A DNA stretch of 64,000 nucleotides from an uncultured virus (IMG/VR IMGVR_UViG_3300020362_000001) (taxonomy: Duplodnaviria > Heunggongvirae > Uroviricota > Caudoviricetes), in the IMG/VR virus record IMGVR_UViG_3300020362_000001. The stretch is one strand, 5' to 3'. Under the pieces are notes generated by a model. The model made no database searches and was not told where the DNA came from. It saw only the letters and a program-made list of their open reading frames with translations. This document shows positions 1-64,000 of the stretch, piece after piece; within the stretch, counting starts at the first letter, position 1; each line of letters starts with the position of its first letter. The translations under genes were made by a program, and so were the position numbers.

Positions 1-33
1 ATCACATTTGATGATTTAAAAATAGAAGAAGAC

Positions 34-273
34 ATGTCAGTAGGTCCTATGGCTAAAAAAGCTATAGAAATATTTGACAACGGATATGGAGTTCTAATAG
101 AGCGAAATAGACGAACATTAGGTAACCAAAGTAAGTTATGGCAAGTAACTTTAATAGATGCCGAGTGGGAAGAAATAGTAGAGAATTCTAAAATATCAAA
201 AGATGGTGTTTGGGAATATTGTGATGAGGATGAAATAAATGAAATATTAAAATTAATACAAACAGAGTTATAA
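34..273 (+). CDS. Hypothetical acidic phage protein
   Basis: 79-aa ORF, coupled (TAATG) to the next gene; no recognisable motif. Confidence 0.6.
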   Translation: MSVGPMAKKAIEIFDNGYGVLIERNRRTLGNQSKLWQVTLIDAEWEEIVENSKISKDGVWEYCDEDEINEILKLIQTEL

Positions 274-488
274 TGGAGCAAATAATTGAAATCAAGAAAA
301 ATAAAACTAACTATGTCCAAATTGAACTTAGGGAATATGAAGGACATGAGTATGTTGACGTAAGAGAATTTTACGATAGTCAAGATGGTAAACGATTACC
401 CACTAAAAAGGGTATTACGTTTTCTCCTAAGGTATTAGAGGAAGTAATTGATGGTTTAACCATGTTAAAAGATCAAATGAATGGATAA
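273..488 (+). CDS. PC4/Sub1-like ssDNA-binding protein
   Basis: YVDVREFY...LPTKKGITF matches the PC4 family signature. Confidence 0.85.
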   Translation: MEQIIEIKKNKTNYVQIELREYEGHEYVDVREFYDSQDGKRLPTKKGITFSPKVLEEVIDGLTMLKDQMNG

Positions 489-489
489 A

Positions 490-627
490 ATGAATGAAGT
501 AGAAAGATGTGTGTCATGTGGCACAACTACTCCTTATGTTATGAGGCAATCAATTCATGAGAGGTTATATTATATAGAGGGAGCAGGGCAATTATGTGAG
601 AATTGTCATTACGAAATTTACGGTTAA
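490..627 (+). CDS. Small Cys4 zinc-ribbon protein (45 aa)
   Basis: Hand-translated MNEVERCVSCG...YIEGAGQLCENCHYEIYG; two CxxC pairs; below the ORF-track cut-off. Confidence 0.7.
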   Translation: MNEVERCVSCGTTTPYVMRQSIHERLYYIEGAGQLCENCHYEIYG

Positions 628-642
628 TTAAAAATAAAGGTT

Positions 643-768
643 ATGGAATGTGCAATAAATGTTTTTGCGATAATAGGTTTATTTGCTACTTGTTTAGCAA
701 TATATTACTTTGCGATTGATCAAATCGCTATTTACAAGATAAATCAAGAATGGAAAAAAAACAAATAA
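643..768 (+). CDS. Small single-TM membrane protein (41 aa)
   Basis: Hand-translated MECAINVFAIIGLFATCLAIYYFAIDQ...; TAATG coupling to the next ORF. Confidence 0.6.
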   Translation: MECAINVFAIIGLFATCLAIYYFAIDQIAIYKINQEWKKNK

Positions 769-917
769 TGCTAGGATTAATAATTAAAATAAAGCAACTA
801 ATTCAAGCAACACCTAATGATCAAGAATTGGGAGCAAAAATAAGAGAATTAGCTTACAAAACAGAATTAATAAATCCATTTAATAAAGAAGCATATAATA
901 AATCCAGCGATGACTAA
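768..917 (+). CDS. Small hypothetical protein (49 aa, PNDQELG motif)
   Basis: Hand-translated MLGLIIKIKQLIQATPNDQELGAKIRELAY... Confidence 0.6.
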   Translation: MLGLIIKIKQLIQATPNDQELGAKIRELAYKTELINPFNKEAYNKSSDD

Positions 918-941
918 TAGGACTCAGTTAAGAATTTTTTG

Positions 942-1106
942 ATGGATGTGTCACCCCATAATACGGATATACAATTAAACCCTGTTATTGTGGGTGATCT
1001 AAAATTGTACTTTAGTGCTCGTGGTAACAACAAACATTACATTTTGGAGTACTTTGTTAACATGAAAACAGGGGAGAGAACCGAATACAATGATAGTAAA
1101 CGATAA
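942..1106 (+). CDS. Possible small hypothetical protein (54 aa)
   Basis: MDVSPHNTDIQLNPVIVGDLKLYFSARG...; one extra T in the T6 run at 935-940 would join it to the ATG at 910. Confidence 0.35.
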   Translation: MDVSPHNTDIQLNPVIVGDLKLYFSARGNNKHYILEYFVNMKTGERTEYNDSKR

Positions 1107-1821
1107 ATTAATTGGTGAGATTGCATTTGGGTTGTACGTTGTTTTCTACATTTGGTGTGTGTATGAGTTGGTATTTGTATGTCAATGTTAAACATAAACA
1201 CGCTGGTATTCAATGTATAACAGCGCGGTAAAACGATTAAAATTATGATGATGTCCAATCCACTATATGCGATAGTAAATGCTGTTAAACGCGTTACCCC
1301 TTATATTATATATGACAATAATGATATAGATAGATAATGAGGTACGGATATTTGTATAGATATATTACCAAAGATAGTGGTGCATTTGATAGATTAATGC
1401 CGTGGTGTATGCCCTTGTTGTTGCAGGCAACCAAATTTCTCATATGACTAAGTATATACTTGCATTATTAACAATCAGTACCGACGAAAATAAAAATTAT
1501 TTACAATAAAAACGCGTTTTAAATGAGGATAATACAAAAATTAAACATTTTTTAAAATAAATTTGGGGCCCCGGGGTAGGGGTTTTACATTACTTATATA
1601 AAAACAAATGGAAATATGGTCGAACTTGGTTTTAAAATAGAGCTTACACACCCAGGTGTGCATTGTTTGGTGGGGTTCCAAAAATGGGATGCCGATGATG
1701 ATCAGCCATATAATACATTTAAAATACATTTTCTATGGATCACACTAAGGTGGGATTGGGAGTAACATATTTCCGCTTCACACTTCGATACTACCCGCTT
1801 GCCTTACTCCGCTCAAGTGCT

Positions 1822-1852
1822 TTGGGCGGGGGATGATCCTATTGTATATTTA
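1822..1852 (+). promoter_or_regulatory. Class A promoter variant TTGG-N17-TGTATATTTA
   Basis: Same spacing as seven other copies; upstream of ORF 1868. Confidence 0.55.
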
Positions 1853-1867
1853 CTATAAACTGTAAAA

Positions 1868-2092
1868 ATGGCTACATTAAGTGAAATATACGATGAATTA
1901 GACAGAATTGGTGAGGACATCACCGCATATATAGAAGAATGCGACAATGGTAATTTATCCAGCGATTTAGCCGGAAATGTGGGAAATCCCATGGAAACGT
2001 TACTAGTTGCGCTGGAGACAATAATTGACGACAAAGATGCGGGAGTTTACGATCCTAGAGAAATTTATGAAAATCCTGAAGATTTTGAATAA
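1868..2092 (+). CDS. Highly acidic small protein
   Basis: 74 aa, D/E-rich, directly after a promoter-like motif. Confidence 0.65.
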   Translation: MATLSEIYDELDRIGEDITAYIEECDNGNLSSDLAGNVGNPMETLLVALETIIDDKDAGVYDPREIYENPEDFE

Positions 2093-2236
2093 TAGCGGGC
2101 CGATAGCGGATTGTTATCATACCGCTACCACGATAGCCGCGATCCATCGATGGGGCGTGGATACCGCAAAAAAGGTTGATAGATTTATGCATCTTCTACG
2201 ATTTTCCACATCGATTAGTATATACAAATATATTTT

Positions 2237-2401
2237 ATGCGAAAATTATGGAGATATTGGGCAAGAGCCCTAGGGGAAAAAATAGGGGAGACAGATGGGA
2301 GAGCAGATAATGTTGCTTTTATTAGAACTCTCATTATATTGCAAGCAGTTATAACAAATGTTTTAATAGCGTGGAATATAATTCGTAGATGGGATGAGTA
2401 A
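2237..2401 (+). CDS. Small membrane protein of the WAxALGEK type seen in T4-like phages (54 aa)
   Basis: Hand-translated MRKLWRYWARALGEKIGETDGRADNVAFIRTLIILQAVITNVLIAWNIIRRWDE. Confidence 0.7.
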   Translation: MRKLWRYWARALGEKIGETDGRADNVAFIRTLIILQAVITNVLIAWNIIRRWDE

Positions 2402-2469
2402 AAAAATAACGGAGTGGTCAAGATTATCATGGTTTTGTGGATGTGGCGCGCTAAATGCGGGATGGTTAG

Positions 2470-2691
2470 ATGATTGTGGAAAGTGTGGCAAAGACAAGAA
2501 AGAAAACCAAAAAGAGCACAACGAAAATTATAATGTGTTCACAATGTAATGAAGAATTCGCTACAGGATATGAATACCGCATGCATTGGGAAAAACATTT
2601 AGATGATTATTTAAAACATGGAATAGATTATGCCAGGGAAAAAGCAGAAAAAATTAAAGGATACCCCCTTATTAGATCGGGTTCAACTTGA
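2470..2691 (+). CDS. C2H2 zinc-finger protein
   Basis: CSQC-x12-HWEKH with Phe at the canonical position; true start may be ATG 2533. Confidence 0.6.
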   Translation: MIVESVAKTRKKTKKSTTKIIMCSQCNEEFATGYEYRMHWEKHLDDYLKHGIDYAREKAEKIKGYPLIRSGST

Positions 2692-2800
2692 GCGAGAGTT
2701 ATGGAATGCAGCATTGCGAGTTCCACCTCCTTTTCGTAGTAAAAAGACATATTCTCGCAAGGGCAAGGCCCGTTTTAGGGATTTCAACAAAGAGGATTAG
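2630..2800 (+). CDS. Small basic protein with KKxYxRKxK motif (56 aa)
   Basis: Hand-translated MPGKKQKKLKDTPLLDRVQLERELWNAALRVPPPFRSKKTYSRKGKARFRDFNKED. Confidence 0.55.
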   Translation: MPGKKQKKLKDTPLLDRVQLERELWNAALRVPPPFRSKKTYSRKGKARFRDFNKED

Positions 2801-2855
2801 ATCCGCAACCTCTTCTTAAAAAAGATTTTTCATATCGACAAGAGTATATATTTAT

Positions 2856-3131
2856 ATGCAGATAATTGCAGATATGATAACATTTCTTTATAGTACCGCA
2901 CAATTTTTAGTATTCTTTGGTATCTTCTATGGATTAATGAGATATTTTAAACCAGATGTTAAATTATTTGGACAAGTTGTAATTGGTATTAATGTATTTG
3001 CTGTTTGGCTCTATATAGCAGGTGTATTCAATCAATCTATCCCTTTCCCTCTCGCTACCCCTAAGATATTTCTACATGGGTTAGTTGCAATTATTATATA
3101 TACGGTTTTAAGATTAGAGGATGGTAAGTGA
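2856..3131 (+). CDS. Multi-pass membrane protein
   Basis: Three hydrophobic segments; ATATTTAT immediately upstream. Confidence 0.65.
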   Translation: MQIIADMITFLYSTAQFLVFFGIFYGLMRYFKPDVKLFGQVVIGINVFAVWLYIAGVFNQSIPFPLATPKIFLHGLVAIIIYTVLRLEDGK

Positions 3132-3206
3132 GGATTACGTAATTTTATCGTTAGCTGGTTGTTGGTTGCTTTTCTGTTTTGTATCTTGGGTACAAAGTAA
3201 GTAATT

Positions 3207-3377
3207 ATGAGGTTATTATTAATATTTGTATTTTTATTCAGTATTTTTGGGTGTTATAGTGATGATTTAGCAGAAGAACATTGCCACATAGTACTTAAAG
3301 AAGTTAAAAACCAAAGCGGAGTCACAATTGATACTTATGTATTTTGGTCAGATTGTCCAGAATATCAAACAAATTAA
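3207..3377 (+). CDS. Small lipoprotein (56 aa)
   Basis: Hand-translated MRLLLIFVFLFSIFG-C-YSDDLAEE; lipobox followed by an acidic stretch. Confidence 0.6.
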   Translation: MRLLLIFVFLFSIFGCYSDDLAEEHCHIVLKEVKNQSGVTIDTYVFWSDCPEYQTN

Positions 3378-3381
3378 ATTT

Positions 3382-3552
3382 ATGAAAAAGTATTTATATA
3401 ATTTAGCTAAAAAATCACCAATACGAAAATGGGCTTTATCACTAACAGGTTGGAAGTGGTTAGCATGGCAATTAATAGCGGGTGGTGTGTTTTTTATTAT
3501 ATTAGAAATTATATTGAATCAAATAGGAATGACTATGATTCCTTGGAAGTAA
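3382..3552 (+). CDS. Small Trp-rich membrane protein
   Basis: MKKYLYNLAKKSPIRKWALSLTGWKWLAWQLIAGG...; ATG 3382 preferred over track start 3328. Confidence 0.6.
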   Translation: MKKYLYNLAKKSPIRKWALSLTGWKWLAWQLIAGGVFFIILEIILNQIGMTMIPWK

Positions 3553-3564
3553 TGCACAGGAGGC

Positions 3565-3596
3565 TTGGAGTCCCAAGATACTGTTCGTATATTTAT
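3565..3596 (+). promoter_or_regulatory. Class A promoter TTGG-N17-CGTATATTTAT (overlaps late motif)
   Basis: Exact 17-nt spacing; upstream of ORF 3622. Confidence 0.75.
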
Positions 3597-3621
3597 GGTA
3601 TAAATAAATAAATAAAAGGTT

Positions 3622-3879
3622 ATGATTAAACATTCAGAATTAAGAAAATTAAGTATTGAAGAATTAAGAGGATTACAGGCTCAAATTAAGTATGTAATTC
3701 AAGATAAATTAATTGAATCTCACGAAGATATCAGAGTAGGTTCTAAAGTAAGAATCAATCATAGAAAATGTATAGGTAAAGAATATATTGTTGAAAAAAT
3801 CAATAGAAAAACTTATATATTAAGAAATGAAAATGGTGGAAAAGTTAAAGCATCATTAGGTTTAATTGAAGCTATTTAA
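3622..3879 (+). CDS. Hypothetical protein, possible SH3/KOW-like C-terminal barrel
   Basis: IRVGSKVRINH...YIVEKINRKT pattern. Confidence 0.6.
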   Translation: MIKHSELRKLSIEELRGLQAQIKYVIQDKLIESHEDIRVGSKVRINHRKCIGKEYIVEKINRKTYILRNENGGKVKASLGLIEAI

Positions 3880-3881
3880 TT

Positions 3882-4097
3882 ATGAGATATATGAATCAAG
3901 ATTATGTAGTACAAGAGTTGTTGGGTATGATTAGTACCCAACAACAACAAGGTAGAGTTTTTCCCGAACTATCAAATGATAGAATATTAGCGATTGCGGA
4001 TTCATTTTTATTTGAATGGAATGAATTAGGTGATCCGGATGCCAATTTTGAGGCAATGTTAGAATGGACTTTAGATCAAAATTTAGCACATGCATAA
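3882..4097 (+). CDS. Hypothetical protein
   Basis: 71-aa ORF in a tight operon. Confidence 0.6.
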   Translation: MRYMNQDYVVQELLGMISTQQQQGRVFPELSNDRILAIADSFLFEWNELGDPDANFEAMLEWTLDQNLAHA

Positions 4098-4551
4098 TAT
4101 GAAAAATTTTAAGACAGATAGATTTGATATACCTTATTTAAAACCCAATTTAAAGGTTTTAATAGAAACAGATAAAGGAAAAAGATATATGAAAGTAACT
4201 AATATGGTTACTCAGAAAAAAGATGAAATATATTTTGGGCATCTAAATGATTATCTAAATAGCTCACATATATCAGATGCTAGGGACGTTACAAATGGTG
4301 TTAAAAAAGGAGATGGAGAAGGTTTATCATCTAAATATATAGGAAATTATGACCATGAGGATATTCCATTACCTAAGAATATGGATTTAGCAGAACAAAT
4401 TGTTAAATTCGCTAAAGGTAAAAGAAAAGGATTTACTAAGGAATTAGTAGATCAATGGAATAAAGATTTAGAATTTGATTTACATTCAAAACTAAAAACT
4501 TATGGTTTTATGGGAGCTAAGAGATTAAACATGATATTTAAAATTTCCTAA
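4090..4551 (+). CDS. Hypothetical protein
   Basis: 153-aa ORF overlapping the previous stop. Confidence 0.65.
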   Translation: MHNMKNFKTDRFDIPYLKPNLKVLIETDKGKRYMKVTNMVTQKKDEIYFGHLNDYLNSSHISDARDVTNGVKKGDGEGLSSKYIGNYDHEDIPLPKNMDLAEQIVKFAKGKRKGFTKELVDQWNKDLEFDLHSKLKTYGFMGAKRLNMIFKIS

Positions 4552-4552
4552 T

Positions 4553-5134
4553 ATGAAAAATAAAACAAAAACAGGAGAATGGGTATTATATTGGATACTC
4601 GTAGCATTGACGTGTTTAGGTTTTGCCACTAGTTGTACTCCAGAACCCCTCAACTGGGTTGACCACTCCGAATATTTAAATTATGATAAAGAAAGATTCA
4701 TACCAAAGGCGTTCATCGTCAAAGAAAAACAATACCAAGAAGTATATATTGACTCGCTCGAATCAGATACGTACTTCTTACTCTACGCCGAGGCAAATAA
4801 AATGCCCGAGCGCTACCGCTATAATGGCGAGTATAATATTTGGGCCTCCTTTTCTACTCCTGACGGCTATAATGATGGGACTAACACTAATTTTGTTGAT
4901 AACATTCCTTATGTTAGTTCTAACCGTGTTAGGTTTGACCGTCCTAGAGTCTTTAATGGTAAAGTACAAGGCTATGAACCAAAAGAGTTGGATCTCTACA
5001 CTAAACAAACTGTTGGACCGATTCACAAAACAGCCGTAAAACGGCGCGATACTATATCAATTTATATGGACGTGACATTTGATGATGAATATTTCGTTAG
5101 AGACACTTTATTCGTTGTTTTACGCCCTAAATAG
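4553..5134 (+). CDS. Predicted lipoprotein
   Basis: Basic N-terminus, hydrophobic core, FATS-C-TPEP lipobox. Confidence 0.7.
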   Translation: MKNKTKTGEWVLYWILVALTCLGFATSCTPEPLNWVDHSEYLNYDKERFIPKAFIVKEKQYQEVYIDSLESDTYFLLYAEANKMPERYRYNGEYNIWASFSTPDGYNDGTNTNFVDNIPYVSSNRVRFDRPRVFNGKVQGYEPKELDLYTKQTVGPIHKTAVKRRDTISIYMDVTFDDEYFVRDTLFVVLRPK

Positions 5135-5220
5135 TATATATGTATTATCGGATATACTCATTCTAGAGTAACCTTTCAATAAGGAGTCTGGCTGAGTCAA
5201 ATTAAATAGATTTTAAAAAT

Positions 5221-5508
5221 ATGGATGCAAAAAACATGCTAGAAGGATTCTTAAATGAATTAGAATTTGTTCATGAGAATTTTAGTAAAACTAAAGAAGG
5301 TTTACTTGAAGTTGCCTTATCTCCTTTTGAACCTTTATTTATTAAAGATTCAAGAGGCAAGTATATTTCTGCTAATATAGAAGAAAAAGATAAAAAAGAA
5401 CTTATAAAAACCTTTGATGAAGATCTTTTACCTATGTTTAAAGAAAATAAATACAAAAAAGGAATTGATCAAGTAAATAAATGGAAAAAAATTCTCGAAG
5501 AAAACTAG
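5221..5508 (+). CDS. Hypothetical protein
   Basis: 95-aa ORF with typical codon usage. Confidence 0.6.
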   Translation: MDAKNMLEGFLNELEFVHENFSKTKEGLLEVALSPFEPLFIKDSRGKYISANIEEKDKKELIKTFDEDLLPMFKENKYKKGIDQVNKWKKILEEN

Positions 5509-5534
5509 GAAAAGCCAAAAATTGTTCGTAGCTT
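5506..5534 (+). promoter_or_regulatory. Class A promoter variant TAGG-N17-CGTAGCTT
   Basis: 17-nt spacing; upstream of the glutaredoxin gene, which also has ATATTTAT at 5561-5568. Confidence 0.55.
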
Positions 5535-5571
5535 CTAAATACGGAGAGTTTAGAAATTTAATATTTATAAA

Positions 5572-5913
5572 ATGGGGGTTTTAGAGAAAATAGGAAAAAA
5601 GGGGGTAGGGGAAATAACGTTATATACAATTTCCGATTGTAAATACTGTCAAGCACTCAAAGGTACACTCCAAGAACTCAGAATCCCATTTACTAATATT
5701 GATGTTGAACAAAATGAAGCTGTTGGTGATTACCTAGAATCAAAACTTGGAACGGAATATTATCCAATTATATGCATTAAAAAAGCACCAGAAGAATATA
5801 CTTACATAATTTCAGAAACAAATTTGGAGAAACTAAGTCGCATTCGTATATTTAACTCAATTGAGGAAGCTCTTGAGATCCTCTTACAATATTATTATGA
5901 AATACAAGTTTAA
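5572..5913 (+). CDS. Glutaredoxin-like protein
   Basis: ITLYTISDCKYC (CxxC) and YYP cis-Pro motif. Confidence 0.85.
   Translation: MGVLEKIGKKGVGEITLYTISDCKYCQALKGTLQELRIPFTNIDVEQNEAVGDYLESKLGTEYYPIICIKKAPEEYTYIISETNLEKLSRIRIFNSIEEALEILLQYYYEIQV
5824..5854 (+). promoter_or_regulatory. Class A promoter TTGG-N17-CGTATATTTA (inside glutaredoxin gene)
   Basis: Exact consensus upstream of the HD gene. Confidence 0.7.
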
Positions 5914-5916
5914 TCT

Positions 5917-6672
5917 ATGGTTTTAACAGCGGAGCAAATTAAGGAGAACTATGATGTTCTCATTAAGGGTATAGAAAAATACGTAACGGGTGATAGAAAG
6001 CAGAAATTTCTAGACTTTTATAATAGTTTAGATGATCGTATTGCTCTACTCCCAGCTTCACATAAAAAAGCGTATCATAATTGTTTTCCCGGTGGTTATG
6101 TTGAACACGTAGTTCGTGTTATTACGGCTGCATTCAAGCTACATGCTGTATGGTCGGAAATGGGAATGGCAGATACTTTTACTGAGGAGGAGTTGTTTGT
6201 CTCCGCTTTAAACCATGATTTAGGAAAAATAGGTTCACTTGAAGAGGTTTCTGTTTTTCCATCTACAGATGAATGGAGAAAGAAAAATTTAGGGGAAATG
6301 TATACTTTTAATACTAAAAATGAGTATATGACAGTTCCCGATCGTTCATTGTTTTTACTTCAACAAGCAGGAATTCAATTAACTACTAATGAATATATTG
6401 CTATAAAAACACACGATGGTTTATATGATGATGCTAATAGTCCTTATTTAAAAGGATTTATGCCCGAAACTAAACCACGTACTTCACTCCCTTATGTTTT
6501 ACACCAGGCTGACCTTATGGCAGCAAGAATAGAGTTTGAACGAGAATGGAATGGTAAGTTCGGTAAAGAACAACCAAAACAAAAAGTTTCAAAACAAGAT
6601 CGAGTTAATACTAACTTAGATAAAATAGGTTCTGGAAAAGATAATTTAATGAATTTAGTAAAGAATCTCTAA
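5917..6672 (+). CDS. HD-domain phosphohydrolase (YhaM-like)
   Basis: PAS..YH..FPGGYVEH, LNHDLGKIG, THDG and LHQAD motifs. Confidence 0.85.
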   Translation: MVLTAEQIKENYDVLIKGIEKYVTGDRKQKFLDFYNSLDDRIALLPASHKKAYHNCFPGGYVEHVVRVITAAFKLHAVWSEMGMADTFTEEELFVSALNHDLGKIGSLEEVSVFPSTDEWRKKNLGEMYTFNTKNEYMTVPDRSLFLLQQAGIQLTTNEYIAIKTHDGLYDDANSPYLKGFMPETKPRTSLPYVLHQADLMAARIEFEREWNGKFGKEQPKQKVSKQDRVNTNLDKIGSGKDNLMNLVKNL

Positions 6673-6956
6673 TGGATACAATTACCATTATTTTAATCAA
6701 CGTTGGTGTCCTTGTTTTTGGGGTCATTTTTTATATCATTTGGAATTTAATGAGAAAAAATGAAAAACTTGAAGATGAAATCCTTAAAAGGGACAATTAT
6801 ATAGAAAATATTACGACTATAATGTCCGAATCGGATCGTAAAATTAAAGAGATCGATTCAAAACAAATTTTCCAATCAGATGATGAGATAGGATGGTTTT
6901 TTTCCGGAATTAAAGAGATTCAGGAACTTATAAACGAGTATAATATAAATAAATGA
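6672..6956 (+). CDS. Single-TM coiled-coil protein
   Basis: N-terminal TM helix, DDEIGWFF motif. Confidence 0.7.
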   Translation: MDTITIILINVGVLVFGVIFYIIWNLMRKNEKLEDEILKRDNYIENITTIMSESDRKIKEIDSKQIFQSDDEIGWFFSGIKEIQELINEYNINK

Positions 6957-7759
6957 ACCTACCTATTGATGAAAAGCTCCAGGGGAACATTCTAACTCCA
7001 CCTAAGCGAGACGAGGGTCCAATGTATACTAAAAAAGGTACATTAAGAAAAAGGAGACCTAAAACTAAAAACCAATATTTTACTGCTGATACTGAGGAGG
7101 CTATTCTTGAGTATCTAAAAGAAACTGATGAAAAAAAACGCAATCAAATATATAACGATCGTATTTGGTATGCATTTCATAAATTAACAGAAAATATTAT
7201 TCACACTTTTAAATTCTACTATACTGAAGTAGATACTATAGGGGAATTACAACATGAAGTAACTGCCTTTCTTTTAGAAAAATTACACTTATATAAACAA
7301 GATAAAGGTAAGGCATTTTCTTATTTTGGTACTATTGCTAAACGTTATTTAATACTTTATAATAATAATAATTATAAAAAATTAAAACAAAGAGCAGAAG
7401 TAGACGCTGTTGATAACGATCAATCTATATTAGTAGATTTAGTTAATAATCAATCTATAGATAAACCAAAAGATGAAGCTACTGAATTTATAGAATACTT
7501 AATTCAATATTTTGATATACATTTATTTGATCATTTTCCTAAACATGAAGATGCTAGAACAGCTGATGCAATATTATCTTTATTTAGAAGAAGAGAACAT
7601 ATAGAATTATTCAATAAAAAAGCTATATACATTTACATTCGTGAGATGACTGATCAAAGTACTCCACAAATTACTAAAGTACTAAAACGAATGAAAAAAA
7701 TATATAAAAAACTAATGGCTCAATACATTGAACATGGGACTGTTAGTATGGCATTCTAA
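6953..7759 (+). CDS. Phage late-transcription sigma factor (T4 gp55-like)
   Basis: NQYFT..., sigma region-2-like LLEKLHLYKQDKGKAFSYFGTIAKR, C-terminal HTH-like segment. Confidence 0.75.
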   Translation: MNLPIDEKLQGNILTPPKRDEGPMYTKKGTLRKRRPKTKNQYFTADTEEAILEYLKETDEKKRNQIYNDRIWYAFHKLTENIIHTFKFYYTEVDTIGELQHEVTAFLLEKLHLYKQDKGKAFSYFGTIAKRYLILYNNNNYKKLKQRAEVDAVDNDQSILVDLVNNQSIDKPKDEATEFIEYLIQYFDIHLFDHFPKHEDARTADAILSLFRRREHIELFNKKAIYIYIREMTDQSTPQITKVLKRMKKIYKKLMAQYIEHGTVSMAF

Positions 7760-7774
7760 ACTTTTAGTACATCT

Positions 7775-7782
7775 ATATTTAT
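7775..7782 (+). promoter_or_regulatory. Late promoter motif ATATTTAT (head of baseplate operon)
   Basis: Recurs in short intergenic gaps before late genes. Confidence 0.7.
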
Positions 7783-7798
7783 ATCCAAAGTATAGACT

Positions 7799-8167
7799 AT
7801 GGATTTTTCACAAGTAAAATTATTTGGAAAGAAAAACTTTTCTGATCTTTTAAAAGAAATTCACACTAATCAAAAAGATAAAGAAACACAACTACGTTCT
7901 TTAATAGAGGGTTTAAAACCATTAATTACATCACCAGGTGAAGCTACTATGATTGTTCCTTTAATAAAGGAATATATGGAACTAGCAATTAAAAATGATG
8001 ATGCATTAATTAAAATGGCAGGTATAGTACAACGTGCTATGAATAGTAAAATAGCAGATGGTGATGAATTACTTTCTGAAGAAGATAAAGAAATGTTATT
8101 TAGCTCATTGCAAGAATTAGATAAAAAAACAGAAAAAACAATTGTAGATAATGTCAGGACCACTTGA
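7799..8167 (+). CDS. Helical hypothetical protein (possible small terminase-like)
   Basis: 122 aa, helical, late motif upstream; function uncertain. Confidence 0.55.
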   Translation: MDFSQVKLFGKKNFSDLLKEIHTNQKDKETQLRSLIEGLKPLITSPGEATMIVPLIKEYMELAIKNDDALIKMAGIVQRAMNSKIADGDELLSEEDKEMLFSSLQELDKKTEKTIVDNVRTT

Positions 8168-9239
8168 TTTTAGTAAAAGTGTAGGAACTTTAAATAGAAC
8201 TCCTCCAGACATAACCCCCTCTAAACCAGGTTTAATACCTGTTAGAGTAACTGAAGTAAATATTAAACCAGAAAAACGAACTACTTCGTTATTTCAACAA
8301 ATGGATGAATATTGGGGATTAGGGGCTATTAAATTTGAATTTTTAAATCAACCCACACCTAATTCTAAAACTTCAAATGTTACTATGGCCTTACCCATGA
8401 ATGCTTCCATGAAGATATTGCCATTAGTAAATGATATAGTATATGTAACTTTAGGACCTGATAGAAATACTAAAGAACTTGAACAGTATTATTATACTCC
8501 TGCTATCCCAGTGTGGAATAGTATAGAAACTAATACTTTTCCTTCTCAAGCTTCCGAAGGTAATGATAGTACTAATACTAATACTAATGCTGAAATACAA
8601 GCAGGAATGCCTAATACTCCTAGCAATAAAACAAAAGGACCTGTATTAGGTGATGTTTTTAAAGAGCAAGGTAAAATAAGAAATTTATACCCCCAGGAAG
8701 GAGATTTTTTACTTGAAGGTAAATTTGGTAATTCTTTAAGATTTGGTTCTACTAGTAGATATAGAGGAGATTTTTCTAATTTTAAGGTTAGTCCACAAAA
8801 CCCATGGAGCAAAAATGGTAGAGTAGGAGATCCCATTACTATATTAAGAAATGGGCAAAAAAAAGAAGCTATAGCTGCTGAAGTATATGATCCTACATTT
8901 GAAGATATAAATGATGATGATTCATCTATATATTTAACTTCTACACAAAACATACCTATAGAAATAGCTTATTCTAAACTTACATCATATGGTGTAGATA
9001 TAACCCCACCTGAAGATACTACTAAAGAATTCCAAAAACTAACTGAGGAATTAGGAGATGAATTCACATCTAATAAAGATGCCGATGCAGTAACTGTAGT
9101 TACAGATTCAATAAATCAGGAACCTAAAGGTGATGTAACAAAACCGGCAGCCTTATCTCCCCAAGAAGCAAATAGAAATTTAAGTGTAGATAGATCAGTA
9201 GGTGATGTACCTAGAGAAGAATTTGAAGGAGGTTTATAA
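8151..9239 (+). CDS. Baseplate hub/spike protein, gp5-like N-terminal part
   Basis: OB-fold-like ALP..LPLVNDIVYV; PQEGDFLLEGKFGNSLRFGS; position before gp25/gp6. Confidence 0.6.
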   Translation: MSGPLDFSKSVGTLNRTPPDITPSKPGLIPVRVTEVNIKPEKRTTSLFQQMDEYWGLGAIKFEFLNQPTPNSKTSNVTMALPMNASMKILPLVNDIVYVTLGPDRNTKELEQYYYTPAIPVWNSIETNTFPSQASEGNDSTNTNTNAEIQAGMPNTPSNKTKGPVLGDVFKEQGKIRNLYPQEGDFLLEGKFGNSLRFGSTSRYRGDFSNFKVSPQNPWSKNGRVGDPITILRNGQKKEAIAAEVYDPTFEDINDDDSSIYLTSTQNIPIEIAYSKLTSYGVDITPPEDTTKEFQKLTEELGDEFTSNKDADAVTVVTDSINQEPKGDVTKPAALSPQEANRNLSVDRSVGDVPREEFEGGL

Positions 9240-9925
9240 TGGAATTTATATTAGAAATATATAATATAATAATTGAATTATCCCAATATCTTTTTGATAT
9301 ACCCGAGGGGATAAGTTATGCTCTTTTTGGAATAAAGAAAAAGAAAAAGAAAGCCAAAAAAGCATTAAGAAAAGCAGAAACACAAATAAGTTCTGCTATG
9401 AAGAGTGCTAATTTAGATTCAATACCTAATCCATCTTCCCCTAATGCCCCTAGAACCGAAACAATAGATGGAAACTCCATATCTGGTCTAGATTTACCAT
9501 CCGTTCCTTTTAAACCAGAATATCCATACCGTGGAAAACAAATAATATTAAATTCAGGTAGATTGCATTTAAATGCAAATAGTGATTTTATACTTTTAAA
9601 TTCTAAAAAATCTATCTCTTTAGGTGCTCCTGGTAGTATAAATATAGATACTGATGGAGGATTTATTGTAAATGCTGGTAAAATAAAACTGGGTATAGGA
9701 GATGCTTCGGAAGAACCCTTAGTAAAAGGTAATGTTTTAAACCAAATTATTACCCTTCTTAATATAGGATTACAAAATGCGGCCAATGGTTTAAAAAATG
9801 CTGAAGATGCAGCAGGTAGAAAAATACTTGGGTGTGAAATAGCAGCGGAGGACCTGCAAAGTGCAGCAAAACAAATGGATAGTCTTAGGACAAGCTTATT
9901 ATCCAAACAAAATTTTACTAAATAA
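9239..9925 (+). CDS. Baseplate spike protein, gp5-like C-terminal beta-helix part
   Basis: GKQIILNSGRLHLNA...INID..FIVNAGKIKLG...EPLVKG. Confidence 0.55.
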   Translation: MEFILEIYNIIIELSQYLFDIPEGISYALFGIKKKKKKAKKALRKAETQISSAMKSANLDSIPNPSSPNAPRTETIDGNSISGLDLPSVPFKPEYPYRGKQIILNSGRLHLNANSDFILLNSKKSISLGAPGSINIDTDGGFIVNAGKIKLGIGDASEEPLVKGNVLNQIITLLNIGLQNAANGLKNAEDAAGRKILGCEIAAEDLQSAAKQMDSLRTSLLSKQNFTK

Positions 9926-12900
9926 TGGCAGGACCTTACGGGAAAATACAGAATATGATAAAAAAGGCTAAGAAATCTACTGATAAATTTCTTATAACCT
10001 TAAAAAAAACTAATAGTCAAATTCTAATAGGGTCTAAACAAATTGATGTAGCTAAAAGACAGGAAACTTTATTTGAGGGTGGCAAAAAAAGAGCCGAATT
10101 ATTAAAGGACATTGATTTTTTCAAGGATCCTAGTGTTATGACTATGATTTCTATGTTAAAATCTCTTAATTCTTTTGAATTATGTAACCCGGCTTCTTTT
10201 GCTATAGATCAGGGAATTAAATCTATACAAAGAAAAGACCAACAATTACAAGACTTAGGAGGGGAAGGAACCGGAGCAGGACAATTATTAGAAAAATTTG
10301 AAAATGTTCAGGGAAAGTTAAGAGAAGTTTTTAATGTAATTAGAAATTTTAGTTTAACACCTGGGGAAACTGAAGTTACAGGAGTAACTACTTCTCAAGC
10401 AGTTCCAATATCCAGAAGTGAAAAAGTTACTATTACTTTACCACCTAGAAAAAATAATAAACCTTATGCTATAAATAATGGAACAGTTATTACATTAAGA
10501 ACTACAGATCCTAAAACCGTAGCTCATATGACGGGAACTGTTGAAACACTTCCGGAAATTCAATCTGACGAAAGAGGTCAAAGATTTGTTATAGGAGCCA
10601 ATAATTATACAATTTCAATAGATACAGCCTCAACTTCATCTCCACCTAAAGATAAACAAGGAAATGTATTAACTTTTATAAATTTTAATGCTACATTTAC
10701 TAAAGAACAAAACCCTGATATACAGGCATTAGCTGGCGAATTAAGTGATGCAGCCGATCTTCTTAGAGAAATAGGCTTTCAGGATATAGTAAATGATCTT
10801 AAAGATATCCCCCCTAAATTTCCTGGATTAAGTAAAATTAGAGAATTAGCTATTAAACTTCAGAATTTTTTTGATGGTGTAGGTACTGCATCCGCTCAAT
10901 TGGGGGATGAAGTAGATGATGCATCTCAATTTTTAAGTGGAGGATATACCACTAGACAAGTATTAGAGGGTTCTAGATTATTTGCAGAATTTAATAGGAG
11001 ATTAGAACCCATTTTAAATTTAGAGAATTCTATAGTTAGTGGTTATAAAGATGTTATTGAAAATGTTAATAGTATTTTAAGGGATGTTATTCCTTTTCAG
11101 GAAATATCTAAATTTATAACATTTATAAGAGATTTTGTAAGAGTTATTCAAGGGGTAGTGAGTATGATATTAGTTTTACTAAAAACTATAAATGGTATTA
11201 TTAAAGTAGTAATGACTATTTTAAAGGTATTCAAGGTAGTATTAAAAGTAGTAAAATTAGTGGTGAAGGTACTCCCAGCTATGTTCCTACCTGTAGGTGT
11301 TATTACTACATTTACTGAAAAAATTGAAAATGTAGAGGGTGCTATTGGTGAAGTAATAGAATATCTAGCCATTTACTCTGAATTTTTACAAGGTGTAATA
11401 GACGGCTTACAATTTACAAAATATGCCTTAAAAATAGTAATAGAGGAATTAACTAAATTAGCGGCCAAATTAGGTAGTTGTGGTGCTCTTAAAGGTAATG
11501 GTATGGAAGCTAGTATGACATCAGCAGTATCATTAGTTAGAGATTCCCTAAGAGGATTAACTCAAGCAGCTCCTGATGAAGACTTCTATCCGGACGATCC
11601 AAATTCACCAGGTGGTGGTTTAGGTCCAGCAGCCGGTGAAAATGTAAGACCATATGGTACAGGTCCTTTTATACAAACCCCTGGGGGTGAAATTATGTTT
11701 TTAAGTGATTCTATTATAGGATTTGATGAAGATGGTAATCTAATATTTTTTGCTAATTTAACTTCATTATCTACCGGGGTTAGATTTAATAGTACATTAG
11801 GGCAAGATTTTAGAAATAGAAATTTACGATTTTATACTTTTGATAAATTTAGAAATTCACAAGCTTCAATGTTAAATGAAGCAGATAGAATAGCTGAAGA
11901 AAGAAGAAATGCAATAAAAGAAATAGATCCAACAGATAGATTTGGAAATTTTGCAGAAAAATATAAAGGATATACTATTAAAATTCAAGAAGAAATAGAT
12001 GATGATGATTTAAATACTCAAATTGTTACAAGAAGAAGAGGTATAGCTTTAGATTCTGCCGAATCATTAGTAGTCTCCACAGATTTAACCTTTTCAGATA
12101 ATTTATCACAAATAGTAAATGAAGTTAAATTTCAAATAGATCAATTAATTCAAGAAGGTGTAATAGGAATTAATACCTCGGACCCTCAAGCCAATACTAT
12201 TTCAGATGATGATGCTATTGATATAGCAGAAGGTACTGGAGCTAACCCTGTAGCTATAAACAATTTAAGAGCTCAGAAAAATAATAAGGCTGCAGCTAGT
12301 ATCCCTGATAAACCTGGTAAACCAGTTAAGTCAAGAATAGGTAATCAACCTTTTGAATCTAATAGAGATCTTAAAATACCTTCTCGAGGAAAAACTGATG
12401 GTGGATCGCCTAGTCAACCTATTAGGGTAGAGGGAGTAGCTCAAGCTGGTATAGATGCATTTGTAGAATCTACTCCAGAACTAAAATCATTAGCTAATAA
12501 CTTAAGTACGATAAATAGAGCTACTACATCTCAATTATCTAACATATTAAGAGACCCAGGTGTTCAAAATATGTCTGAGGAAGAATTAGTTCAAAAATTA
12601 AGAGGTGAAATATTAAGTGGAGTAGATCCTAATCCTGATAGAATAGAGGAAGTTAAGGATAAAACTCAAGAATGGTACAGAGGTATAAGAGCACAAGCTA
12701 GAGTAGACTTTAATCAATTAGTAGCAGCTCAACAACAAACATCTACAGGTAATGCTAGAGGTAAGGGTGCTAAATTTAGAACTAGTGGTAAACCTAAACC
12801 TGAATTTGAACCATTTGTTACTAAAATTGAATTAAAAGAAATTCCAAAATGGATAGAATTACTTAGAAGAAATAAATATACTCAATCCGAAATTGATGCT

Positions 12901-13023
12901 GGTTTATCAGGTGAAGGTATAAGAGACAAATATGAAATTAAGGTTGATGAAGATGGAAAAATCGATATTAGAAAAAAATTGGCATTTAAAAATGATAATT
13001 TTGAAAAGAAAAAAAGAGGATAA
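9925..13023 (+). CDS. Large virion protein with a long amphipathic helical region
   Basis: 1032 aa; V/I/L-K periodic segment; located in the baseplate operon. Confidence 0.6.
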   Translation: MAGPYGKIQNMIKKAKKSTDKFLITLKKTNSQILIGSKQIDVAKRQETLFEGGKKRAELLKDIDFFKDPSVMTMISMLKSLNSFELCNPASFAIDQGIKSIQRKDQQLQDLGGEGTGAGQLLEKFENVQGKLREVFNVIRNFSLTPGETEVTGVTTSQAVPISRSEKVTITLPPRKNNKPYAINNGTVITLRTTDPKTVAHMTGTVETLPEIQSDERGQRFVIGANNYTISIDTASTSSPPKDKQGNVLTFINFNATFTKEQNPDIQALAGELSDAADLLREIGFQDIVNDLKDIPPKFPGLSKIRELAIKLQNFFDGVGTASAQLGDEVDDASQFLSGGYTTRQVLEGSRLFAEFNRRLEPILNLENSIVSGYKDVIENVNSILRDVIPFQEISKFITFIRDFVRVIQGVVSMILVLLKTINGIIKVVMTILKVFKVVLKVVKLVVKVLPAMFLPVGVITTFTEKIENVEGAIGEVIEYLAIYSEFLQGVIDGLQFTKYALKIVIEELTKLAAKLGSCGALKGNGMEASMTSAVSLVRDSLRGLTQAAPDEDFYPDDPNSPGGGLGPAAGENVRPYGTGPFIQTPGGEIMFLSDSIIGFDEDGNLIFFANLTSLSTGVRFNSTLGQDFRNRNLRFYTFDKFRNSQASMLNEADRIAEERRNAIKEIDPTDRFGNFAEKYKGYTIKIQEEIDDDDLNTQIVTRRRGIALDSAESLVVSTDLTFSDNLSQIVNEVKFQIDQLIQEGVIGINTSDPQANTISDDDAIDIAEGTGANPVAINNLRAQKNNKAAASIPDKPGKPVKSRIGNQPFESNRDLKIPSRGKTDGGSPSQPIRVEGVAQAGIDAFVESTPELKSLANNLSTINRATTSQLSNILRDPGVQNMSEEELVQKLRGEILSGVDPNPDRIEEVKDKTQEWYRGIRAQARVDFNQLVAAQQQTSTGNARGKGAKFRTSGKPKPEFEPFVTKIELKEIPKWIELLRRNKYTQSEIDAGLSGEGIRDKYEIKVDEDGKIDIRKKLAFKNDNFEKKKRG

Positions 13024-13241
13024 TGATTTCACTTATATTACAAATAATTAAATTCGTAATTGTTAGGTTGGCATCTGCTAGAATTTTAAGTAGCTTCAAT
13101 TCACAATTATTAAAAATAGATGCTTGGTTAGAAAAACATCTTAATATTGATCTAATTAAACAGGAAGAAAAATTTTATCAAAAATATCCTAATATTGAAA
13201 AAAGATTAAAAGATATTGAAAAAAAATTGGAGAAAAATTAA
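13023..13241 (+). CDS. Hypothetical protein
   Basis: 72 aa, TAATG-coupled. Confidence 0.55.
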   Translation: MISLILQIIKFVIVRLASARILSSFNSQLLKIDAWLEKHLNIDLIKQEEKFYQKYPNIEKRLKDIEKKLEKN

Positions 13242-13265
13242 ACGAATGAAAAATACATTAAATAA

Positions 13266-13273
13266 ATATTTAT
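13266..13273 (+). promoter_or_regulatory. Late promoter motif ATATTTAT
   Basis: Intergenic, just before ATG 13278. Confidence 0.65.
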
Positions 13274-13277
13274 AATC

Positions 13278-13736
13278 ATGAAATTAGAAGCTTTTAGAAA
13301 AGTAATTAGAGAAGAGGTAAGAACAGTAATTAAAGAAGAACTTTCATTAATTATGCAAACTCCTATAACTGAAACTAAAACAGTAAAAAAGCCGGTTGTA
13401 GAAGTAAAAAATAAAAAATCTACACTATCCGATATTATAGAAGAACCTAAATCACAAAATAAACCTACAAAACCTTTATTTGAAGGAGTAGGAGCACTTT
13501 CAGATGTATTAAACCAAACACATGCTGAAGGAGGTTGGAGAAATATGGGGAGTATGACGGCTAAAGATGCAGTTTCATATCAAGGTGGAATGCCCGGACA
13601 AGAAACTAAAGTAGTAGATTCAGTTAATGATATGGTAGCGGGACAAAAAACTTCAGATATCAATCAAGTAAGTATTGATTCTGTACCAGATTTTTCTGGA
13701 TTAATGAGTAATTTAAAAGATAAAGGTAAATTATAA
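13278..13736 (+). CDS. Hypothetical virion protein with capsid-targeting-like leader
   Basis: MKLEAFRKVIREEVRTVIKEE; late motif upstream. Confidence 0.65.
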   Translation: MKLEAFRKVIREEVRTVIKEELSLIMQTPITETKTVKKPVVEVKNKKSTLSDIIEEPKSQNKPTKPLFEGVGALSDVLNQTHAEGGWRNMGSMTAKDAVSYQGGMPGQETKVVDSVNDMVAGQKTSDINQVSIDSVPDFSGLMSNLKDKGKL

Positions 13737-14158
13737 TGGCTGATTACTTATTTAGAAATGTAGATATTTTAGATTTAAAACCTAGTACTGGAGTAGGTAT
13801 AAAAATACCTTTTGATGGTGCTACAGGTATTAATACTACATTTACTACTCAAGATGCCATAAAATCTAATTTACTAAATTTTCTTTTAACTGGTAAAAGA
13901 GAAAGAGTATTAAATCCCGGATTTGGTTCTGGATTAAGAGAACTAATGTTTCAACCTTTAACGGATGATTTAAGGGGTGATATGGAAAACTTAATAATAG
14001 GAGGAGTTAATGAATTTTTTCCTAATGTTCAAATTAATGATTTAACAATAGATTTCGTTCAAGAAGAATCAAAAGTAATTATAAACCTTAATTATTCCGT
14101 AATTAACACTAATATTGAAGACGAAATTCAAATAAATATAAACAATGGCGGAGTCTAA
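13736..14158 (+). CDS. Baseplate wedge subunit, gp25-like
   Basis: IKSNLLNFLLTGKRERVLNPGFGSGLRELMF is the gp25/GPW signature. Confidence 0.9.
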   Translation: MADYLFRNVDILDLKPSTGVGIKIPFDGATGINTTFTTQDAIKSNLLNFLLTGKRERVLNPGFGSGLRELMFQPLTDDLRGDMENLIIGGVNEFFPNVQINDLTIDFVQEESKVIINLNYSVINTNIEDEIQININNGGV

Positions 14159-16013
14159 ACAAGTACAATATTTAAATAAAGATTTTGATGGATTCAAACA
14201 AAAATTGTTAGAATTTGCAGAAATTTATTATCCTAATACCTATAATGATTTTTCAGAAAATTCAGCTGGATTAATGTTAGTAGAAATGGCCTCATATGTA
14301 GGTGATGTACTTTCATTTTATGCTGATAGTCAAGTTCAAGAAAATTTTATAGAATTTGCCAAACAAAGAAATAACTTATTATCCTTAGCTTATAATAATG
14401 GTTACTTTCCACAAGTAACTAATGCAGCTACAGCCGAAATAGAAGTATTTCAATTAGTCCCCTCAACTATTACCTCTGGATTAGTAGAACCAGACTACAA
14501 CTATTCCTTAATTATTCAGGAGGGGTCACAATTAAGATCGGGAAATGAAAAATTTTATATAGAAGATAAAATAGATTTTTCTGTATCTAGTAGTTCAGAT
14601 CCTACTGATGTATCAGTTTACTCTATAGATTCAGATGATAATCCTAATTTTTATTTATTAAAGAAAACTAAAAGAGCAGTATCTGGAGAATTTAGACAAA
14701 CTACTTTTACATTTGGTGCTCCTGAAAAGTTTCCTACTATAGAATTAGAAGATACTAATATTATAAAAACAACTCAAGTAACTGATTCAGATGGTAGACT
14801 TTATTATCCTGTAAATTATTTAGCCCAAGAAACTATTTTTGATCCACAACAAAATATAGCTCAAAATGACCCTAATTTTGCTCAGTATGGTGATACAACA
14901 CCTTTCTTATTAAAATTAAGAAAAGTACCTTATAGATATATTGCTAGATATAAAACAGATAATAAATTACAACTACAATTTGGATCAGGTATTTCTTCTG
15001 GACCAGATGAAACTATAATTCCTAATCCAGATAATATAGGTTTAGGATTACCATATGGTGTGGATAAATTAACTACAGCATTTGATCCTTCTAATTTTTT
15101 ATTTACTAAAGCTTATGGGGTAGCCCCCTCCAATACTACATTAACTGTAAACTATTTAGTAGGAGGAGGAGCCTCCGCTAATGTACCAGCTAATACTATT
15201 ACAACTTTTGATTCTGGTAGTACTTCATTTTTTGGTGCTAATTTAGATTCTACATTACAAGATACAGTAACGGATTCTTTAGCATTTAATAATCCAAGCC
15301 CTGCTGTAGGGGGAGGAGATGGCGATACTAATGAAGACATTAGGTTAAATACTATTTCTCAATACCCATCTCAGTTAAGAACAGTAACAAAAGATGATTA
15401 TGTTATAAGAGCTATGTCTTTACCTTCACAATTTGGAGTAGTATATAAAGCTTATATAACACAACAAAATGAACAAATTTCAGATAGAATATCTGTTTAT
15501 GATGAAGAAAATGTTAATGCATTATGTTTACATATTTTATCAAAAGATTCAGGAGGAAAATTAACTAATTGTGATCCGGCTTTAAAACAAAACTTAAAAA
15601 CTTATTTAGCGGAATATAGGATGCTAACAGATGCTGTTACTATAAAAGATGCTTTTGTTATTAATATAGGTATAAATTTTGATGTAATTTTATTGCCTAA
15701 CTATAATAATAGTCTAGTATTAAATAATATAATAACAGAACTAACATCATTTTTTGATACAGATAAAATGCAAATTAATCAACCTATTTTAATTAATAAT
15801 GTTAGAAATGTAATTGACCAAGTAGATGGAGTACAAACAGTTAAAAAATTAGAAATAGTAAATAAAGTAGGAGAAAGTGGTGGATATTCTCAATTTGCTT
15901 ATGATATAAAAGGAGCTACTATAAATGAAGTATTATATCCTTGTATAGATCCTTCTATTTTTGAAGTTAAATTTCCACTTATAGATATTCAAGGTAAAGT
16001 AGTAACAAACTAA
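14145..16013 (+). CDS. Baseplate wedge subunit, gp6-like
   Basis: KDFDGFK..L, SYVGDVLSFY, QFGSG, GGGDGDT..IR, QLRTVTKDDY. Confidence 0.9.
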   Translation: MAESKQVQYLNKDFDGFKQKLLEFAEIYYPNTYNDFSENSAGLMLVEMASYVGDVLSFYADSQVQENFIEFAKQRNNLLSLAYNNGYFPQVTNAATAEIEVFQLVPSTITSGLVEPDYNYSLIIQEGSQLRSGNEKFYIEDKIDFSVSSSSDPTDVSVYSIDSDDNPNFYLLKKTKRAVSGEFRQTTFTFGAPEKFPTIELEDTNIIKTTQVTDSDGRLYYPVNYLAQETIFDPQQNIAQNDPNFAQYGDTTPFLLKLRKVPYRYIARYKTDNKLQLQFGSGISSGPDETIIPNPDNIGLGLPYGVDKLTTAFDPSNFLFTKAYGVAPSNTTLTVNYLVGGGASANVPANTITTFDSGSTSFFGANLDSTLQDTVTDSLAFNNPSPAVGGGDGDTNEDIRLNTISQYPSQLRTVTKDDYVIRAMSLPSQFGVVYKAYITQQNEQISDRISVYDEENVNALCLHILSKDSGGKLTNCDPALKQNLKTYLAEYRMLTDAVTIKDAFVINIGINFDVILLPNYNNSLVLNNIITELTSFFDTDKMQINQPILINNVRNVIDQVDGVQTVKKLEIVNKVGESGGYSQFAYDIKGATINEVLYPCIDPSIFEVKFPLIDIQGKVVTN

Positions 16014-16017
16014 AAAA

Positions 16018-17136
16018 ATGGCAGTATATAAATTATTTTCGGAAAAAGACACCACTATATTATCCCAATATCCGGCTCAAAATACTGGTAGAGATGAAAT
16101 ATTAGACATTTCTAATTATAATGGTTTAAATATAAATTCATCCGCAGCCGGAGACTTACCGGCTGTAGCTCGTTCTTTAGTACAATTTAGTCAAACTGAA
16201 ATTAGTGGTACTATAGCAGATAAAATAGGAGCTTCGGAATACTCTGCTAGTTTAAAATTATATCTAGCAAACGCTGAAAATGCTCCCCTAGATTATGAAA
16301 TATATGCTTACCCTATTTCAGGAGCATGGGATATGGGTACAGGAAAAACTAGTGATAGTCCTAAAACTGAAGATGGATGTTGTTGGGGATTTAGAGGAGC
16401 ATCAGGTTCAAATGCTTGGACTGCTAGTGGTTTTCCTAATTTTGTAACAGCATCATATGGAACAGCTATAGGAGGAGGAAATTGGTATACAGGTTCAACT
16501 ACGATTAATCCTGAGGCATCACAATCATTTACATATACTAGTGATAAAGATATTTCCCTAGATGTAACTAATACTATAAAATTATGGACAGCAGCTAGTT
16601 TTTCAAATGATGGGTTTATTTTAAAATTAGGTGATGAAAATGAATTTGTTGATGAATATGTTGAAAAACAATATTTTTCTATGGATACTCATACCATATA
16701 CCCACCTGAATTAGAATTTAAATGGGATGATAGTTCATATGATACACCTTTAACAGCAGTAACATCTAGTGATTTTGTACTTGGGTTTACTAATTTAAAA
16801 CAAGAATTTGAAGATAGTGGGGTATATAAATTTAGAGTTAAAGTAAGAGATAAATTCCCTGCTAGAACCTTCCAATCCAGTTCAGTTTATTTAAATGCAA
16901 AAGCATTAACCTCATCCTCATATTGGGGGTTAAAGGATATTAAAACAGATCAAATGGTAATTGATTTTGATACTTCATATACTAAAATAAGTGCTGATAG
17001 TGGTAGTAATTATTTCACAGTACATATGGATGGTTTAGAACCAGAAAGATATTATCAATTAATGATTAAAACAATAGTTGAAGGTGAAACTCTTATAATT
17101 GAAGATAAAGGTAATTATTTTAAAGTTGTTAGATAA
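16018..17136 (+). CDS. Virion protein with DNRLRE/CBM96-like N-terminal domain
   Basis: KDTTI...NTGRDEILDI...RSLVQF...ASLKLY...DVTNTIKLW...NDGFILK...PELEF. Confidence 0.6.
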   Translation: MAVYKLFSEKDTTILSQYPAQNTGRDEILDISNYNGLNINSSAAGDLPAVARSLVQFSQTEISGTIADKIGASEYSASLKLYLANAENAPLDYEIYAYPISGAWDMGTGKTSDSPKTEDGCCWGFRGASGSNAWTASGFPNFVTASYGTAIGGGNWYTGSTTINPEASQSFTYTSDKDISLDVTNTIKLWTAASFSNDGFILKLGDENEFVDEYVEKQYFSMDTHTIYPPELEFKWDDSSYDTPLTAVTSSDFVLGFTNLKQEFEDSGVYKFRVKVRDKFPARTFQSSSVYLNAKALTSSSYWGLKDIKTDQMVIDFDTSYTKISADSGSNYFTVHMDGLEPERYYQLMIKTIVEGETLIIEDKGNYFKVVR

Positions 17137-17486
17137 TGGCAAAAGAAGAAGTACAATTTAATAAAGAAGTTTATGGTAAGGTTACTTACCCTAAAATTGT
17201 AAATACAGAATTTTCAGAATTAGTAACTGTGGAGGATGCTCCACTAGCTATACCGGAACCTATGACAGTAGCTGAATTTTTTGAAGAATATGATAGACTA
17301 TTCTTCCAAATCCCCAGAACTGGAGCTAATGCTTCTCATACCGCTTTAGTGGATAGAAGTTCTTCATATATAGGGGTTGCTGGTCAATCTTCGGAAATTG
17401 AAGCTTTATTAAACGAAATATCAGATCTAAGATTACAATTACTTACAGCACAACAAGAAATTGTGAATTTATCAGCTAATGTATAA
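17136..17486 (+). CDS. Virion structural protein (baseplate operon)
   Basis: Coupled ORF, C-terminal coiled coil. Confidence 0.6.
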   Translation: MAKEEVQFNKEVYGKVTYPKIVNTEFSELVTVEDAPLAIPEPMTVAEFFEEYDRLFFQIPRTGANASHTALVDRSSSYIGVAGQSSEIEALLNEISDLRLQLLTAQQEIVNLSANV

Positions 17487-20400
17487 TGGAAGAAATAACC
17501 GTAATATCTACTGGTTCGGCAGAATTTATTAACCAAAATTATTCTCCTAAAGATGAAAATTTATTTAATACATTTTCATTAAATAGAGATTATGGTGCTC
17601 CACAAGATGTAATTGAGTTACATGTTTTTGATGGTGGAGGATTACTTCTAACCTCTTCTTATGATTTTAATAATTTTCAAACCCAATTAACTGATCCTTC
17701 TTCAAGTTTATTTAATAAAATAATTATTGACCCAGAGGAAGATGTTAAAAATTTAGGTTTTGAAGCAGGTACTTTTAATTTAACTTATTATCCATATAGA
17801 AATATACTTCTAAGTAATGAACAAAGAAGATTTTTTATTAAGGATATTTCTGATGATAGAACAGAACTTAGAATAGTCACAAATGAATTATCATACGATG
17901 CATTAAGTACATCTTATTTTAATTATATAAATTCAAAAGCTAATAAAAGTTTTTATTCCGATTTTCTTTTAAATTTTGGTGATAATAATACAATATTAGG
18001 AGTTAATACTTTATTAGATACTGATTTAACTACCGAACCTAGTGTTTATATAAAATTATATGAAGCACTTCCCGATAATCTGGGAGAAAAAGATACTTTA
18101 TGGCTTTCAGAACAAATATCAGATCCATTTACTTATAAAGTAGATATAAACATATTACCTGATGAAGAAGAAGAAGAAATTACTTTATTAAGGGGACCTA
18201 ATACTAATGTAGATTTAAATTTACAAACTAATGTAACTACAAAATATCTTAATGTAAGTGAAATTTTAGATAGTCCATTAACTTCTTCTTTACAACAAAT
18301 AAAATCTATATTAGAAGAAAAAAGCGTAAATATAAATATAGATTATGAAGATTACAATAATTTTGTCCATTTTTCTTCCGCTTATCAAAGATTAGAAAAT
18401 TTTAAAGAAAAATTAAGATTAATTGAAGGATATCAAAGTGATTTAGATTCTTTTAAAGGATTAGGTCCCTTAACAGATCAAAGCCATATATCATCCTCCA
18501 AAGTAACTTTACAAAATAATATTGATACTATCATTAGACAATTTGATGGGTATGAATATTTTCTTTATTATACTTCTGGATCAAAATCATGGCCTAAATC
18601 CGGCTCTACAGTAGCACCTTATACTAATTGGGGAGTAGATTCTGTATCCGCTTCAGTTTGGTACGGATCAGAAGATGAAAATAGTGACTTTTTTGGAGGT
18701 CAAATACTATCAGCCTCACTTTATAATGATACTAATAGAAACTATATTTGGAATACCCTTCCTGCTTATATAAAAGAGGATCCTCAAAATAGTAATTTAG
18801 AATTATTATCCTCTATGTTAGGTCAACATTTTGATACCTTATGGACTTACACTAGAGCTTTAACAGATATAAAAGATAATGATAATAGAATAAATAAAGG
18901 TATTTCAAAGGACCTAGTAGCGGATACCTTACGTTCTTTAGGTATTAAATTATATACTTCTAATAGAACTAATGAAAATCTATTCCAAGATTTATTAGGC
19001 CTATCACCTTCTGGTTCAGCTACTCCCGATACCGGTTCTCAAAGAGTAGAAACATATGTTTCTGTATCTAATGAAGCTAATACTACAGATAATTTAAATA
19101 AAGAAGTATATAAAAGAATATATAATAATTTACCTTATTTATTAAAAACTAGAGGTACTAGACAAGGTTTAAGAGCATTAATAAATTGTTTTGGAATTCC
19201 TGAAACAATTTTAAAAGTAAATGAATATGGAGGAGATCAGAAAAATGTTCCTACTGTAAATCAAGTTATAGATAGGTTTGCTTATGGGTTAAATACTAAT
19301 CCATTACATTTAACATCATCTATATCATCTAGCACAATAAACATTCCATGGTTACCATTTGTAACTAATTTTTCTGATGAATGGCAATCAGTAAATGTAA
19401 ATTGGAATATTATAGAAGGTGTTTGGAATGGACCTAAAGCGGCTAGTGCAACTCCAGATACAGTAGAATTTAGATTTAAATCAAATGGTATCCCATCTTC
19501 TTCTTACTATAGTCAATCATTATTTCAAGTAAGACAGGATTCTGATACTAAGTTTGGAGTACAATTATTATATCCTTCGGCTTCTAATGCCTCATATGGA
19601 AGTCCTGTATTAAATGATAGATATTCAGTATATGGTGAACTAAGATTTTTCTTATCAGGTTCACAAGGATATGCTAAAACAGAACCTATTTATGCCCCAT
19701 TCTTCTCTGGTAGTTGGTGGTCATTAAAGTTAAACAGAGAAACTAGTAGTGTCTTTATATTTGATAGTGGTTCAAATCAAGATTATACATTAACAGTAAA
19801 AAGTACTGATTATAATGGTAAAGATGGTACTTTTATAAAATATCAAGCATCACAAAGTTTACATATTAATGGAACAACATCTGCATCATATAATGGTTCT
19901 TGGCATGACTTTAGATATAGTTCAGGAAATTTAGTATTAGATGGACATTTAGGAGGTACTGGTAGCAATAATGTATTATCACCAGATGGAGTAGTATTTG
20001 ATGGTGCTTTCCAAGAGGCAAGAATGTGGTCAACTATATTAAGTGAATCTGCCTTTAATCAACATGTATTAGATCCACGTTCTATAAGATCAAATGAAGT
20101 TACTTCATCAATGTTTGATCTAATATTTAGACTACCCTTAGGAAATGATTTACAAATATCAGGTTCATTTGGAGACAATAAAGTAACCTCAGTACATCCA
20201 TCCATAACTGGTTCATTTGTACCTACAGCTTCTTTCTTCTTAGGTACTGGTTCTTCTACTGTTTCTTATGGAATAATAACGAATTTTACCGGTTCAAGTT
20301 ATCAACCAACGGAATACTTTGCATTAGTAGAATCACCTAATTTAGGCGCTTATAATCCCGTAGATGATAAAATTAGGATAAAAAATACATCTCAAGTTTC

Positions 20401-22897
20401 TGGTTCAACTTTATCACCTTATGTATCCATACAAGATATTTCTTTCCCTCCTAACCAAGAAACTATTGATGTAAATGATGTAGAAGTAGCTATATCACCA
20501 CAAGATAGCATAAATAAAGATATTACAGAACAGTTAGGATATTTTAACATAGATGAATTTATAGGTGATCCTAAGTTAGCTTTATCATCATCCTATGATG
20601 GGCTAGATCATGTTAAAAAATTCTATTTTGATAAATACTTTAGAAAACAAAATATTACTGATATAGTTCAATTATTATCATATTTTGATAGTTCATTATT
20701 TAAAATGATTAGGGATTTCGTTCCTGCTTCAACTGAATTATCAACTGGATTTTTAATTAAATCTCATTTATTAGAAAGAAATAAAACTAAAAGATTTGAT
20801 CCTTCATTTACATTTATAGACTTTAGTGGTTCATTAACTGTACCTAGTATAACTGGTTCAAATCCAATGAATGAAAATCTAGATACAAGCTATACTGGAA
20901 AAATTTTAATCCCATCTAGTTCGGCTAATACTATTACTGCATCGGGGGTAACTTTTAATTTTACTGATAATAGAGAACCAATAACAGGAGAATTTAGTGG
21001 AAGTGAATTTACAGCATATACTCAACCTACTTCTAGTATGGTTACAGAAAAAAGTTTATTTAGAGTAGGTCCTGATACATCCACAGCTGCATCATTTTCA
21101 TTAATACCTTTTAACCCAGAATTAAATAATGTTATTGAAGCAAGAAAATCTAATCAATTTATGGATGTGGATTATTCTACTAATATTATAACACCTGTAA
21201 ATATAGGATTTATTACTAGTAGATCTATAGGTGATATTACTGAAGCTGATAGTCCTTTTTTAGATGCACCTATTCAAGATAGTAATTATTCTTTACAAAG
21301 ATATTTAAGACCTAGATATTTAGGTTCTAAAACAATATCTCAAGAATATAACGTTTATAATGAAGGAGATGAATCATATGGATCTTCTCCCTCAATAGAT
21401 TTAAACTCTTTAAAATTTGCTTATTTTTCAGAAATTGTAGAAACAGGATCCGCATTTCCAGAAAGGGCAAATGTGTATTTAAAATATTTAATTGATGGAA
21501 GATCTAATGTAGTTGAATTAACTAGGGAAAATGAATTTATATTTGAAGTACAAAATATATTTAATCAAAAGAAACAATTAGATATATCTTTAGATAATAA
21601 TATAGAATTTTCTGAACAAAAATATTTAGATGGTATAAAACCAATATATGCTGGAGGGTTTAGTTATTTACCTATGTTGCAAAACCCTACTGGAAGTAGT
21701 ACTTTAGTATATAAATTTACTACGGGATCTATAGAAACTGAAGACCAAGGAGATATCTTACCTTTACCTGATAGTTTAGAAGGTAATTATGTACAAATAG
21801 GTAATTATGAATTAGGAAACATTCAAGTTGTTAGTGGAAGTAACTTTGTATCTATAGCAGGAACACCTTCTATTAATTTAACTAGAAATACACCTGTAAA
21901 TAGAGATTCTATTTGGTGGGATAATGATTTATTAATTAATGTAGAAGGAGAATTAGAGTTAAAATTAACAATTCCTAAAAATCCTTCTGCTTCATTTGAT
22001 GATTTAAGATGGAATCCGTTTAATGGTACTTCCCCATTACAGTCCTCTTCAGTTGACCTGGGAGAATCGGCTATAATAAAAGCTGTTTATTATGTAAGTA
22101 ATTCTGCTGTAGTACCTAAAAATACAGATTCCACTAATGCATTATTAGAATACTCAGATTCTGCATTAGGAGGAGTTTTTCAAACCTCTGATACTAATCC
22201 TTTAATAGGTAGTGCATCATTAGAAATAGGATTACAATCAGCCCAATATTCAGTACCAAAACAAACTTATTATTATCCATCTGATCCTATAGTCAGTATA
22301 ACAGGTAGTATTACTGATGGAGGAGATGCTGATAATGGAGGAGCATTTTTCCTAAGAAATAATACGGGTTCATTTAATATTTTAACAGCTTCCGTGTCTA
22401 TGTCAACCCATTTTGGTAATTTCCAACAATCATCTTCTATATATGTTTCTCAATCCGATTCATTTGGTGTAGTAGATGAAGAATTTTTTATTGAAGAAGG
22501 GGATATTTTTAGATTTGTAGATAAAAAAGCGGGATCGGCTGGTACAGGTAGTGGAGTATTTCCAAGAGAATTTGAAAGACAAGTAAAAAGAGTAAATACT
22601 GTACTTAGAGATGAAGTAACTAATACTAGAAGAATAACAATTGAATTTGACAAAGACATACCAGCCAGAGCTTGTGAAGATTTTACAACGGCTGCTAATG
22701 GTAATAATGCCAGACAAATAAAAAGATTTGTAATTTTAAAGAAAGTAGAAGATGAAACCAACATAGTTTTAGATTTTCCTAAACAACCTGGTAAAACATC
22801 TTCCGGAATTATATTATCTAGTGATACACCTAAAATTATAAAGGATAGAGCTGGTAATATAGTTAAAGAATTAAAATCACAAAATTTAATTTCATAA
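17486..22897 (+). CDS. Very large baseplate protein (gp7/P2 gpI-like core plus LamG-like domain)
   Basis: LLKTRGTRQGLRALINCFG; TVEFRFK...FDGAFQEARMW. Confidence 0.7.
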   Translation: MEEITVISTGSAEFINQNYSPKDENLFNTFSLNRDYGAPQDVIELHVFDGGGLLLTSSYDFNNFQTQLTDPSSSLFNKIIIDPEEDVKNLGFEAGTFNLTYYPYRNILLSNEQRRFFIKDISDDRTELRIVTNELSYDALSTSYFNYINSKANKSFYSDFLLNFGDNNTILGVNTLLDTDLTTEPSVYIKLYEALPDNLGEKDTLWLSEQISDPFTYKVDINILPDEEEEEITLLRGPNTNVDLNLQTNVTTKYLNVSEILDSPLTSSLQQIKSILEEKSVNINIDYEDYNNFVHFSSAYQRLENFKEKLRLIEGYQSDLDSFKGLGPLTDQSHISSSKVTLQNNIDTIIRQFDGYEYFLYYTSGSKSWPKSGSTVAPYTNWGVDSVSASVWYGSEDENSDFFGGQILSASLYNDTNRNYIWNTLPAYIKEDPQNSNLELLSSMLGQHFDTLWTYTRALTDIKDNDNRINKGISKDLVADTLRSLGIKLYTSNRTNENLFQDLLGLSPSGSATPDTGSQRVETYVSVSNEANTTDNLNKEVYKRIYNNLPYLLKTRGTRQGLRALINCFGIPETILKVNEYGGDQKNVPTVNQVIDRFAYGLNTNPLHLTSSISSSTINIPWLPFVTNFSDEWQSVNVNWNIIEGVWNGPKAASATPDTVEFRFKSNGIPSSSYYSQSLFQVRQDSDTKFGVQLLYPSASNASYGSPVLNDRYSVYGELRFFLSGSQGYAKTEPIYAPFFSGSWWSLKLNRETSSVFIFDSGSNQDYTLTVKSTDYNGKDGTFIKYQASQSLHINGTTSASYNGSWHDFRYSSGNLVLDGHLGGTGSNNVLSPDGVVFDGAFQEARMWSTILSESAFNQHVLDPRSIRSNEVTSSMFDLIFRLPLGNDLQISGSFGDNKVTSVHPSITGSFVPTASFFLGTGSSTVSYGIITNFTGSSYQPTEYFALVESPNLGAYNPVDDKIRIKNTSQVSGSTLSPYVSIQDISFPPNQETIDVNDVEVAISPQDSINKDITEQLGYFNIDEFIGDPKLALSSSYDGLDHVKKFYFDKYFRKQNITDIVQLLSYFDSSLFKMIRDFVPASTELSTGFLIKSHLLERNKTKRFDPSFTFIDFSGSLTVPSITGSNPMNENLDTSYTGKILIPSSSANTITASGVTFNFTDNREPITGEFSGSEFTAYTQPTSSMVTEKSLFRVGPDTSTAASFSLIPFNPELNNVIEARKSNQFMDVDYSTNIITPVNIGFITSRSIGDITEADSPFLDAPIQDSNYSLQRYLRPRYLGSKTISQEYNVYNEGDESYGSSPSIDLNSLKFAYFSEIVETGSAFPERANVYLKYLIDGRSNVVELTRENEFIFEVQNIFNQKKQLDISLDNNIEFSEQKYLDGIKPIYAGGFSYLPMLQNPTGSSTLVYKFTTGSIETEDQGDILPLPDSLEGNYVQIGNYELGNIQVVSGSNFVSIAGTPSINLTRNTPVNRDSIWWDNDLLINVEGELELKLTIPKNPSASFDDLRWNPFNGTSPLQSSSVDLGESAIIKAVYYVSNSAVVPKNTDSTNALLEYSDSALGGVFQTSDTNPLIGSASLEIGLQSAQYSVPKQTYYYPSDPIVSITGSITDGGDADNGGAFFLRNNTGSFNILTASVSMSTHFGNFQQSSSIYVSQSDSFGVVDEEFFIEEGDIFRFVDKKAGSAGTGSGVFPREFERQVKRVNTVLRDEVTNTRRITIEFDKDIPARACEDFTTAANGNNARQIKRFVILKKVEDETNIVLDFPKQPGKTSSGIILSSDTPKIIKDRAGNIVKELKSQNLIS

Positions 22898-22912
22898 AAA
22901 AAGAAAAATACT

Positions 22913-22920
22913 ATATTTAT
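22913..22920 (+). promoter_or_regulatory. Late promoter motif ATATTTAT
   Basis: Intergenic before ORF 22939. Confidence 0.65.
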
Positions 22921-22938
22921 ATATAACAAGAATAAACC

Positions 22939-23598
22939 ATGGGATACTTAAACAATATTACAGTTACTGTAGATGCCATCCTAACAAAAAAAGGACGTGA
23001 ATTATTAGCACGAAATGATGGCTCTTTTCAAATTACACAATTTTCTTTAGCTGATGATGAAATAGATTATACACTATATAATCCTAATCACCCATCTGGC
23101 TCCGCTTTTTATGGAGAAGCTATTGAAAATATGCCCGTTATAGAGGCGTTTCCGGATGAAACACAAATAATGAAATATAAATTGCTTACTTTACCTAGAG
23201 GTACTGCTAAGTTACCTGTTTTAGAATTAGGATTTACTACTATTACTCTGAAACAAGGTGCATCACTATCATTAACACCTCAAACATTAAATTATCTAGG
23301 AACCGATTCAACATTTGAAGCAAGTGGTTATACTGCTACTATAGGGGATTCTAGAACATTACAAACTTTTGAAGGTGTAGGTGTAAATACGGCAGATGCT
23401 GCAGATTTAAATACAACTAGTACTATTGGAACTAATGTCTCCAGAACAGTAATAGGTACTACTTTAAATTTAACAGCCACAACTGTTAATACATTATTTG
23501 GAACTTCAACTACCTTAAATACAATATTAACTGTTACTGGTAGAGATTCTGGAGCACGTTTAACAATCCCTGTGAATATAACTAAAGTAACTACATAA
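22939..23598 (+). CDS. Baseplate/fibre attachment protein
   Basis: DAILTKKGRELLA...ITQFSLADDEIDY resembles tail-fibre attachment N-termini. Confidence 0.65.
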   Translation: MGYLNNITVTVDAILTKKGRELLARNDGSFQITQFSLADDEIDYTLYNPNHPSGSAFYGEAIENMPVIEAFPDETQIMKYKLLTLPRGTAKLPVLELGFTTITLKQGASLSLTPQTLNYLGTDSTFEASGYTATIGDSRTLQTFEGVGVNTADAADLNTTSTIGTNVSRTVIGTTLNLTATTVNTLFGTSTTLNTILTVTGRDSGARLTIPVNITKVTT

Positions 23599-23609
23599 AA
23601 TAATATAAT

Positions 23610-24650
23610 ATGAGCTTCGTAAGTTTAAACGCCAGTGATTTTGTAGTTAGCGCAGATTCCATAACTTCTACTTTATGGACGGGAGGAGTACCTACATTAA
23701 ATAATTTTTTTACATCTTCAGCTACATCTTCATTTAATTTCTTTTTAGATGTTTTTCAGACTAGTTCAGTAAGATCTGATGCTGAAGTACAATTTTCAAT
23801 TGCCTATGGAGAGGTAGAAGGTTCAGGTTCAGCTCCATTTAATAATTTAGTAACAGGAAGTTCTCCTTCAAAAGTATCATATGGTCAATATAGAACTTTA
23901 GTGAATGGAGATGAAAATACTAATTTTAGTTTTGGAACAGGAAATACAGATTCTAGAGATATTTATGTCTTAAATATTAATAGAGCAAGATATAAAGAAA
24001 AAATATTCCCAGGAACATTTAATTTAGTACTATCAGGTTCGGATGGTACTAACCCAGCAAGAGTACAATTAACTGATAATTCTAAAGATGTTACAGCTTT
24101 AACATTTACTGATGCAGGTAGAGTATTTGATATTGTAAGTGGAACTAATGGTAGTGCTGTATCTACAGCTGTAACAGGAGGTATTACTGCTGGATTTACT
24201 CCATCAGGTTCATACGGTAAATTTTTACCTGATGTAGGATTAATAATATTAAATCCTAGAGCATTAGCATTATCTCAATCATTAGGAGGAGTAGGATTAA
24301 CTATTAATGATGATTTAACCGATACTGCAATGGTAGCTAATAATAGTAATTTATTTGAAAGTATAAAATTAGCTCAAACCTTTTCACTTAATTCAGAAGA
24401 AACTATTACATCTGATTTTGTATTTGTTAGAGTAAGAAATACAGATTTTAATTATTCAACTAACCCTTCTATGATTAGTGGTAGTGGAGAATTTGTACAC
24501 TCAAGTTTAATTAATAACCCTCAAACATTTATTACTACAGTAGGATTATATAATGACGCTAATGAGTTATTATCAGTAGCTAAATTATCCAAACCACTCG
24601 TTAAAGATTTTACTAAGGAAGCTCTTGTAAGAGTAAAATTAGATTTTTAA
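23610..24650 (+). CDS. Baseplate/tail-collar-like structural protein
   Basis: C-terminal ITTVGLYNDANELLSVAKLSKPLVK motif. Confidence 0.65.
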   Translation: MSFVSLNASDFVVSADSITSTLWTGGVPTLNNFFTSSATSSFNFFLDVFQTSSVRSDAEVQFSIAYGEVEGSGSAPFNNLVTGSSPSKVSYGQYRTLVNGDENTNFSFGTGNTDSRDIYVLNINRARYKEKIFPGTFNLVLSGSDGTNPARVQLTDNSKDVTALTFTDAGRVFDIVSGTNGSAVSTAVTGGITAGFTPSGSYGKFLPDVGLIILNPRALALSQSLGGVGLTINDDLTDTAMVANNSNLFESIKLAQTFSLNSEETITSDFVFVRVRNTDFNYSTNPSMISGSGEFVHSSLINNPQTFITTVGLYNDANELLSVAKLSKPLVKDFTKEALVRVKLDF

Positions 24651-24653
24651 TGA

Positions 24654-27600
24654 ATGAGCTTTGCATACAAAAAATTAAAACCGTCTGACTTTTCGTCAAC
24701 ACCGTATGTAGCTAATAAGTTATATGACATTCCATCCTCATCTTACGATGATTTAGGTGTCAAAATTTATGTAGGTGAATATGTACCTATAAAAAATCTA
24801 GATTTTGATCCCGTAAATGATAATAAAGATATTGATGGTAATTATAGAAGATTAATTTTTGATTCTGTAGTACATTTATACTATTCAAATTATGTAACAG
24901 AATCTTCAGCCCAAATACCTTATCCTACTAATACTAACCAATTTTGGCATTCATCTTCTTATGATAATTATTCTCAAACTACTTTAGCATCCGGTTCTTT
25001 TGATGCCACAATAAGAAAATTACCGTATTTTACTTCTTCATTTAGTGAATATGATGCATCAGGTTCTTCTATTTATGATTTAACTACTTATTTTGCTGAA
25101 AATAATGCTAAGATAAGAGTAGTAACTATACCACAAAATATATTTGGTAATGGGGTACAACCACATACATTTGAACTTTCTGGTTCGGGTTATATTATAA
25201 GAGATGATGGACTAGGTAATTTATTTGATTATAGTGATTTTGAGGATGATTATTCATCTGCCAAATATTCTGATCCTGAGGCAACATATTATAATTCAGG
25301 TTCCAAAGTATACGTAGGGAATATATTTTATTCACATGGTGTAGCAGTTATATCTAATGAAGATTATTTATGTTTTGCAGCTACTAACCCAGTAGCAAGA
25401 AATGATTATCTTACTTTTACTAATACACAAAGAAATAAAACTATAAGATTATTAGATAGTGATTTTGATGATTGTTCAGAAATAGATACTGGTTCTATTA
25501 CTTTACACACTGATCCTAATAGTAATTTCCCCGATACAAGCATTAGTGCTCAGGGAGATTTACTTATTACTCCTAATCTATCTGGTTCACAACCCGGAAA
25601 TTATAAAATAAATTATACTGTAAATAATACTTTAGGGTTACCTAGTAATACAGCATCCATAGATTTAACTTTAGACACTTTACCTTTATCTTCTAGTATT
25701 GTTGCTTTAACTCAATCATGTTTTGGAAGTAACAGTTCTGCTTCTGTAACATTTTCATTTGATCAAGGAGTTCCTCCTTATAGTTATTCTTTAAATGTAG
25801 ATGGATTTTCTGATTACACCCCTTTAACCACATCATCAAATGATTTATATCAACCAGTAGTTTCGGCTTCTATATTACCTACTAGATCATTAATTCTAAG
25901 TGTAAAAGATGCGGAAAATACCCTTTATACACAGTCTATAGATACATCTTTTACTGCTATAGATAGAAATGTTTATGCTAGTGCTGTATCAAGTAATGAT
26001 ACTAATGATGGTAAAATTATAGTAAGTGCAAGTGGTGCCACAGGAGTAATATCGGCTTCTTTATCTGCATCTTTTTCCAATTCTATAGAAACACCCCTTA
26101 CATTTTCAGCATTAACTGAAGCAACTTATTCCGTATATTTTAAAGATAGTAATGGATGTACTGATACTTCATCTGTTATAGTAGGTAAAATACAACCTGT
26201 AACAGCTAGTTATACCGTAACAAATGCTTCAGCTTTTAGTGCTTCAGATGGTAGTTTTATACAAAGAAGAGATATACCAATAGAGGGAGGAAGATTACCA
26301 TTAACATGGAGTTGGTCAGGTTCAACGGGATATACTACAAATTCAATAGATGCAATAAATGCCCCTTCAGGTACTTATACTTTAAATGTTTTTGATGCTA
26401 ATAATGCAACTTATAGTTTTAACTATGATTTATTATCACCTGCTATAATGAATTTTACGGCATCTATTGATTATAGTAGTTCTTTAAGCAGTTCAATTAA
26501 AATAACTAATTTAGTGGGTGGGTTAGAGCCGTATAATATTACAGCATCTACTTTAGAATCTAATTATTTTTTAACGGCATCTGCTGGAGATACTACTATA
26601 GAATTAAACGCAGCACAACTTTCATCAGGTTCAGCTAGTCTCTTTATTCAAGATGCTGCAAGTGCTAGTTTATTTTCAGCTTCCATACAAAATATAAATT
26701 TAAGTGGTTCTCTTTCTAGTTCTGCAGTAATAGGAACTTCAGCTAGTTTAGAATATTATGCTAGAAAATGGGAAATAAGTCAGTCATTTTGTGAGAATAC
26801 TACTGGAAGTGCCTCTCCGGCCAAAAGAAATTTAAATTTTTATTCTTATACTGGTTCAGCTTGGGTTAAAGTGTTAGTAAGATCAGGAAGTGAAGCAGCA
26901 GTACAGTTTGATACCTCTGGTAGTGCAACTGGTAGTTTTGCCTGGACTAATAACGATACAATTTATATAGATGTACAAACAGGATCATCACATGCATTTT
27001 CTGTTAGAAGAGAATATAGTGGATCCGGAGATGTAAGTGGAACAATAGCTAATGTAACTGGTAGTGAAATAACTAATTCGGCTATAGTAACAGGTAGTTT
27101 AAGATTAGATGATTTTGCGGACAATAGGGATGTATCTCTACCATTTGGATTAAATTATGCTACCCCCACAATGCATATTACAGCATCTAAAGTTAATTTT
27201 GAGGATAGTATAACTAATATTAATTTTAAATTTGATAAACACATTCAATTAGCAAAAGTTAGAGATAACTTTACAGGTAGTGCAAATACATTATCAACTA
27301 CAGGTAGTAATGGTAGTGGATCTAATTTTATAGCTAGAAATGATGAATTTATTAATGAATTATATGGTAATACAGGTAGTTATTTTGGTCCAAATAGAGA
27401 TTTATTTAGAGATACTTATCCATTTGGTAATATAATGAATACTAATTTTGGTACTAATATATTATATACTAGTGGAAAAATATTTAGTGGTTCTGTATCC
27501 GCTAGTGCTTTGGGTGTAGGTGATTCAAATGATGTATATTATTCTACTGTAAGAACTGATAAAGTATTTTTATCTGCTATGGATGTAGATAGTGTTGATT

Positions 27601-28334
27601 TCTTTGAAGCATCATCCTTTACTAGTGCTAGTTTCTTTAATAGTGATCCATTATCACCTAGAACTAATTTAAGTCCTGTTACATATAAAAATCATACTAT
27701 ATATGCTGGATCTCAAGCTATGGAAAATGATTTAATGTATATTATGATCACTAGAGAAGATGAAGATGTAAATATGAATTTACCTTCAGGACTAGGTGGA
27801 GGAGAAATATTTACTAGAAGAATACAATTAACTAAAGATATAAATAGAATATATTATTTATTTGTTTCACCTGAAATTGGCCCTTCATTTATTAATAATC
27901 ACACCAGTTCATTTGCTGTAACTGTACAGGCATATAGTGAAGGAAATAGATATAATATAGATGATGAAAAACAAGCTACTATTACTTTAAGAAGAGGAGT
28001 AAGTGCTTCATTAGTACAATCGGATGCCAGTAATGATGGTCACCCTATTAGGTTATCTACTACTGAAAATGGTACACATAATGGTGGAGTAGCATATACG
28101 GGTTCTAATAATGGTGTTAGTTATAATGGGACGGCAGGTTCTAGTGGTGAATTAAGTATTAATTTACCTGCAGATGCACCTAGTACATTATATTACTATT
28201 GTACTAATCACTCTAATATGGGAGGTAGAATAAATGTATTTAACTCAAGTTCTGTTATACAAGAAGATGTAGATAATAGAGCCATAGCAATAGGAAAATA
28301 TTTTATAGATAACGTAATTGATAATTATGCCTAA
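24654..28334 (+). CDS. Large fibre/adhesin: collar-like N-terminus, Ig-like domain, SprB-like repeats, C-terminal cupredoxin-like domain
   Basis: NPVARND; DGKIIVSASGATG...TYSVYFKDSNGC; GHPIRLS...YYYCTNHSNMGG. Confidence 0.7.
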   Translation: MSFAYKKLKPSDFSSTPYVANKLYDIPSSSYDDLGVKIYVGEYVPIKNLDFDPVNDNKDIDGNYRRLIFDSVVHLYYSNYVTESSAQIPYPTNTNQFWHSSSYDNYSQTTLASGSFDATIRKLPYFTSSFSEYDASGSSIYDLTTYFAENNAKIRVVTIPQNIFGNGVQPHTFELSGSGYIIRDDGLGNLFDYSDFEDDYSSAKYSDPEATYYNSGSKVYVGNIFYSHGVAVISNEDYLCFAATNPVARNDYLTFTNTQRNKTIRLLDSDFDDCSEIDTGSITLHTDPNSNFPDTSISAQGDLLITPNLSGSQPGNYKINYTVNNTLGLPSNTASIDLTLDTLPLSSSIVALTQSCFGSNSSASVTFSFDQGVPPYSYSLNVDGFSDYTPLTTSSNDLYQPVVSASILPTRSLILSVKDAENTLYTQSIDTSFTAIDRNVYASAVSSNDTNDGKIIVSASGATGVISASLSASFSNSIETPLTFSALTEATYSVYFKDSNGCTDTSSVIVGKIQPVTASYTVTNASAFSASDGSFIQRRDIPIEGGRLPLTWSWSGSTGYTTNSIDAINAPSGTYTLNVFDANNATYSFNYDLLSPAIMNFTASIDYSSSLSSSIKITNLVGGLEPYNITASTLESNYFLTASAGDTTIELNAAQLSSGSASLFIQDAASASLFSASIQNINLSGSLSSSAVIGTSASLEYYARKWEISQSFCENTTGSASPAKRNLNFYSYTGSAWVKVLVRSGSEAAVQFDTSGSATGSFAWTNNDTIYIDVQTGSSHAFSVRREYSGSGDVSGTIANVTGSEITNSAIVTGSLRLDDFADNRDVSLPFGLNYATPTMHITASKVNFEDSITNINFKFDKHIQLAKVRDNFTGSANTLSTTGSNGSGSNFIARNDEFINELYGNTGSYFGPNRDLFRDTYPFGNIMNTNFGTNILYTSGKIFSGSVSASALGVGDSNDVYYSTVRTDKVFLSAMDVDSVDFFEASSFTSASFFNSDPLSPRTNLSPVTYKNHTIYAGSQAMENDLMYIMITREDEDVNMNLPSGLGGGEIFTRRIQLTKDINRIYYLFVSPEIGPSFINNHTSSFAVTVQAYSEGNRYNIDDEKQATITLRRGVSASLVQSDASNDGHPIRLSTTENGTHNGGVAYTGSNNGVSYNGTAGSSGELSINLPADAPSTLYYYCTNHSNMGGRINVFNSSSVIQEDVDNRAIAIGKYFIDNVIDNYA

Positions 28335-30030
28335 GACTGGATATAAAATAATACAAAATATAAATCAAATATTTGATAATGGTCCTGCATTTGGTGATGT
28401 AGTAGATAATAATTATACTGTAAATTTATCTACATCATCATTTTCATCATCAGTTGATGAGAAAACGTTTTATAATAGATCATTTAGTCCTATTGACTGT
28501 AAAGAAGGATTTAATACTCCTCCTGCTCCTATATTAACCAGTTTAGTTACGGGTTCACAAAGAGGATTTTTTAATCTTAGTTTTGTTTCTGAATCTTTTG
28601 AAAAAGGATATTTAAATATAACAGCTTCAGTATCACAAAAAGAAACATTTACTAATGCAGAAATATTTTCTTCTTCTGTAGCTAGTCCTTTACCTATAAG
28701 TTCCTCTTTTGTTAGTGGAACAGTATTTTTCAAAGCTGTACTATCGGGAAGTGGAACTAGTCCTGATCCATCCAATGATTCTGCACCCTTAAATTTTATA
28801 TATGATGAAATAATTAGACCAGAAACTAAAGGTAATGTTAGCATAAGATTTGTTAATAACTTATCTTCAGATATGGAGGTTGAAATTAAAAGTCTTAGAG
28901 GCAATAGTCTTAATTTTATTAGTGCCTCAGAAGTATTTACCTATGATTATAGTGATTGTCCAGTAACTGGTGCTTGGTGTTCTAAAGGTATATCACCTGA
29001 TTTAAATATTACAATAAAAGGTGGAGCTAATGGTTCAAGAGGTACATTTATACAAAGAAGTACTGAGGGTTCTAATAATTCTACTCATACATCTGGTTCA
29101 GGGTTTGCTAGTCCATTAATAGATTTAGATACTAGTAATACATTTACCCCCGATGAAGGAATTAACTTTACAATAAGACAGTTGGAATATCCAATAGATG
29201 ATACTACTACTACTTTTTCATTATTAGAAGTATTACCTACGGATTCGGGCTCAGCTAGTGTCACGGATCACACTTTAACACCAACTATAAGATTTGGTTC
29301 TGCCCCCTTAATATCACAAGATGCAGCATGTACAGATAGTAAAATTAACTTTAAAGAAAAAACTTATTTTCAATTAGGAGGACGTTTATATAATAGTAGA
29401 GCGGATGCTGAAACAAAAACTAAACCTAGTTTACCGTTTAAAACTAATTTTATACTAACAGGTGTTAGTACATTTTTAGAAGTAGATAGTGAAGGATATA
29501 TTCAAGCAGAAAAAACATGTAAATTACCTTCCTTTAATATTTTTACTCAAGATGGATCTTTTACAACACAAGAAAAAGCTTGTAAAAGACAAAAAAATAT
29601 AGCTGGAAGTGAAACTTTTACTAGTAAAGATAATAAATTAACTGGAGATGGTAGATTATTATCTGGTAGATTTCCTTTAAACAATGAAAGTAGAGGAGGA
29701 AGAAATATAATTTTAAGTGCGGGTAATATAGTAGGATTTGAGACTTGTGGAGGTGAATTAGAAACTCTAGAACTAAGCATTTATGGATATCCTTCTTCAT
29801 CATACCCATTTAACACCCCGGAATTAATTAATCCTGAAAAACTTGCAGTAGCATGTGGAGATGATACTTTTACTACGTATTATCAGGGTGATGAAGGTAT
29901 TTACTTTGGTAATACTGGTAGTTTAGCTTATGATTTAGTAGGAGATGGAGGTTATTATTACAAAAATACTTCAGATGAATTTTTATTATTATCAGAAGGT
30001 TTAATATTATCATCATCTAGTCCTTGTTAA
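28318..30030 (+). CDS. Virion/fibre-associated protein with spaced Cys modules
   Basis: 570 aa, Ser/Thr-rich, repeated ...AC...C modules in the C-terminal half. Confidence 0.6.
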   Translation: MIIMPKTGYKIIQNINQIFDNGPAFGDVVDNNYTVNLSTSSFSSSVDEKTFYNRSFSPIDCKEGFNTPPAPILTSLVTGSQRGFFNLSFVSESFEKGYLNITASVSQKETFTNAEIFSSSVASPLPISSSFVSGTVFFKAVLSGSGTSPDPSNDSAPLNFIYDEIIRPETKGNVSIRFVNNLSSDMEVEIKSLRGNSLNFISASEVFTYDYSDCPVTGAWCSKGISPDLNITIKGGANGSRGTFIQRSTEGSNNSTHTSGSGFASPLIDLDTSNTFTPDEGINFTIRQLEYPIDDTTTTFSLLEVLPTDSGSASVTDHTLTPTIRFGSAPLISQDAACTDSKINFKEKTYFQLGGRLYNSRADAETKTKPSLPFKTNFILTGVSTFLEVDSEGYIQAEKTCKLPSFNIFTQDGSFTTQEKACKRQKNIAGSETFTSKDNKLTGDGRLLSGRFPLNNESRGGRNIILSAGNIVGFETCGGELETLELSIYGYPSSSYPFNTPELINPEKLAVACGDDTFTTYYQGDEGIYFGNTGSLAYDLVGDGGYYYKNTSDEFLLLSEGLILSSSSPC

Positions 30031-30039
30031 TAGTTTATT

Positions 30040-30339
30040 ATGGCAATTACACCACAACAAAATAAAATAAAATTTAGAAACGAATACAGGGTATTTGAAA
30101 ATGAAATTATTTGTAAAATTTCAGATAATGAATTTAACATATCCCAAAATCCTTCTTTAACTACTGATAGCTCAGGTTCATTAAGACCTTTTGCAACTGG
30201 TTCAAAATTTAGATCCTATGTTACAACTATAGGTTTATATAATGAAGCTAATGAATTATTAATGGTAGGTAAATTAGGTCAACCCATACCAATGTCTAAT
30301 AATACTGATACTACCTTTATAATAAGATATGATCAGTAA
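30040..30339 (+). CDS. Stand-alone paralogue of the C-terminal domain of ORF 23610
   Basis: FNISQNPS...YVTTIGLYNEANELLMVGKLGQPIP versus FNYSTNPS...FITTVGLYNDANELLSVAKLSKPLV. Confidence 0.75.
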   Translation: MAITPQQNKIKFRNEYRVFENEIICKISDNEFNISQNPSLTTDSSGSLRPFATGSKFRSYVTTIGLYNEANELLMVGKLGQPIPMSNNTDTTFIIRYDQ

Positions 30340-30482
30340 TGAGCCATTTAAAAGAAAATAATACTACATATTGGAAACACTGGTTATTTGCTATGAAATT
30401 ATCCTTGGCTTTATTTATACATGCTTGGGTTCCTAATATTTTAAAAAATTACGCATCAGATAAAATTTGCAATAAAAAATAA
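30339..30482 (+). CDS. Small His-motif membrane protein (DUF6356-like, 47 aa)
   Basis: Hand-translated MSHLKENNTTYWKHWLFAMKLSLALFIHAWVPNIL...; coupled at both ends. Confidence 0.65.
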   Translation: MSHLKENNTTYWKHWLFAMKLSLALFIHAWVPNILKNYASDKICNKK

Positions 30483-30901
30483 TGTGGTTATATAAAGATA
30501 AGGTTATAAATTGTATTGATTTAATGCCAAGAGATACATTTGGTTTTATATATCAAGTGACATATCTTCCTACTAATGAAAAATATTTAGGAAAAAAATT
30601 TATATATTTTAGTAAAAAACTTCCTCCTTTAAAAGGATTCAAACGTAAAAGAAAAGTATCCGTTGAAAGTGATTGGAAAAAATATTATGGTAGTCATGAT
30701 AAAATCAAAACTTTACTAAAAGAAAATAAACATGACGATTTTAAAAGGGAAATTTTAGAATTTGCATTTAATAAAAAACATTTAACTTATTTAGAAACTA
30801 AATATTTGTTTACTAATAACGTGTTGGAAAATAACGAATATATTAACGATAACATATTAGGTAAATTTTTTAGAAAAGATTTGGTACAGCCAATAAATTA
30901 A
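30482..30901 (+). CDS. GIY-YIG-like nuclease
   Basis: GFIYQVT...KYLGKK, ESDWKKYYGS, FKREIL, YLE, YINDNI. Confidence 0.75.
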   Translation: MWLYKDKVINCIDLMPRDTFGFIYQVTYLPTNEKYLGKKFIYFSKKLPPLKGFKRKRKVSVESDWKKYYGSHDKIKTLLKENKHDDFKREILEFAFNKKHLTYLETKYLFTNNVLENNEYINDNILGKFFRKDLVQPIN

Positions 30902-30909
30902 CGTATATT
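30881..30909 (+). promoter_or_regulatory. Class A promoter TTGG-N17-CGTATATT
   Basis: Exact spacing; upstream of primase. Confidence 0.75.
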
Positions 30910-30932
30910 GTAATAAATTCGAGTTATCCTGC

Positions 30933-31862
30933 ATGGTTAATCAAATATTATTAGGATTAATAGAATCCGTTTTAGGTAAAAGTAATCCGACAGCACGAGG
31001 TAATCATGCCTTTAGTTGTCCCTTTTGTCATCATAAAAATCCCAAGTTAGAAATAAATTTAGTTCCAAATAAAAAGAATGAAAATTTATGGCATTGTTGG
31101 GTTTGTGATGCTAAAGGTAAAACATTATTTGGTTTATTTAAAAGGATAAAAGTAGCATCTGATAAGTTTATTCAATTAAAAGATATATTAGGTGTAACTG
31201 AAAAACATGATGTAGTAGTAGCAAATACTAAAGTTGAATTACCACTAGAATATAAACCATTATATAACCTTAACAAATCAGATATACATGCTAGACATGC
31301 TTTAGTTTATCTTAAAAAAAGAGGTTTAACTATGGTAGATATTTTAAAATATCAAATAGGATATTGTGAAAAAGGTAGATATGCCAATAAAATAATAATA
31401 CCTACTTATAATGCTGATGGAGTTTTAGATTATTTTGTAGCTCGTTCATTTGAAAAAGAACCATCTAGAAAATATGATGCACCATCCTCGGATAAAAATA
31501 TAATTGGATTTGAAAATATGATAAATTGGAATGTGCCTATAGTATTATGTGAAGGTGCATTTGATGCTATATCAATAAAAAGAAATGCTATACCATTATT
31601 TGGTAAAAACATATCTAAAAAATTAATGCAAAAATTAGTAACATCAGAAGTAAAAAAAGTTTATTTAGCATTAGATAGGGACGCTATTAAATCAACATTT
31701 AAAATAGCTGAACAACTTTTAAAAGCGGGTAAAAAATTATTTGTAGTGGATTTGGATGACAAAGATCCTTCCGATATGGGATTTGCTTTATTTACTAATA
31801 AAATACAAAAATCTCAAGAATTTACATTTTCTTCACTACTTAACTTGAAACTATCTATATGA
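30933..31862 (+). CDS. DNA primase
   Basis: CPFC...HCWVC zinc finger; TOPRIM motifs LCEGAFDA and LALDRDA; DKDPSD. Confidence 0.9.
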   Translation: MVNQILLGLIESVLGKSNPTARGNHAFSCPFCHHKNPKLEINLVPNKKNENLWHCWVCDAKGKTLFGLFKRIKVASDKFIQLKDILGVTEKHDVVVANTKVELPLEYKPLYNLNKSDIHARHALVYLKKRGLTMVDILKYQIGYCEKGRYANKIIIPTYNADGVLDYFVARSFEKEPSRKYDAPSSDKNIIGFENMINWNVPIVLCEGAFDAISIKRNAIPLFGKNISKKLMQKLVTSEVKKVYLALDRDAIKSTFKIAEQLLKAGKKLFVVDLDDKDPSDMGFALFTNKIQKSQEFTFSSLLNLKLSI

Positions 31863-32617
31863 TTTTACGTAAGGCTAATTTTCCTAAACAGGAACATAAC
31901 CGTGAATTTAAACAAATAACTACTAATGATTCCCGTTTTTATGAGGATGGGAAATTAACATATCCTTCAGTTACTTTTGTTTTATCCTATTATCCTAAGG
32001 GAAAACATTTTGAAGAATGGCTTAAAAAAGTAGGATATGCATCTGATTTCATAGTTAAAAAAGCAGCAGATGAGGGTACTTTAGTACATAATTTAATAGA
32101 ACAATATCTATTAGGTAAGAAAGTAGATTTAATGGAAAATGATAATCCTAAGTATGATATTAAAGTATGGAAAATGTTTTTACGTTTTGTAGAATTTTGG
32201 GAAACTACAAAAGCTGAATTAGTAGAAACAGAAGTATTCCTTTATTCTGATAGTCTTAACATAGCAGGAACATGCGATTTAGTATGCAAAATCAACGATA
32301 AACTATGGGTAATTGACGTAAAAACATCAAACCAACTACAGACTACGTATGATGTTCAAGCTGCCGTTTATTCGCGCTGTTTTGAAGAGTGTTATGATCA
32401 AAAAGTTGATAATGTTGGTATACTTTGGTTAAAATCACCTAAAAGAGGCCCTAAAAAAGGTAGTCTTCAAGGTAAAGGTTGGGAAGTTTACGAATCAAAA
32501 CGTACCCAAGACGAAAATTTAGAAATATACAAACATGTTAGGGCATTATTTGATTTAGAAAATCCAAATTTAAAACCTATTTCCGAAAAATGGCCTACTT
32601 CTGTGCAAAGACAGTAG
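31859..32617 (+). CDS. PD-(D/E)xK exonuclease
   Basis: YPSVT, GTLVH, AGTCDL, IDVKTS, Q..AY motifs. Confidence 0.85.
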   Translation: MILRKANFPKQEHNREFKQITTNDSRFYEDGKLTYPSVTFVLSYYPKGKHFEEWLKKVGYASDFIVKKAADEGTLVHNLIEQYLLGKKVDLMENDNPKYDIKVWKMFLRFVEFWETTKAELVETEVFLYSDSLNIAGTCDLVCKINDKLWVIDVKTSNQLQTTYDVQAAVYSRCFEECYDQKVDNVGILWLKSPKRGPKKGSLQGKGWEVYESKRTQDENLEIYKHVRALFDLENPNLKPISEKWPTSVQRQ

Positions 32618-32646
32618 GAATCCTCAATCTTCTTTCGTATATTTAT
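32615..32646 (+). promoter_or_regulatory. Class A promoter TAGG-N17-CGTATATTTAT (overlaps late motif)
   Basis: Exact spacing; heads the modular-protein block. Confidence 0.75.
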
Positions 32647-32662
32647 ATACAAAGTATACTAA

Positions 32663-33463
32663 ATGATTAGATTGCGTGATATCATATTAGAACAATCCAC
32701 TAACCCTAAGGCACTTATACTAGCTGGAGCTCCCGGAGCAGGAAAATCTTCATTTATAGAAGATGTAGATAATGCTCTAATTTTAAATGTAGATGATTAT
32801 TTCATAAGAAATTTAAAAGATGCAGGAGTATCTTTAGATCTAAAAAATGCGGATGCTGAAGCAAGAAGTAAAGCTGCTAAAGCAATGGCAGCTGCTAATA
32901 AAGAATTTAGACCTATTACTAGAGATATTATATTAGGTAAGAAAAATTTTATATTAGATGGTACTGCTGCTAGTTCAAGACCTACTTTAGCTTTAAAGAA
33001 AGAATTAGAGGATTTAGGTTATGATATTTTAATGGTTTATGTATTTTCTTCACTAGAAAAAGCTTTAGATAGAAATGAAACTCGTTTTCAAAGATCACAA
33101 GGTAAAGATAGAAGTTTATCTCCCGCTATTGTATTACGTACTTGGAACAGTATAACTCAAAATTACGATTTATATAAAAATGAGTTTGGAAATAATTTTG
33201 TTTCAGTTGTTAATGATAAAGCATTAAAAAAAGGAGAACCATTAAAGGATTTAAAAACATTAGTAGATAAGTATGTTGATCCCTACAAACCAACTGATAC
33301 TAAACCAAAAACGGATAAGGAAATAGAGCGATCTAAAAAAAGTAAACAAGAATTAAATAAACAAATTAATGACTTTATTAATTCTGATAAAGTAGAGGAT
33401 ATAAAATCCAATTCTGTATCTAAGGATGAAGCTAAATCAAGGGTAAAACAGTTTTTTTCATGA
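32663..33463 (+). CDS. P-loop kinase (zeta-toxin/Pnk-like) with capsid-targeting-like leader
   Basis: LAGAPGAGKS, NVDD, ILDGT, ALDRN..R; leader MIRLRDIILEQ. Confidence 0.8.
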   Translation: MIRLRDIILEQSTNPKALILAGAPGAGKSSFIEDVDNALILNVDDYFIRNLKDAGVSLDLKNADAEARSKAAKAMAAANKEFRPITRDIILGKKNFILDGTAASSRPTLALKKELEDLGYDILMVYVFSSLEKALDRNETRFQRSQGKDRSLSPAIVLRTWNSITQNYDLYKNEFGNNFVSVVNDKALKKGEPLKDLKTLVDKYVDPYKPTDTKPKTDKEIERSKKSKQELNKQINDFINSDKVEDIKSNSVSKDEAKSRVKQFFS

Positions 33464-35349
33464 ATCCAATAAAGATAGCAAAACAAATAGTTAAAAAACT
33501 ATTAGTAGAACAACTTACTGAAAAGGTATCTCTTTATCCTGGTGCTTTTAAACCACCTCATAGAGGTCATGTTGCTACTATTTTAAGATCTATAGATAAC
33601 GATACAGATAAAGTTATTGTTTTCATATCTACTAAAGAAAGAGAAGATGTTGATGTTGAGGAGGCAATTGAAGTTTGGAATTTATATAAATCTAAAATAC
33701 CAGAATTAGAAAAGGTAGAGATAGTACCTACTCCTACACCCGTTACGGCTGTATATGATTATGCTAAAGATAATCCTTCACATGATATTAGAGCCGTATT
33801 TGGTAAAGGAGAAGAATCTAGGTTTAAATCATTATTAAATAAAGAAAAATATCCTAATGTAGAAGTATTTGATGCAGGTGTAGAAGGTGATTTTTCAGCT
33901 ACCAATTTACGTCAAGCTATAAGGGATGACAATTTAGAAAAAATAAAACCATTTTTACCTGATGGTGTAAACATGGAAAGTTTTTTATTTATATTTAGAA
34001 AGTCCAATGAAGGTTTATACCCTAGATATGATTATAGAAAAGTAAGACAAGTAAGATATAAAGCATCTGATGTTAGAACTAATGATCCCGATGCTTTAGA
34101 AGAAGCCGATCCTAAAAAGGGTACTGGCAAAAAACCTAAAGGTAGTGGTAGAAGATTGTATACAGATGAAGATCCTACTGATACAGTAAAAGTAAAATTT
34201 AGTACTAGACAAGACATAGTAGATACTTTAAATAAAACTTCATTTAAAAATAAATCTCATGCTAGACAATCTCAGGTAATAAATTTAATACATCAAAGAG
34301 TAAGGGCAGCTTTAAGTAGAACTAAAGATCCACTAAAAAAAGCAAGATTAAAATCTGCCTTTGAATATATTAAAAAGCGTAAAGAGGCATCTAAAAAGAA
34401 AACACAAAGATTAAAAAAACAAAAAACTAATGAAGTTATAATTGATGGTATTTTAAAAGAAAAATTATGTAAAAGAGGTTATAATTATATTGCCTCGAGA
34501 AAAAGAAAAGGAGAAAAACATAATCCATTTTTAACTGCTAGAGCCGTAAAAGTTTGTAAAGGCCAAATGAGTGGGACAGATGGTAAACAAAAAAAGGATT
34601 TTAGACCTAAAAAAGGTAAAAAAAGATCTGCTCAAGGAGCTAAACCCGATATAGTTAAAGAAATAGGTGTAAAACTATCTAATTATAGTGGTCAAGTACT
34701 ACCTGGTGATGTAGTAAGAGCACCTAAGGGATTCCCTTTAGGAGGTAAAAAATTAGAAAAAGGATTACAATTAAAAGTAATTAAAAATAGTAGAGAAGGA
34801 GTTAATAGATATAAATTATCTTTAGAAGATCCTAAAACCGGGAAAAAATATTCTGTTAGAAATTTTCAAATGGATGGTGAATATAAAGGTGAAAAATTTC
34901 CTAAGTGGAGTATGGTTAGAAGATCAAAACAAAATATAAAAGAAAATAAATATCTACTTGAAGCTAGATATAAAAAATTTTTAAATGAAGCATGGGAAGA
35001 TGCTAAAGCTAGTGTAGTTAATGAATTTGTTAATTATTGCATGGAATATCTTTCAGTAGATCGTCCTAAATTAAAACTTATTAACTCTAAAGACTATGCT
35101 TATGAAAATCGTAGTTTAGGAGGTTATTCACCTTCTGAAAAAAAGATAATGGTTGTAGTACATAATAGAAATATGGCTGACATTTTAAGAACTATAGCTC
35201 ATGAAATGGTTCACCATATGCAAAATTTAGATAAAAGATTAACACCTACTTCTGGTGAGGATGGATCCCCAGATGAAAATGAAGCTAATTCATTGGCGGG
35301 TGTAATTATGAGGAAGTTCGGGAGGGACAATCCACAAATTTATGAATAA
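33460..35349 (+). CDS. Modular protein: HxGH nucleotidyltransferase, several small basic modules, zincin metallopeptidase
   Basis: YPGAFKPPHRGH...SATNLR; C-terminal LRTIAHEMVHHMQ...ENEAN. Confidence 0.8.
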   Translation: MNPIKIAKQIVKKLLVEQLTEKVSLYPGAFKPPHRGHVATILRSIDNDTDKVIVFISTKEREDVDVEEAIEVWNLYKSKIPELEKVEIVPTPTPVTAVYDYAKDNPSHDIRAVFGKGEESRFKSLLNKEKYPNVEVFDAGVEGDFSATNLRQAIRDDNLEKIKPFLPDGVNMESFLFIFRKSNEGLYPRYDYRKVRQVRYKASDVRTNDPDALEEADPKKGTGKKPKGSGRRLYTDEDPTDTVKVKFSTRQDIVDTLNKTSFKNKSHARQSQVINLIHQRVRAALSRTKDPLKKARLKSAFEYIKKRKEASKKKTQRLKKQKTNEVIIDGILKEKLCKRGYNYIASRKRKGEKHNPFLTARAVKVCKGQMSGTDGKQKKDFRPKKGKKRSAQGAKPDIVKEIGVKLSNYSGQVLPGDVVRAPKGFPLGGKKLEKGLQLKVIKNSREGVNRYKLSLEDPKTGKKYSVRNFQMDGEYKGEKFPKWSMVRRSKQNIKENKYLLEARYKKFLNEAWEDAKASVVNEFVNYCMEYLSVDRPKLKLINSKDYAYENRSLGGYSPSEKKIMVVVHNRNMADILRTIAHEMVHHMQNLDKRLTPTSGEDGSPDENEANSLAGVIMRKFGRDNPQIYE

Positions 35350-35893
35350 AATAAGAGGTACATTAATGGAGTTATTACAAGAAGATCTTGCTAAGGCATA
35401 TGATATTTTTCTTGATATGGACGGGGTTTTAACGGATTTTGAAAGACGTTTTGAACAATTTGCGGGTGTTACACCTGATGAATTTGAAGCTCAAAGGACA
35501 ATTCAAGTAGGCAAGAAAAAAGCTGATGAACAGTTTTGGAATTTAATAGATAAACAAATAGGTGTTCGTTTTTGGGCGGGCATGCCTTGGATGCCACAAG
35601 GAGAAGATTTATATAAACATGTCAAAAAATATAAACCAACCATTTTAACATCTCCTTCAAGAGATGAATCATCTAGGATTGGAAAAGGTGTATGGGTAAA
35701 AAGAAATATGCCGGGGGTACCAGTTAAATTTGGTTTTAAAGCAAGTGGTAAGGCTAAATTTGCCGGACCTAATAAAATTTTAATAGATGATAGAGCGGAT
35801 AATATATCCGCTTGGAAAGCCGCAGGAGGAATTGGTATATTATTTAAATCAACAGAACAAGTAAAAAACGAGTTATCTAAATTAGGGTTATGA
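35342..35893 (+). CDS. HAD-family phosphatase (5'(3')-nucleotidase-like)
   Basis: FLDMDGVLTDF, ILTSP, LIDDR, WKAAGGIGI. Confidence 0.85.
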   Translation: MNKIRGTLMELLQEDLAKAYDIFLDMDGVLTDFERRFEQFAGVTPDEFEAQRTIQVGKKKADEQFWNLIDKQIGVRFWAGMPWMPQGEDLYKHVKKYKPTILTSPSRDESSRIGKGVWVKRNMPGVPVKFGFKASGKAKFAGPNKILIDDRADNISAWKAAGGIGILFKSTEQVKNELSKLGL

Positions 35894-36462
35894 GTGAATC
35901 TCAATTAAATCGTGAATTTTCTAAACGTGACGTTCAGAGAATGCGTAATATAGTTACAGGTAATACTGCTAATCGTACTAGAGTTCAGGCTGGTTATGAA
36001 AAAGAATCTAAGGAATATACTGAAGGTGATATTTGGGAGGAAAATGGTAAACAATGGACTATAAAAGACGGTTTAAAACAAACCGTTACTAAACATGATA
36101 AGTTAAGAGAAATGGTAACTTTACCCTTAACATGTTCATGTGGTAAACCTATGAAGGCCAACAAATTAAATAGAAAAATGTGGGTTATTCATAAAAAATG
36201 TTTTAATTGTGTTATAGAACATGAAACACAATTAAGAGCTAATGGAGGTTATGAAGAATATAAAAAACAATTATTAAATTCTAACAAAGATACATTTGTT
36301 CATGAATATGAACAGGCAGTAAATGCATTTTTAAATGAAGGAGGTGACACATTTGTATCGGAAGCTGGGGATATTGAAAATTGGTCAAAAGCTAAAATTA
36401 ATCCCGAGGTAATCAAGGCATTAAAGGATAATATACAACGATTAAAAGAAATAGAGTTGTAA
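35890..36462 (+). CDS. Hypothetical protein with Cys cluster
   Basis: EGDIWEENGKQWTIKDG; CSCG...CFNC. Confidence 0.7.
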   Translation: MSESQLNREFSKRDVQRMRNIVTGNTANRTRVQAGYEKESKEYTEGDIWEENGKQWTIKDGLKQTVTKHDKLREMVTLPLTCSCGKPMKANKLNRKMWVIHKKCFNCVIEHETQLRANGGYEEYKKQLLNSNKDTFVHEYEQAVNAFLNEGGDTFVSEAGDIENWSKAKINPEVIKALKDNIQRLKEIEL

Positions 36463-36499
36463 TATCTTTATATATTTATTATGGAATAATTCTACAATC

Positions 36500-37099
36500 A
36501 TGAAAAAAACAGAACTTAAAAAAATTATCAAAGAAAACATTGCTGATTGGCTAGCTGAGCGCAGTCAGAATGAAGGAGATAGTGGATACATGGGATACAC
36601 TAAAAAAGCTCCTAAAATCAAAATGGAAGATCAAATTGGTGAAATGTATTATGTTTCTAGACCATCTAAAAAATCAACTATGGAAGAACTAGTTGGTAAA
36701 GGTGATGTATTTGAATTTGCATCTTTAGGTTTAACTAAAGAAGATGTATATGGTATTTACAAATCAGAAAATAAGGCAAATTCAGTAGCCGGAAAACTTA
36801 TTAAGGAAAGAGATGCTAAATTAAAAGAAACCTATAATATGGGTAAGAAAAAACTTAGCATGATGGAAACTTCAATTGATGAAATTAAAAAAGAAATTGA
36901 AGGTAAAATGTCTGAGGCAACGGCTAATCCAGATATGAGAGAATCTTTAACTGCCGAATCTAATAGTTTAATGGAAAAACTTTCTATGTTAGAAGCACAA
37001 GTTGAAAGATTAAGAGAAGCATTAGAACAAGAAGGATTACGTTTTGAGAAAAAAACTTCTAAAAAAGATAAAAAAGAAGACGAAAAAGAAGAAAAATAA
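36500..37099 (+). CDS. Coiled-coil protein with capsid-targeting-like leader
   Basis: MKKTELKKIIKE; ATATTTAT at 36472-36479. Confidence 0.7.
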   Translation: MKKTELKKIIKENIADWLAERSQNEGDSGYMGYTKKAPKIKMEDQIGEMYYVSRPSKKSTMEELVGKGDVFEFASLGLTKEDVYGIYKSENKANSVAGKLIKERDAKLKETYNMGKKKLSMMETSIDEIKKEIEGKMSEATANPDMRESLTAESNSLMEKLSMLEAQVERLREALEQEGLRFEKKTSKKDKKEDEKEEK

Positions 37100-37102
37100 T
37101 TT

Positions 37103-38116
37103 ATGGACAAGCTTAAACTCAGATATCTTATCCGAGAGGCTATAGAAAACGTTGTTAATGTTTCATCAAAGTTCTCTGTAGGTGATAAGGTAACTACAGT
37201 AGATGGTGATACCGCTAAAGTTACTATGGCGGAACACCCCTTTTATACTGTTGAGTTAGAGGAAACCGGAACTACAAAATCTTTTAACTTTAAAGATTTA
37301 GCTCCATTTCAAGAAAAAGAAATTTCTAAAACATCTGAGGGCATTACACTACAAGAAGGAGTAAATGCCTCTCCTGGTTTAATGTTCCATCAACAACATA
37401 ATAAACCACTATCAGAATGTGTTTTTAGAATTGGTTCTAAGTCATATGTAGATTTTTATGCAGAGGCAAGAGAATTATTCAACGAAGGAGTTTTAAAAAT
37501 AAATGAAGGTGATAAAATTTTAATTAGAAATACGGATATTGGTGAATATGGAATATTTGAAGGTGAGAAAGTACCCTTAGACATTCCTTTTATTAATGAA
37601 GATAAAGATACTAATATAGTAATGTATCTTATTCAACTTAAACAAGAACTTAGAAAAAAAGGGTATAAAGTTAAGGTAGGAAGACCTTCTAAATTTGATA
37701 ATAGAATTGGAATACAATATGATGAGGATAATGAACGTGATCTAGATGGATTAATATCTACTTTGGATGATATGCTTGGTAAACAAGGATATAGATTATT
37801 TTCTGATACTAATCAACCTATGTTAGAAGCTGAATTTAGAGGAAAAAATGTTAAATTAAATTCTCCTAAACGTGGTGGTTCTAAGGCTTATTATGTTTAT
37901 GTTAAAAACCCTAAAACAGGTAGAGTTAAAAAAGTATCATTTGGTTCTGGAGGATTAAGAGCAAAGATTAATAACCCCAAAGCACGTAAAGCATTTTCTG
38001 CACGTCATAATTGTCCTAATAAAAAAGACAGAACAAAAGCAGGATATTGGTCATGTAATTTACCAAGATATGCAAAGCAACTTGGTTTAGGTGCTAATAA
38101 AAACACTTTTTGGTAA
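37103..38116 (+). CDS. Modular protein (SH3-like module ... basic ARHxC/YWSC module)
   Basis: Leader MDKLKLRYLIRE; FSVGDKV; C-terminal KKVSFG...ARKAFSARHNC...AGYWSC. Confidence 0.75.
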   Translation: MDKLKLRYLIREAIENVVNVSSKFSVGDKVTTVDGDTAKVTMAEHPFYTVELEETGTTKSFNFKDLAPFQEKEISKTSEGITLQEGVNASPGLMFHQQHNKPLSECVFRIGSKSYVDFYAEARELFNEGVLKINEGDKILIRNTDIGEYGIFEGEKVPLDIPFINEDKDTNIVMYLIQLKQELRKKGYKVKVGRPSKFDNRIGIQYDEDNERDLDGLISTLDDMLGKQGYRLFSDTNQPMLEAEFRGKNVKLNSPKRGGSKAYYVYVKNPKTGRVKKVSFGSGGLRAKINNPKARKAFSARHNCPNKKDRTKAGYWSCNLPRYAKQLGLGANKNTFW

Positions 38117-38117
38117 A

Positions 38118-38378
38118 ATGGCAACATATAAAGATTATATATATAAAGGATATCATGTAAGACACTTTTCAGAAGATGTTGAAATGGATGAATTAGTATG
38201 GCATCGTGATAGAAAAGATAGAGATATAACTCCTATAGGAGAAACAGATTGGCAAATTCAATTTGATGATGAATTACCTCAACCCATAAATGATTGTATT
38301 TTTATCCCAGAAGGCACTTGGCATAGGGTAATAAAAGGTAGTGGGTGTTTAAAAATATTAATAAACGAATATGCTTAG
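38118..38378 (+). CDS. Cupin-fold protein
   Basis: LVWHRD...FIPEGTWHRVIKG; ATG 38118 preferred. Confidence 0.7.
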   Translation: MATYKDYIYKGYHVRHFSEDVEMDELVWHRDRKDRDITPIGETDWQIQFDDELPQPINDCIFIPEGTWHRVIKGSGCLKILINEYA

Positions 38379-38502
38379 TTTTATTTATATAACGATATTA
38401 GTAGGGGTCGCTGTAGGTGGCTTAGTTGTTGCTTTAAGAAATAAATCCAAAGCTGGTTGCTGCGGAACAAATTGTGGATGTCATGAAAATAGAACAAATT
38501 AA
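38371..38502 (+). CDS. Small TM plus Cys-rich protein (FeoB-associated Cys-rich-like, 43 aa)
   Basis: Hand-translated MLSFIYITILVGVAVGGLVVALRNKSKAGCCGTNCGCHENRTN. Confidence 0.6.
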   Translation: MLSFIYITILVGVAVGGLVVALRNKSKAGCCGTNCGCHENRTN

Positions 38503-39892
38503 AAAAATATTTGAGGAAGACGAAAGTCTAAAATATGCTTTAGCTACTAATATAGCTAAATATGGACGTCCTCAATCTAAAAAATCTGATAAACCCGCTA
38601 AACTAACTAAAAGTTTAGAAAAAAAAAGAGAAAAAGCAGTAAAAGACCTAAAAAAATCCATGGATGAAGGAAAAATGAAATCAGGTACATATGCTGGTAG
38701 AGCAGTTGTTGTTTATATGAATGGACCTGAAACAGAATGGAAAGTAAAATTTACAAATAGTGGTAAAGTTGTTGATTATATAGATTTAATGGCTAATCTT
38801 AAATTTGATGATGGGACTACTTATCAAGATTATTTAGGTGTTAATGTAAAAGAACAAGATATGGGTTCCCCATTTCCTGGTCCTAATTTTGATAATAAAG
38901 GATATATAGCCGCTAGAAAGCTTATTGATAGATTAAGAGCAACTACATTTAGAAAATTAAATGATGATGAATTGGAAGAATTTAGAAAAACAATAGCTGA
39001 TGCTTTTGATATGACATTAAAGGAAGCTTTTAGTGGTTTCATCAAAGGAGAACCAGAAGCTCCAGATTCTACCCCATTTAAACCAACAGGATCAGTATCT
39101 CAATTTCAAGAAGATTTAAGAGCATTATTTGGTAAATTTAAAGATGATTTAAGAAATCCTGATTTTATAAGAGGAGTAGGTGAAATAATGGTTAATTGGA
39201 AATCACTTTTAAGAAGTCAATTTGATGAAGGTGATACTTACGAAAAAATGGCCGCTAAGGGTAAAAAAGCTGGTAATTTAAAGCAAGGTACTGTTAGAAA
39301 AAGATTAGGTATTCCTAAGGATAAAAAAATTCCATTAAGTTTAATTAATAAGGAATTATCCCGTATGAAAAAAATGGATAAGGATGATGATAAAAAAGGA
39401 GTTCAATTAGGAGATAAAAATCAAAAATATTATAAAGCATTACAATTAGCTAAAACATTAAAAACTACAACTAATTTAAATGAAGATTTAAGTACTCTTA
39501 AAAGATATAAAGCCCAATTAGATAAATTATATGGTCCTCAATTAAGATTTATTATAAATAATGATCCTAATAATCCTGAAAGAAGTCGTATAGATGTAAG
39601 AGGTTCACAACAAGAATTATTGAATTTTGGATCCGAAATGCATGGTACAGAAATGGGTGATTATGAATTTTTCCATGTTGATGATATGGATAGAGGAGAA
39701 ATGGTAAGCTTGGTACGTTCTGATAGCATAATGCGTGGTGGAAGTGCCCCAATAGATAAAATTTCAGAAAAAAAAGATAAAACAGATCGTTGTCTTAGAA
39801 TAGCAAGACAAAAAATGCCTAAAACATCTGCGTACCGTTCTGGACTAATTGTAAAGTGTAGAAAAGGAATGATATGGAAGAAAAGAAAGTAA
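38483..39892 (+). CDS. Modular polyprotein-like protein
   Basis: Start MKIEQIKKIFEE (ATG 38483); unrelated modules; C-terminal DRC...SAYRSGLIVKCRKG. Confidence 0.75.
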   Translation: MKIEQIKKIFEEDESLKYALATNIAKYGRPQSKKSDKPAKLTKSLEKKREKAVKDLKKSMDEGKMKSGTYAGRAVVVYMNGPETEWKVKFTNSGKVVDYIDLMANLKFDDGTTYQDYLGVNVKEQDMGSPFPGPNFDNKGYIAARKLIDRLRATTFRKLNDDELEEFRKTIADAFDMTLKEAFSGFIKGEPEAPDSTPFKPTGSVSQFQEDLRALFGKFKDDLRNPDFIRGVGEIMVNWKSLLRSQFDEGDTYEKMAAKGKKAGNLKQGTVRKRLGIPKDKKIPLSLINKELSRMKKMDKDDDKKGVQLGDKNQKYYKALQLAKTLKTTTNLNEDLSTLKRYKAQLDKLYGPQLRFIINNDPNNPERSRIDVRGSQQELLNFGSEMHGTEMGDYEFFHVDDMDRGEMVSLVRSDSIMRGGSAPIDKISEKKDKTDRCLRIARQKMPKTSAYRSGLIVKCRKGMIWKKRK

Positions 39893-40197
39893 AAAAATAT
39901 ACTTCCGAATTTGATCAGGATATAAGAGCTTTTATGAGGGAACTTATAAAAGAATCTTTACGTAACTGGTTTAAAAAAGAAAAATGGGTAAGGATAGATA
40001 CTCAAGGAAATATTACTGGTCCTTGTGGTACAATGAAAAAGGGTAAAGCAACTACTCGTTGTTTACCTCAAGCTAAAGCCAGAAGTTTAACTAAAGCACA
40101 AAGAGCAGCTACTGCAAGAAAAAAAGTAAGAGGATCTAGAAAAGGTAAGCAGTTTGTAAAAAATACTAAAAAGGCAACTGTAAGACTAAGAAAATGA
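39874..40197 (+). CDS. Basic protein, DUF5872-like
   Basis: ESLRNWFKKEKWV...RCLP.AKARSLT...GKQFVKNT. Confidence 0.7.
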   Translation: MEEKKVKKYTSEFDQDIRAFMRELIKESLRNWFKKEKWVRIDTQGNITGPCGTMKKGKATTRCLPQAKARSLTKAQRAATARKKVRGSRKGKQFVKNTKKATVRLRK

Positions 40198-40664
40198 AAT
40201 ATATAATAATAATATTACTTGCTTTTTTTTCTATAAGTTGTGGATCTTACACAATGACTTCGTATTATGACGATATAGAAAATGTATTAGCAATAACTAA
40301 ATCAGGTGATACAATACAAGTACCAATTAGAGAATTCGATAGACGTAAAAACTATGACTACTATACTAGATTTCAATGGAATGAAACATGGTACTGGAAC
40401 AACTGGTTCAACACTAGATATCACTGGGATGGATACTACTACAATCGCCCCAGATATAATTGGTATGGTTCTGTTTGGAATACTACTCCTAGTTATAGCG
40501 CACCTAATAGATCGTTATCTCAACCATCGAAACCAACAAGAATAAGAGTTAATACTCCTAGAGGTTCTAATAATGTTGTCCCTAATAATAGATCAAGAAC
40601 AACACCTAACGTAACTAGAAGTGCTCCTTCTAATTCACCAGGTAGAGGATGTGCTAAATGTTAG
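40194..40664 (+). CDS. Lipoprotein with W/Y-rich middle and R/S/P/N-rich tail
   Basis: MKYIIIILLAFFSIS-C lipobox. Confidence 0.7.
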   Translation: MKYIIIILLAFFSISCGSYTMTSYYDDIENVLAITKSGDTIQVPIREFDRRKNYDYYTRFQWNETWYWNNWFNTRYHWDGYYYNRPRYNWYGSVWNTTPSYSAPNRSLSQPSKPTRIRVNTPRGSNNVVPNNRSRTTPNVTRSAPSNSPGRGCAKC

Positions 40665-40699
40665 ATAAAATTATATATTTATATTAAAATAAACCCACT

Positions 40700-41494
40700 A
40701 TGAGCAAATTTAATTTAAAACAATTTATTACAGAAAATAAAATAGGCCCCTATGCTAAATTAGATGAAGCAGGCCCTGGTTTTGCACATGATTGTGCAGC
40801 ACATGTAGTACATGAAACCTATGGTCATGGAATTTGTTTGGAAGGCCAACATACTTTAGTAGAAAATAAAGAAGGAAATCATGTTGTAACACATTATGAT
40901 GTATTTTTTAAAGAAGGAAGTAAAACAGTAGAAAATATTCCTGTTGAAGAATTAGAAATTATTACTGAAAGTCATCATTCTCATGGTAAAAATAAAAAGA
41001 AAAATGAAAGACTAGATCCAGTGGGTAAAGAAGATGGTGACATTGATAATGATGGTGATAAAGATGAAACTGACAAATATTTGGCTAATAGAAGAAAGGC
41101 AATAGCTAAAGCAATAGCTGATAAAGAAAAAACCGATACTGAAAAAGATGCTAGAAAAGCTAAAGGTATGATGGAAGGAGATTTAGATGTAGGTCACCAA
41201 GATGATGAACCCGGAATGTTAAAAAATAAATTATTTAGAGCAGCTAAAATGGCAGCTATGCTATATAAAAAAGTTGATAAATATGATAAAATGGGTGGTG
41301 AAGTTGATTTTCCAAGTTGGTGGCAAAATAAAATCAATAAATCTCAAGATATGTTACAATCAGCTTATGATTATCTTGACGGTGAAGAAAATGTTGCTAA
41401 ACTAGATGCTATGGCTGAAAAAAAAGTTGAAGTTGATGATGAAACTGAATTTAAACTAAACCTAAGACATCTATTAGATAAACATGCCCAATAA
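40700..41494 (+). CDS. Modular head-associated protein
   Basis: Leader MSKFNLKQFITE; HDCA..V.H module; LDPVGKEDGDIDNDGD module; FPSWWQNKI module; ATATTTAT at 40675. Confidence 0.75.
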   Translation: MSKFNLKQFITENKIGPYAKLDEAGPGFAHDCAAHVVHETYGHGICLEGQHTLVENKEGNHVVTHYDVFFKEGSKTVENIPVEELEIITESHHSHGKNKKKNERLDPVGKEDGDIDNDGDKDETDKYLANRRKAIAKAIADKEKTDTEKDARKAKGMMEGDLDVGHQDDEPGMLKNKLFRAAKMAAMLYKKVDKYDKMGGEVDFPSWWQNKINKSQDMLQSAYDYLDGEENVAKLDAMAEKKVEVDDETEFKLNLRHLLDKHAQ

Positions 41495-43466
41495 AGAAGA
41501 ATTCATACAACTTTTAGAGCAAGAGGTAGAGGATTTTATCCAAACCCAAGCTGAAAAGATTGTCTCATTTGAAGATGATCCTAAAGGTTATATTCTACAA
41601 AAATATCCTTCATTAAAAGGCACTCTACAAGACTTAATGACTACTAGTTTTGATGAGTACATTACAGGTATTTACGTAATGGCTCCCAAACCTACTACAT
41701 TTAAAATATTACTTCATAATGGTCAACAATTTTTCCTAATTTATGCTAAAGATTCTTATATAGCTAAAATACAAGGTAAAAAATATTATTTATTAAATTT
41801 AGGAGAAGAAGAATATGCTATTAAAGCTATAGCTGATTTATTAACTATGGGTATGCCCCCTGGAGCTAAAGGTCCAGATGATGAAGAGGAAAATGATACT
41901 ACTGCGGGCTCAGATGATACTCCGGATGCAGAACCAGCTGATGATGCGGGAGGAGATGAGGAAGATTTATCTGAAAATAAAGAAAAAGATAGCGAAACAG
42001 ATGATTATGGTCGTCCTTTTGTAGATCCTAAAGGTTCAAGAACATATATGGATCCAGATGAAATGTCACCAGCGGCTAGGATAAAAAGAATGATGGGAGA
42101 AAAAAGAATTAAAATTATTAGAGAAAATAAGGTTACAAAAAAAAAACCTATTAGGTTTAGAATTATAAAAGAAGGTTTAACTCCTGCTGAATTAAGTAAA
42201 GATGCTACTCTTCCTGGAGGTGTAAAAACTCCACGTATTGAAATTCTAATTAAAAAAATCCAAAATAACGAAGAATTAGAGTTAACTGATGGAAGTAAAT
42301 TTATAGTAGATAATAAAGAAGAAGTATTATCTCAATTACAAGGTAAAACTAGAATAACTCAAGCTATTAATTTAGTAGATAAAGATGGTAATCAAATTAC
42401 TACTTCTAAATTAAAGAAAACTGCTGAATTTGGTGGTGGTGGAGGAATGAGAGGTGGAAGTGATTTAACCGCTAAAGCTGAATCTGCTCAATGTATAGTA
42501 AATGAAATTAGATATTCTAAGGGTAAATTAACACCCGAAGATGTTAATGATAAAAATATTCAAGATACTAAAGGAAAAGTTCAAATAACCGATTTTGAAG
42601 GTGCAGCCGAATTACTAAAAACCAATACTGGGTGGGTTGATTCAAGTGTTAGTATTGCTAATGAATTGGCTTCTAATTATTCTGGACCTTTTATACAAAA
42701 TAGAGGTTCAGATTGGGTAAAAACATTAGAAGCTGCTGTAAAACCTAAATTACAAGAAGTAGGAATTAAAGATATTAATAAATGGAGCCCTGCTGATATA
42801 TGGATGGTGGCCCCAGATGAAATGAGTATTACTTGGCCTAATTCATTAGGTGATATAAATGCATTATTATTAGAAAAATATAATGAAGGTAAAATAATAG
42901 GTGTATCACTTAAAAAAGCAGGTAAAGAAGCAGCATTACAAGTATTTAACGATCCAACTATAGAAACTACTAGAGTAAAATATAAAGGTATTGATCCTAA
43001 ACCTAATGCAGCTAAAGCATTAATTTTATTTGATGATTCTTCAATAGAATTTAGAAATTTTAGTGGTCTATCTGGTTTTATGGGTGAAATTATAGGTAAA
43101 AAAGCGGCCGGAGGTAAAGTAGGATACTCTATAATTAAAAAAGCATTAAATGATAATGGGATTGAATTATCTAATCCCACTGAAATAAAAGACCAAGTAG
43201 TTGATAATGATCCTAATTTTAAATCTAAATTTAAAACATTATGGAATTCAACAGAAGGTTTAGATAGTGGTGATTTTGAAAAAAACTTTGATAATAAAGA
43301 TAAAACCCCAAATCAAAATTTACTATATAGAATATCAAAATATTTAGCATTAGAAGTAGTTAATGCTATAAACAACTCAGAGGACCCTGACGAAATAGTT
43401 AATGATTTAATAAACTATGCGGCATCAAGTACAAAAGATAGTGCCATATTTGTTAAGGCCTTTTAA
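41484..43466 (+). CDS. Modular protein with C-terminal restriction-endonuclease-like domain
   Basis: KTAEFGG, AESAQC, KWSPADIW...IIGVSLKK. Confidence 0.65.
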   Translation: MPNKEEFIQLLEQEVEDFIQTQAEKIVSFEDDPKGYILQKYPSLKGTLQDLMTTSFDEYITGIYVMAPKPTTFKILLHNGQQFFLIYAKDSYIAKIQGKKYYLLNLGEEEYAIKAIADLLTMGMPPGAKGPDDEEENDTTAGSDDTPDAEPADDAGGDEEDLSENKEKDSETDDYGRPFVDPKGSRTYMDPDEMSPAARIKRMMGEKRIKIIRENKVTKKKPIRFRIIKEGLTPAELSKDATLPGGVKTPRIEILIKKIQNNEELELTDGSKFIVDNKEEVLSQLQGKTRITQAINLVDKDGNQITTSKLKKTAEFGGGGGMRGGSDLTAKAESAQCIVNEIRYSKGKLTPEDVNDKNIQDTKGKVQITDFEGAAELLKTNTGWVDSSVSIANELASNYSGPFIQNRGSDWVKTLEAAVKPKLQEVGIKDINKWSPADIWMVAPDEMSITWPNSLGDINALLLEKYNEGKIIGVSLKKAGKEAALQVFNDPTIETTRVKYKGIDPKPNAAKALILFDDSSIEFRNFSGLSGFMGEIIGKKAAGGKVGYSIIKKALNDNGIELSNPTEIKDQVVDNDPNFKSKFKTLWNSTEGLDSGDFEKNFDNKDKTPNQNLLYRISKYLALEVVNAINNSEDPDEIVNDLINYAASSTKDSAIFVKAF

Positions 43467-43488
43467 TATTTATAATAAATAAAATAAA

Positions 43489-44022
43489 ATGGACAACTTT
43501 AACTTTAAAAAATATTTAGCGGAAGGTCGCTTATTAAAGGAACAATTAAAGGATATAAAAGATATTATAACTAAAGCGGGAATTAATCTTGATGATGGTA
43601 TCCTAGGTGGTGTTGGATCAGGTGGTGCTGGTTATTATGATTTTTTATCTGATAGAATAGTTGGCCCCCAAGGTGGTAAATTTAACGAGGAAGAATTTAG
43701 CAAATGGTATGATAATTTTTCAAAAGAAGACTTTGCGGAATTTAGATATGAAAAAGAATTTTCTGAAGAAAATGAAGATGGAGTTAATTATGACATGATA
43801 GGACAAATTAATCCTGGTATTTATGCTGTTGGTAATATGGGTTATGCCCAAATTCATGATAATGGTGATATTCAATTATTTGCTACACCTACATTAGGTG
43901 ATGATGATATTACAAAAGAACTAGAACCAATCTTTACTATGGATTCTAGCGGTAATGCAGTTCCAGCAATGGATAGAGAAGAAGTAAAATCTAAATTACA
44001 ACAAGGATTTGTAATCTTGTAA
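43489..44022 (+). CDS. Acidic protein with capsid-targeting-like leader
   Basis: MDNFNFKKYLAEGRLLKEQ; ATATTTAT at 43466-43473. Confidence 0.7.
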   Translation: MDNFNFKKYLAEGRLLKEQLKDIKDIITKAGINLDDGILGGVGSGGAGYYDFLSDRIVGPQGGKFNEEEFSKWYDNFSKEDFAEFRYEKEFSEENEDGVNYDMIGQINPGIYAVGNMGYAQIHDNGDIQLFATPTLGDDDITKELEPIFTMDSSGNAVPAMDREEVKSKLQQGFVIL

Positions 44023-44074
44023 ATAAAAAACTTATAGACTGATTCATAGCCAGTCGATTTTAAAAAAATATAGG

Positions 44075-44111
44075 AGCTGTGGCCCAATTATTGGAGCCAC
44101 AGCTTTTTTTT
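44075..44111 (+). terminator. Rho-independent terminator
   Basis: AGCTGTGGC-CCAA/TTGG-A-GCCACAGCT stem followed by a T-run. Confidence 0.85.
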
Positions 44112-44119
44112 CGTATATT
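44091..44119 (+). promoter_or_regulatory. Class A promoter TTGG-N17-CGTATATT overlapping the terminator
   Basis: Exact spacing; upstream of the FAD oxidoreductase. Confidence 0.7.
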
Positions 44120-44139
44120 AACATATAAAACTGTAGTAA

Positions 44140-45432
44140 ATGAATATATTAATTATTGGAGCAGGTGTAGCAGGTGTGAATGCCGCCACTAAACTAATTG
44201 ATAATAATTTTAAAGGTAAAATTACCATTATTGATATGGGTAAAAACCCATATGAAAGACCATACGAAGAGGTAATGACAGGATTTTTGGGTGCTGGAGG
44301 TTGGTCTGATGGAAAGTTGACTTACCACACTTCTATTGGAGGTCAACTTTCAAAATATTGTGGAGACGAAAAAGCAATGGAATTAATGGATCAAGTAATT
44401 GAAAACTTTAAACGTTTCCACCCTAAACCAGAAGCGGTTCAATGTTCTAACCCAGTAGCTGAACCTGATTTTATTAAACCATATTTTGGCTTACGTTTAT
44501 TTCCAGTTTGGCACGTAGGTACTGATTATTTACATGAAATAGGTAAAAATTGGTATGATTTTTTAATTAATAATGGTGTTGAATTTTTATGGGAAACTAA
44601 AGTTACTGATATTAATTTTAATGATAGTATAGTAAGAGCGGATTCGGAAAACTCACAAACTATTAGATCATATGATAAATTAATATTTGGTGTAGGTAAA
44701 TCTGGTATTGATTTTGGTAAGGAATTAGCAGATAAATATGAATTACCTACAGAACCTAAATCAGTTCAAATAGGTGTTAGATTTGAAGCACCACAAAAAC
44801 ACTTCCAAAAATTAATTGATGTATCTTATGATTTTAAATTATATAGAAAATTTGAAGATAAAGGTGTATCATTAAGATCATTTTGTACTAATAATAATGC
44901 CGCTTATGTTGCAGTAGAGGAAACTTATGGTGATCACAGTTATAATGGTCACGCTAAAAAAGATGAGGCATTTAGAAACGATATGACTAACTTTGGTATT
45001 TTAATGGAAATACAAGGTATAGAGGAACCATTTGCTTGGTCCAGAAAAGTAGTTAATTCTATACAAAAAGATGGGACAGGTTTATATTTTAGCCCATCCA
45101 GAAGGCCATCTAAAACATCTGAAGGTGCGGATGTTTCATCTATTATGATAAATAGGGATCAATTGGATATAGTTCGTAATCAATTTAATGGGTATTTTCA
45201 ATATATTGATGATTTTATTGAGGATATGAAAAAGGTATTTCCAACTTTAAGACACGATTGGGGCATTTACATACCAGAGGTCAAATATTTATCACCAGAA
45301 CCCCTAGTTAATTATAATAACTTAAGTTTAACTAAATATGAAAATATCCATTTCGTCGGAGATGCCCTCTCAGCTAGAGGAATTACTGTCAGCGGAGCAC
45401 AAGGAATCTTCGTTGCCGAAAGCCTTATCTAA
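44140..45432 (+). CDS. FAD-dependent oxidoreductase (uncharacterised COG2509-like)
   Basis: IIGAGVAG, GFLGAGGWSDGKL, IGVRFE, RSFCTN, HFVGD..ARGI..S..QG. Confidence 0.85.
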   Translation: MNILIIGAGVAGVNAATKLIDNNFKGKITIIDMGKNPYERPYEEVMTGFLGAGGWSDGKLTYHTSIGGQLSKYCGDEKAMELMDQVIENFKRFHPKPEAVQCSNPVAEPDFIKPYFGLRLFPVWHVGTDYLHEIGKNWYDFLINNGVEFLWETKVTDINFNDSIVRADSENSQTIRSYDKLIFGVGKSGIDFGKELADKYELPTEPKSVQIGVRFEAPQKHFQKLIDVSYDFKLYRKFEDKGVSLRSFCTNNNAAYVAVEETYGDHSYNGHAKKDEAFRNDMTNFGILMEIQGIEEPFAWSRKVVNSIQKDGTGLYFSPSRRPSKTSEGADVSSIMINRDQLDIVRNQFNGYFQYIDDFIEDMKKVFPTLRHDWGIYIPEVKYLSPEPLVNYNNLSLTKYENIHFVGDALSARGITVSGAQGIFVAESLI

Positions 45433-45613
45433 TACTGAATTAGAGCAATTACTTGACGCTATAAATTTATATTTTTTATTTAATTATAACGAATCGGATT
45501 TTTCTAAGAAGGATAAAATTGAGGAAATAAGATTATTTTTAGATTTACGCCATGAGGTTTTAACTCAATATAGAAATAAAAATAATGATTAATATTTATT
45601 TACACACCTCAAT

Positions 45614-45937
45614 ATGGAAGAAAACATTATCCATTTACTTATAGCCCTAATCTCAGCACTTGGTAGTGTTGGAGCATGGAGATTTTATGAAACTAAAGTA
45701 AGATTAAAATCCGCTAAGGAGGGTAATCCACAACAAGCTAACGAAAATTTCATTCAGGATTTGCAAGCTAGAGTTGCTAAATTAGAGTGTTTATTAATAG
45801 AATCTTCTGAAGAAAAAGATGAAATGAGAGAAACTATTACTAGTTTATCATCTGAAGTTTCGGGTTTAAAAGTTAAAATTGAATTTTTAGAGGAAGAAAA
45901 TGCATATTTGAAAGGTAAAACATCTCGTAAAAAATAG
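45614..45937 (+). CDS. N-terminal TM plus coiled-coil protein (possible lysis-related)
   Basis: LLIALISALGSVGAW then heptads; ATATTTAT at 45592. Confidence 0.65.
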   Translation: MEENIIHLLIALISALGSVGAWRFYETKVRLKSAKEGNPQQANENFIQDLQARVAKLECLLIESSEEKDEMRETITSLSSEVSGLKVKIEFLEEENAYLKGKTSRKK

Positions 45938-45968
45938 TTGGATACCTTAAATATCTTTCGTATATTTA
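45938..45968 (+). promoter_or_regulatory. Class A promoter TTGG-N17-CGTATATTTA
   Basis: Exact spacing; upstream of ORF 45983. Confidence 0.75.
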
Positions 45969-45982
45969 CGCGTTAATTTTAA

Positions 45983-46255
45983 ATGTTATGTTATATGTCT
46001 ATGAGATACCCTAAAAAGAAAGACGATTGGCGAACTAGATCAATCACAACCCCTGAAGGAGTTACAATTACATTTTTTGATAATAAACTCCATAATTGGA
46101 ATGGCCCTGCCATTAGATACCCTAGAAGTTTTAAGAAAAAACCAGAATATTATTTATATGGCTTTTTGAAAACTAGAGATGAATGGATGGAATTAAGAAG
46201 AGATAGAAATGGTGTTCCACCAGATAAAAATCCTCAAGTTCAATCTAGATTTTAA
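45983..46255 (+). CDS. Hypothetical protein (LH..GPA..EYY motif)
   Basis: KLHNWNGPAI...EYYLYG; exact start uncertain. Confidence 0.65.
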   Translation: MLCYMSMRYPKKKDDWRTRSITTPEGVTITFFDNKLHNWNGPAIRYPRSFKKKPEYYLYGFLKTRDEWMELRRDRNGVPPDKNPQVQSRF

Positions 46256-46677
46256 TGAAAAAAGCAATAATAGTATCTGGGTATTTTAACCCTATACATA
46301 AAGGTCATTTAGAGCTATTTGAGAAATCAAAAGCTCTAGGTGATATGCTTATAGTCATTGTAAATTCCGATTTACAAAGATTTTTAAAGGGTTCTAAAGA
46401 ATTTCAAAAAGAAGATGAAAGATTAATTATAGTTAAGGCAATTAAATATGTTGATTTTGCTATGATTTCCATTGACGAAGATAGAACCCAAATAGAGTCT
46501 ATAAAAGAAATACATTCTATATTTAGTGAAACACATAATTTAGCTTTTGCTAATGGTGGAGATCAAAATAATGATACTATACCAGAAGCTAGGATATGTG
46601 AAGAATTAGGTGTATCTTTAATAGATGGAGTAGGTGAAAAAATACAATCAAGTAGTTGGTTATTAAAAAAACAATAA
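46255..46677 (+). CDS. Cytidylyltransferase-like nucleotidyltransferase (TagD/RibL-like)
   Basis: SGYFNPIHKGH, IVNSD, FANGGD, KIQSSS. Confidence 0.85.
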   Translation: MKKAIIVSGYFNPIHKGHLELFEKSKALGDMLIVIVNSDLQRFLKGSKEFQKEDERLIIVKAIKYVDFAMISIDEDRTQIESIKEIHSIFSETHNLAFANGGDQNNDTIPEARICEELGVSLIDGVGEKIQSSSWLLKKQ

Positions 46678-46678
46678 T

Positions 46679-47209
46679 ATGAAAATAGGTTTATGTGGTA
46701 CAATGAGTGTAGGTAAAACTACATTAGTAAATGAACTTAAAAAATTAGAACAATTTAAAGATTACGAGTTTGCTACTGAACGTAGTAAATACTTAATGGA
46801 TTTAGGTATTCCATTAAATACTGATTCTACATTAAAGGGTCAAACTATATTTTTAGCAGAGCGTGTAGCTGAATTAATGAAAGAAAATGTTATAATGGAT
46901 AGAACAATATTAGATGTTATAGCATTTACTAATTTAGCTGATTCTATTGATTTTAAAGATAAAGAATATTTTGAAGATTATGCTAGAGTATTTGTAGGAG
47001 AATATGATTACATATTTTATATAGATCCTATAGGTACTACTATGGAAGATAATGGAATTAGAGAGACTAATTTAAAGTATAGAGAAAGTATTGATGCCGC
47101 AGTTATTAAAGCTATGAACACATATGGTCATAGGTGTAAAAATGTACATGTTATAAAAGGTACTACTAGTGAGCGTATAGAGCAGATACTAGATTTAGTT
47201 GAATTTTAA
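46679..47209 (+). CDS. P-loop kinase, NadR/Ttd14 (AAA_28)-like
   Basis: GTMSVGKTT, MDRTILD, YDYIFY, EDNGIR. Confidence 0.8.
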   Translation: MKIGLCGTMSVGKTTLVNELKKLEQFKDYEFATERSKYLMDLGIPLNTDSTLKGQTIFLAERVAELMKENVIMDRTILDVIAFTNLADSIDFKDKEYFEDYARVFVGEYDYIFYIDPIGTTMEDNGIRETNLKYRESIDAAVIKAMNTYGHRCKNVHVIKGTTSERIEQILDLVEF

Positions 47210-47231
47210 ATATTTATAATAAACTAAAATC

Positions 47232-47918
47232 ATGCAAGATAACTTTAGCGTAAAAAATTGGAAAAATACTGTCTTATACGAACAAGACTTTAAACAAGAA
47301 TTAGACATTTACGGATATCAAACTAAACATTTTGATTTATGTCCGGGTGCTCAAAATTTGTATAAAAGAATAATGGCTGGTGATTTTACTGATGGTATGC
47401 CTTCTGTTAAAGAACAAGATACTATAATTACATTAGCTAAACTACATGATGCATTATTTGGTATGGAAAAAATTGCTCTTTCTTCTAAAGATGGAGTAGA
47501 TAAAGAATTTGCTAGTAAAGCTCAAGGTATAGCTGATAAAATAATGGATATATCTCAAAGCTTAGATCTAGTAGATGAACATGGCTATATACAAAACCAT
47601 GTAGATATTATTAGAGATAAAGTAAATGAAATGGCTATTGTTCTCCCAGAACAAGAAGATGATATTGAATTAGAAATTCCGGGGGATGAAAGCAGTGCCA
47701 CTGTCGATAAAAAAGTACAAGCAAAGGCTACTAGACAAGATAAAATAATTAAAGATTTTCAACGAATTCAGAAACAAATGCAAACTCATCTTGAGCTTTA
47801 TAAAACATCCGAATCCGAAGAAAATAAAAAAACTGCATTACAAATGCTAAAAAACCTTACTCCTGAATTTCAGGCAGCTAAGAAAAAATATGAAAAATTA
47901 AAAGGTGTCAAAGTCTAA
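47232..47918 (+). CDS. Modular protein with capsid-targeting-like leader
   Basis: MQDNFSVKNWKNTVLYEQ; YQTKHFDLCPGA module; ATATTTAT at 47210. Confidence 0.7.
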   Translation: MQDNFSVKNWKNTVLYEQDFKQELDIYGYQTKHFDLCPGAQNLYKRIMAGDFTDGMPSVKEQDTIITLAKLHDALFGMEKIALSSKDGVDKEFASKAQGIADKIMDISQSLDLVDEHGYIQNHVDIIRDKVNEMAIVLPEQEDDIELEIPGDESSATVDKKVQAKATRQDKIIKDFQRIQKQMQTHLELYKTSESEENKKTALQMLKNLTPEFQAAKKKYEKLKGVKV

Positions 47919-48255
47919 TATATTTAATATAATTGCTATTTTAGTAATTTTCGGATTACTATTTTTTATTTTTAGAGGAGATGAGGTGGATACATCAGAA
48001 TATGATGCTAAAATAGATGCTTTAGAAAAAAAAGTAGATTCACTACATCAAAAAAATACTTTTCTTGAAAAAGAAGCTGATTCTTTGGAATTGGCTATTG
48101 AACAGTCAGATAAAAAAATTAAACAACTAAATACTAGAATTTATGTTATCAAAAAAGAAACTAGGCAACAACTTGATGCTGTTGATCTTTTCGGTGATGA
48201 TGAGTTGGAACAGTTTTTCGCAAAACGTTACAGACAATCAGATTCAATTAACTAA
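47905..48255 (+). CDS. Membrane-anchored coiled-coil protein (i-spanin-like)
   Basis: N-terminal TM then long heptads; overlaps the next gene. Confidence 0.6.
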   Translation: MSKSNIFNIIAILVIFGLLFFIFRGDEVDTSEYDAKIDALEKKVDSLHQKNTFLEKEADSLELAIEQSDKKIKQLNTRIYVIKKETRQQLDAVDLFGDDELEQFFAKRYRQSDSIN

Positions 48256-48565
48256 ACCTATAGCTCGTTTAGTAATTAAGGACCTAATTCAATTTGATGG
48301 TCTTTCCAATGAAATGCAGGTTATGCAAACTATTTTAACTGAAACTAATAATAAACTTTTAACACAAGGTGAATTAGTTGCTAATTTAAGAACCCAAGTA
48401 GAAAACTATCAGTCTATAATAGACAAAAAAGACCAACAATTTAATACCCAAGAACAGTTAAGTAAAAAATTACAATCTGAACTTAAAAAATCTAAATTAA
48501 GAACTAAATTAATGGGTGGAGCTGGTCTTCTTGTTGCAGTAGGAGCAGCCGTCCTGATAAATTAA
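48143..48565 (+). CDS. Signal-peptide coiled-coil protein with C-terminal TM (spanin-partner-like)
   Basis: Signal ending SFS-Q, coiled coil, C-terminal LMGGAGLLVAVGAAVLIN. Confidence 0.55.
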   Translation: MLSKKKLGNNLMLLIFSVMMSWNSFSQNVTDNQIQLTKPIARLVIKDLIQFDGLSNEMQVMQTILTETNNKLLTQGELVANLRTQVENYQSIIDKKDQQFNTQEQLSKKLQSELKKSKLRTKLMGGAGLLVAVGAAVLIN

Positions 48566-48566
48566 A

Positions 48567-50150
48567 GTGGCTGAGAATCTAAAAGATATAATTAAAAGTG
48601 AATTTATAAAATGCGCTAAGGATCCAGTGTATTTTATGAAAAAGTATTATACTATTCAACATCCTAAAAGGGGTAGAATAAAATTTAATTTATATCCTTT
48701 CCAAGAAAAAGTTTTAAATCATATGCATAGGGAAGATTATGTTATAATCAATAAATCCCGTCAGTTAGGTATTTCAACTTTATGTTCAGCTTATTCTTTA
48801 TGGATGATGTTATTTCATAAAGATAAAAATGTACTTTGTATAGCTACAAAACAAGAGACTGCTAAAAATATGGTTACTAAAGTAAGATTTGCTTATGATC
48901 AATTACCACAATGGTTACAAATAAAAACAGTAGAACATAATAAACTATCATTACGATTAGCAAATGGATCTCAAATTAAAGCAGTAGCAGCTAGTTCAGA
49001 CGCAGGTAGATCAGAAGCAGTTTCTTTATTACTAATAGATGAGGCGGCTTTTATTGATGGTATTGAAGAAATATTCTCCTCAGCACAACAAACCCTAGCT
49101 ACTGGTGGTGGGTGTATAGCATTATCTACACCTTATGGTACTGGTAATTGGTTTCATTCAACATGGACTAAAGCTGAAGCTAGAGAAAATCCATTTTTAC
49201 CTATAAGATTACCCTGGACAGTACACCCTGAAAGAAATCAGGATTGGAGAGAGGAACAAGACATAATACTAGGTCCTAGAATGGCAGCACAAGAATGTGA
49301 TTGTGATTTTAGTACTTCAGGTGATACTGTGGTAGAACCAGATATATTAAATTTTTATGAAAAAACATACATACAGGATCCCGCAGAGCGTAGAGGTGTA
49401 GATGGTAATTTTTGGGTATGGCAAATACCAGATTATTCAAGAGATTATATGGTAGTAGCTGATGTTGCTAGGGGTGATGGAAATGATTTTTCCGCTTTTC
49501 ATGTATTTGACATAGAAGAAGCCACACAAGTAGCGGAATTTAAGGCACAAGTACAAACAAAGGATTATGGAAATTTATTATTTGCGGTAGCAACTGAATA
49601 TAATGATGCATTATTAGTAGTAGAAAACGCTAATATAGGATGGGCAGTAATACAACAATTAATAGATAGAGGATATCGTAATTTATATTACTCTCCTAAA
49701 ATGGATGTCTCCATGACTAATGCAGACCAATATCTTAATAGATATGAAAATGGACAAGGTATGATTCCTGGATTTACTACATCCTTAAAGACGAGACCAC
49801 TTGTAGTCTCAAAATTAGTTTCGTATCTTCATGAAAAATCTGTAACTATTCGTTCTAAACGATTGTTAGAGGAATTAAGAACATTTATTTGGAAAAATGG
49901 TAAAGCACAAGCATTATCAGGATATAACGATGATTTAACTATGGCATTTGGTATATCTATGTTTTTAAGAGATACAGCATTACATTTTAGACAACAAGGT
50001 CTAGATATGGCACGTGCTGCTTTAGGTGGTATACACTCCACTAATCATCAAGCTCCAACTATATATAGTGGAGGTGGACAAGTTAAAAATCCATATGAAA
50101 TGGAAAATCCATATGGTGGCAAGGAAGATATATCCTGGTTACTGGATTAA
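48567..50150 (+). CDS. Terminase large subunit (gp17-like)
   Basis: LYPFQ, KSRQLGIST, LLIDEAAF, LSTPYG, ADVARG, YNDDL. Confidence 0.95.
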   Translation: MAENLKDIIKSEFIKCAKDPVYFMKKYYTIQHPKRGRIKFNLYPFQEKVLNHMHREDYVIINKSRQLGISTLCSAYSLWMMLFHKDKNVLCIATKQETAKNMVTKVRFAYDQLPQWLQIKTVEHNKLSLRLANGSQIKAVAASSDAGRSEAVSLLLIDEAAFIDGIEEIFSSAQQTLATGGGCIALSTPYGTGNWFHSTWTKAEARENPFLPIRLPWTVHPERNQDWREEQDIILGPRMAAQECDCDFSTSGDTVVEPDILNFYEKTYIQDPAERRGVDGNFWVWQIPDYSRDYMVVADVARGDGNDFSAFHVFDIEEATQVAEFKAQVQTKDYGNLLFAVATEYNDALLVVENANIGWAVIQQLIDRGYRNLYYSPKMDVSMTNADQYLNRYENGQGMIPGFTTSLKTRPLVVSKLVSYLHEKSVTIRSKRLLEELRTFIWKNGKAQALSGYNDDLTMAFGISMFLRDTALHFRQQGLDMARAALGGIHSTNHQAPTIYSGGGQVKNPYEMENPYGGKEDISWLLD

Positions 50151-50153
50151 TTA

Positions 50154-50161
50154 ATATTTAT
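50154..50161 (+). promoter_or_regulatory. Late promoter motif ATATTTAT before portal
   Basis: Intergenic recurrence. Confidence 0.7.
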
Positions 50162-50177
50162 ATACATAAATTAAAAA

Positions 50178-52121
50178 ATGGCAGATACTTCATTATTTGG
50201 TAGATTAAGAAGATTATTTTCTACAGATGTAGTCATTAGAAACGTAGGGGGGAACCAATTAAAAGTAATTGATTCTAACCAAATACAATCTTTAGGACAA
50301 TTACAAACAAATTCACTATACGATAGATTTAATAAATTGTATAGTACAACAGGTGGGCTGAATTATAATACAATGCAGCAAACCAATTTCCCATCCACTA
50401 GAATTCAACTATACACGGATTACGAGGCAATGGATACAGATTCTATTGTTGCTTCTGCGTTAGATATAGTATCAGATGAATCTACTCTAAGAAATGATAT
50501 GGGTGAGGTATTACAAATTAGATCTGCTGATGAAACTGTACAAAAAATATTATATAATTTATTCTATGATGTATTAAATATAGAATTTAATTTATGGTCT
50601 TGGACTCGTAATATGCTAAAATATGGTGATTTTTATTTAAAATTAGAAATATCCGAAAAATTTGGTATATATAATGTAGTACCTTTTTCTTCTTACACTA
50701 TACTAAGAGTAGAAGGAGGTGATCCTAAAAATCCATCTGATGTAAAATTTAAATATGATCCTAGTTATTCAGTATCCGAAAATCCATTAGGTTTTCAACA
50801 AGTTTCTCCTGGAATGGGTGTTAATACTGGTGATGAAGTAATTTTTGATAATTACGAAATGGCTCATTTTAGATTATTATCAGATTTTAATTATCTTCCT
50901 TATGGTAGATCATATCTTGAACCAGGTAGAAAAGTTTGGAAACAAACTACACTAATGGAGGATGCAATGTTAATTCATAGAATTGTAAGAGCCCCAGAAA
51001 AACGTACTTTCTTTGTAAATGTAGGTAATATACCACCTAATGAGGTAGAAACTTATATGCAAAGAATGATCAATAAAATGAAAAAAACACCTTATATTGA
51101 TCCTAATTCTGGTGAATACAATTTAAAGTTTAATATGCAAAATATCTTAGAGGATTTTTATATTCCTGTAAGAGGTGGAGATGCAACTACTAGAATAGAA
51201 ACTACAAAAGGATTAGATTATGCTGCTATAGAAGATGTAACTTATTTAAGAGATAAATTATTTGCAGCACTTAAGGTTCCAAAAGCTTATTTAGGTTATG
51301 AGGGTGATATTGAAGGTAAAGCTACATTAGCCGCGGAAGATATTAGATTTGCTAGAACAGTAGAACGTATCCAAAGAATATTAGTTTCTGAATTAACTAA
51401 AATAGCACTAGTTCATTTATATGCACAAGGGTATGATGGAGCTGCATTAACTAATTTTGAACTTTCATTAACTACTCCTTCTATAATTTATGATCAAGAA
51501 AGAATAGCATTACTAAAAGAAAAAGTTGATCTAGCTCAACAAATGATGGAAACTAAATTAGTACCTAGTGATTGGATTTATGATAATATATTCCACTTTA
51601 GTGAAGATCAATATCAAGAATATAGAGATTTAATAATCGAAGACCAAAAACGACAATTCCGTAGAGAACAAATATCGGCTGAAGGGAATGACCCAGCAGA
51701 ATCCGGCGAAGCGTACGGTACACCACATGCCCTAGCATCCTTATATGGAGCAGGAAGATACCCAGGAAGTAAGGGAGTACCTAAAGGATATAGTGTAGAT
51801 GATCCCGAGTTTCCTTCACAGGCTCTAGATGGTTTAGGTCGTCCTAAGGAAAAAGCTTCCGATTATGGAACACAAGATGGTAATTTAGGTAAAGATACTA
51901 TAGGCCAAGCAAGAATGAAATCAAATTTAGGGAGTGAAGATAGACCTGGTATGCCAAATTACAAAAGTGGTTCACCTCTAGCTTTAGAAAATATAAATAC
52001 CAAAGCTATATACGCTAAAAACGAAAAAAGTCTAAAAAATATGTTTCCTAAACAAAAAGTATCACTTTTTGAAGGTGAAAAACTATTGGATGAAGACCAA
52101 ATTCGTGAGGAAGTTAAATAA
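50178..52121 (+). CDS. Portal protein (gp20-like)
   Basis: LMEDAMLIHRIVRAPEKRTF.VNVGNIP, EDFYIPVRG, ALKVPK, EDIRF. Confidence 0.95.
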   Translation: MADTSLFGRLRRLFSTDVVIRNVGGNQLKVIDSNQIQSLGQLQTNSLYDRFNKLYSTTGGLNYNTMQQTNFPSTRIQLYTDYEAMDTDSIVASALDIVSDESTLRNDMGEVLQIRSADETVQKILYNLFYDVLNIEFNLWSWTRNMLKYGDFYLKLEISEKFGIYNVVPFSSYTILRVEGGDPKNPSDVKFKYDPSYSVSENPLGFQQVSPGMGVNTGDEVIFDNYEMAHFRLLSDFNYLPYGRSYLEPGRKVWKQTTLMEDAMLIHRIVRAPEKRTFFVNVGNIPPNEVETYMQRMINKMKKTPYIDPNSGEYNLKFNMQNILEDFYIPVRGGDATTRIETTKGLDYAAIEDVTYLRDKLFAALKVPKAYLGYEGDIEGKATLAAEDIRFARTVERIQRILVSELTKIALVHLYAQGYDGAALTNFELSLTTPSIIYDQERIALLKEKVDLAQQMMETKLVPSDWIYDNIFHFSEDQYQEYRDLIIEDQKRQFRREQISAEGNDPAESGEAYGTPHALASLYGAGRYPGSKGVPKGYSVDDPEFPSQALDGLGRPKEKASDYGTQDGNLGKDTIGQARMKSNLGSEDRPGMPNYKSGSPLALENINTKAIYAKNEKSLKNMFPKQKVSLFEGEKLLDEDQIREEVK

Positions 52122-52153
52122 GTTTAATATTTATAATTAGTAGCGCACTACTT

Positions 52154-53002
52154 ATGAAAATAAAACATAATAAATACAAGAATACTGGTATTCTGTTTGA
52201 ACTACTAGTAAGAAAAATTACTGCTGATACACTTTCTAGTGGTAATTCTAAAGCCGCTTCATTAGTAAAAAAATATTTTACTAAAACTTCATTGGCGGAC
52301 GAAAATAAATTATATCAAACGGTTAATAATTCAATAGCTTTATCTGAAAGTAAAGCGGATTCTGTTCTTTCTACTGTTTTGGATTTATCTAAAAAGTTAG
52401 ATAGAGATAAACTTGCCAAAGAAAAATATAATTTAATTAAAGAAATTAAAAATAGTTTTGATTTAAATGATTTTTTTCAAGCTAAAATTAAAAATTATAA
52501 ATTATTAGCATCAACTTATATACTATTTGAATCAGTTAATAATAAAGGATTTGCTAATCCCGAATCTATTATTACTTCTAAAATTACTATATTAGAACAT
52601 ATTACTTCTACACCTGATTCTAAAATGTCTTTATCACCATTAGTTGAGGAATTAATGTCTTTGGATAAAGGTACACGTGCGCTTACATATAAGATAATGT
52701 TAGAAAAATATAATACTAAATTTGATGGTCTTTCTAAGGACCAAAAAGAAGTATTAAAAGAATACATAAATAGTGCTACAGATGCTCCCAAACTTAAAGA
52801 ATTTTTGAATTCTAAGTTTAAGAGTATATCTACTAGGCTGAAAGAAAACGTAGATAAAATAGAGGAGCCGGCACTAAAAATAAAAATCCAAGAAGTTATA
52901 AATTTAATTGATCCTATTCTAGAATCTAGAAAGTTAAAAGATGATCACCTAGTTGCGCTACTACAATATCTTGAACTTTCCAATGAAATAGAAAAAGCAT
53001 GA
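52154..53002 (+). CDS. Head-module hypothetical protein
   Basis: MKIKHNKYKNTGILFELLVR; between portal and protease; ATATTTAT at 52127. Confidence 0.7.
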   Translation: MKIKHNKYKNTGILFELLVRKITADTLSSGNSKAASLVKKYFTKTSLADENKLYQTVNNSIALSESKADSVLSTVLDLSKKLDRDKLAKEKYNLIKEIKNSFDLNDFFQAKIKNYKLLASTYILFESVNNKGFANPESIITSKITILEHITSTPDSKMSLSPLVEELMSLDKGTRALTYKIMLEKYNTKFDGLSKDQKEVLKEYINSATDAPKLKEFLNSKFKSISTRLKENVDKIEEPALKIKIQEVINLIDPILESRKLKDDHLVALLQYLELSNEIEKA

Positions 53003-54318
53003 AATTAAAAATAAAAGGATTGAATAAAGAAATGAGCACCACAGGTACTGGTGCTTCATTTACACCAGGTACTGGAGCTCAATATGCTACTCCTAAAGCT
53101 TTTAAAATAAAAAAAGATGAAATAGGAGAACCTTTTACTAAACCTAATCCTTCTATCCCTAATAGAAAATCTAAATTTATGGATTATAAACAGATTTTTG
53201 AGGATAATATGGCAGAATTAAAATTCAACCCTATTAAAGATTTTACTGATAGTCAGGCATGGGCTGGTGATAATACAGGATATGATATGGATACGCAAGA
53301 TGCAGCATCCGTTTTAGAATTAGCTAAAGTTTCTAAGGGAGGTCAGTTTAAAGTGGGCGATGTAGAAACATCTAAGGGAGTTAAATATACTGTAACTAAA
53401 ATAGATCCAACAACTGGTCAAATTTCTTGGAAAATAGATTATGTACCTGCATTTGATTCAGTATTTAAAAAATTTGATGCTTTAAAGGATGCAATGGCTG
53501 ATTTAGATAGAAGAACTAATGATTCTACTATAGATAATATTGCTGATAGAATGAAAGGATTATTTAACCAATATAGAACATATATTAGAAAAAATTATCC
53601 TGAAGAATATAGTAAATTTCAAACGGCTGAAAATATAGATCCTAAATCACAGGCTAAACATAAAGGAAAATCTGCTCCATTTGGTTCAGCTTATGAACCT
53701 GTTACTAAGGAAAATATTGATAGAGTAGCAGGTGGTATTCCTTATAAAATTGAAAATGGAAATGCTATTATTTCTATGCCTTTACCCGATGATACTAAAG
53801 AACGTATTATTAAAAGAGCTAAAGCAAATGGATATTTAGCTAAACCTAATATGGGTGGTGGTGTTACTATTTTTAAAGAATCTCAATTATCAGAAGAATT
53901 AGGTGTTTCTAAAAGATATTTAACTAGAATTGCGGATGAAGTAGGTGAAAGTATTTTTGCCCAAATGATTTTAAATCTTAGAGATGAAAATGTACAAGAT
54001 GAAATTGTAGATGCTTTTGAAGACCAATACCCAGTAGTACGTGATTTTAAAAATAAATTAAATGAAGCACGTTACAGTCAATTTAAAACTGAAACAAAAT
54101 TAAGAACTCCTACAGAACAAATACATAGAGCTGTTAGAGAAATTAGAAGAAAAATAGATGAAATAGTTAAGGTAGTAGGACATACTGAAAGAATGAAATC
54201 TGAATTAAAAGATAGTAATGAAGGTATGTCATATCTTAAAAGAACCCGTAATGCTATTAACACTATATCCGAAAAGTTACAAGAATTAAATAATAGAATT
54301 AAAGGATTAACAGAGTAA
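52999..54318 (+). CDS. Modular polyprotein-like head protein
   Basis: Short modules separated by x-x-E junctions (NKE, IFE, VLE, TAE, TKE, LNE). Confidence 0.7.
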   Translation: MKLKIKGLNKEMSTTGTGASFTPGTGAQYATPKAFKIKKDEIGEPFTKPNPSIPNRKSKFMDYKQIFEDNMAELKFNPIKDFTDSQAWAGDNTGYDMDTQDAASVLELAKVSKGGQFKVGDVETSKGVKYTVTKIDPTTGQISWKIDYVPAFDSVFKKFDALKDAMADLDRRTNDSTIDNIADRMKGLFNQYRTYIRKNYPEEYSKFQTAENIDPKSQAKHKGKSAPFGSAYEPVTKENIDRVAGGIPYKIENGNAIISMPLPDDTKERIIKRAKANGYLAKPNMGGGVTIFKESQLSEELGVSKRYLTRIADEVGESIFAQMILNLRDENVQDEIVDAFEDQYPVVRDFKNKLNEARYSQFKTETKLRTPTEQIHRAVREIRRKIDEIVKVVGHTERMKSELKDSNEGMSYLKRTRNAINTISEKLQELNNRIKGLTE

Positions 54319-54465
54319 ATGGCAGCTGCAAGAAGATCAGTAAATGTTTTTGCTCATAGGGAAAAAAGTAAAAAAAAAAGACCTGGTGTTCATGCTAAAA
54401 GTAAAACATCAAAATTAAAAAGTAGTAAAAACTATAGTAAAAAATATAGAGGACAAGGACGATAA
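54319..54465 (+). CDS. Small basic protein ending KxYRGQGR (48 aa)
   Basis: Hand-translated MAAARRSVNVFAHREKSKKKRPGVHAKSKTSKLKSSKNYSKKYRGQGR. Confidence 0.75.
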   Translation: MAAARRSVNVFAHREKSKKKRPGVHAKSKTSKLKSSKNYSKKYRGQGR

Positions 54466-54477
54466 ATATTTATATAC

Positions 54478-55215
54478 ATGACAACAACAGACTTATACAA
54501 AAAACTGAAAGCTGGCGAAATTACAGAACAGAAGTTCTTGTATGAAGTTCGTCGTGATCCAAATTTACCTTTCATAACTAATGTAAATAATTTTAAGGAT
54601 TCAGTACAAATCTTAAAAAATAAAGGTATAATTAAAGAAGAAAAACAAGAAGTAGAAATTTTTGCTAAAACTATTGATATGGTTAATCCATATGAATATA
54701 ATAGAGGTATGAATTTTGAATTAGATGTAGTTATTGATTCTGTAGGTAATAAATTAATAGACGGAGCTACAGGAAATAATGTTGAAGAAATAACTTCTGA
54801 TCAAATTTTAAAAGCACAAAAGAAAGTACTTAAAAATCTTACCAAAGATCCTTATTTTTATCAAAAGAAATTAATTCCAAAAATGGAAGGTGAAAGTGAA
54901 GATGTAGTAGAAGTAACTCCTAAATCCGTTGAAGCATTAAAAAAGAAAGCCGGTAAAATAATTCGTGAACATGGTGAAAACTATGATGAAGTTTCTAAAG
55001 TAATGGAAGAAGATATAGAAGAACTAGGTAGAACTAGAGATGCTATATATGAAAAATATGCTCAAAAATACGAAGTAGATGTTAACGAATTAAAAGATAG
55101 ATTAGAAGCATATAAATCCCAAAAAGAAGCCACTATTAATGTTAAAACTAAAGCTGATATTCCATCAAATCTAAAAGATGATGATGTTGTTAATGTAGGC
55201 GATATGGATATGTAA
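54478..55215 (+). CDS. Head-module hypothetical protein (possible prohead core component)
   Basis: ILKNKGIIKEE, KNLTKDPYFY; ATATTTAT at 54466. Confidence 0.7.
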   Translation: MTTTDLYKKLKAGEITEQKFLYEVRRDPNLPFITNVNNFKDSVQILKNKGIIKEEKQEVEIFAKTIDMVNPYEYNRGMNFELDVVIDSVGNKLIDGATGNNVEEITSDQILKAQKKVLKNLTKDPYFYQKKLIPKMEGESEDVVEVTPKSVEALKKKAGKIIREHGENYDEVSKVMEEDIEELGRTRDAIYEKYAQKYEVDVNELKDRLEAYKSQKEATINVKTKADIPSNLKDDDVVNVGDMDM

Positions 55216-55216
55216 T

Positions 55217-55837
55217 ATGGCAAAAAATCTATTAATAGAGTATTCCGTATTTACTCCCCAAAAAACTCAAATTACAGAAGCAGTTTCGGGTGGTAAAAAT
55301 ATGATTGTAAAAGGTGTTGTCCAAAGAGCCGAAGAATTCAATCATAATGGAAGAAGATATCCCTTTGAAATTTTAAAAAGAGAAGTAGATAAATATATTG
55401 CTGGTCCTATTGCTGAAAATAGAGCATTAGGAGAACTAGATCATCCTGAATCATCAGTAATTAATTTAAAAAATGCTTCACATAATATAAAAGAATTATT
55501 TTTTGAAGGAAATGATTTAATGGGTAGTATAGAAATTTTACCTACTCCCTCAGGTAATATTTTAAAAGAATTATTTAAAAATAACATTACTGTAGGTATT
55601 TCTTCTAGAGGAATGGGTTCTGTAAAACCATTAGGTGAAAATAGAGTTGAAGTAGAAGATGATTTTGAATTATTATGTTGGGATTTTGTATCTACTCCAT
55701 CAACTCATGGTGCATTTGTAAAACCTGTTGGATTAAATGAGGGAAGAAATTACAATAATACTAGTAAATATTCAAAATTACAAGAAATAGTTTCGGATAT
55801 TATTTGCACTCAGTCAGGCATTTGCTGTCTTCGTTAA
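55217..55837 (+). CDS. Prohead protease (gp21-like)
   Basis: NHNGRRYP, ALGELDHP, TPSG, GISSRGMGS, DFVSTPSTHGA. Confidence 0.95.
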   Translation: MAKNLLIEYSVFTPQKTQITEAVSGGKNMIVKGVVQRAEEFNHNGRRYPFEILKREVDKYIAGPIAENRALGELDHPESSVINLKNASHNIKELFFEGNDLMGSIEILPTPSGNILKELFKNNITVGISSRGMGSVKPLGENRVEVEDDFELLCWDFVSTPSTHGAFVKPVGLNEGRNYNNTSKYSKLQEIVSDIICTQSGICCLR

Positions 55838-55864
55838 CAATTTTCCATTTTTTATTTTTTTTAT

Positions 55865-55960
55865 ATATTTATCTATAACAAGATAGATAATCTAATATTA
55901 TCTCACTCAAGATTATAACACTTATATTACTTCCCAATAAGTAATCCCGACAAAATCTTA
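55865..55960 (+). promoter_or_regulatory. Late motif plus double-hairpin leader of the scaffold/capsid operon
   Basis: ATATTTAT 55865-55872; AGATAAT-CTAAT-ATTATCT; ATTACTT-CCCAAT-AAGTAAT. Confidence 0.6.
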
Positions 55961-55965
55961 ATATA

Positions 55966-57213
55966 ATGTCAAATACTAAGTTTTTCAACGATGCTATCGC
56001 TGAAGCTAAAGCTATTCGTGAGACTGCTCTAGCAAATGCCAAACTCGCACTTGAAGAAGCTTTTACTCCACAAATTCAATCTATGCTAGAAAAGAAACTT
56101 TCTGAAGAATCTGAAGAGCTAGATGAAGAAAAAGATCTTGACGAAACTAAAGTAGAAGAAACTACAAATGTAGAAGAAGCTGCTGTAGAAGAAGGAAAAG
56201 ATAAATCTGAAATGGACGAAGCTAAAGATAAGGACGATATGGACGAAGCTAAAGAAGTAGATGAAGCTAAAAAAGATGATGACATGAAGGAAGCCAAAAA
56301 GGACGACGACATGAAAGAATCTAAAGTAGAAGAAACTACTGAAGTAGATGAAGCTAAAGAAGTCGAAGAAGCTAAAGCTGATGTTGATGAAGCAAAAGAC
56401 AAAGAGGACATGAAAGAATCTGATGATGAAGTATCCGAAGAAATGGGTAAAAAATCTATGAAAGATGAAGACATGTACGAAGAAGGATCAATTGAAGAAA
56501 TTGATCTGGATGAACTACTTGCTGAGCTAGAAGCTGCTGAAGAGGGCTATGGCAAAGACAAGGATATGAAAGACGAAACTGTTGAAGAAACTCCTGTTTC
56601 TGAAGAAGCACCAGTTGCTGAAGAAGAAACTGTTTCAGAAGAAGCTCCTGTAGAAGAGGAAGCTGGTGCTGAAGATGAAGTGGGTGAAATCACAGTGGAC
56701 GAACTTAAAGACATCATCAAGGACGTCATGCAAGACGTACTAGGTGGAGAAGGCGGAGAAGACATGGAAGTTGATGTTGACGGAGATGGTGACATGGATG
56801 TTGCTGTTGACGGAGACGGAGACGGAGATATCGAAATAGATGAGGAAAAAGTTGATGAAACTAAAGCTGAATTAAATGAAGCTATTAATGTAATCAAAAC
56901 TTTGAAATCAGAACTAAACGAAGTCAATCTTCTTAACGCTAAACTTCTTTACGTTAACAAACTATTTAGAAGCAAAACATTAACTGAAAACCAAAAGGTT
57001 AAAGTAATTAATGCTTTTGATAGAGCTGAATCTGTAAAAGAAGTCAAAAACATTTTTGAGACAATTAAGGATGCTGTAACAACAGAAACTAAGAAACAAG
57101 TAAACGAATCTCGTTCATTTGCTTCTAAAGCTACTGGAAACGCACCTAAAAAACCAATTGTCGAAAGTAACGATTTCGTGTCTAGAATGCAAAAACTAGC
57201 CGGAATTATTTAA
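55966..57213 (+). CDS. Prohead scaffold/core protein
   Basis: Between protease and capsid; acidic, many x-x-E repeats; LNEVNLLNAKLLY; ends RMQKLAGI. Confidence 0.85.
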   Translation: MSNTKFFNDAIAEAKAIRETALANAKLALEEAFTPQIQSMLEKKLSEESEELDEEKDLDETKVEETTNVEEAAVEEGKDKSEMDEAKDKDDMDEAKEVDEAKKDDDMKEAKKDDDMKESKVEETTEVDEAKEVEEAKADVDEAKDKEDMKESDDEVSEEMGKKSMKDEDMYEEGSIEEIDLDELLAELEAAEEGYGKDKDMKDETVEETPVSEEAPVAEEETVSEEAPVEEEAGAEDEVGEITVDELKDIIKDVMQDVLGGEGGEDMEVDVDGDGDMDVAVDGDGDGDIEIDEEKVDETKAELNEAINVIKTLKSELNEVNLLNAKLLYVNKLFRSKTLTENQKVKVINAFDRAESVKEVKNIFETIKDAVTTETKKQVNESRSFASKATGNAPKKPIVESNDFVSRMQKLAGII

Positions 57214-57238
57214 TTAACCGATTTAAAAAATATTTGAA

Positions 57239-58873
57239 ATGTCAAACGTAGTAAATCAATTATTGGAAACCGCTAATCCATACACTTCAGTAGCAAAAGA
57301 TGCTGCTAGACTTGCTGGAAAGTGGGAAAAGTCAGGATTACTGGAAGGTATCTCTCATGATGGCGACAAAGGTAATATGGCTATTCTACTAGAAAACCAA
57401 GCTAAACAGCTTGTAGTAGAAGCTTCTTCTACTGGTACAGGTGGTACATTTACTGCAGGAACAGGTGAGCAATACGCTGCTGTTGCTCTTCCATTGGTAA
57501 GAAAAGTATTCGGACAAATTGCTGCTAAGGAATTTGTTTCTGTACAACCAATGAGCCTACCTGCTGGTCTTGTATTTTACCTAGACTTCCAGTATGGAAC
57601 AACTAAAAAACCATTTGTAGATGGCGAATCTATGTACGGTAAAACTAGCTCAAACTTCGGTAACGAAGCTTCAGGTGGTCTTTATGGTGCAGGAAGATTT
57701 GGATACTCAGTTAATGAGTTTTCATCTTCAATCAACTCTGTAACTGTTTACTCATCTTCTTGGGATGAAGTAAATTTTGATTCTGATTTATCAGCATCAG
57801 TTGCTAGAAATGAAATCAAGCACGTTAGATTAACAACAGCATCTATTTCTACAAACCTAGATTTAGAAGCAGTAAGATCATTTGTAGTGACTTCAGGTTC
57901 AATCCTAGAAAGCAGACAATTACCTGCATTCACAAAACAAGTCGCTGGTTCAACTGATGTAAGATTTTATTTCACAGGTTCAGCTGCTGAAATTAAAGAT
58001 GGTAATACTTATGTAGTACACTTCTCTAAAACAACTGCAGACAATGCAAGGGGTGATTTTGAGGATGGTGCTGATTATTCTTCTCAATCTGGAACAGGAA
58101 GAGCAATTAATATCCCAGAGATTAATGTTCAATTAAGAAGTGAAACTATTGCTGCTAAAACACGTAAGTTAAAAGCACAATGGACACCAGAATTTTCTCA
58201 GGATTTAAATGCATTCCATTCACTAGATGCTGAAGCTGAATTAACAAACATTTTAAGTGAATATATTTCACTAGAAATTGATCTAGAAATTCTAGATATG
58301 TTAATTGACAGTGTACCTGCTAGTAACGTAGCTAACTGGTCAGCTAAAGTAGGTCAGGAAATTAACACTGCTGGAACTGCTTATGAATCAAATACTGATG
58401 GTGTATACTATACACAAATGAGCTGGTTCCAAACACTTGGAATTAAATTGCAGAAAATTTCTAACATCATACATCAGAAAACTCTAAGAGGTGGTGCTAA
58501 CTTTATGGTAGTATCTCCAACAGTAGCAACTATCCTAGAATCTATTCCAGGATTTGCAGCTGATAGTGATGGTGATGCAGCTAAAGCAACTTATGCTTTT
58601 GGTGTACAGAAAATTGGTGCATTAAACTCTAGATATAAAGTTTATAAAAACCCTTACATGACTGAAAATACAATCTTGTTAGGATTTAGAGGTAACCAAT
58701 TCCTAGAAAGTGGTGCTGTTTATGCTCCATATATTCCATTAATCATGACACCTCTAGTGTACGATCCTAATACCTTCACTCCAAGAAAAGGTATTATGAC
58801 TAGATACGCTAAGAAAATGGTAAGACCTGAATTTTATGGAAAAGTACATGTTTCTGGATTGAATGTAATCTAA
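57239..58873 (+). CDS. Major capsid protein (gp23-like)
   Basis: LLENQ, VSVQPM..P.GLVFYL, AKTRKLKAQWT.E..QDL.A.H, YAPYIPL, TRYA. Confidence 0.97.
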   Translation: MSNVVNQLLETANPYTSVAKDAARLAGKWEKSGLLEGISHDGDKGNMAILLENQAKQLVVEASSTGTGGTFTAGTGEQYAAVALPLVRKVFGQIAAKEFVSVQPMSLPAGLVFYLDFQYGTTKKPFVDGESMYGKTSSNFGNEASGGLYGAGRFGYSVNEFSSSINSVTVYSSSWDEVNFDSDLSASVARNEIKHVRLTTASISTNLDLEAVRSFVVTSGSILESRQLPAFTKQVAGSTDVRFYFTGSAAEIKDGNTYVVHFSKTTADNARGDFEDGADYSSQSGTGRAINIPEINVQLRSETIAAKTRKLKAQWTPEFSQDLNAFHSLDAEAELTNILSEYISLEIDLEILDMLIDSVPASNVANWSAKVGQEINTAGTAYESNTDGVYYTQMSWFQTLGIKLQKISNIIHQKTLRGGANFMVVSPTVATILESIPGFAADSDGDAAKATYAFGVQKIGALNSRYKVYKNPYMTENTILLGFRGNQFLESGAVYAPYIPLIMTPLVYDPNTFTPRKGIMTRYAKKMVRPEFYGKVHVSGLNVI

Positions 58874-58894
58874 GATAACATACATACTTGAATT

Positions 58895-58924
58895 AAATCC
58901 CGCCTTTTAGGCGGGATTTTTTTT
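58895..58924 (+). terminator. Rho-independent terminator after major capsid gene
   Basis: AAATCCCGCCT-TTT-AGGCGGGATTT followed by a T-run. Confidence 0.9.
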
Positions 58925-58975
58925 ATATTTATATGTGACGTTCTTTCACATTGTTTAACCCTTAATTAATTGTTT

Positions 58976-59710
58976 ATGTCAAGTAAACCTCATACAGACG
59001 ATGTTTATCGTCCAAAAAGGATTCCAAAAAACCCAATTAAATTTAAAATACAACTTAATGATGAACAAAAACAAGCAAAAGCTGAAATTTTAGAAAACAC
59101 AATTACTCTCCTAGCGGGACAAGCAGGTTCTGGAAAAACGTTATTAGCATGTAATGTAGCTTTAGATGGTCTTTTTAGACGAATGTATGATAAAGTAATA
59201 ATTACAAGACCTACAGTATCAAAAGAAGAAATAGGATTTTTACCTGGTGATCTTAGAGAGAAAATGGATCCATGGGTACAACCTATTTATCAAAATATGT
59301 TCCTATTATACGATAAATCTAAAGTAGAAAGATATATAGAAAAATCAGAAATAGAAATTGTACCAGTATCATTTATGCGAGGTAGGACATTTGTTAATTC
59401 CATAGTAATAGTAGACGAAGCACAAAATGTTACTCATGATCAAATGGAAATGATAGTAACTCGTTTAGGTAAAGGATCTAAAATGATAGTATGTGGTGAT
59501 ACACATCAGGTAGATTTAAAGAAAAAAGAGGATTCTGGATTTAAATTTTTATATAATGGAGCTAAAAAAATAAAAGAAATGCAATCTCTTACTTTAGTTA
59601 CTAATAATAGAGCAGATGTAGTACAAGATTTAATAGATTATTATAATGATGCATATGATCAAAATAAAATAGTAGGAACAGCCGGTAGTAGTGGAGCACA
59701 AAGAAGATAA
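58976..59710 (+). CDS. phoH: PhoH-like ATPase
   Basis: GQAGSGKT, ITRP, IGFLPGDLREKMDPW, FMRGRTF, DEAQN, TRLG, GD..Q.D; ATG 58976 preferred. Confidence 0.92.
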   Translation: MSSKPHTDDVYRPKRIPKNPIKFKIQLNDEQKQAKAEILENTITLLAGQAGSGKTLLACNVALDGLFRRMYDKVIITRPTVSKEEIGFLPGDLREKMDPWVQPIYQNMFLLYDKSKVERYIEKSEIEIVPVSFMRGRTFVNSIVIVDEAQNVTHDQMEMIVTRLGKGSKMIVCGDTHQVDLKKKEDSGFKFLYNGAKKIKEMQSLTLVTNNRADVVQDLIDYYNDAYDQNKIVGTAGSSGAQRR

Positions 59711-59731
59711 ATATTTATAATAAAATAAAAC

Positions 59732-60136
59732 ATGGCCGCAGGAAAATATTCTTTTGTAATTGAAAAAGGAGCTACTACCGATTTTGAAATCCTATATAAG
59801 GATGCATCTGGAACTCCTATAGATCTAACCGACAATCAAGCTAGAATGCAACTTAGAGCCGAACAAACTGGCTCAAGTGAATTATATCTTACTTTATCTA
59901 GTAGTTTAAATAGTGATGGTACTGGATTAAATATAAGTGGTTCAGGAGGTACTAACCCCCCAGAATCAGGATCAATAGGAATATTTATTTCTTACTTAAC
60001 ATCTTCAAATTTAGATTTCGAAAGGGCTTTTTACGATTTAGAAATTGCATCAGGTAGTGGTATTAATACAAAAGTAACTCGTATCCTAGAAGGACAAGTT
60101 CAAGTATCTAAAAATATCACTACAGGATCATTTTAA
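59732..60136 (+). CDS. Small virion protein (BppU-N-like Ig fold)
   Basis: IEKGAT...PIDLT...ARMQLR...YDLEI...RILEGQV; ATATTTAT at 59711. Confidence 0.65.
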   Translation: MAAGKYSFVIEKGATTDFEILYKDASGTPIDLTDNQARMQLRAEQTGSSELYLTLSSSLNSDGTGLNISGSGGTNPPESGSIGIFISYLTSSNLDFERAFYDLEIASGSGINTKVTRILEGQVQVSKNITTGSF

Positions 60137-61824
60137 TGGCTAATAAAGTCACTATAAAACCCAATGCCAGTGATCTCGATCTACAGGCTACAAACAATCA
60201 AGTCATTGTTGATGGACAGACCCTTGATCCTAATTCAGTAGGGGTTAATATTACCAATCAAAAACTTGATCTTCAAACACCACCAGCTAATGAAATAGTA
60301 ATAAATGAAGACACTAGAAATATTACTATTACTAATAATAAAACTGGTACATCTGTAAATTTAACTCAAGAAACTTCTAGAGTAGTAAATATAACTACAC
60401 CTGGTCCTAAAGGTGATCCAGGTGCTACAGGTACATCTGGTACATCTGGTAGTTCCGGTACATCCGGAGAAATAGGAAGTTCGGGTACCTCAGGTACTTC
60501 AGGTTCTAGTAGTACATCAGGTAGTTCTGGTACTGATGGTTCTTCTGGTTCATCGGGATCATCAGGATCTTCAGGTACATCCGGAGTAGGAGAAGATGGT
60601 ACTTCGGGATCTTCAGGAAGTTCGGGTTCATCAGGTAGTTCGGGTAGTTCTGGTACTTCAGGAGTACAAGGTAATCCAGGTACATCAGGTACATCTGGTT
60701 CATCGGGTACATCAGGAGTTCAAGGAGATGCTGGTACATCAGGTACATCAGGTTCATCGGGAAGTTCAGGTACTTCAGGAACGGATGGTACATCAGGTAC
60801 AGATGGTAGTTCAGGATCAAGTGGTAGTTCTGGTAGTTCTGGTAGTTCAGGTACATCAGGACAAGATGGTAATTTTGGAGGTGCCGCTTTTGATTTCACT
60901 TTTAATGCTAGTCCAGTAGATAATGATCCGGGTAATGGTAAACTAAAATTAAATAATACTTCACCCCAAAGATCAAGTACTAAACTTTTTATAGATAATG
61001 TAGATGATAGTGGTTCAAGTATAATTTCATTTTTAAATACTATTGATGCCGCTACTTCTACTATTAAAGGTCATGTAAGAATATCTAATAAAACGGATCC
61101 TTCACAATATCTTTTATTTCAAATATCAGATTTAGCCCCTGATTCTGATAATTTTTACTTTAAAGTAGATATAAATAATGTAGGATATTCAGCTGATAGT
61201 CCCTTTACTAATAATGAAGATATAATAGTTGCCTTTCTAGTAACTGGTGATAAGGGTGATACTGGTGCTGCGGGTACTTCTGGTACTTCTGGATCTTCTG
61301 GATCTTCGGGTTCATCAGGTACCGCTGGTACATCAGGTACTTCAGCTTTACCATTATCTACAGGTTCATTTACTGGTTCTTTTACAGGAAGTGTAGATGC
61401 AGTAAATGATTTCACATTTAGTGGAGAGGTACTTAATGTTTTAGGTGATGTTTTTGTACAAGGTGAATTAGATGCCGCTACTAAAAACTTTAGAATAAAT
61501 CATCCTCAAAAACCTGGATATTGGTTAATGCATTCTTCATTAGAAGGACCTGAAAGAGGTATTTATTATAGAGGTAGATTAAAAACATCTAATACCATAT
61601 ATTTACCTGATTATTGGGAAGATTTAACGGATGATGTTGATATTACAGTACAATTAACTCCTATAGGTAATGCTTGTTTACATTTTGTAGAATCTATAAG
61701 TAAAAAAGAAATAAAAGTTGGGTGTGATTGTGGAACACCACATTGTTTCTTTATAGTACATGCTCAAAGGTATGATCAAGGTAAATTTGAAATATTAAAA
61801 CCCAAAATAAGCAAATCATTATAA
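60136..61824 (+). CDS. Fibre protein with Gly-X-Y (GTS/GSS) repeats and C-terminal chaperone-like domain
   Basis: Long collagen-like triplets; KNFRINHP...HSSLEGPE..YYRG. Confidence 0.8.
   Translation: MANKVTIKPNASDLDLQATNNQVIVDGQTLDPNSVGVNITNQKLDLQTPPANEIVINEDTRNITITNNKTGTSVNLTQETSRVVNITTPGPKGDPGATGTSGTSGSSGTSGEIGSSGTSGTSGSSSTSGSSGTDGSSGSSGSSGSSGTSGVGEDGTSGSSGSSGSSGSSGSSGTSGVQGNPGTSGTSGSSGTSGVQGDAGTSGTSGSSGSSGTSGTDGTSGTDGSSGSSGSSGSSGSSGTSGQDGNFGGAAFDFTFNASPVDNDPGNGKLKLNNTSPQRSSTKLFIDNVDDSGSSIISFLNTIDAATSTIKGHVRISNKTDPSQYLLFQISDLAPDSDNFYFKVDINNVGYSADSPFTNNEDIIVAFLVTGDKGDTGAAGTSGTSGSSGSSGSSGTAGTSGTSALPLSTGSFTGSFTGSVDAVNDFTFSGEVLNVLGDVFVQGELDAATKNFRINHPQKPGYWLMHSSLEGPERGIYYRGRLKTSNTIYLPDYWEDLTDDVDITVQLTPIGNACLHFVESISKKEIKVGCDCGTPHCFFIVHAQRYDQGKFEILKPKISKSL
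60403..60880 (+). repeat. Degenerate 9-bp repeats encoding (G-T/S-S)n
   Basis: ggtacatca/ggttcatcg/ggtagttct units; a shorter second block at about 61246-61343. Confidence 0.9.
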
Positions 61825-61844
61825 TATTTATATAAAAACATACT

Positions 61845-62996
61845 ATGGCTCAAAACCCTATCATATATCCCGGTTCATCTTCTTTCATTCCAGGACAAAC
61901 TCCTTTTGGTTTTTATGATTATGATACTAATTTTCAAACTGATGCTGATAAAGTTGCATCATTTTGTGCATCTCGTTTAGGTTATCCTACAGTAGATGTT
62001 GAAATGGGCAGTGGTTCATTTTATGCTTGTTTTGAAGAAGCAGTAACTACATATGGTAATGAAGTTTATTTATACCAAATAAGAAATAATTTTCTAAATT
62101 TAGAAGCCACTAGTACTGGTTCAGCACATAATCAGGATGTTATAAATCCTAATTTAGGAAATATAATTAGAATAGCCGATAATTATGGCTCTGAAGCAGG
62201 AGCAGGTGGTAATGTAACTTGGTATTCGGGTTCTATACCATTAACAGCTTCAGTACAGGAATACGATTTAGATGTTTGGAAAGATACTCAAAATGTTACT
62301 GGTTCTATTGAAGTAAAACAAGTGTTTTATCAAAATACTCCTGCCATAGTAAGATATTTTGATCCATATGCTGGTACAGGGTATGGTTCACAACAATTAT
62401 TAGATGTGTTTGGTTTTGGAAATTATTCTCCTGCTATTAATTTCTTATTAATGCCAATTTATTATGATGTATCTGTAATACAAGCCATAGAATTAAATGA
62501 TACAATTAGAAAATCGGCATTTACATTTGAATTAGTTAATAATAAATTAAGAATATTCCCTATACCTAATCAGGAAGGACAATTATTCATACAATATATT
62601 CAGGTTAATGATAGAAATGCTCCTACAGGATCTGATTTTGCTGGACAAAATTTAGTAACAGACATATCTAATGTACCATATGAAAATCCTACTTATCAGT
62701 ATATAAATGCTCCTGGTCGTTATTGGATTTTTGAGTATACCTTAGCATTAGCTAAAGAATTATTAGGATATGTAAGAGGAAAATATCAGCAGGTGCCTAT
62801 ACCTGGAGCCGAAGTTTCATTAAATCAGGGTGATTTAATTTCCGCTGCTACAACTGAAAAAGCAGCTTTAATTGAAAAACTTAGAAATGATTTAGATGAA
62901 AATTCTAGAAAATTACAATTACAAAGAAAAGCAGAGGAAGCAGATGCTATGGGTAAAACTTTAGATCAAGTTCCATTACCAATTTATATAGCATAA
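61845..62996 (+). CDS. Neck protein (gp13-like)
   Basis: RLGYPTVDVE...WIFEYTLALAKELLG.VRGKY..IPG; ATATTTAT at 61824. Confidence 0.8.
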   Translation: MAQNPIIYPGSSSFIPGQTPFGFYDYDTNFQTDADKVASFCASRLGYPTVDVEMGSGSFYACFEEAVTTYGNEVYLYQIRNNFLNLEATSTGSAHNQDVINPNLGNIIRIADNYGSEAGAGGNVTWYSGSIPLTASVQEYDLDVWKDTQNVTGSIEVKQVFYQNTPAIVRYFDPYAGTGYGSQQLLDVFGFGNYSPAINFLLMPIYYDVSVIQAIELNDTIRKSAFTFELVNNKLRIFPIPNQEGQLFIQYIQVNDRNAPTGSDFAGQNLVTDISNVPYENPTYQYINAPGRYWIFEYTLALAKELLGYVRGKYQQVPIPGAEVSLNQGDLISAATTEKAALIEKLRNDLDENSRKLQLQRKAEEADAMGKTLDQVPLPIYIA

Positions 62997-62997
62997 T

Positions 62998-63489
62998 ATG
63001 GCACTATATGGAAGAAATAAGGATGCTTTACTTATACAAGGATTAAATAAAGAACTCCTTCATAATATTATTGAACAACAGGTAGGATATTACAAGCCTG
63101 TTTTAGAAAACACTCCTGCTAACATATATGGAGAAGCGCAAAATAAAACATGGTTAGGCCCTGTTTTACTTAAATGTTTACTGGATAGAGGTGAACAAGA
63201 AGTAGTAAATGATGATTTTGGGGTTGATAGAAATAGACCTTTAACAGTAAGATTTATAAGAAAAGATTTAGTTGATGCTAATATAGTTCCTGAAATAGGA
63301 GATGCTATATTATGGAATGAAGACTATTATGAAGTAGATAATTTAGTAGAAAATCAATTATTAGTAGGAAAAGATCCATTATATCCTTATAGTGATACAG
63401 TAGATGATTTTGGAGCAAGTTTATCTATAATAATAACATGTCATTATACAAGACCAGAAAGATTAGGAATTAAAGAACAACGTATATAA
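62998..63489 (+). CDS. Neck/head-completion protein (gp14-like)
   Basis: NIYGEA, FGVD, PEIGD.I.W...YYEV; follows the gp13-like gene. Confidence 0.7.
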   Translation: MALYGRNKDALLIQGLNKELLHNIIEQQVGYYKPVLENTPANIYGEAQNKTWLGPVLLKCLLDRGEQEVVNDDFGVDRNRPLTVRFIRKDLVDANIVPEIGDAILWNEDYYEVDNLVENQLLVGKDPLYPYSDTVDDFGASLSIIITCHYTRPERLGIKEQRI

Positions 63490-64000
63490 TGGAATTTAAA
63501 CCTAGACCATATACTAAAAGAGAGTTTTTGTCCAAGCTACAAAAACCTTATGTAAATCCTGATACTAAGGAAGAGGTATTACCTAAACAAGCTCCTCCCT
63601 CATTACCCTTAAAACCCGGTCAACCTGAAATTAATAGAGCATTAGAGGTATCTTTAAAGGATGATGATAAAAATAAAACTATATCTATAGGTTTAAAAGA
63701 TATAGATAGTGCTATTTTATTTTACTTAGAAAATGTAATAAAGCCTACTATAACTCAAAATGATAGGAGATTATCTGTACCTATAATATATGGTTCTCCA
63801 GAAAGATGGAAATCAATGCAAGCGGATGGTTTCTACAGGGATAAAAATGGTAAAACAATGGTACCCCTTGTAATGTTCAAAAGAGATAGTTTTACTAAAA
63901 ATAATACTATAGGAAATAAATTAGATGGTAATAAAGTAAATAATTTAAAATATTTTGAAACTGGATATTCTAAAAGGAATATTTACGATAATTTTAATGT
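63489..64000 (+). CDS. Tail terminator/sheath stabiliser (gp15-like), partial, runs off the window
   Basis: Hand-translated MEFKPRPY...IGLKDIDSAI...VPIIYGSPERW...PLVMFKR. Confidence 0.7.
   Translation, partial: MEFKPRPYTKREFLSKLQKPYVNPDTKEEVLPKQAPPSLPLKPGQPEINRALEVSLKDDDKNKTISIGLKDIDSAILFYLENVIKPTITQNDRRLSVPIIYGSPERWKSMQADGFYRDKNGKTMVPLVMFKRDSFTKNNTIGNKLDGNKVNNLKYFETGYSKRNIYDNFN

Follow-up and report, generated by a model that had tools for sequence, protein, structure and literature searches.

In phage T4, propeptides of 10-19 residues are removed by gp21, which cuts after L/I-x-E, and proteins fused to the capsid-targeting sequence (CTS) are packaged, as stated in the T4 passages of PMC9026906. 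The CTS is MKTYQEFIAE, as quoted in an excerpt of PMC8442874. For the giant phages phiKZ, 201phi2-1 and SPN3US, excerpts of PMC9026906 describe many head proteins whose propeptides a diverged gp21-like protease cuts off after Glu, with redundant cleavage sites in the propeptides, and a large protein mass that is ejected. Our literature search found no description of shared portable leaders of the kind reported here, and no virion proteome of Flavobacterium phage immuto or Mel-JY01. The initial annotation of the present DNA had described shared capsid-targeting-like leaders and read them as a capsid-cargo system; in the analysis below the observation was confirmed in part, and the interpretation was partly supported.

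Head module of a distant T4-like phage

Judged from its genes, the window (the whole 64,000-nt stretch analysed; 75 ORFs) is the late region of a Flavobacteria myophage distantly related to T4: it encodes proteins of the Portal_T4, Peptidase_S77 and Gp23 families, and its capsid protein is 56.5% identical to that of immuto (224 ORFs). Between the primase/exonuclease genes and the terminase gene, about ten late genes appear to start with leaders, and two or three more do so in the head module itself, which comprises:

50178..52121, + strand: portal protein (T4 gp20 family; Pfam Portal_T4, E 2.1e-67); late motif at 50154
52999..54318, + strand: 439-aa head-module protein, loose candidate; MKLKIKGLNKE followed by MSTTG, nt 52999-53031
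54478..55215, + strand: 245-aa head-module protein; likely site KFLYE(23), nt 54478-54546; late motif at 54466
55217..55837, + strand: prohead protease, T4 gp21 family (Pfam Peptidase_S77, phrog_207); starts MAKNLLIE
55966..57213, + strand: acidic scaffold-like protein (pI 4.1), by position; ends 60-62% identical to the immuto gene before the capsid gene
57239..58873, + strand: major capsid protein (Gp23 family); candidate maturation site QLVVE(60) followed by ASSTG

The protease matched Peptidase_S77 with E 7.6e-28 (97.8 bits, cut-off 27) and phrog_207 with E 2.2e-50, and the Gp23 match of the capsid protein (E 9.6e-77) began at residue 78, profile position 3. The sites previously named in the capsid protein, QLLE(10) and LVVE(60), and in the protease, LLIE(8), were found as stated; the second capsid site is conserved in immuto as QIVSE followed by ANVTG, and T4 gp21 has LIE-9 close to its own N-terminus (PMC9026906, in part). 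Gene 52999 is located between the portal and protease genes, and its immuto counterpart reads MKKSQIVKAVQEVLEE followed by MSTTG. Its residues after Glu11 (MSTTGTGASFTPGTGAQYA) resemble those of the capsid protein after Glu60 (ASSTGTGGTFTAGTGEQYA), with Asn rather than I/L at P3 of the candidate site. The N-terminal 58 residues of 54478, just before the protease gene, were 40% identical to immuto 123578; the boundary first proposed there, AGEITE(17), is to be corrected, the site conserved with immuto being KFLYE(23), aligned to HFIAE(23). The scaffold-like protein contains an internal helix DELKDIIKD (ending at residue 253) and a C-terminal tail SRMQKLAGII, and in relatives there are cargo genes that begin with a copy of the scaffold C-terminal tail.

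Leader genes of the late region

The late motif ATATTTAT stood at most 40 nt upstream of a start codon in 18 of 22 plus-strand copies (4.7% of positions qualify), and its total in the window, 33 against 25 ± 4.4 in shuffles, was not enriched. Many leaders had been said to follow it; this held for 7 of the 14 listed genes, which it directly precedes. By motif position, the leader genes were shown to sit in late-type transcription units, behind late-type promoter motifs and near the head module.

All 14 N-terminal leader strings were present where they had been placed. About ten members of that set are supported, and 47232, 52999, 54478 and 13278 are weak. The leaders in the window are 10-27 residues long, amphipathic and in most cases basic, and they belong to a few interchangeable families that end in aromatic/aliphatic-(I/L)-x-Glu. 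Type A, MKKxELKKIIKE, was seen in 36500, 37103, 38483 and 13278; type B, MxNFNLKKYLxE(G/N)(K/R)L..E, in 40700 and 43489. The genes outside the head module are:

32663..33463, + strand: P-loop kinase-like protein (Zeta_toxin/AAA_33); leader MIRLRDIILE, nt 32663-32692
33460..35349, + strand: mosaic nucleotidyltransferase protein; leader MNPIKIAKQIVKKLLVE, nt 33460-33510
35342..35893, + strand: 5'-nucleotidase (NT5C/HAD); leader MNKIRGTLMELLQE, nt 35342-35383
36500..37099, + strand: 199-aa protein, no assigned function; type-A leader MKKTELKKIIKE, nt 36500-36535
37103..38116, + strand: 337-aa mosaic protein; type-A-like leader MDKLKLRYLIRE, nt 37103-37138
38474..39892, + strand: 472-aa mosaic protein; leader MKIEQIKKIFEE from ATG 38483, nt 38483-38518
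39874..40197, + strand: very basic protein of 107 aa (pI 11.0); its 27-residue leader (nt 39874-39954) ends in ELIKE
40700..41494, + strand: 264-aa protein; type-B leader MSKFNLKQFITE NKIGPYAKLDE, nt 40700-40735, perhaps to 40768
41484..43466, + strand: 660-aa protein; leader-like MPNKEEFIQLLE, nt 41484-41519
43489..44022, + strand: 177-aa acidic protein; type-B leader MDNFNFKKYLAEGRLLKE, nt 43489-43542; late motif at 43466
47232..47918, + strand: 228-aa protein, weak candidate; MQDNFSVKNWKNTVLYE, nt 47232-47282; late motif at 47210
13278..13736, + strand: 152-aa protein by the baseplate wedge genes, membership uncertain; type-A-like start MKLEAFRKVIRE, nt 13278-13313
3622..3879, + strand: 85-aa basic protein (pI 9.8), extra candidate absent from the earlier list; start MIKHSELRKLSIE

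The kinase gene is the first after the late motif at 32639, and its Zeta_toxin match (E 6.7e-12) begins at residue 11. Among the distinct full-length N-termini of homologues listed, only one lacks the decapeptide M-I-x-L-x-x-[IL]-[IL]-x-E. In the homologue L027_7693 its place is taken by a type-B leader, MDNFDYKKYITEGRLLKE followed by ASNKPKAIIL; a similar leader was found in L048, while L028 has MISLINILKE. Behind its leader, protein 33460 has a nucleotidyltransferase domain and basic modules, and its C-terminal domain contains an HEMVHH motif. Its homologues carry the leader in the window, L005-L013, L016-L018, L021, L022 and L024 and lack it in L019, L020, L023, L027 and L028; close relatives range from 319 to 864 aa, with a variable middle part. 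The CTP_transf_like, coaD and NMNAT models begin at residue 24-25 (profile position 1-3), compared with residue 5 in the leaderless nucleotidyltransferase 46255. The nucleotidase matched phrog_2643 (E 6.6e-28), with the NT5C profile beginning at residue 22, and all 26 sequences of the set compared have a stretch before the DMDGV motif, mostly bearing an LLxE-like site; in L020 and L026-L028 this domain is fused behind the nucleotidyltransferase. With their starts at residue 24 (nucleotidyltransferase) and residue 22 (NT5C/HAD), the enzyme domains carry extensions of about 20 residues that are absent from the cellular family profiles, which counts in favour of the cargo reading.

Among the other proteins, 36500 has a late motif at 36472, and its orthologues keep MKK.EL.K[IL][IL][KT]E followed by NI.DWL; the leader core also precedes unrelated proteins in viral contigs. 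Protein 37103 has a basic C-terminal module (phrog_7595), and its residues 81-169 and 236-337 correspond to an entire 185-aa immuto protein, which is without the first 80 residues; the homologue L016_13591 has MDLKKLIKE as leader instead. ATG 38483 is in frame, three codons into an ORF with the alternative start GTG 38474, whose product ends in a small basic module. Its junction, ..FE(E) followed by DESLKYALATN, recurs in L008, L010, L012 and L013 behind leaders of differing length, and its residues 430-469 match residues 17-54 of immuto 111184, right after the immuto leader AYIENIIKE. Homologues of 39874 have four unlike leaders (MDINRLQEIISE, MNRLLLRKIIKE, MITEDRVIEIVQE and MKIPADINNIVKE), all of which terminate in hydrophobic-x-E followed by SLRDWFKKE.WVRI; phrog_23735 begins at residue 28.

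Gene 40700 has a late motif at 40675, and its C-terminal module and an LDPVGKEDxDIDNDG module both lie inside the 841-aa immuto protein 114006. Besides its leader-like start, protein 41484 has an N-terminal module, linkers (acidic and basic) and a 420-aa domain belonging to a viral family of very high abundance; residues 5-123 of the protein align with residues 683-790 of immuto 114006, directly after an internal type-A-like stretch, KSELKEIMLE. The immuto protein is a fusion of the 40700 and 41484 modules via this stretch. In the 237 relatives of the 41484 C-domain, most of them close to 479 aa, the N-terminal module is a different one and the junction reads (L/I)xE followed by TALSPSELSKDATL; in the window it reads RIIKE followed by GLTPAELSKDATL. 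A type-A-like start need not bear a Glu site, because distant homologues of the 41484 N-module start with MKKSELRDKIKMLVQ, without Glu at the expected place. BLAST matches of 43489 in relatives were confined to the leader and were all on unrelated proteins: L013_12720 and L010_11154 matched over 18-20 residues with 75-89% identity, and the L027 kinase over 49 aligned positions with 45%. The start of 47232 resembles that of immuto 125241 (MENNFDIHKWQAKFLKE), which encodes 75 aa and is located between the protease and scaffold genes; no homologue of 47232 was found in the relative loci compared, and its immuto-matrix score was low. Gene 13278 has a late motif at 13266 and an immuto counterpart, MKLDLLKKLIKE, at the same genomic place; it lies outside the leader span and has no link to the head module. 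The late motif of 3622 is at 3589, 26 nt upstream.

Motif statistics

Hydrophobic-x-E near the N-terminus, the rule first proposed, failed to discriminate: [ILVMFY]-x-E, with a frequency of 0.027 per residue, occurred in the first 25 residues of 44/75 ORFs. This loose motif was not above chance. A stricter one, two hydrophobics-x-E ending at residues 8-27, was present in 11/20 ORFs in block 32663-47918 against 13/55 elsewhere (Fisher p 0.014). Statistics from the window alone are modest, and several listed leaders score at background.

A 9-residue leader matrix was trained on immuto leaders only. Five of 75 window N-termini scored at least 9, compared with 0.21 expected from 4 internal matches among 18,710 positions, and one of those four internal matches lies in the scaffold-like protein. 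The five were 40700 (highest, 22.6), 36500 (17.1), 3622 (13.0), 43489 and 33460 (9.7). Scores of 5.5 to 1.2 were obtained for 38483, 37103, 13278, 32663, 54478 and 35342, and scores below 0.3 for 41484, 47232, 39874 and 52999. In the reverse test, window leaders picked out 11/224 immuto ORFs at a score of at least 10 (0.63 expected). The complete 166-kb relative G007 gave matches in 6/202 ORFs (0.53 expected), four of them within a 101-107 kb block syntenic with the leader span; the other two were evident false positives.

Leader families A and B across IMG/VR

The back-translated type-B core, with no start codon in the pattern, occurred in 130 or more stretches; a control with its codon classes in permuted order gave 6. 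Among the matches listed, a start codon lay within 3 residues in 142/145, the 139 mature parts fell into 92 clusters at E<1e-5, and there were 96 distinct 30-nt versions in 141 matches, with synonymous codons at every position. When position 12 was left free, Glu-12 was present in 128/137 distinct N-termini, and a second hydrophobic-x-E followed by residue 30 in 128/137. The type-A core gave 63 matches in 50 stretches, 58 of them with Met immediately in front; they often lay on two or three small genes in tandem. Core leaders A and B are real, far beyond chance. They were shown to be portable modules with protein-level conservation, Glu included, and to lie almost exclusively at N-termini; homologues swap, gain or lose them between relatives. 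The 92 clusters and cross-genome swaps bear out the view that leaders on otherwise unrelated proteins are portable N-terminal modules.

A PF03420 protease was found in 7/8 type-B and 2/5 type-A contigs, the four without a match being records 22-61% complete, a count uncalibrated against the S77 base rate of large IMG/VR contigs. Every tested tagged contig at least 63% complete had a Peptidase_S77 protease, likewise uncalibrated against that base rate. In G004, G006 and G016 a tagged gene adjoins the protease gene. The type-B leader was not found in four cultured cyanophages/pelagiphage and Mel-JY01 (2 matches vs 2 in the control, at most 2 mismatches), so published virion proteomes are not applicable to the tagged proteins.

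Probable prohead targeting and alternative explanations

By analogy with T4, the leaders are probably CTS-like prohead-targeting propeptides (rough probability 0.6), which suggests that some ten late proteins, unrelated to one another and including enzymes, may be loaded into the capsid like T4 internal proteins. Through its leader a new protein would have affinity for the scaffold core of a prohead under assembly, and the shell would close around it. The gp21-type serine protease (55217-55837) would then cut after Glu, freeing the mature protein inside the head, where it would remain with the DNA and from which it may exit with the DNA at infection. As the initial annotation held, leader ends match the L/I-x-E cut by T4 gp21, and a gp21-family protease is encoded in the window.

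The leaders could also target the prohead core on proteins that are themselves assembly or core components, degraded and expelled like T4 gp22, gp67 and gp68 rather than kept in the head or passed to the host. Leader-like starts do occur inside the head module (52999, 54478; immuto 123355, 125241), the scaffold itself has a type-A-like helix, and T4 core proteins are mostly cut up and leave the head (PMC9026906, in part). We consider this unlikely, since neither folded enzymes such as the kinase, the nucleotidyltransferase and the nucleotidase nor small, very basic domains (pI 11.0) would be likely scaffolds, and a cargo set highly variable among close relatives is ill-suited to essential assembly parts. 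As for the injected arsenal, much larger than that of T4, that had been proposed, the proteins could equally be degraded, expelled core proteins. It is similarly doubtful that the leaders are uncut N-terminal amphipathic helices serving oligomerisation, docking to a phage or host structure, or membrane association. The type-A helix pattern runs on past Glu (MKKTELKKIIKENIADWL), one type-A-like gene lies in the baseplate block (13278), and the 41484 N-module keeps its start without Glu in distant homologues; against this stand the near-constant Glu-12 of type B, I/L at P3 with a second such site downstream, the substitution of unlike leaders at the same junction, and, in three contigs, the position of tagged genes beside the protease gene.

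Genes in AT-rich genomes commonly start with MKK, and the similarity might be a by-product of composition (AT-rich genome, K/E/I/L-rich N-termini, translation-favouring A-rich codons after ATG) or of DNA-level recombination linkers, with no protein-level function. The spread of the loose motif agrees with this. It is nevertheless highly improbable overall and largely refuted for types A and B by the permuted-codon control, by residues that stay constant while their synonymous codons vary, and by the N-terminal position that a pattern without start codon returned; it is possible for the weakest members, 52999, 47232 and 13278.

Comparison with known systems

As with the T4 CTS, which is found on IPI, IPII, IPIII and Alt and removed by gp21, short N-terminal leaders are present here on unrelated proteins and share the ending aromatic-(I/L)-x-Glu (FIAE in T4). 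Both phages have a gp21-family (Peptidase_S77) protease, a T4-type portal/scaffold/capsid module and late expression, and part of the cargo, here as predicted from genes, is small and basic. On sequence grounds the leaders are an analogue of the T4 CTS, not a homologue; the CTS scored 0.6 on the leader matrix, and only its last four residues, FIAE, match. Unlike in T4, the leaders of this one genome form at least two or three families, those of type B are longer, at 18-24 residues, and have two Glu sites, and the candidate cargo set, known from genes alone, is far larger, with enzyme domains and mosaic multi-module proteins. The giant phages phiKZ, 201phi2-1 and SPN3US differ in their cleavage motif, S/A-x-E, and in their genomes and capsids; to our knowledge, no short shared portable leader has been reported for them. 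In the Dar antirestriction system of phage P1, large enzymes are put into a myophage head via an N-terminal signal and delivered with the DNA, the capsid-targeting signal of DarB depending on DarA/Hdf; P1 has another head lineage and another protease, and is not known to mark dozens of protein families with one short tag. Encapsulin cargo-loading peptides are also short and portable and direct unrelated cargo inside an HK97-fold shell, although they are usually C-terminal and uncleaved, and encapsulin shells are without portal, DNA or protease.

Leader genes lie beside a T4-like head module

All 75 non-nested ORFs of at least 50 aa in the window lie on the plus strand, and its G+C content is 30%. 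As judged from the family searches, its head module is T4-like, with the features listed below (elsewhere, genes are named by the start coordinate of their ORF).

48567-50150, plus strand, large terminase (Pfam Terminase_6N; phrog_2, terminase large subunit)
50178-52121, plus strand, portal (Portal_T4, E 2.1e-67)
52154-53002, plus strand, gene with no match in the family search
52999-54318, plus strand, gene with no match in the family search
54478-55215, plus strand, gene with no match in the family search
55217-55837, plus strand, protease (Peptidase_S77, E 7.6e-28)
55966-57213, plus strand, acidic scaffold-like protein (by position and likeness to immuto)
57239-58873, plus strand, capsid protein (Gp23, E 9.6e-77)

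The closest cultured phage is Flavobacterium phage vB_FspM_immuto (immuto), with a capsid protein identity of 56.5% and the same gene order of primase, exonuclease, leader-gene block and terminase. A complete 166-kb relative, G007, is collinear with window 5917-59726 at a DNA identity of ~80%. Lysis-type genes at 45614-45937 and 47905-48565 are interspersed among the block genes, just 5' of the terminase gene; they encode a coiled-coil membrane protein like LysB/Rz and a partner with a signal peptide. Lipoprotein-type signal peptides were seen on two small ORFs, 40194-40664 and 3207-3377 (…FFSISCGS, …FSIFGCYS); one of the two ORFs lies amid the tagged genes.

The protease matched Peptidase_S77 at 97.8 bits (gathering cut-off 27), its residues 28-175 covering profile positions 43-195 of 198. 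Both the window protease and that of immuto keep GELDHPES and GISSRG(M/T)GS, which we take to be the segments with the catalytic His and Ser. The initial annotation had placed leader-like sites at the N-termini of the protease and the capsid protein, and both were found again: MAKNLLIE in the protease, and in the capsid protein the candidate site QLVVE(60)|ASSTG (QIVSE|ANVTG in immuto), with the Gp23 profile starting 18 residues further on. After its Glu11, protein 52999 reads MSTTGTGASFTPGTGAQYA, in close likeness to the capsid protein (57239-58873) after Glu60, ASSTGTGGTFTAGTGEQYA, as if 52999 imitated the mature capsid protein's N-terminal arm.

Of the 22 plus-strand copies of the late motif ATATTTAT, said to stand before many of the leader genes, 18 are no more than 40 nt away from a start codon. 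The motif precedes the operons starting at 32663, 36500, 40700, 43489 and 47232, as well as the portal gene, the head-tail adaptor-like (connector) gene and head-core genes. It also precedes the gene at 22939, the first of a run of function-unknown genes, and the gene at 59732, just before a tail-fibre-like protein.

Two leader families in the window and in immuto

Every leader string quoted in the initial annotation is present in the window, with lengths of 10-27 residues. The proposed rule, a leader ending in hydrophobic-x-E, held only in part. Its loose form did not discriminate, as [ILVMFY]-x-E occurs once per 38 residues and falls within the first 25 residues of 44 of the 75 ORFs, but a stricter form was enriched in the block (11/20 block ORFs vs 13/55 outside, p 0.014). 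When the N-terminal 11-mers were compared all against all, a score of 24 was reached by 10 of 2775 N-terminal pairs vs 1 of 2415 internal-segment pairs, and this comparison gave the core of two leader families, type A and type B.

Table. Leaders of the two core families in the window
Type A, gene 36500: MKKTELKKIIKE
Type A, gene 37103: MDKLKLRYLIRE
Type A, gene 38483: MKIEQIKKIFEE
Type A, gene 13278: MKLEAFRKVIRE
Type B, gene 40700: MSKFNLKQFITE
Type B, gene 43489: MDNFNFKKYLAE

Position P3 is I or L in 12 of the 14 leaders first listed, with F in 38483 and N in 52999. Among these 14 genes, 36500, 40700 and 43489 are strong cases; 32663, 33460, 35342, 37103, 38483, 39874 and 41484 are supported by junction conservation, swaps or extensions; and 47232, 52999, 54478 (where the conserved site is FLYE-23) and 13278 are weak as leader genes. 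The ORF at 3622-3879 is an additional candidate. The idea of a C-terminal hydrophobic-x-E was dropped, being found in 2 of 75 window proteins (33460 and 52999), which is not above expectation, and in 13 of 224 in immuto, none of them cargo genes.

Both families are carried by immuto, more plainly than by the window: type A as MKKSELVKLIKE, MKKSQLRQIIKE and MKKSQLREIIRKE, and type B as MENFDLKKFLVENKLT.NSK.L.E in four copies on unlike proteins. A 73-aa gene between the immuto portal and protease genes also bears a type-A leader. A matrix built from the window leaders gave scores of at least 10 in 11 of 224 immuto ORFs, with 0.63 expected from the internal rate; conversely, the matrix of immuto leaders gave scores of at least 9 in 5 of 75 window ORFs (40700, 36500, 3622, 43489 and 33460), with 0.21 expected. 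On G007 the latter matrix matched 6 of 202 ORFs (0.53 expected), four of them in the syntenic block at 101-107 kb; the remaining two, on a HAD motif and on the terminase, are evidently false. These results indicated that the leaders are not spread across replication or tail genes.

Leaders are swapped, gained and lost among homologues

In the kinase family (32663), the listed full-length homologues start with M-I-x-L-x-x-[IL]-[IL]-x-E, with one exception, a leader swap in L027, which has MDNFDYKKYITEGRLLKE|ASNKPKAIIL vs MISLINILKE|AVDQPKAIIL in its near relative L028. Members of the 39874 family carry unlike leaders of 12-27 residues, all ending in hydrophobic-x-E|SLRDWFKKE, and the 38474 family has a conserved junction, ..FE(E)|DESLKYALATN. 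The nucleotidyltransferase (33460) has a leader in some relatives, while others begin directly at the GxFxPxHxGH strand. In the nucleotidase (35342), an extension precedes DMDGV in 26/26 sequences examined, in most of them bearing an LLxE-like site. Four contigs have the nucleotidase domain fused behind the nucleotidyltransferase. For 43489, the matches in relatives comprise the leader only, on unrelated proteins: 18-20 residues with 75-89% identity in two proteins, and 49 aligned positions with 45% identity in the L027 kinase. An 841-aa protein of immuto consists of fused modules of window genes 40700 and 41484, with a type-A-like KSELKEIMLE exactly at the joint.

Cellular family profiles were found to start after the leaders, at residue 24 in the nucleotidyltransferase and at residue 22 in the HAD/NT5C domain; the profile starts at residue 5 in 46255, a leaderless nucleotidyltransferase of the same window. 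The latter (CTP_transf_like, E 6.8e-13) forms a leaderless pair with an AAA_28 kinase at 46255-47209, and this region also contains the leader-bearing enzymes (kinase, nucleotidyltransferase and nucleotidase). The two enzyme sets may have different sites of action, the leaderless one in the cytoplasm and the leader-bearing one packaged.

Close relatives of 33460 range from 319 to 864 aa in total, the middle part varying. Module boundaries after Glu gave one clear case, NIKE(495), with a 228-residue insert in L011 and L008, the others being blurred. At residues about 500-629 of the same protein (33460-35349) there is a C-terminal domain with HEMVHH (HExxH, zinc-protease-like) that is kept by all close relatives, and family models gave no match to it.

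Features of the putative cargo proteins

The charge of the cargo is mixed. Protein 39874 has a pI of 11.0 and basic modules occur in 33460, 37103 and 38474, while 40700, 41484, 43489 and 47232 have acidic pI values, between 4.3 (that of 43489) and 5.5. Residues 104-135 of 40700-41494 form a module, LDPVGKED.DIDNDG..D.TD.YL.NRR, with an EF-hand-like DxDxDG loop, which is present in several cargo proteins, for example that of immuto 114006-116531; its recurrence explains the odd PHROG hits of cargo proteins.

Residues 240-660 of 41484-43466 belong to a very abundant viral family. At E<=1e-5 this family counts 237 protein clusters, and most of its members are stand-alone proteins of 479 aa that start with a different conserved N-terminal module of ~50 residues, FDKFF.KFAYKF.KGYPDM. 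The AF2 model of this C-terminal domain was confident (pLDDT 86.3). A Foldseek search of the PDB gave nothing at E<=1e-3, and a wide VIA-align search gave no convincing solved-structure match, the best Z scores being 3.9 (PX domains) and 3.1 (MspI); Atlas leads to restriction enzymes scored 0.84-0.85.

The leaders are portable across IMG/VR

For type B, N-F-[DN]-L-K-K-[YF]-L-x-E was back-translated to a degenerate DNA pattern with the start codon omitted. In IMG/VR this core was found in at least 130 stretches, vs 6 for a control with permuted order of the codon classes, and a Met or start codon lay at most 3 residues upstream in 142 of the 145 matches listed. Behind the listed cores, 139 downstream parts were at least 40 residues long, and these fell into 92 single-linkage clusters (E<1e-5). 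At the DNA level, the 141 matching type-B 30-mers listed came in 96 different versions, each codon position having synonymous alternatives, so the constraint acts on the peptide. In a second scan that left residues 11 and 12 unconstrained, Glu-12 was present in 128 of the 137 distinct N-termini, and a further hydrophobic-x-E followed by residue 30 in 128/137, mostly at 17/18 or 23/24. The type-A core KK[ST]EL[KR]K.IKE matched 63 times in 50 stretches; Met immediately preceded 58 of the matches, and often two or three small genes in a row carried the core.

A tblastn search of the phage collection with a 24-residue leader gave no match, and a word-indexed protein search with residues 1-40 of 43489 returned 5 orthologues only, in a database of 5.8 billion sequences among which leader-only matches are unable to reach significance. 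With up to 2 mismatches, the type-B core gave 2 matches vs 2 for the control in P-SSM2, Syn9, HTVC008M, S-PM2 and Mel-JY01; the tag is thus absent from these four cultured cyanophage/pelagiphage genomes and Mel-JY01.

Peptidase_S77 (PF03420) was present in 9 of the 13 tagged contigs tested (type B 7/8, type A 2/5), raw counts that are uncalibrated against a base rate; the four contigs without it are an estimated 22-61% complete. A tagged gene adjoins the protease gene in three contigs. In the contig of L171 (G015 122029-123549), the Peptidase_S77 match lies in two parts within one 570-aa frame adjoining three type-A-tagged genes, and this split protease may reflect an insertion or a fusion.

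Likeness of leaders to the scaffold

The window has only four internal matrix hits, and among them is the helix DELKDIIKD inside the scaffold-like protein (DDLKDLIRD in immuto). The C-terminus of this protein reads SRMQKLAGII, and cargo genes starting with a copy of this tail were found in immuto (MKKQILSEQFRRMQKLAGIITE) and L020 (MGYSITKETLRFQKLAGI); in the window, the tail sequence is on no gene besides the scaffold. The scaffold-tail copy would be a third kind of tag.

Table. Scaffold tail SR(M/W)QKLAGII and its N-terminal copies
Window, 55966-57213
immuto, 111675-112139
L020, 16321-18774

We propose that leaders would join the scaffold by mimicry of its own contact helices, which fits both the likeness to the internal helix and the tail copies on cargo. 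An uncontrolled complex prediction, which paired residues 236-415 of the scaffold with the N-terminal 45 residues of 36500, scored 0.02 against a mark of 0.34, a value that speaks neither for nor against binding.

Discussion

The most far-reaching interpretation, tentative and given a probability of about 0.35, is that flavobacterial and other uncultured marine T4-like phages would have a small set of N-terminal "zip codes", interchangeable with one another, by which a large and fast-evolving repertoire would enter the capsid and be injected with the DNA, and that at least 90 unrelated protein families would be involved. The tag set would comprise type A, type B and the copy of the scaffold C-terminal tail seen in relatives, and the repertoire would include kinases, nucleotidyltransferases, nucleotidases and very basic DNA-binding modules. 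If this reading is true, the injected "effector" set could be read directly from the genome of an uncultured phage. If the tags act like the T4 capsid targeting sequence (CTS), a mechanism of three or four proteins in one model phage would become a general modular cargo system of abundant marine phages, with a sequence rule to predict which proteins act within the first seconds of an infection, a stage at which functions in anti-defence and take-over are to be expected. The tags would then also be natural portable signals by which foreign proteins could be brought into the capsids of non-coli phages.

In full-text searches, the CTS was found treated only for T4, its engineering and giant phages; among the papers found, a link between CTS and cyanophages appeared only in the review PMC9026906. 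The tag motif strings were found in no paper, and no literature on Mel-JY01 was found.

Two known systems can be compared. According to excerpts of PMC9026906, processed head proteins of the phiKZ type have the cleavage motif S/A-x-E, whereas the leaders have I, L or V at P3, as does the candidate capsid site LVVE. For T4, the same excerpts state that gp21, the prohead protease, cleaves after L/I-x-E and itself bears LIE-9, and that the internal proteins have propeptides of 10-19 residues for targeting to the core. The leaders share with this T4 system their place at the extreme N-terminus, the (L/I)-x-E end, unrelated carriers and a gp21-family protease gene. However, the T4 CTS, given as MKTYQEFIAE in an excerpt of PMC8442874, scored 0.6 on the leader matrix, its match being confined to the last four residues, F-I-A-E. 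The leaders were therefore rejected as sequence relatives of the T4 CTS, F-I-A-E alone contributing to this weak likeness. By its sequence the leader set is best described as an analogue of the T4 CTS and not a member of its family.
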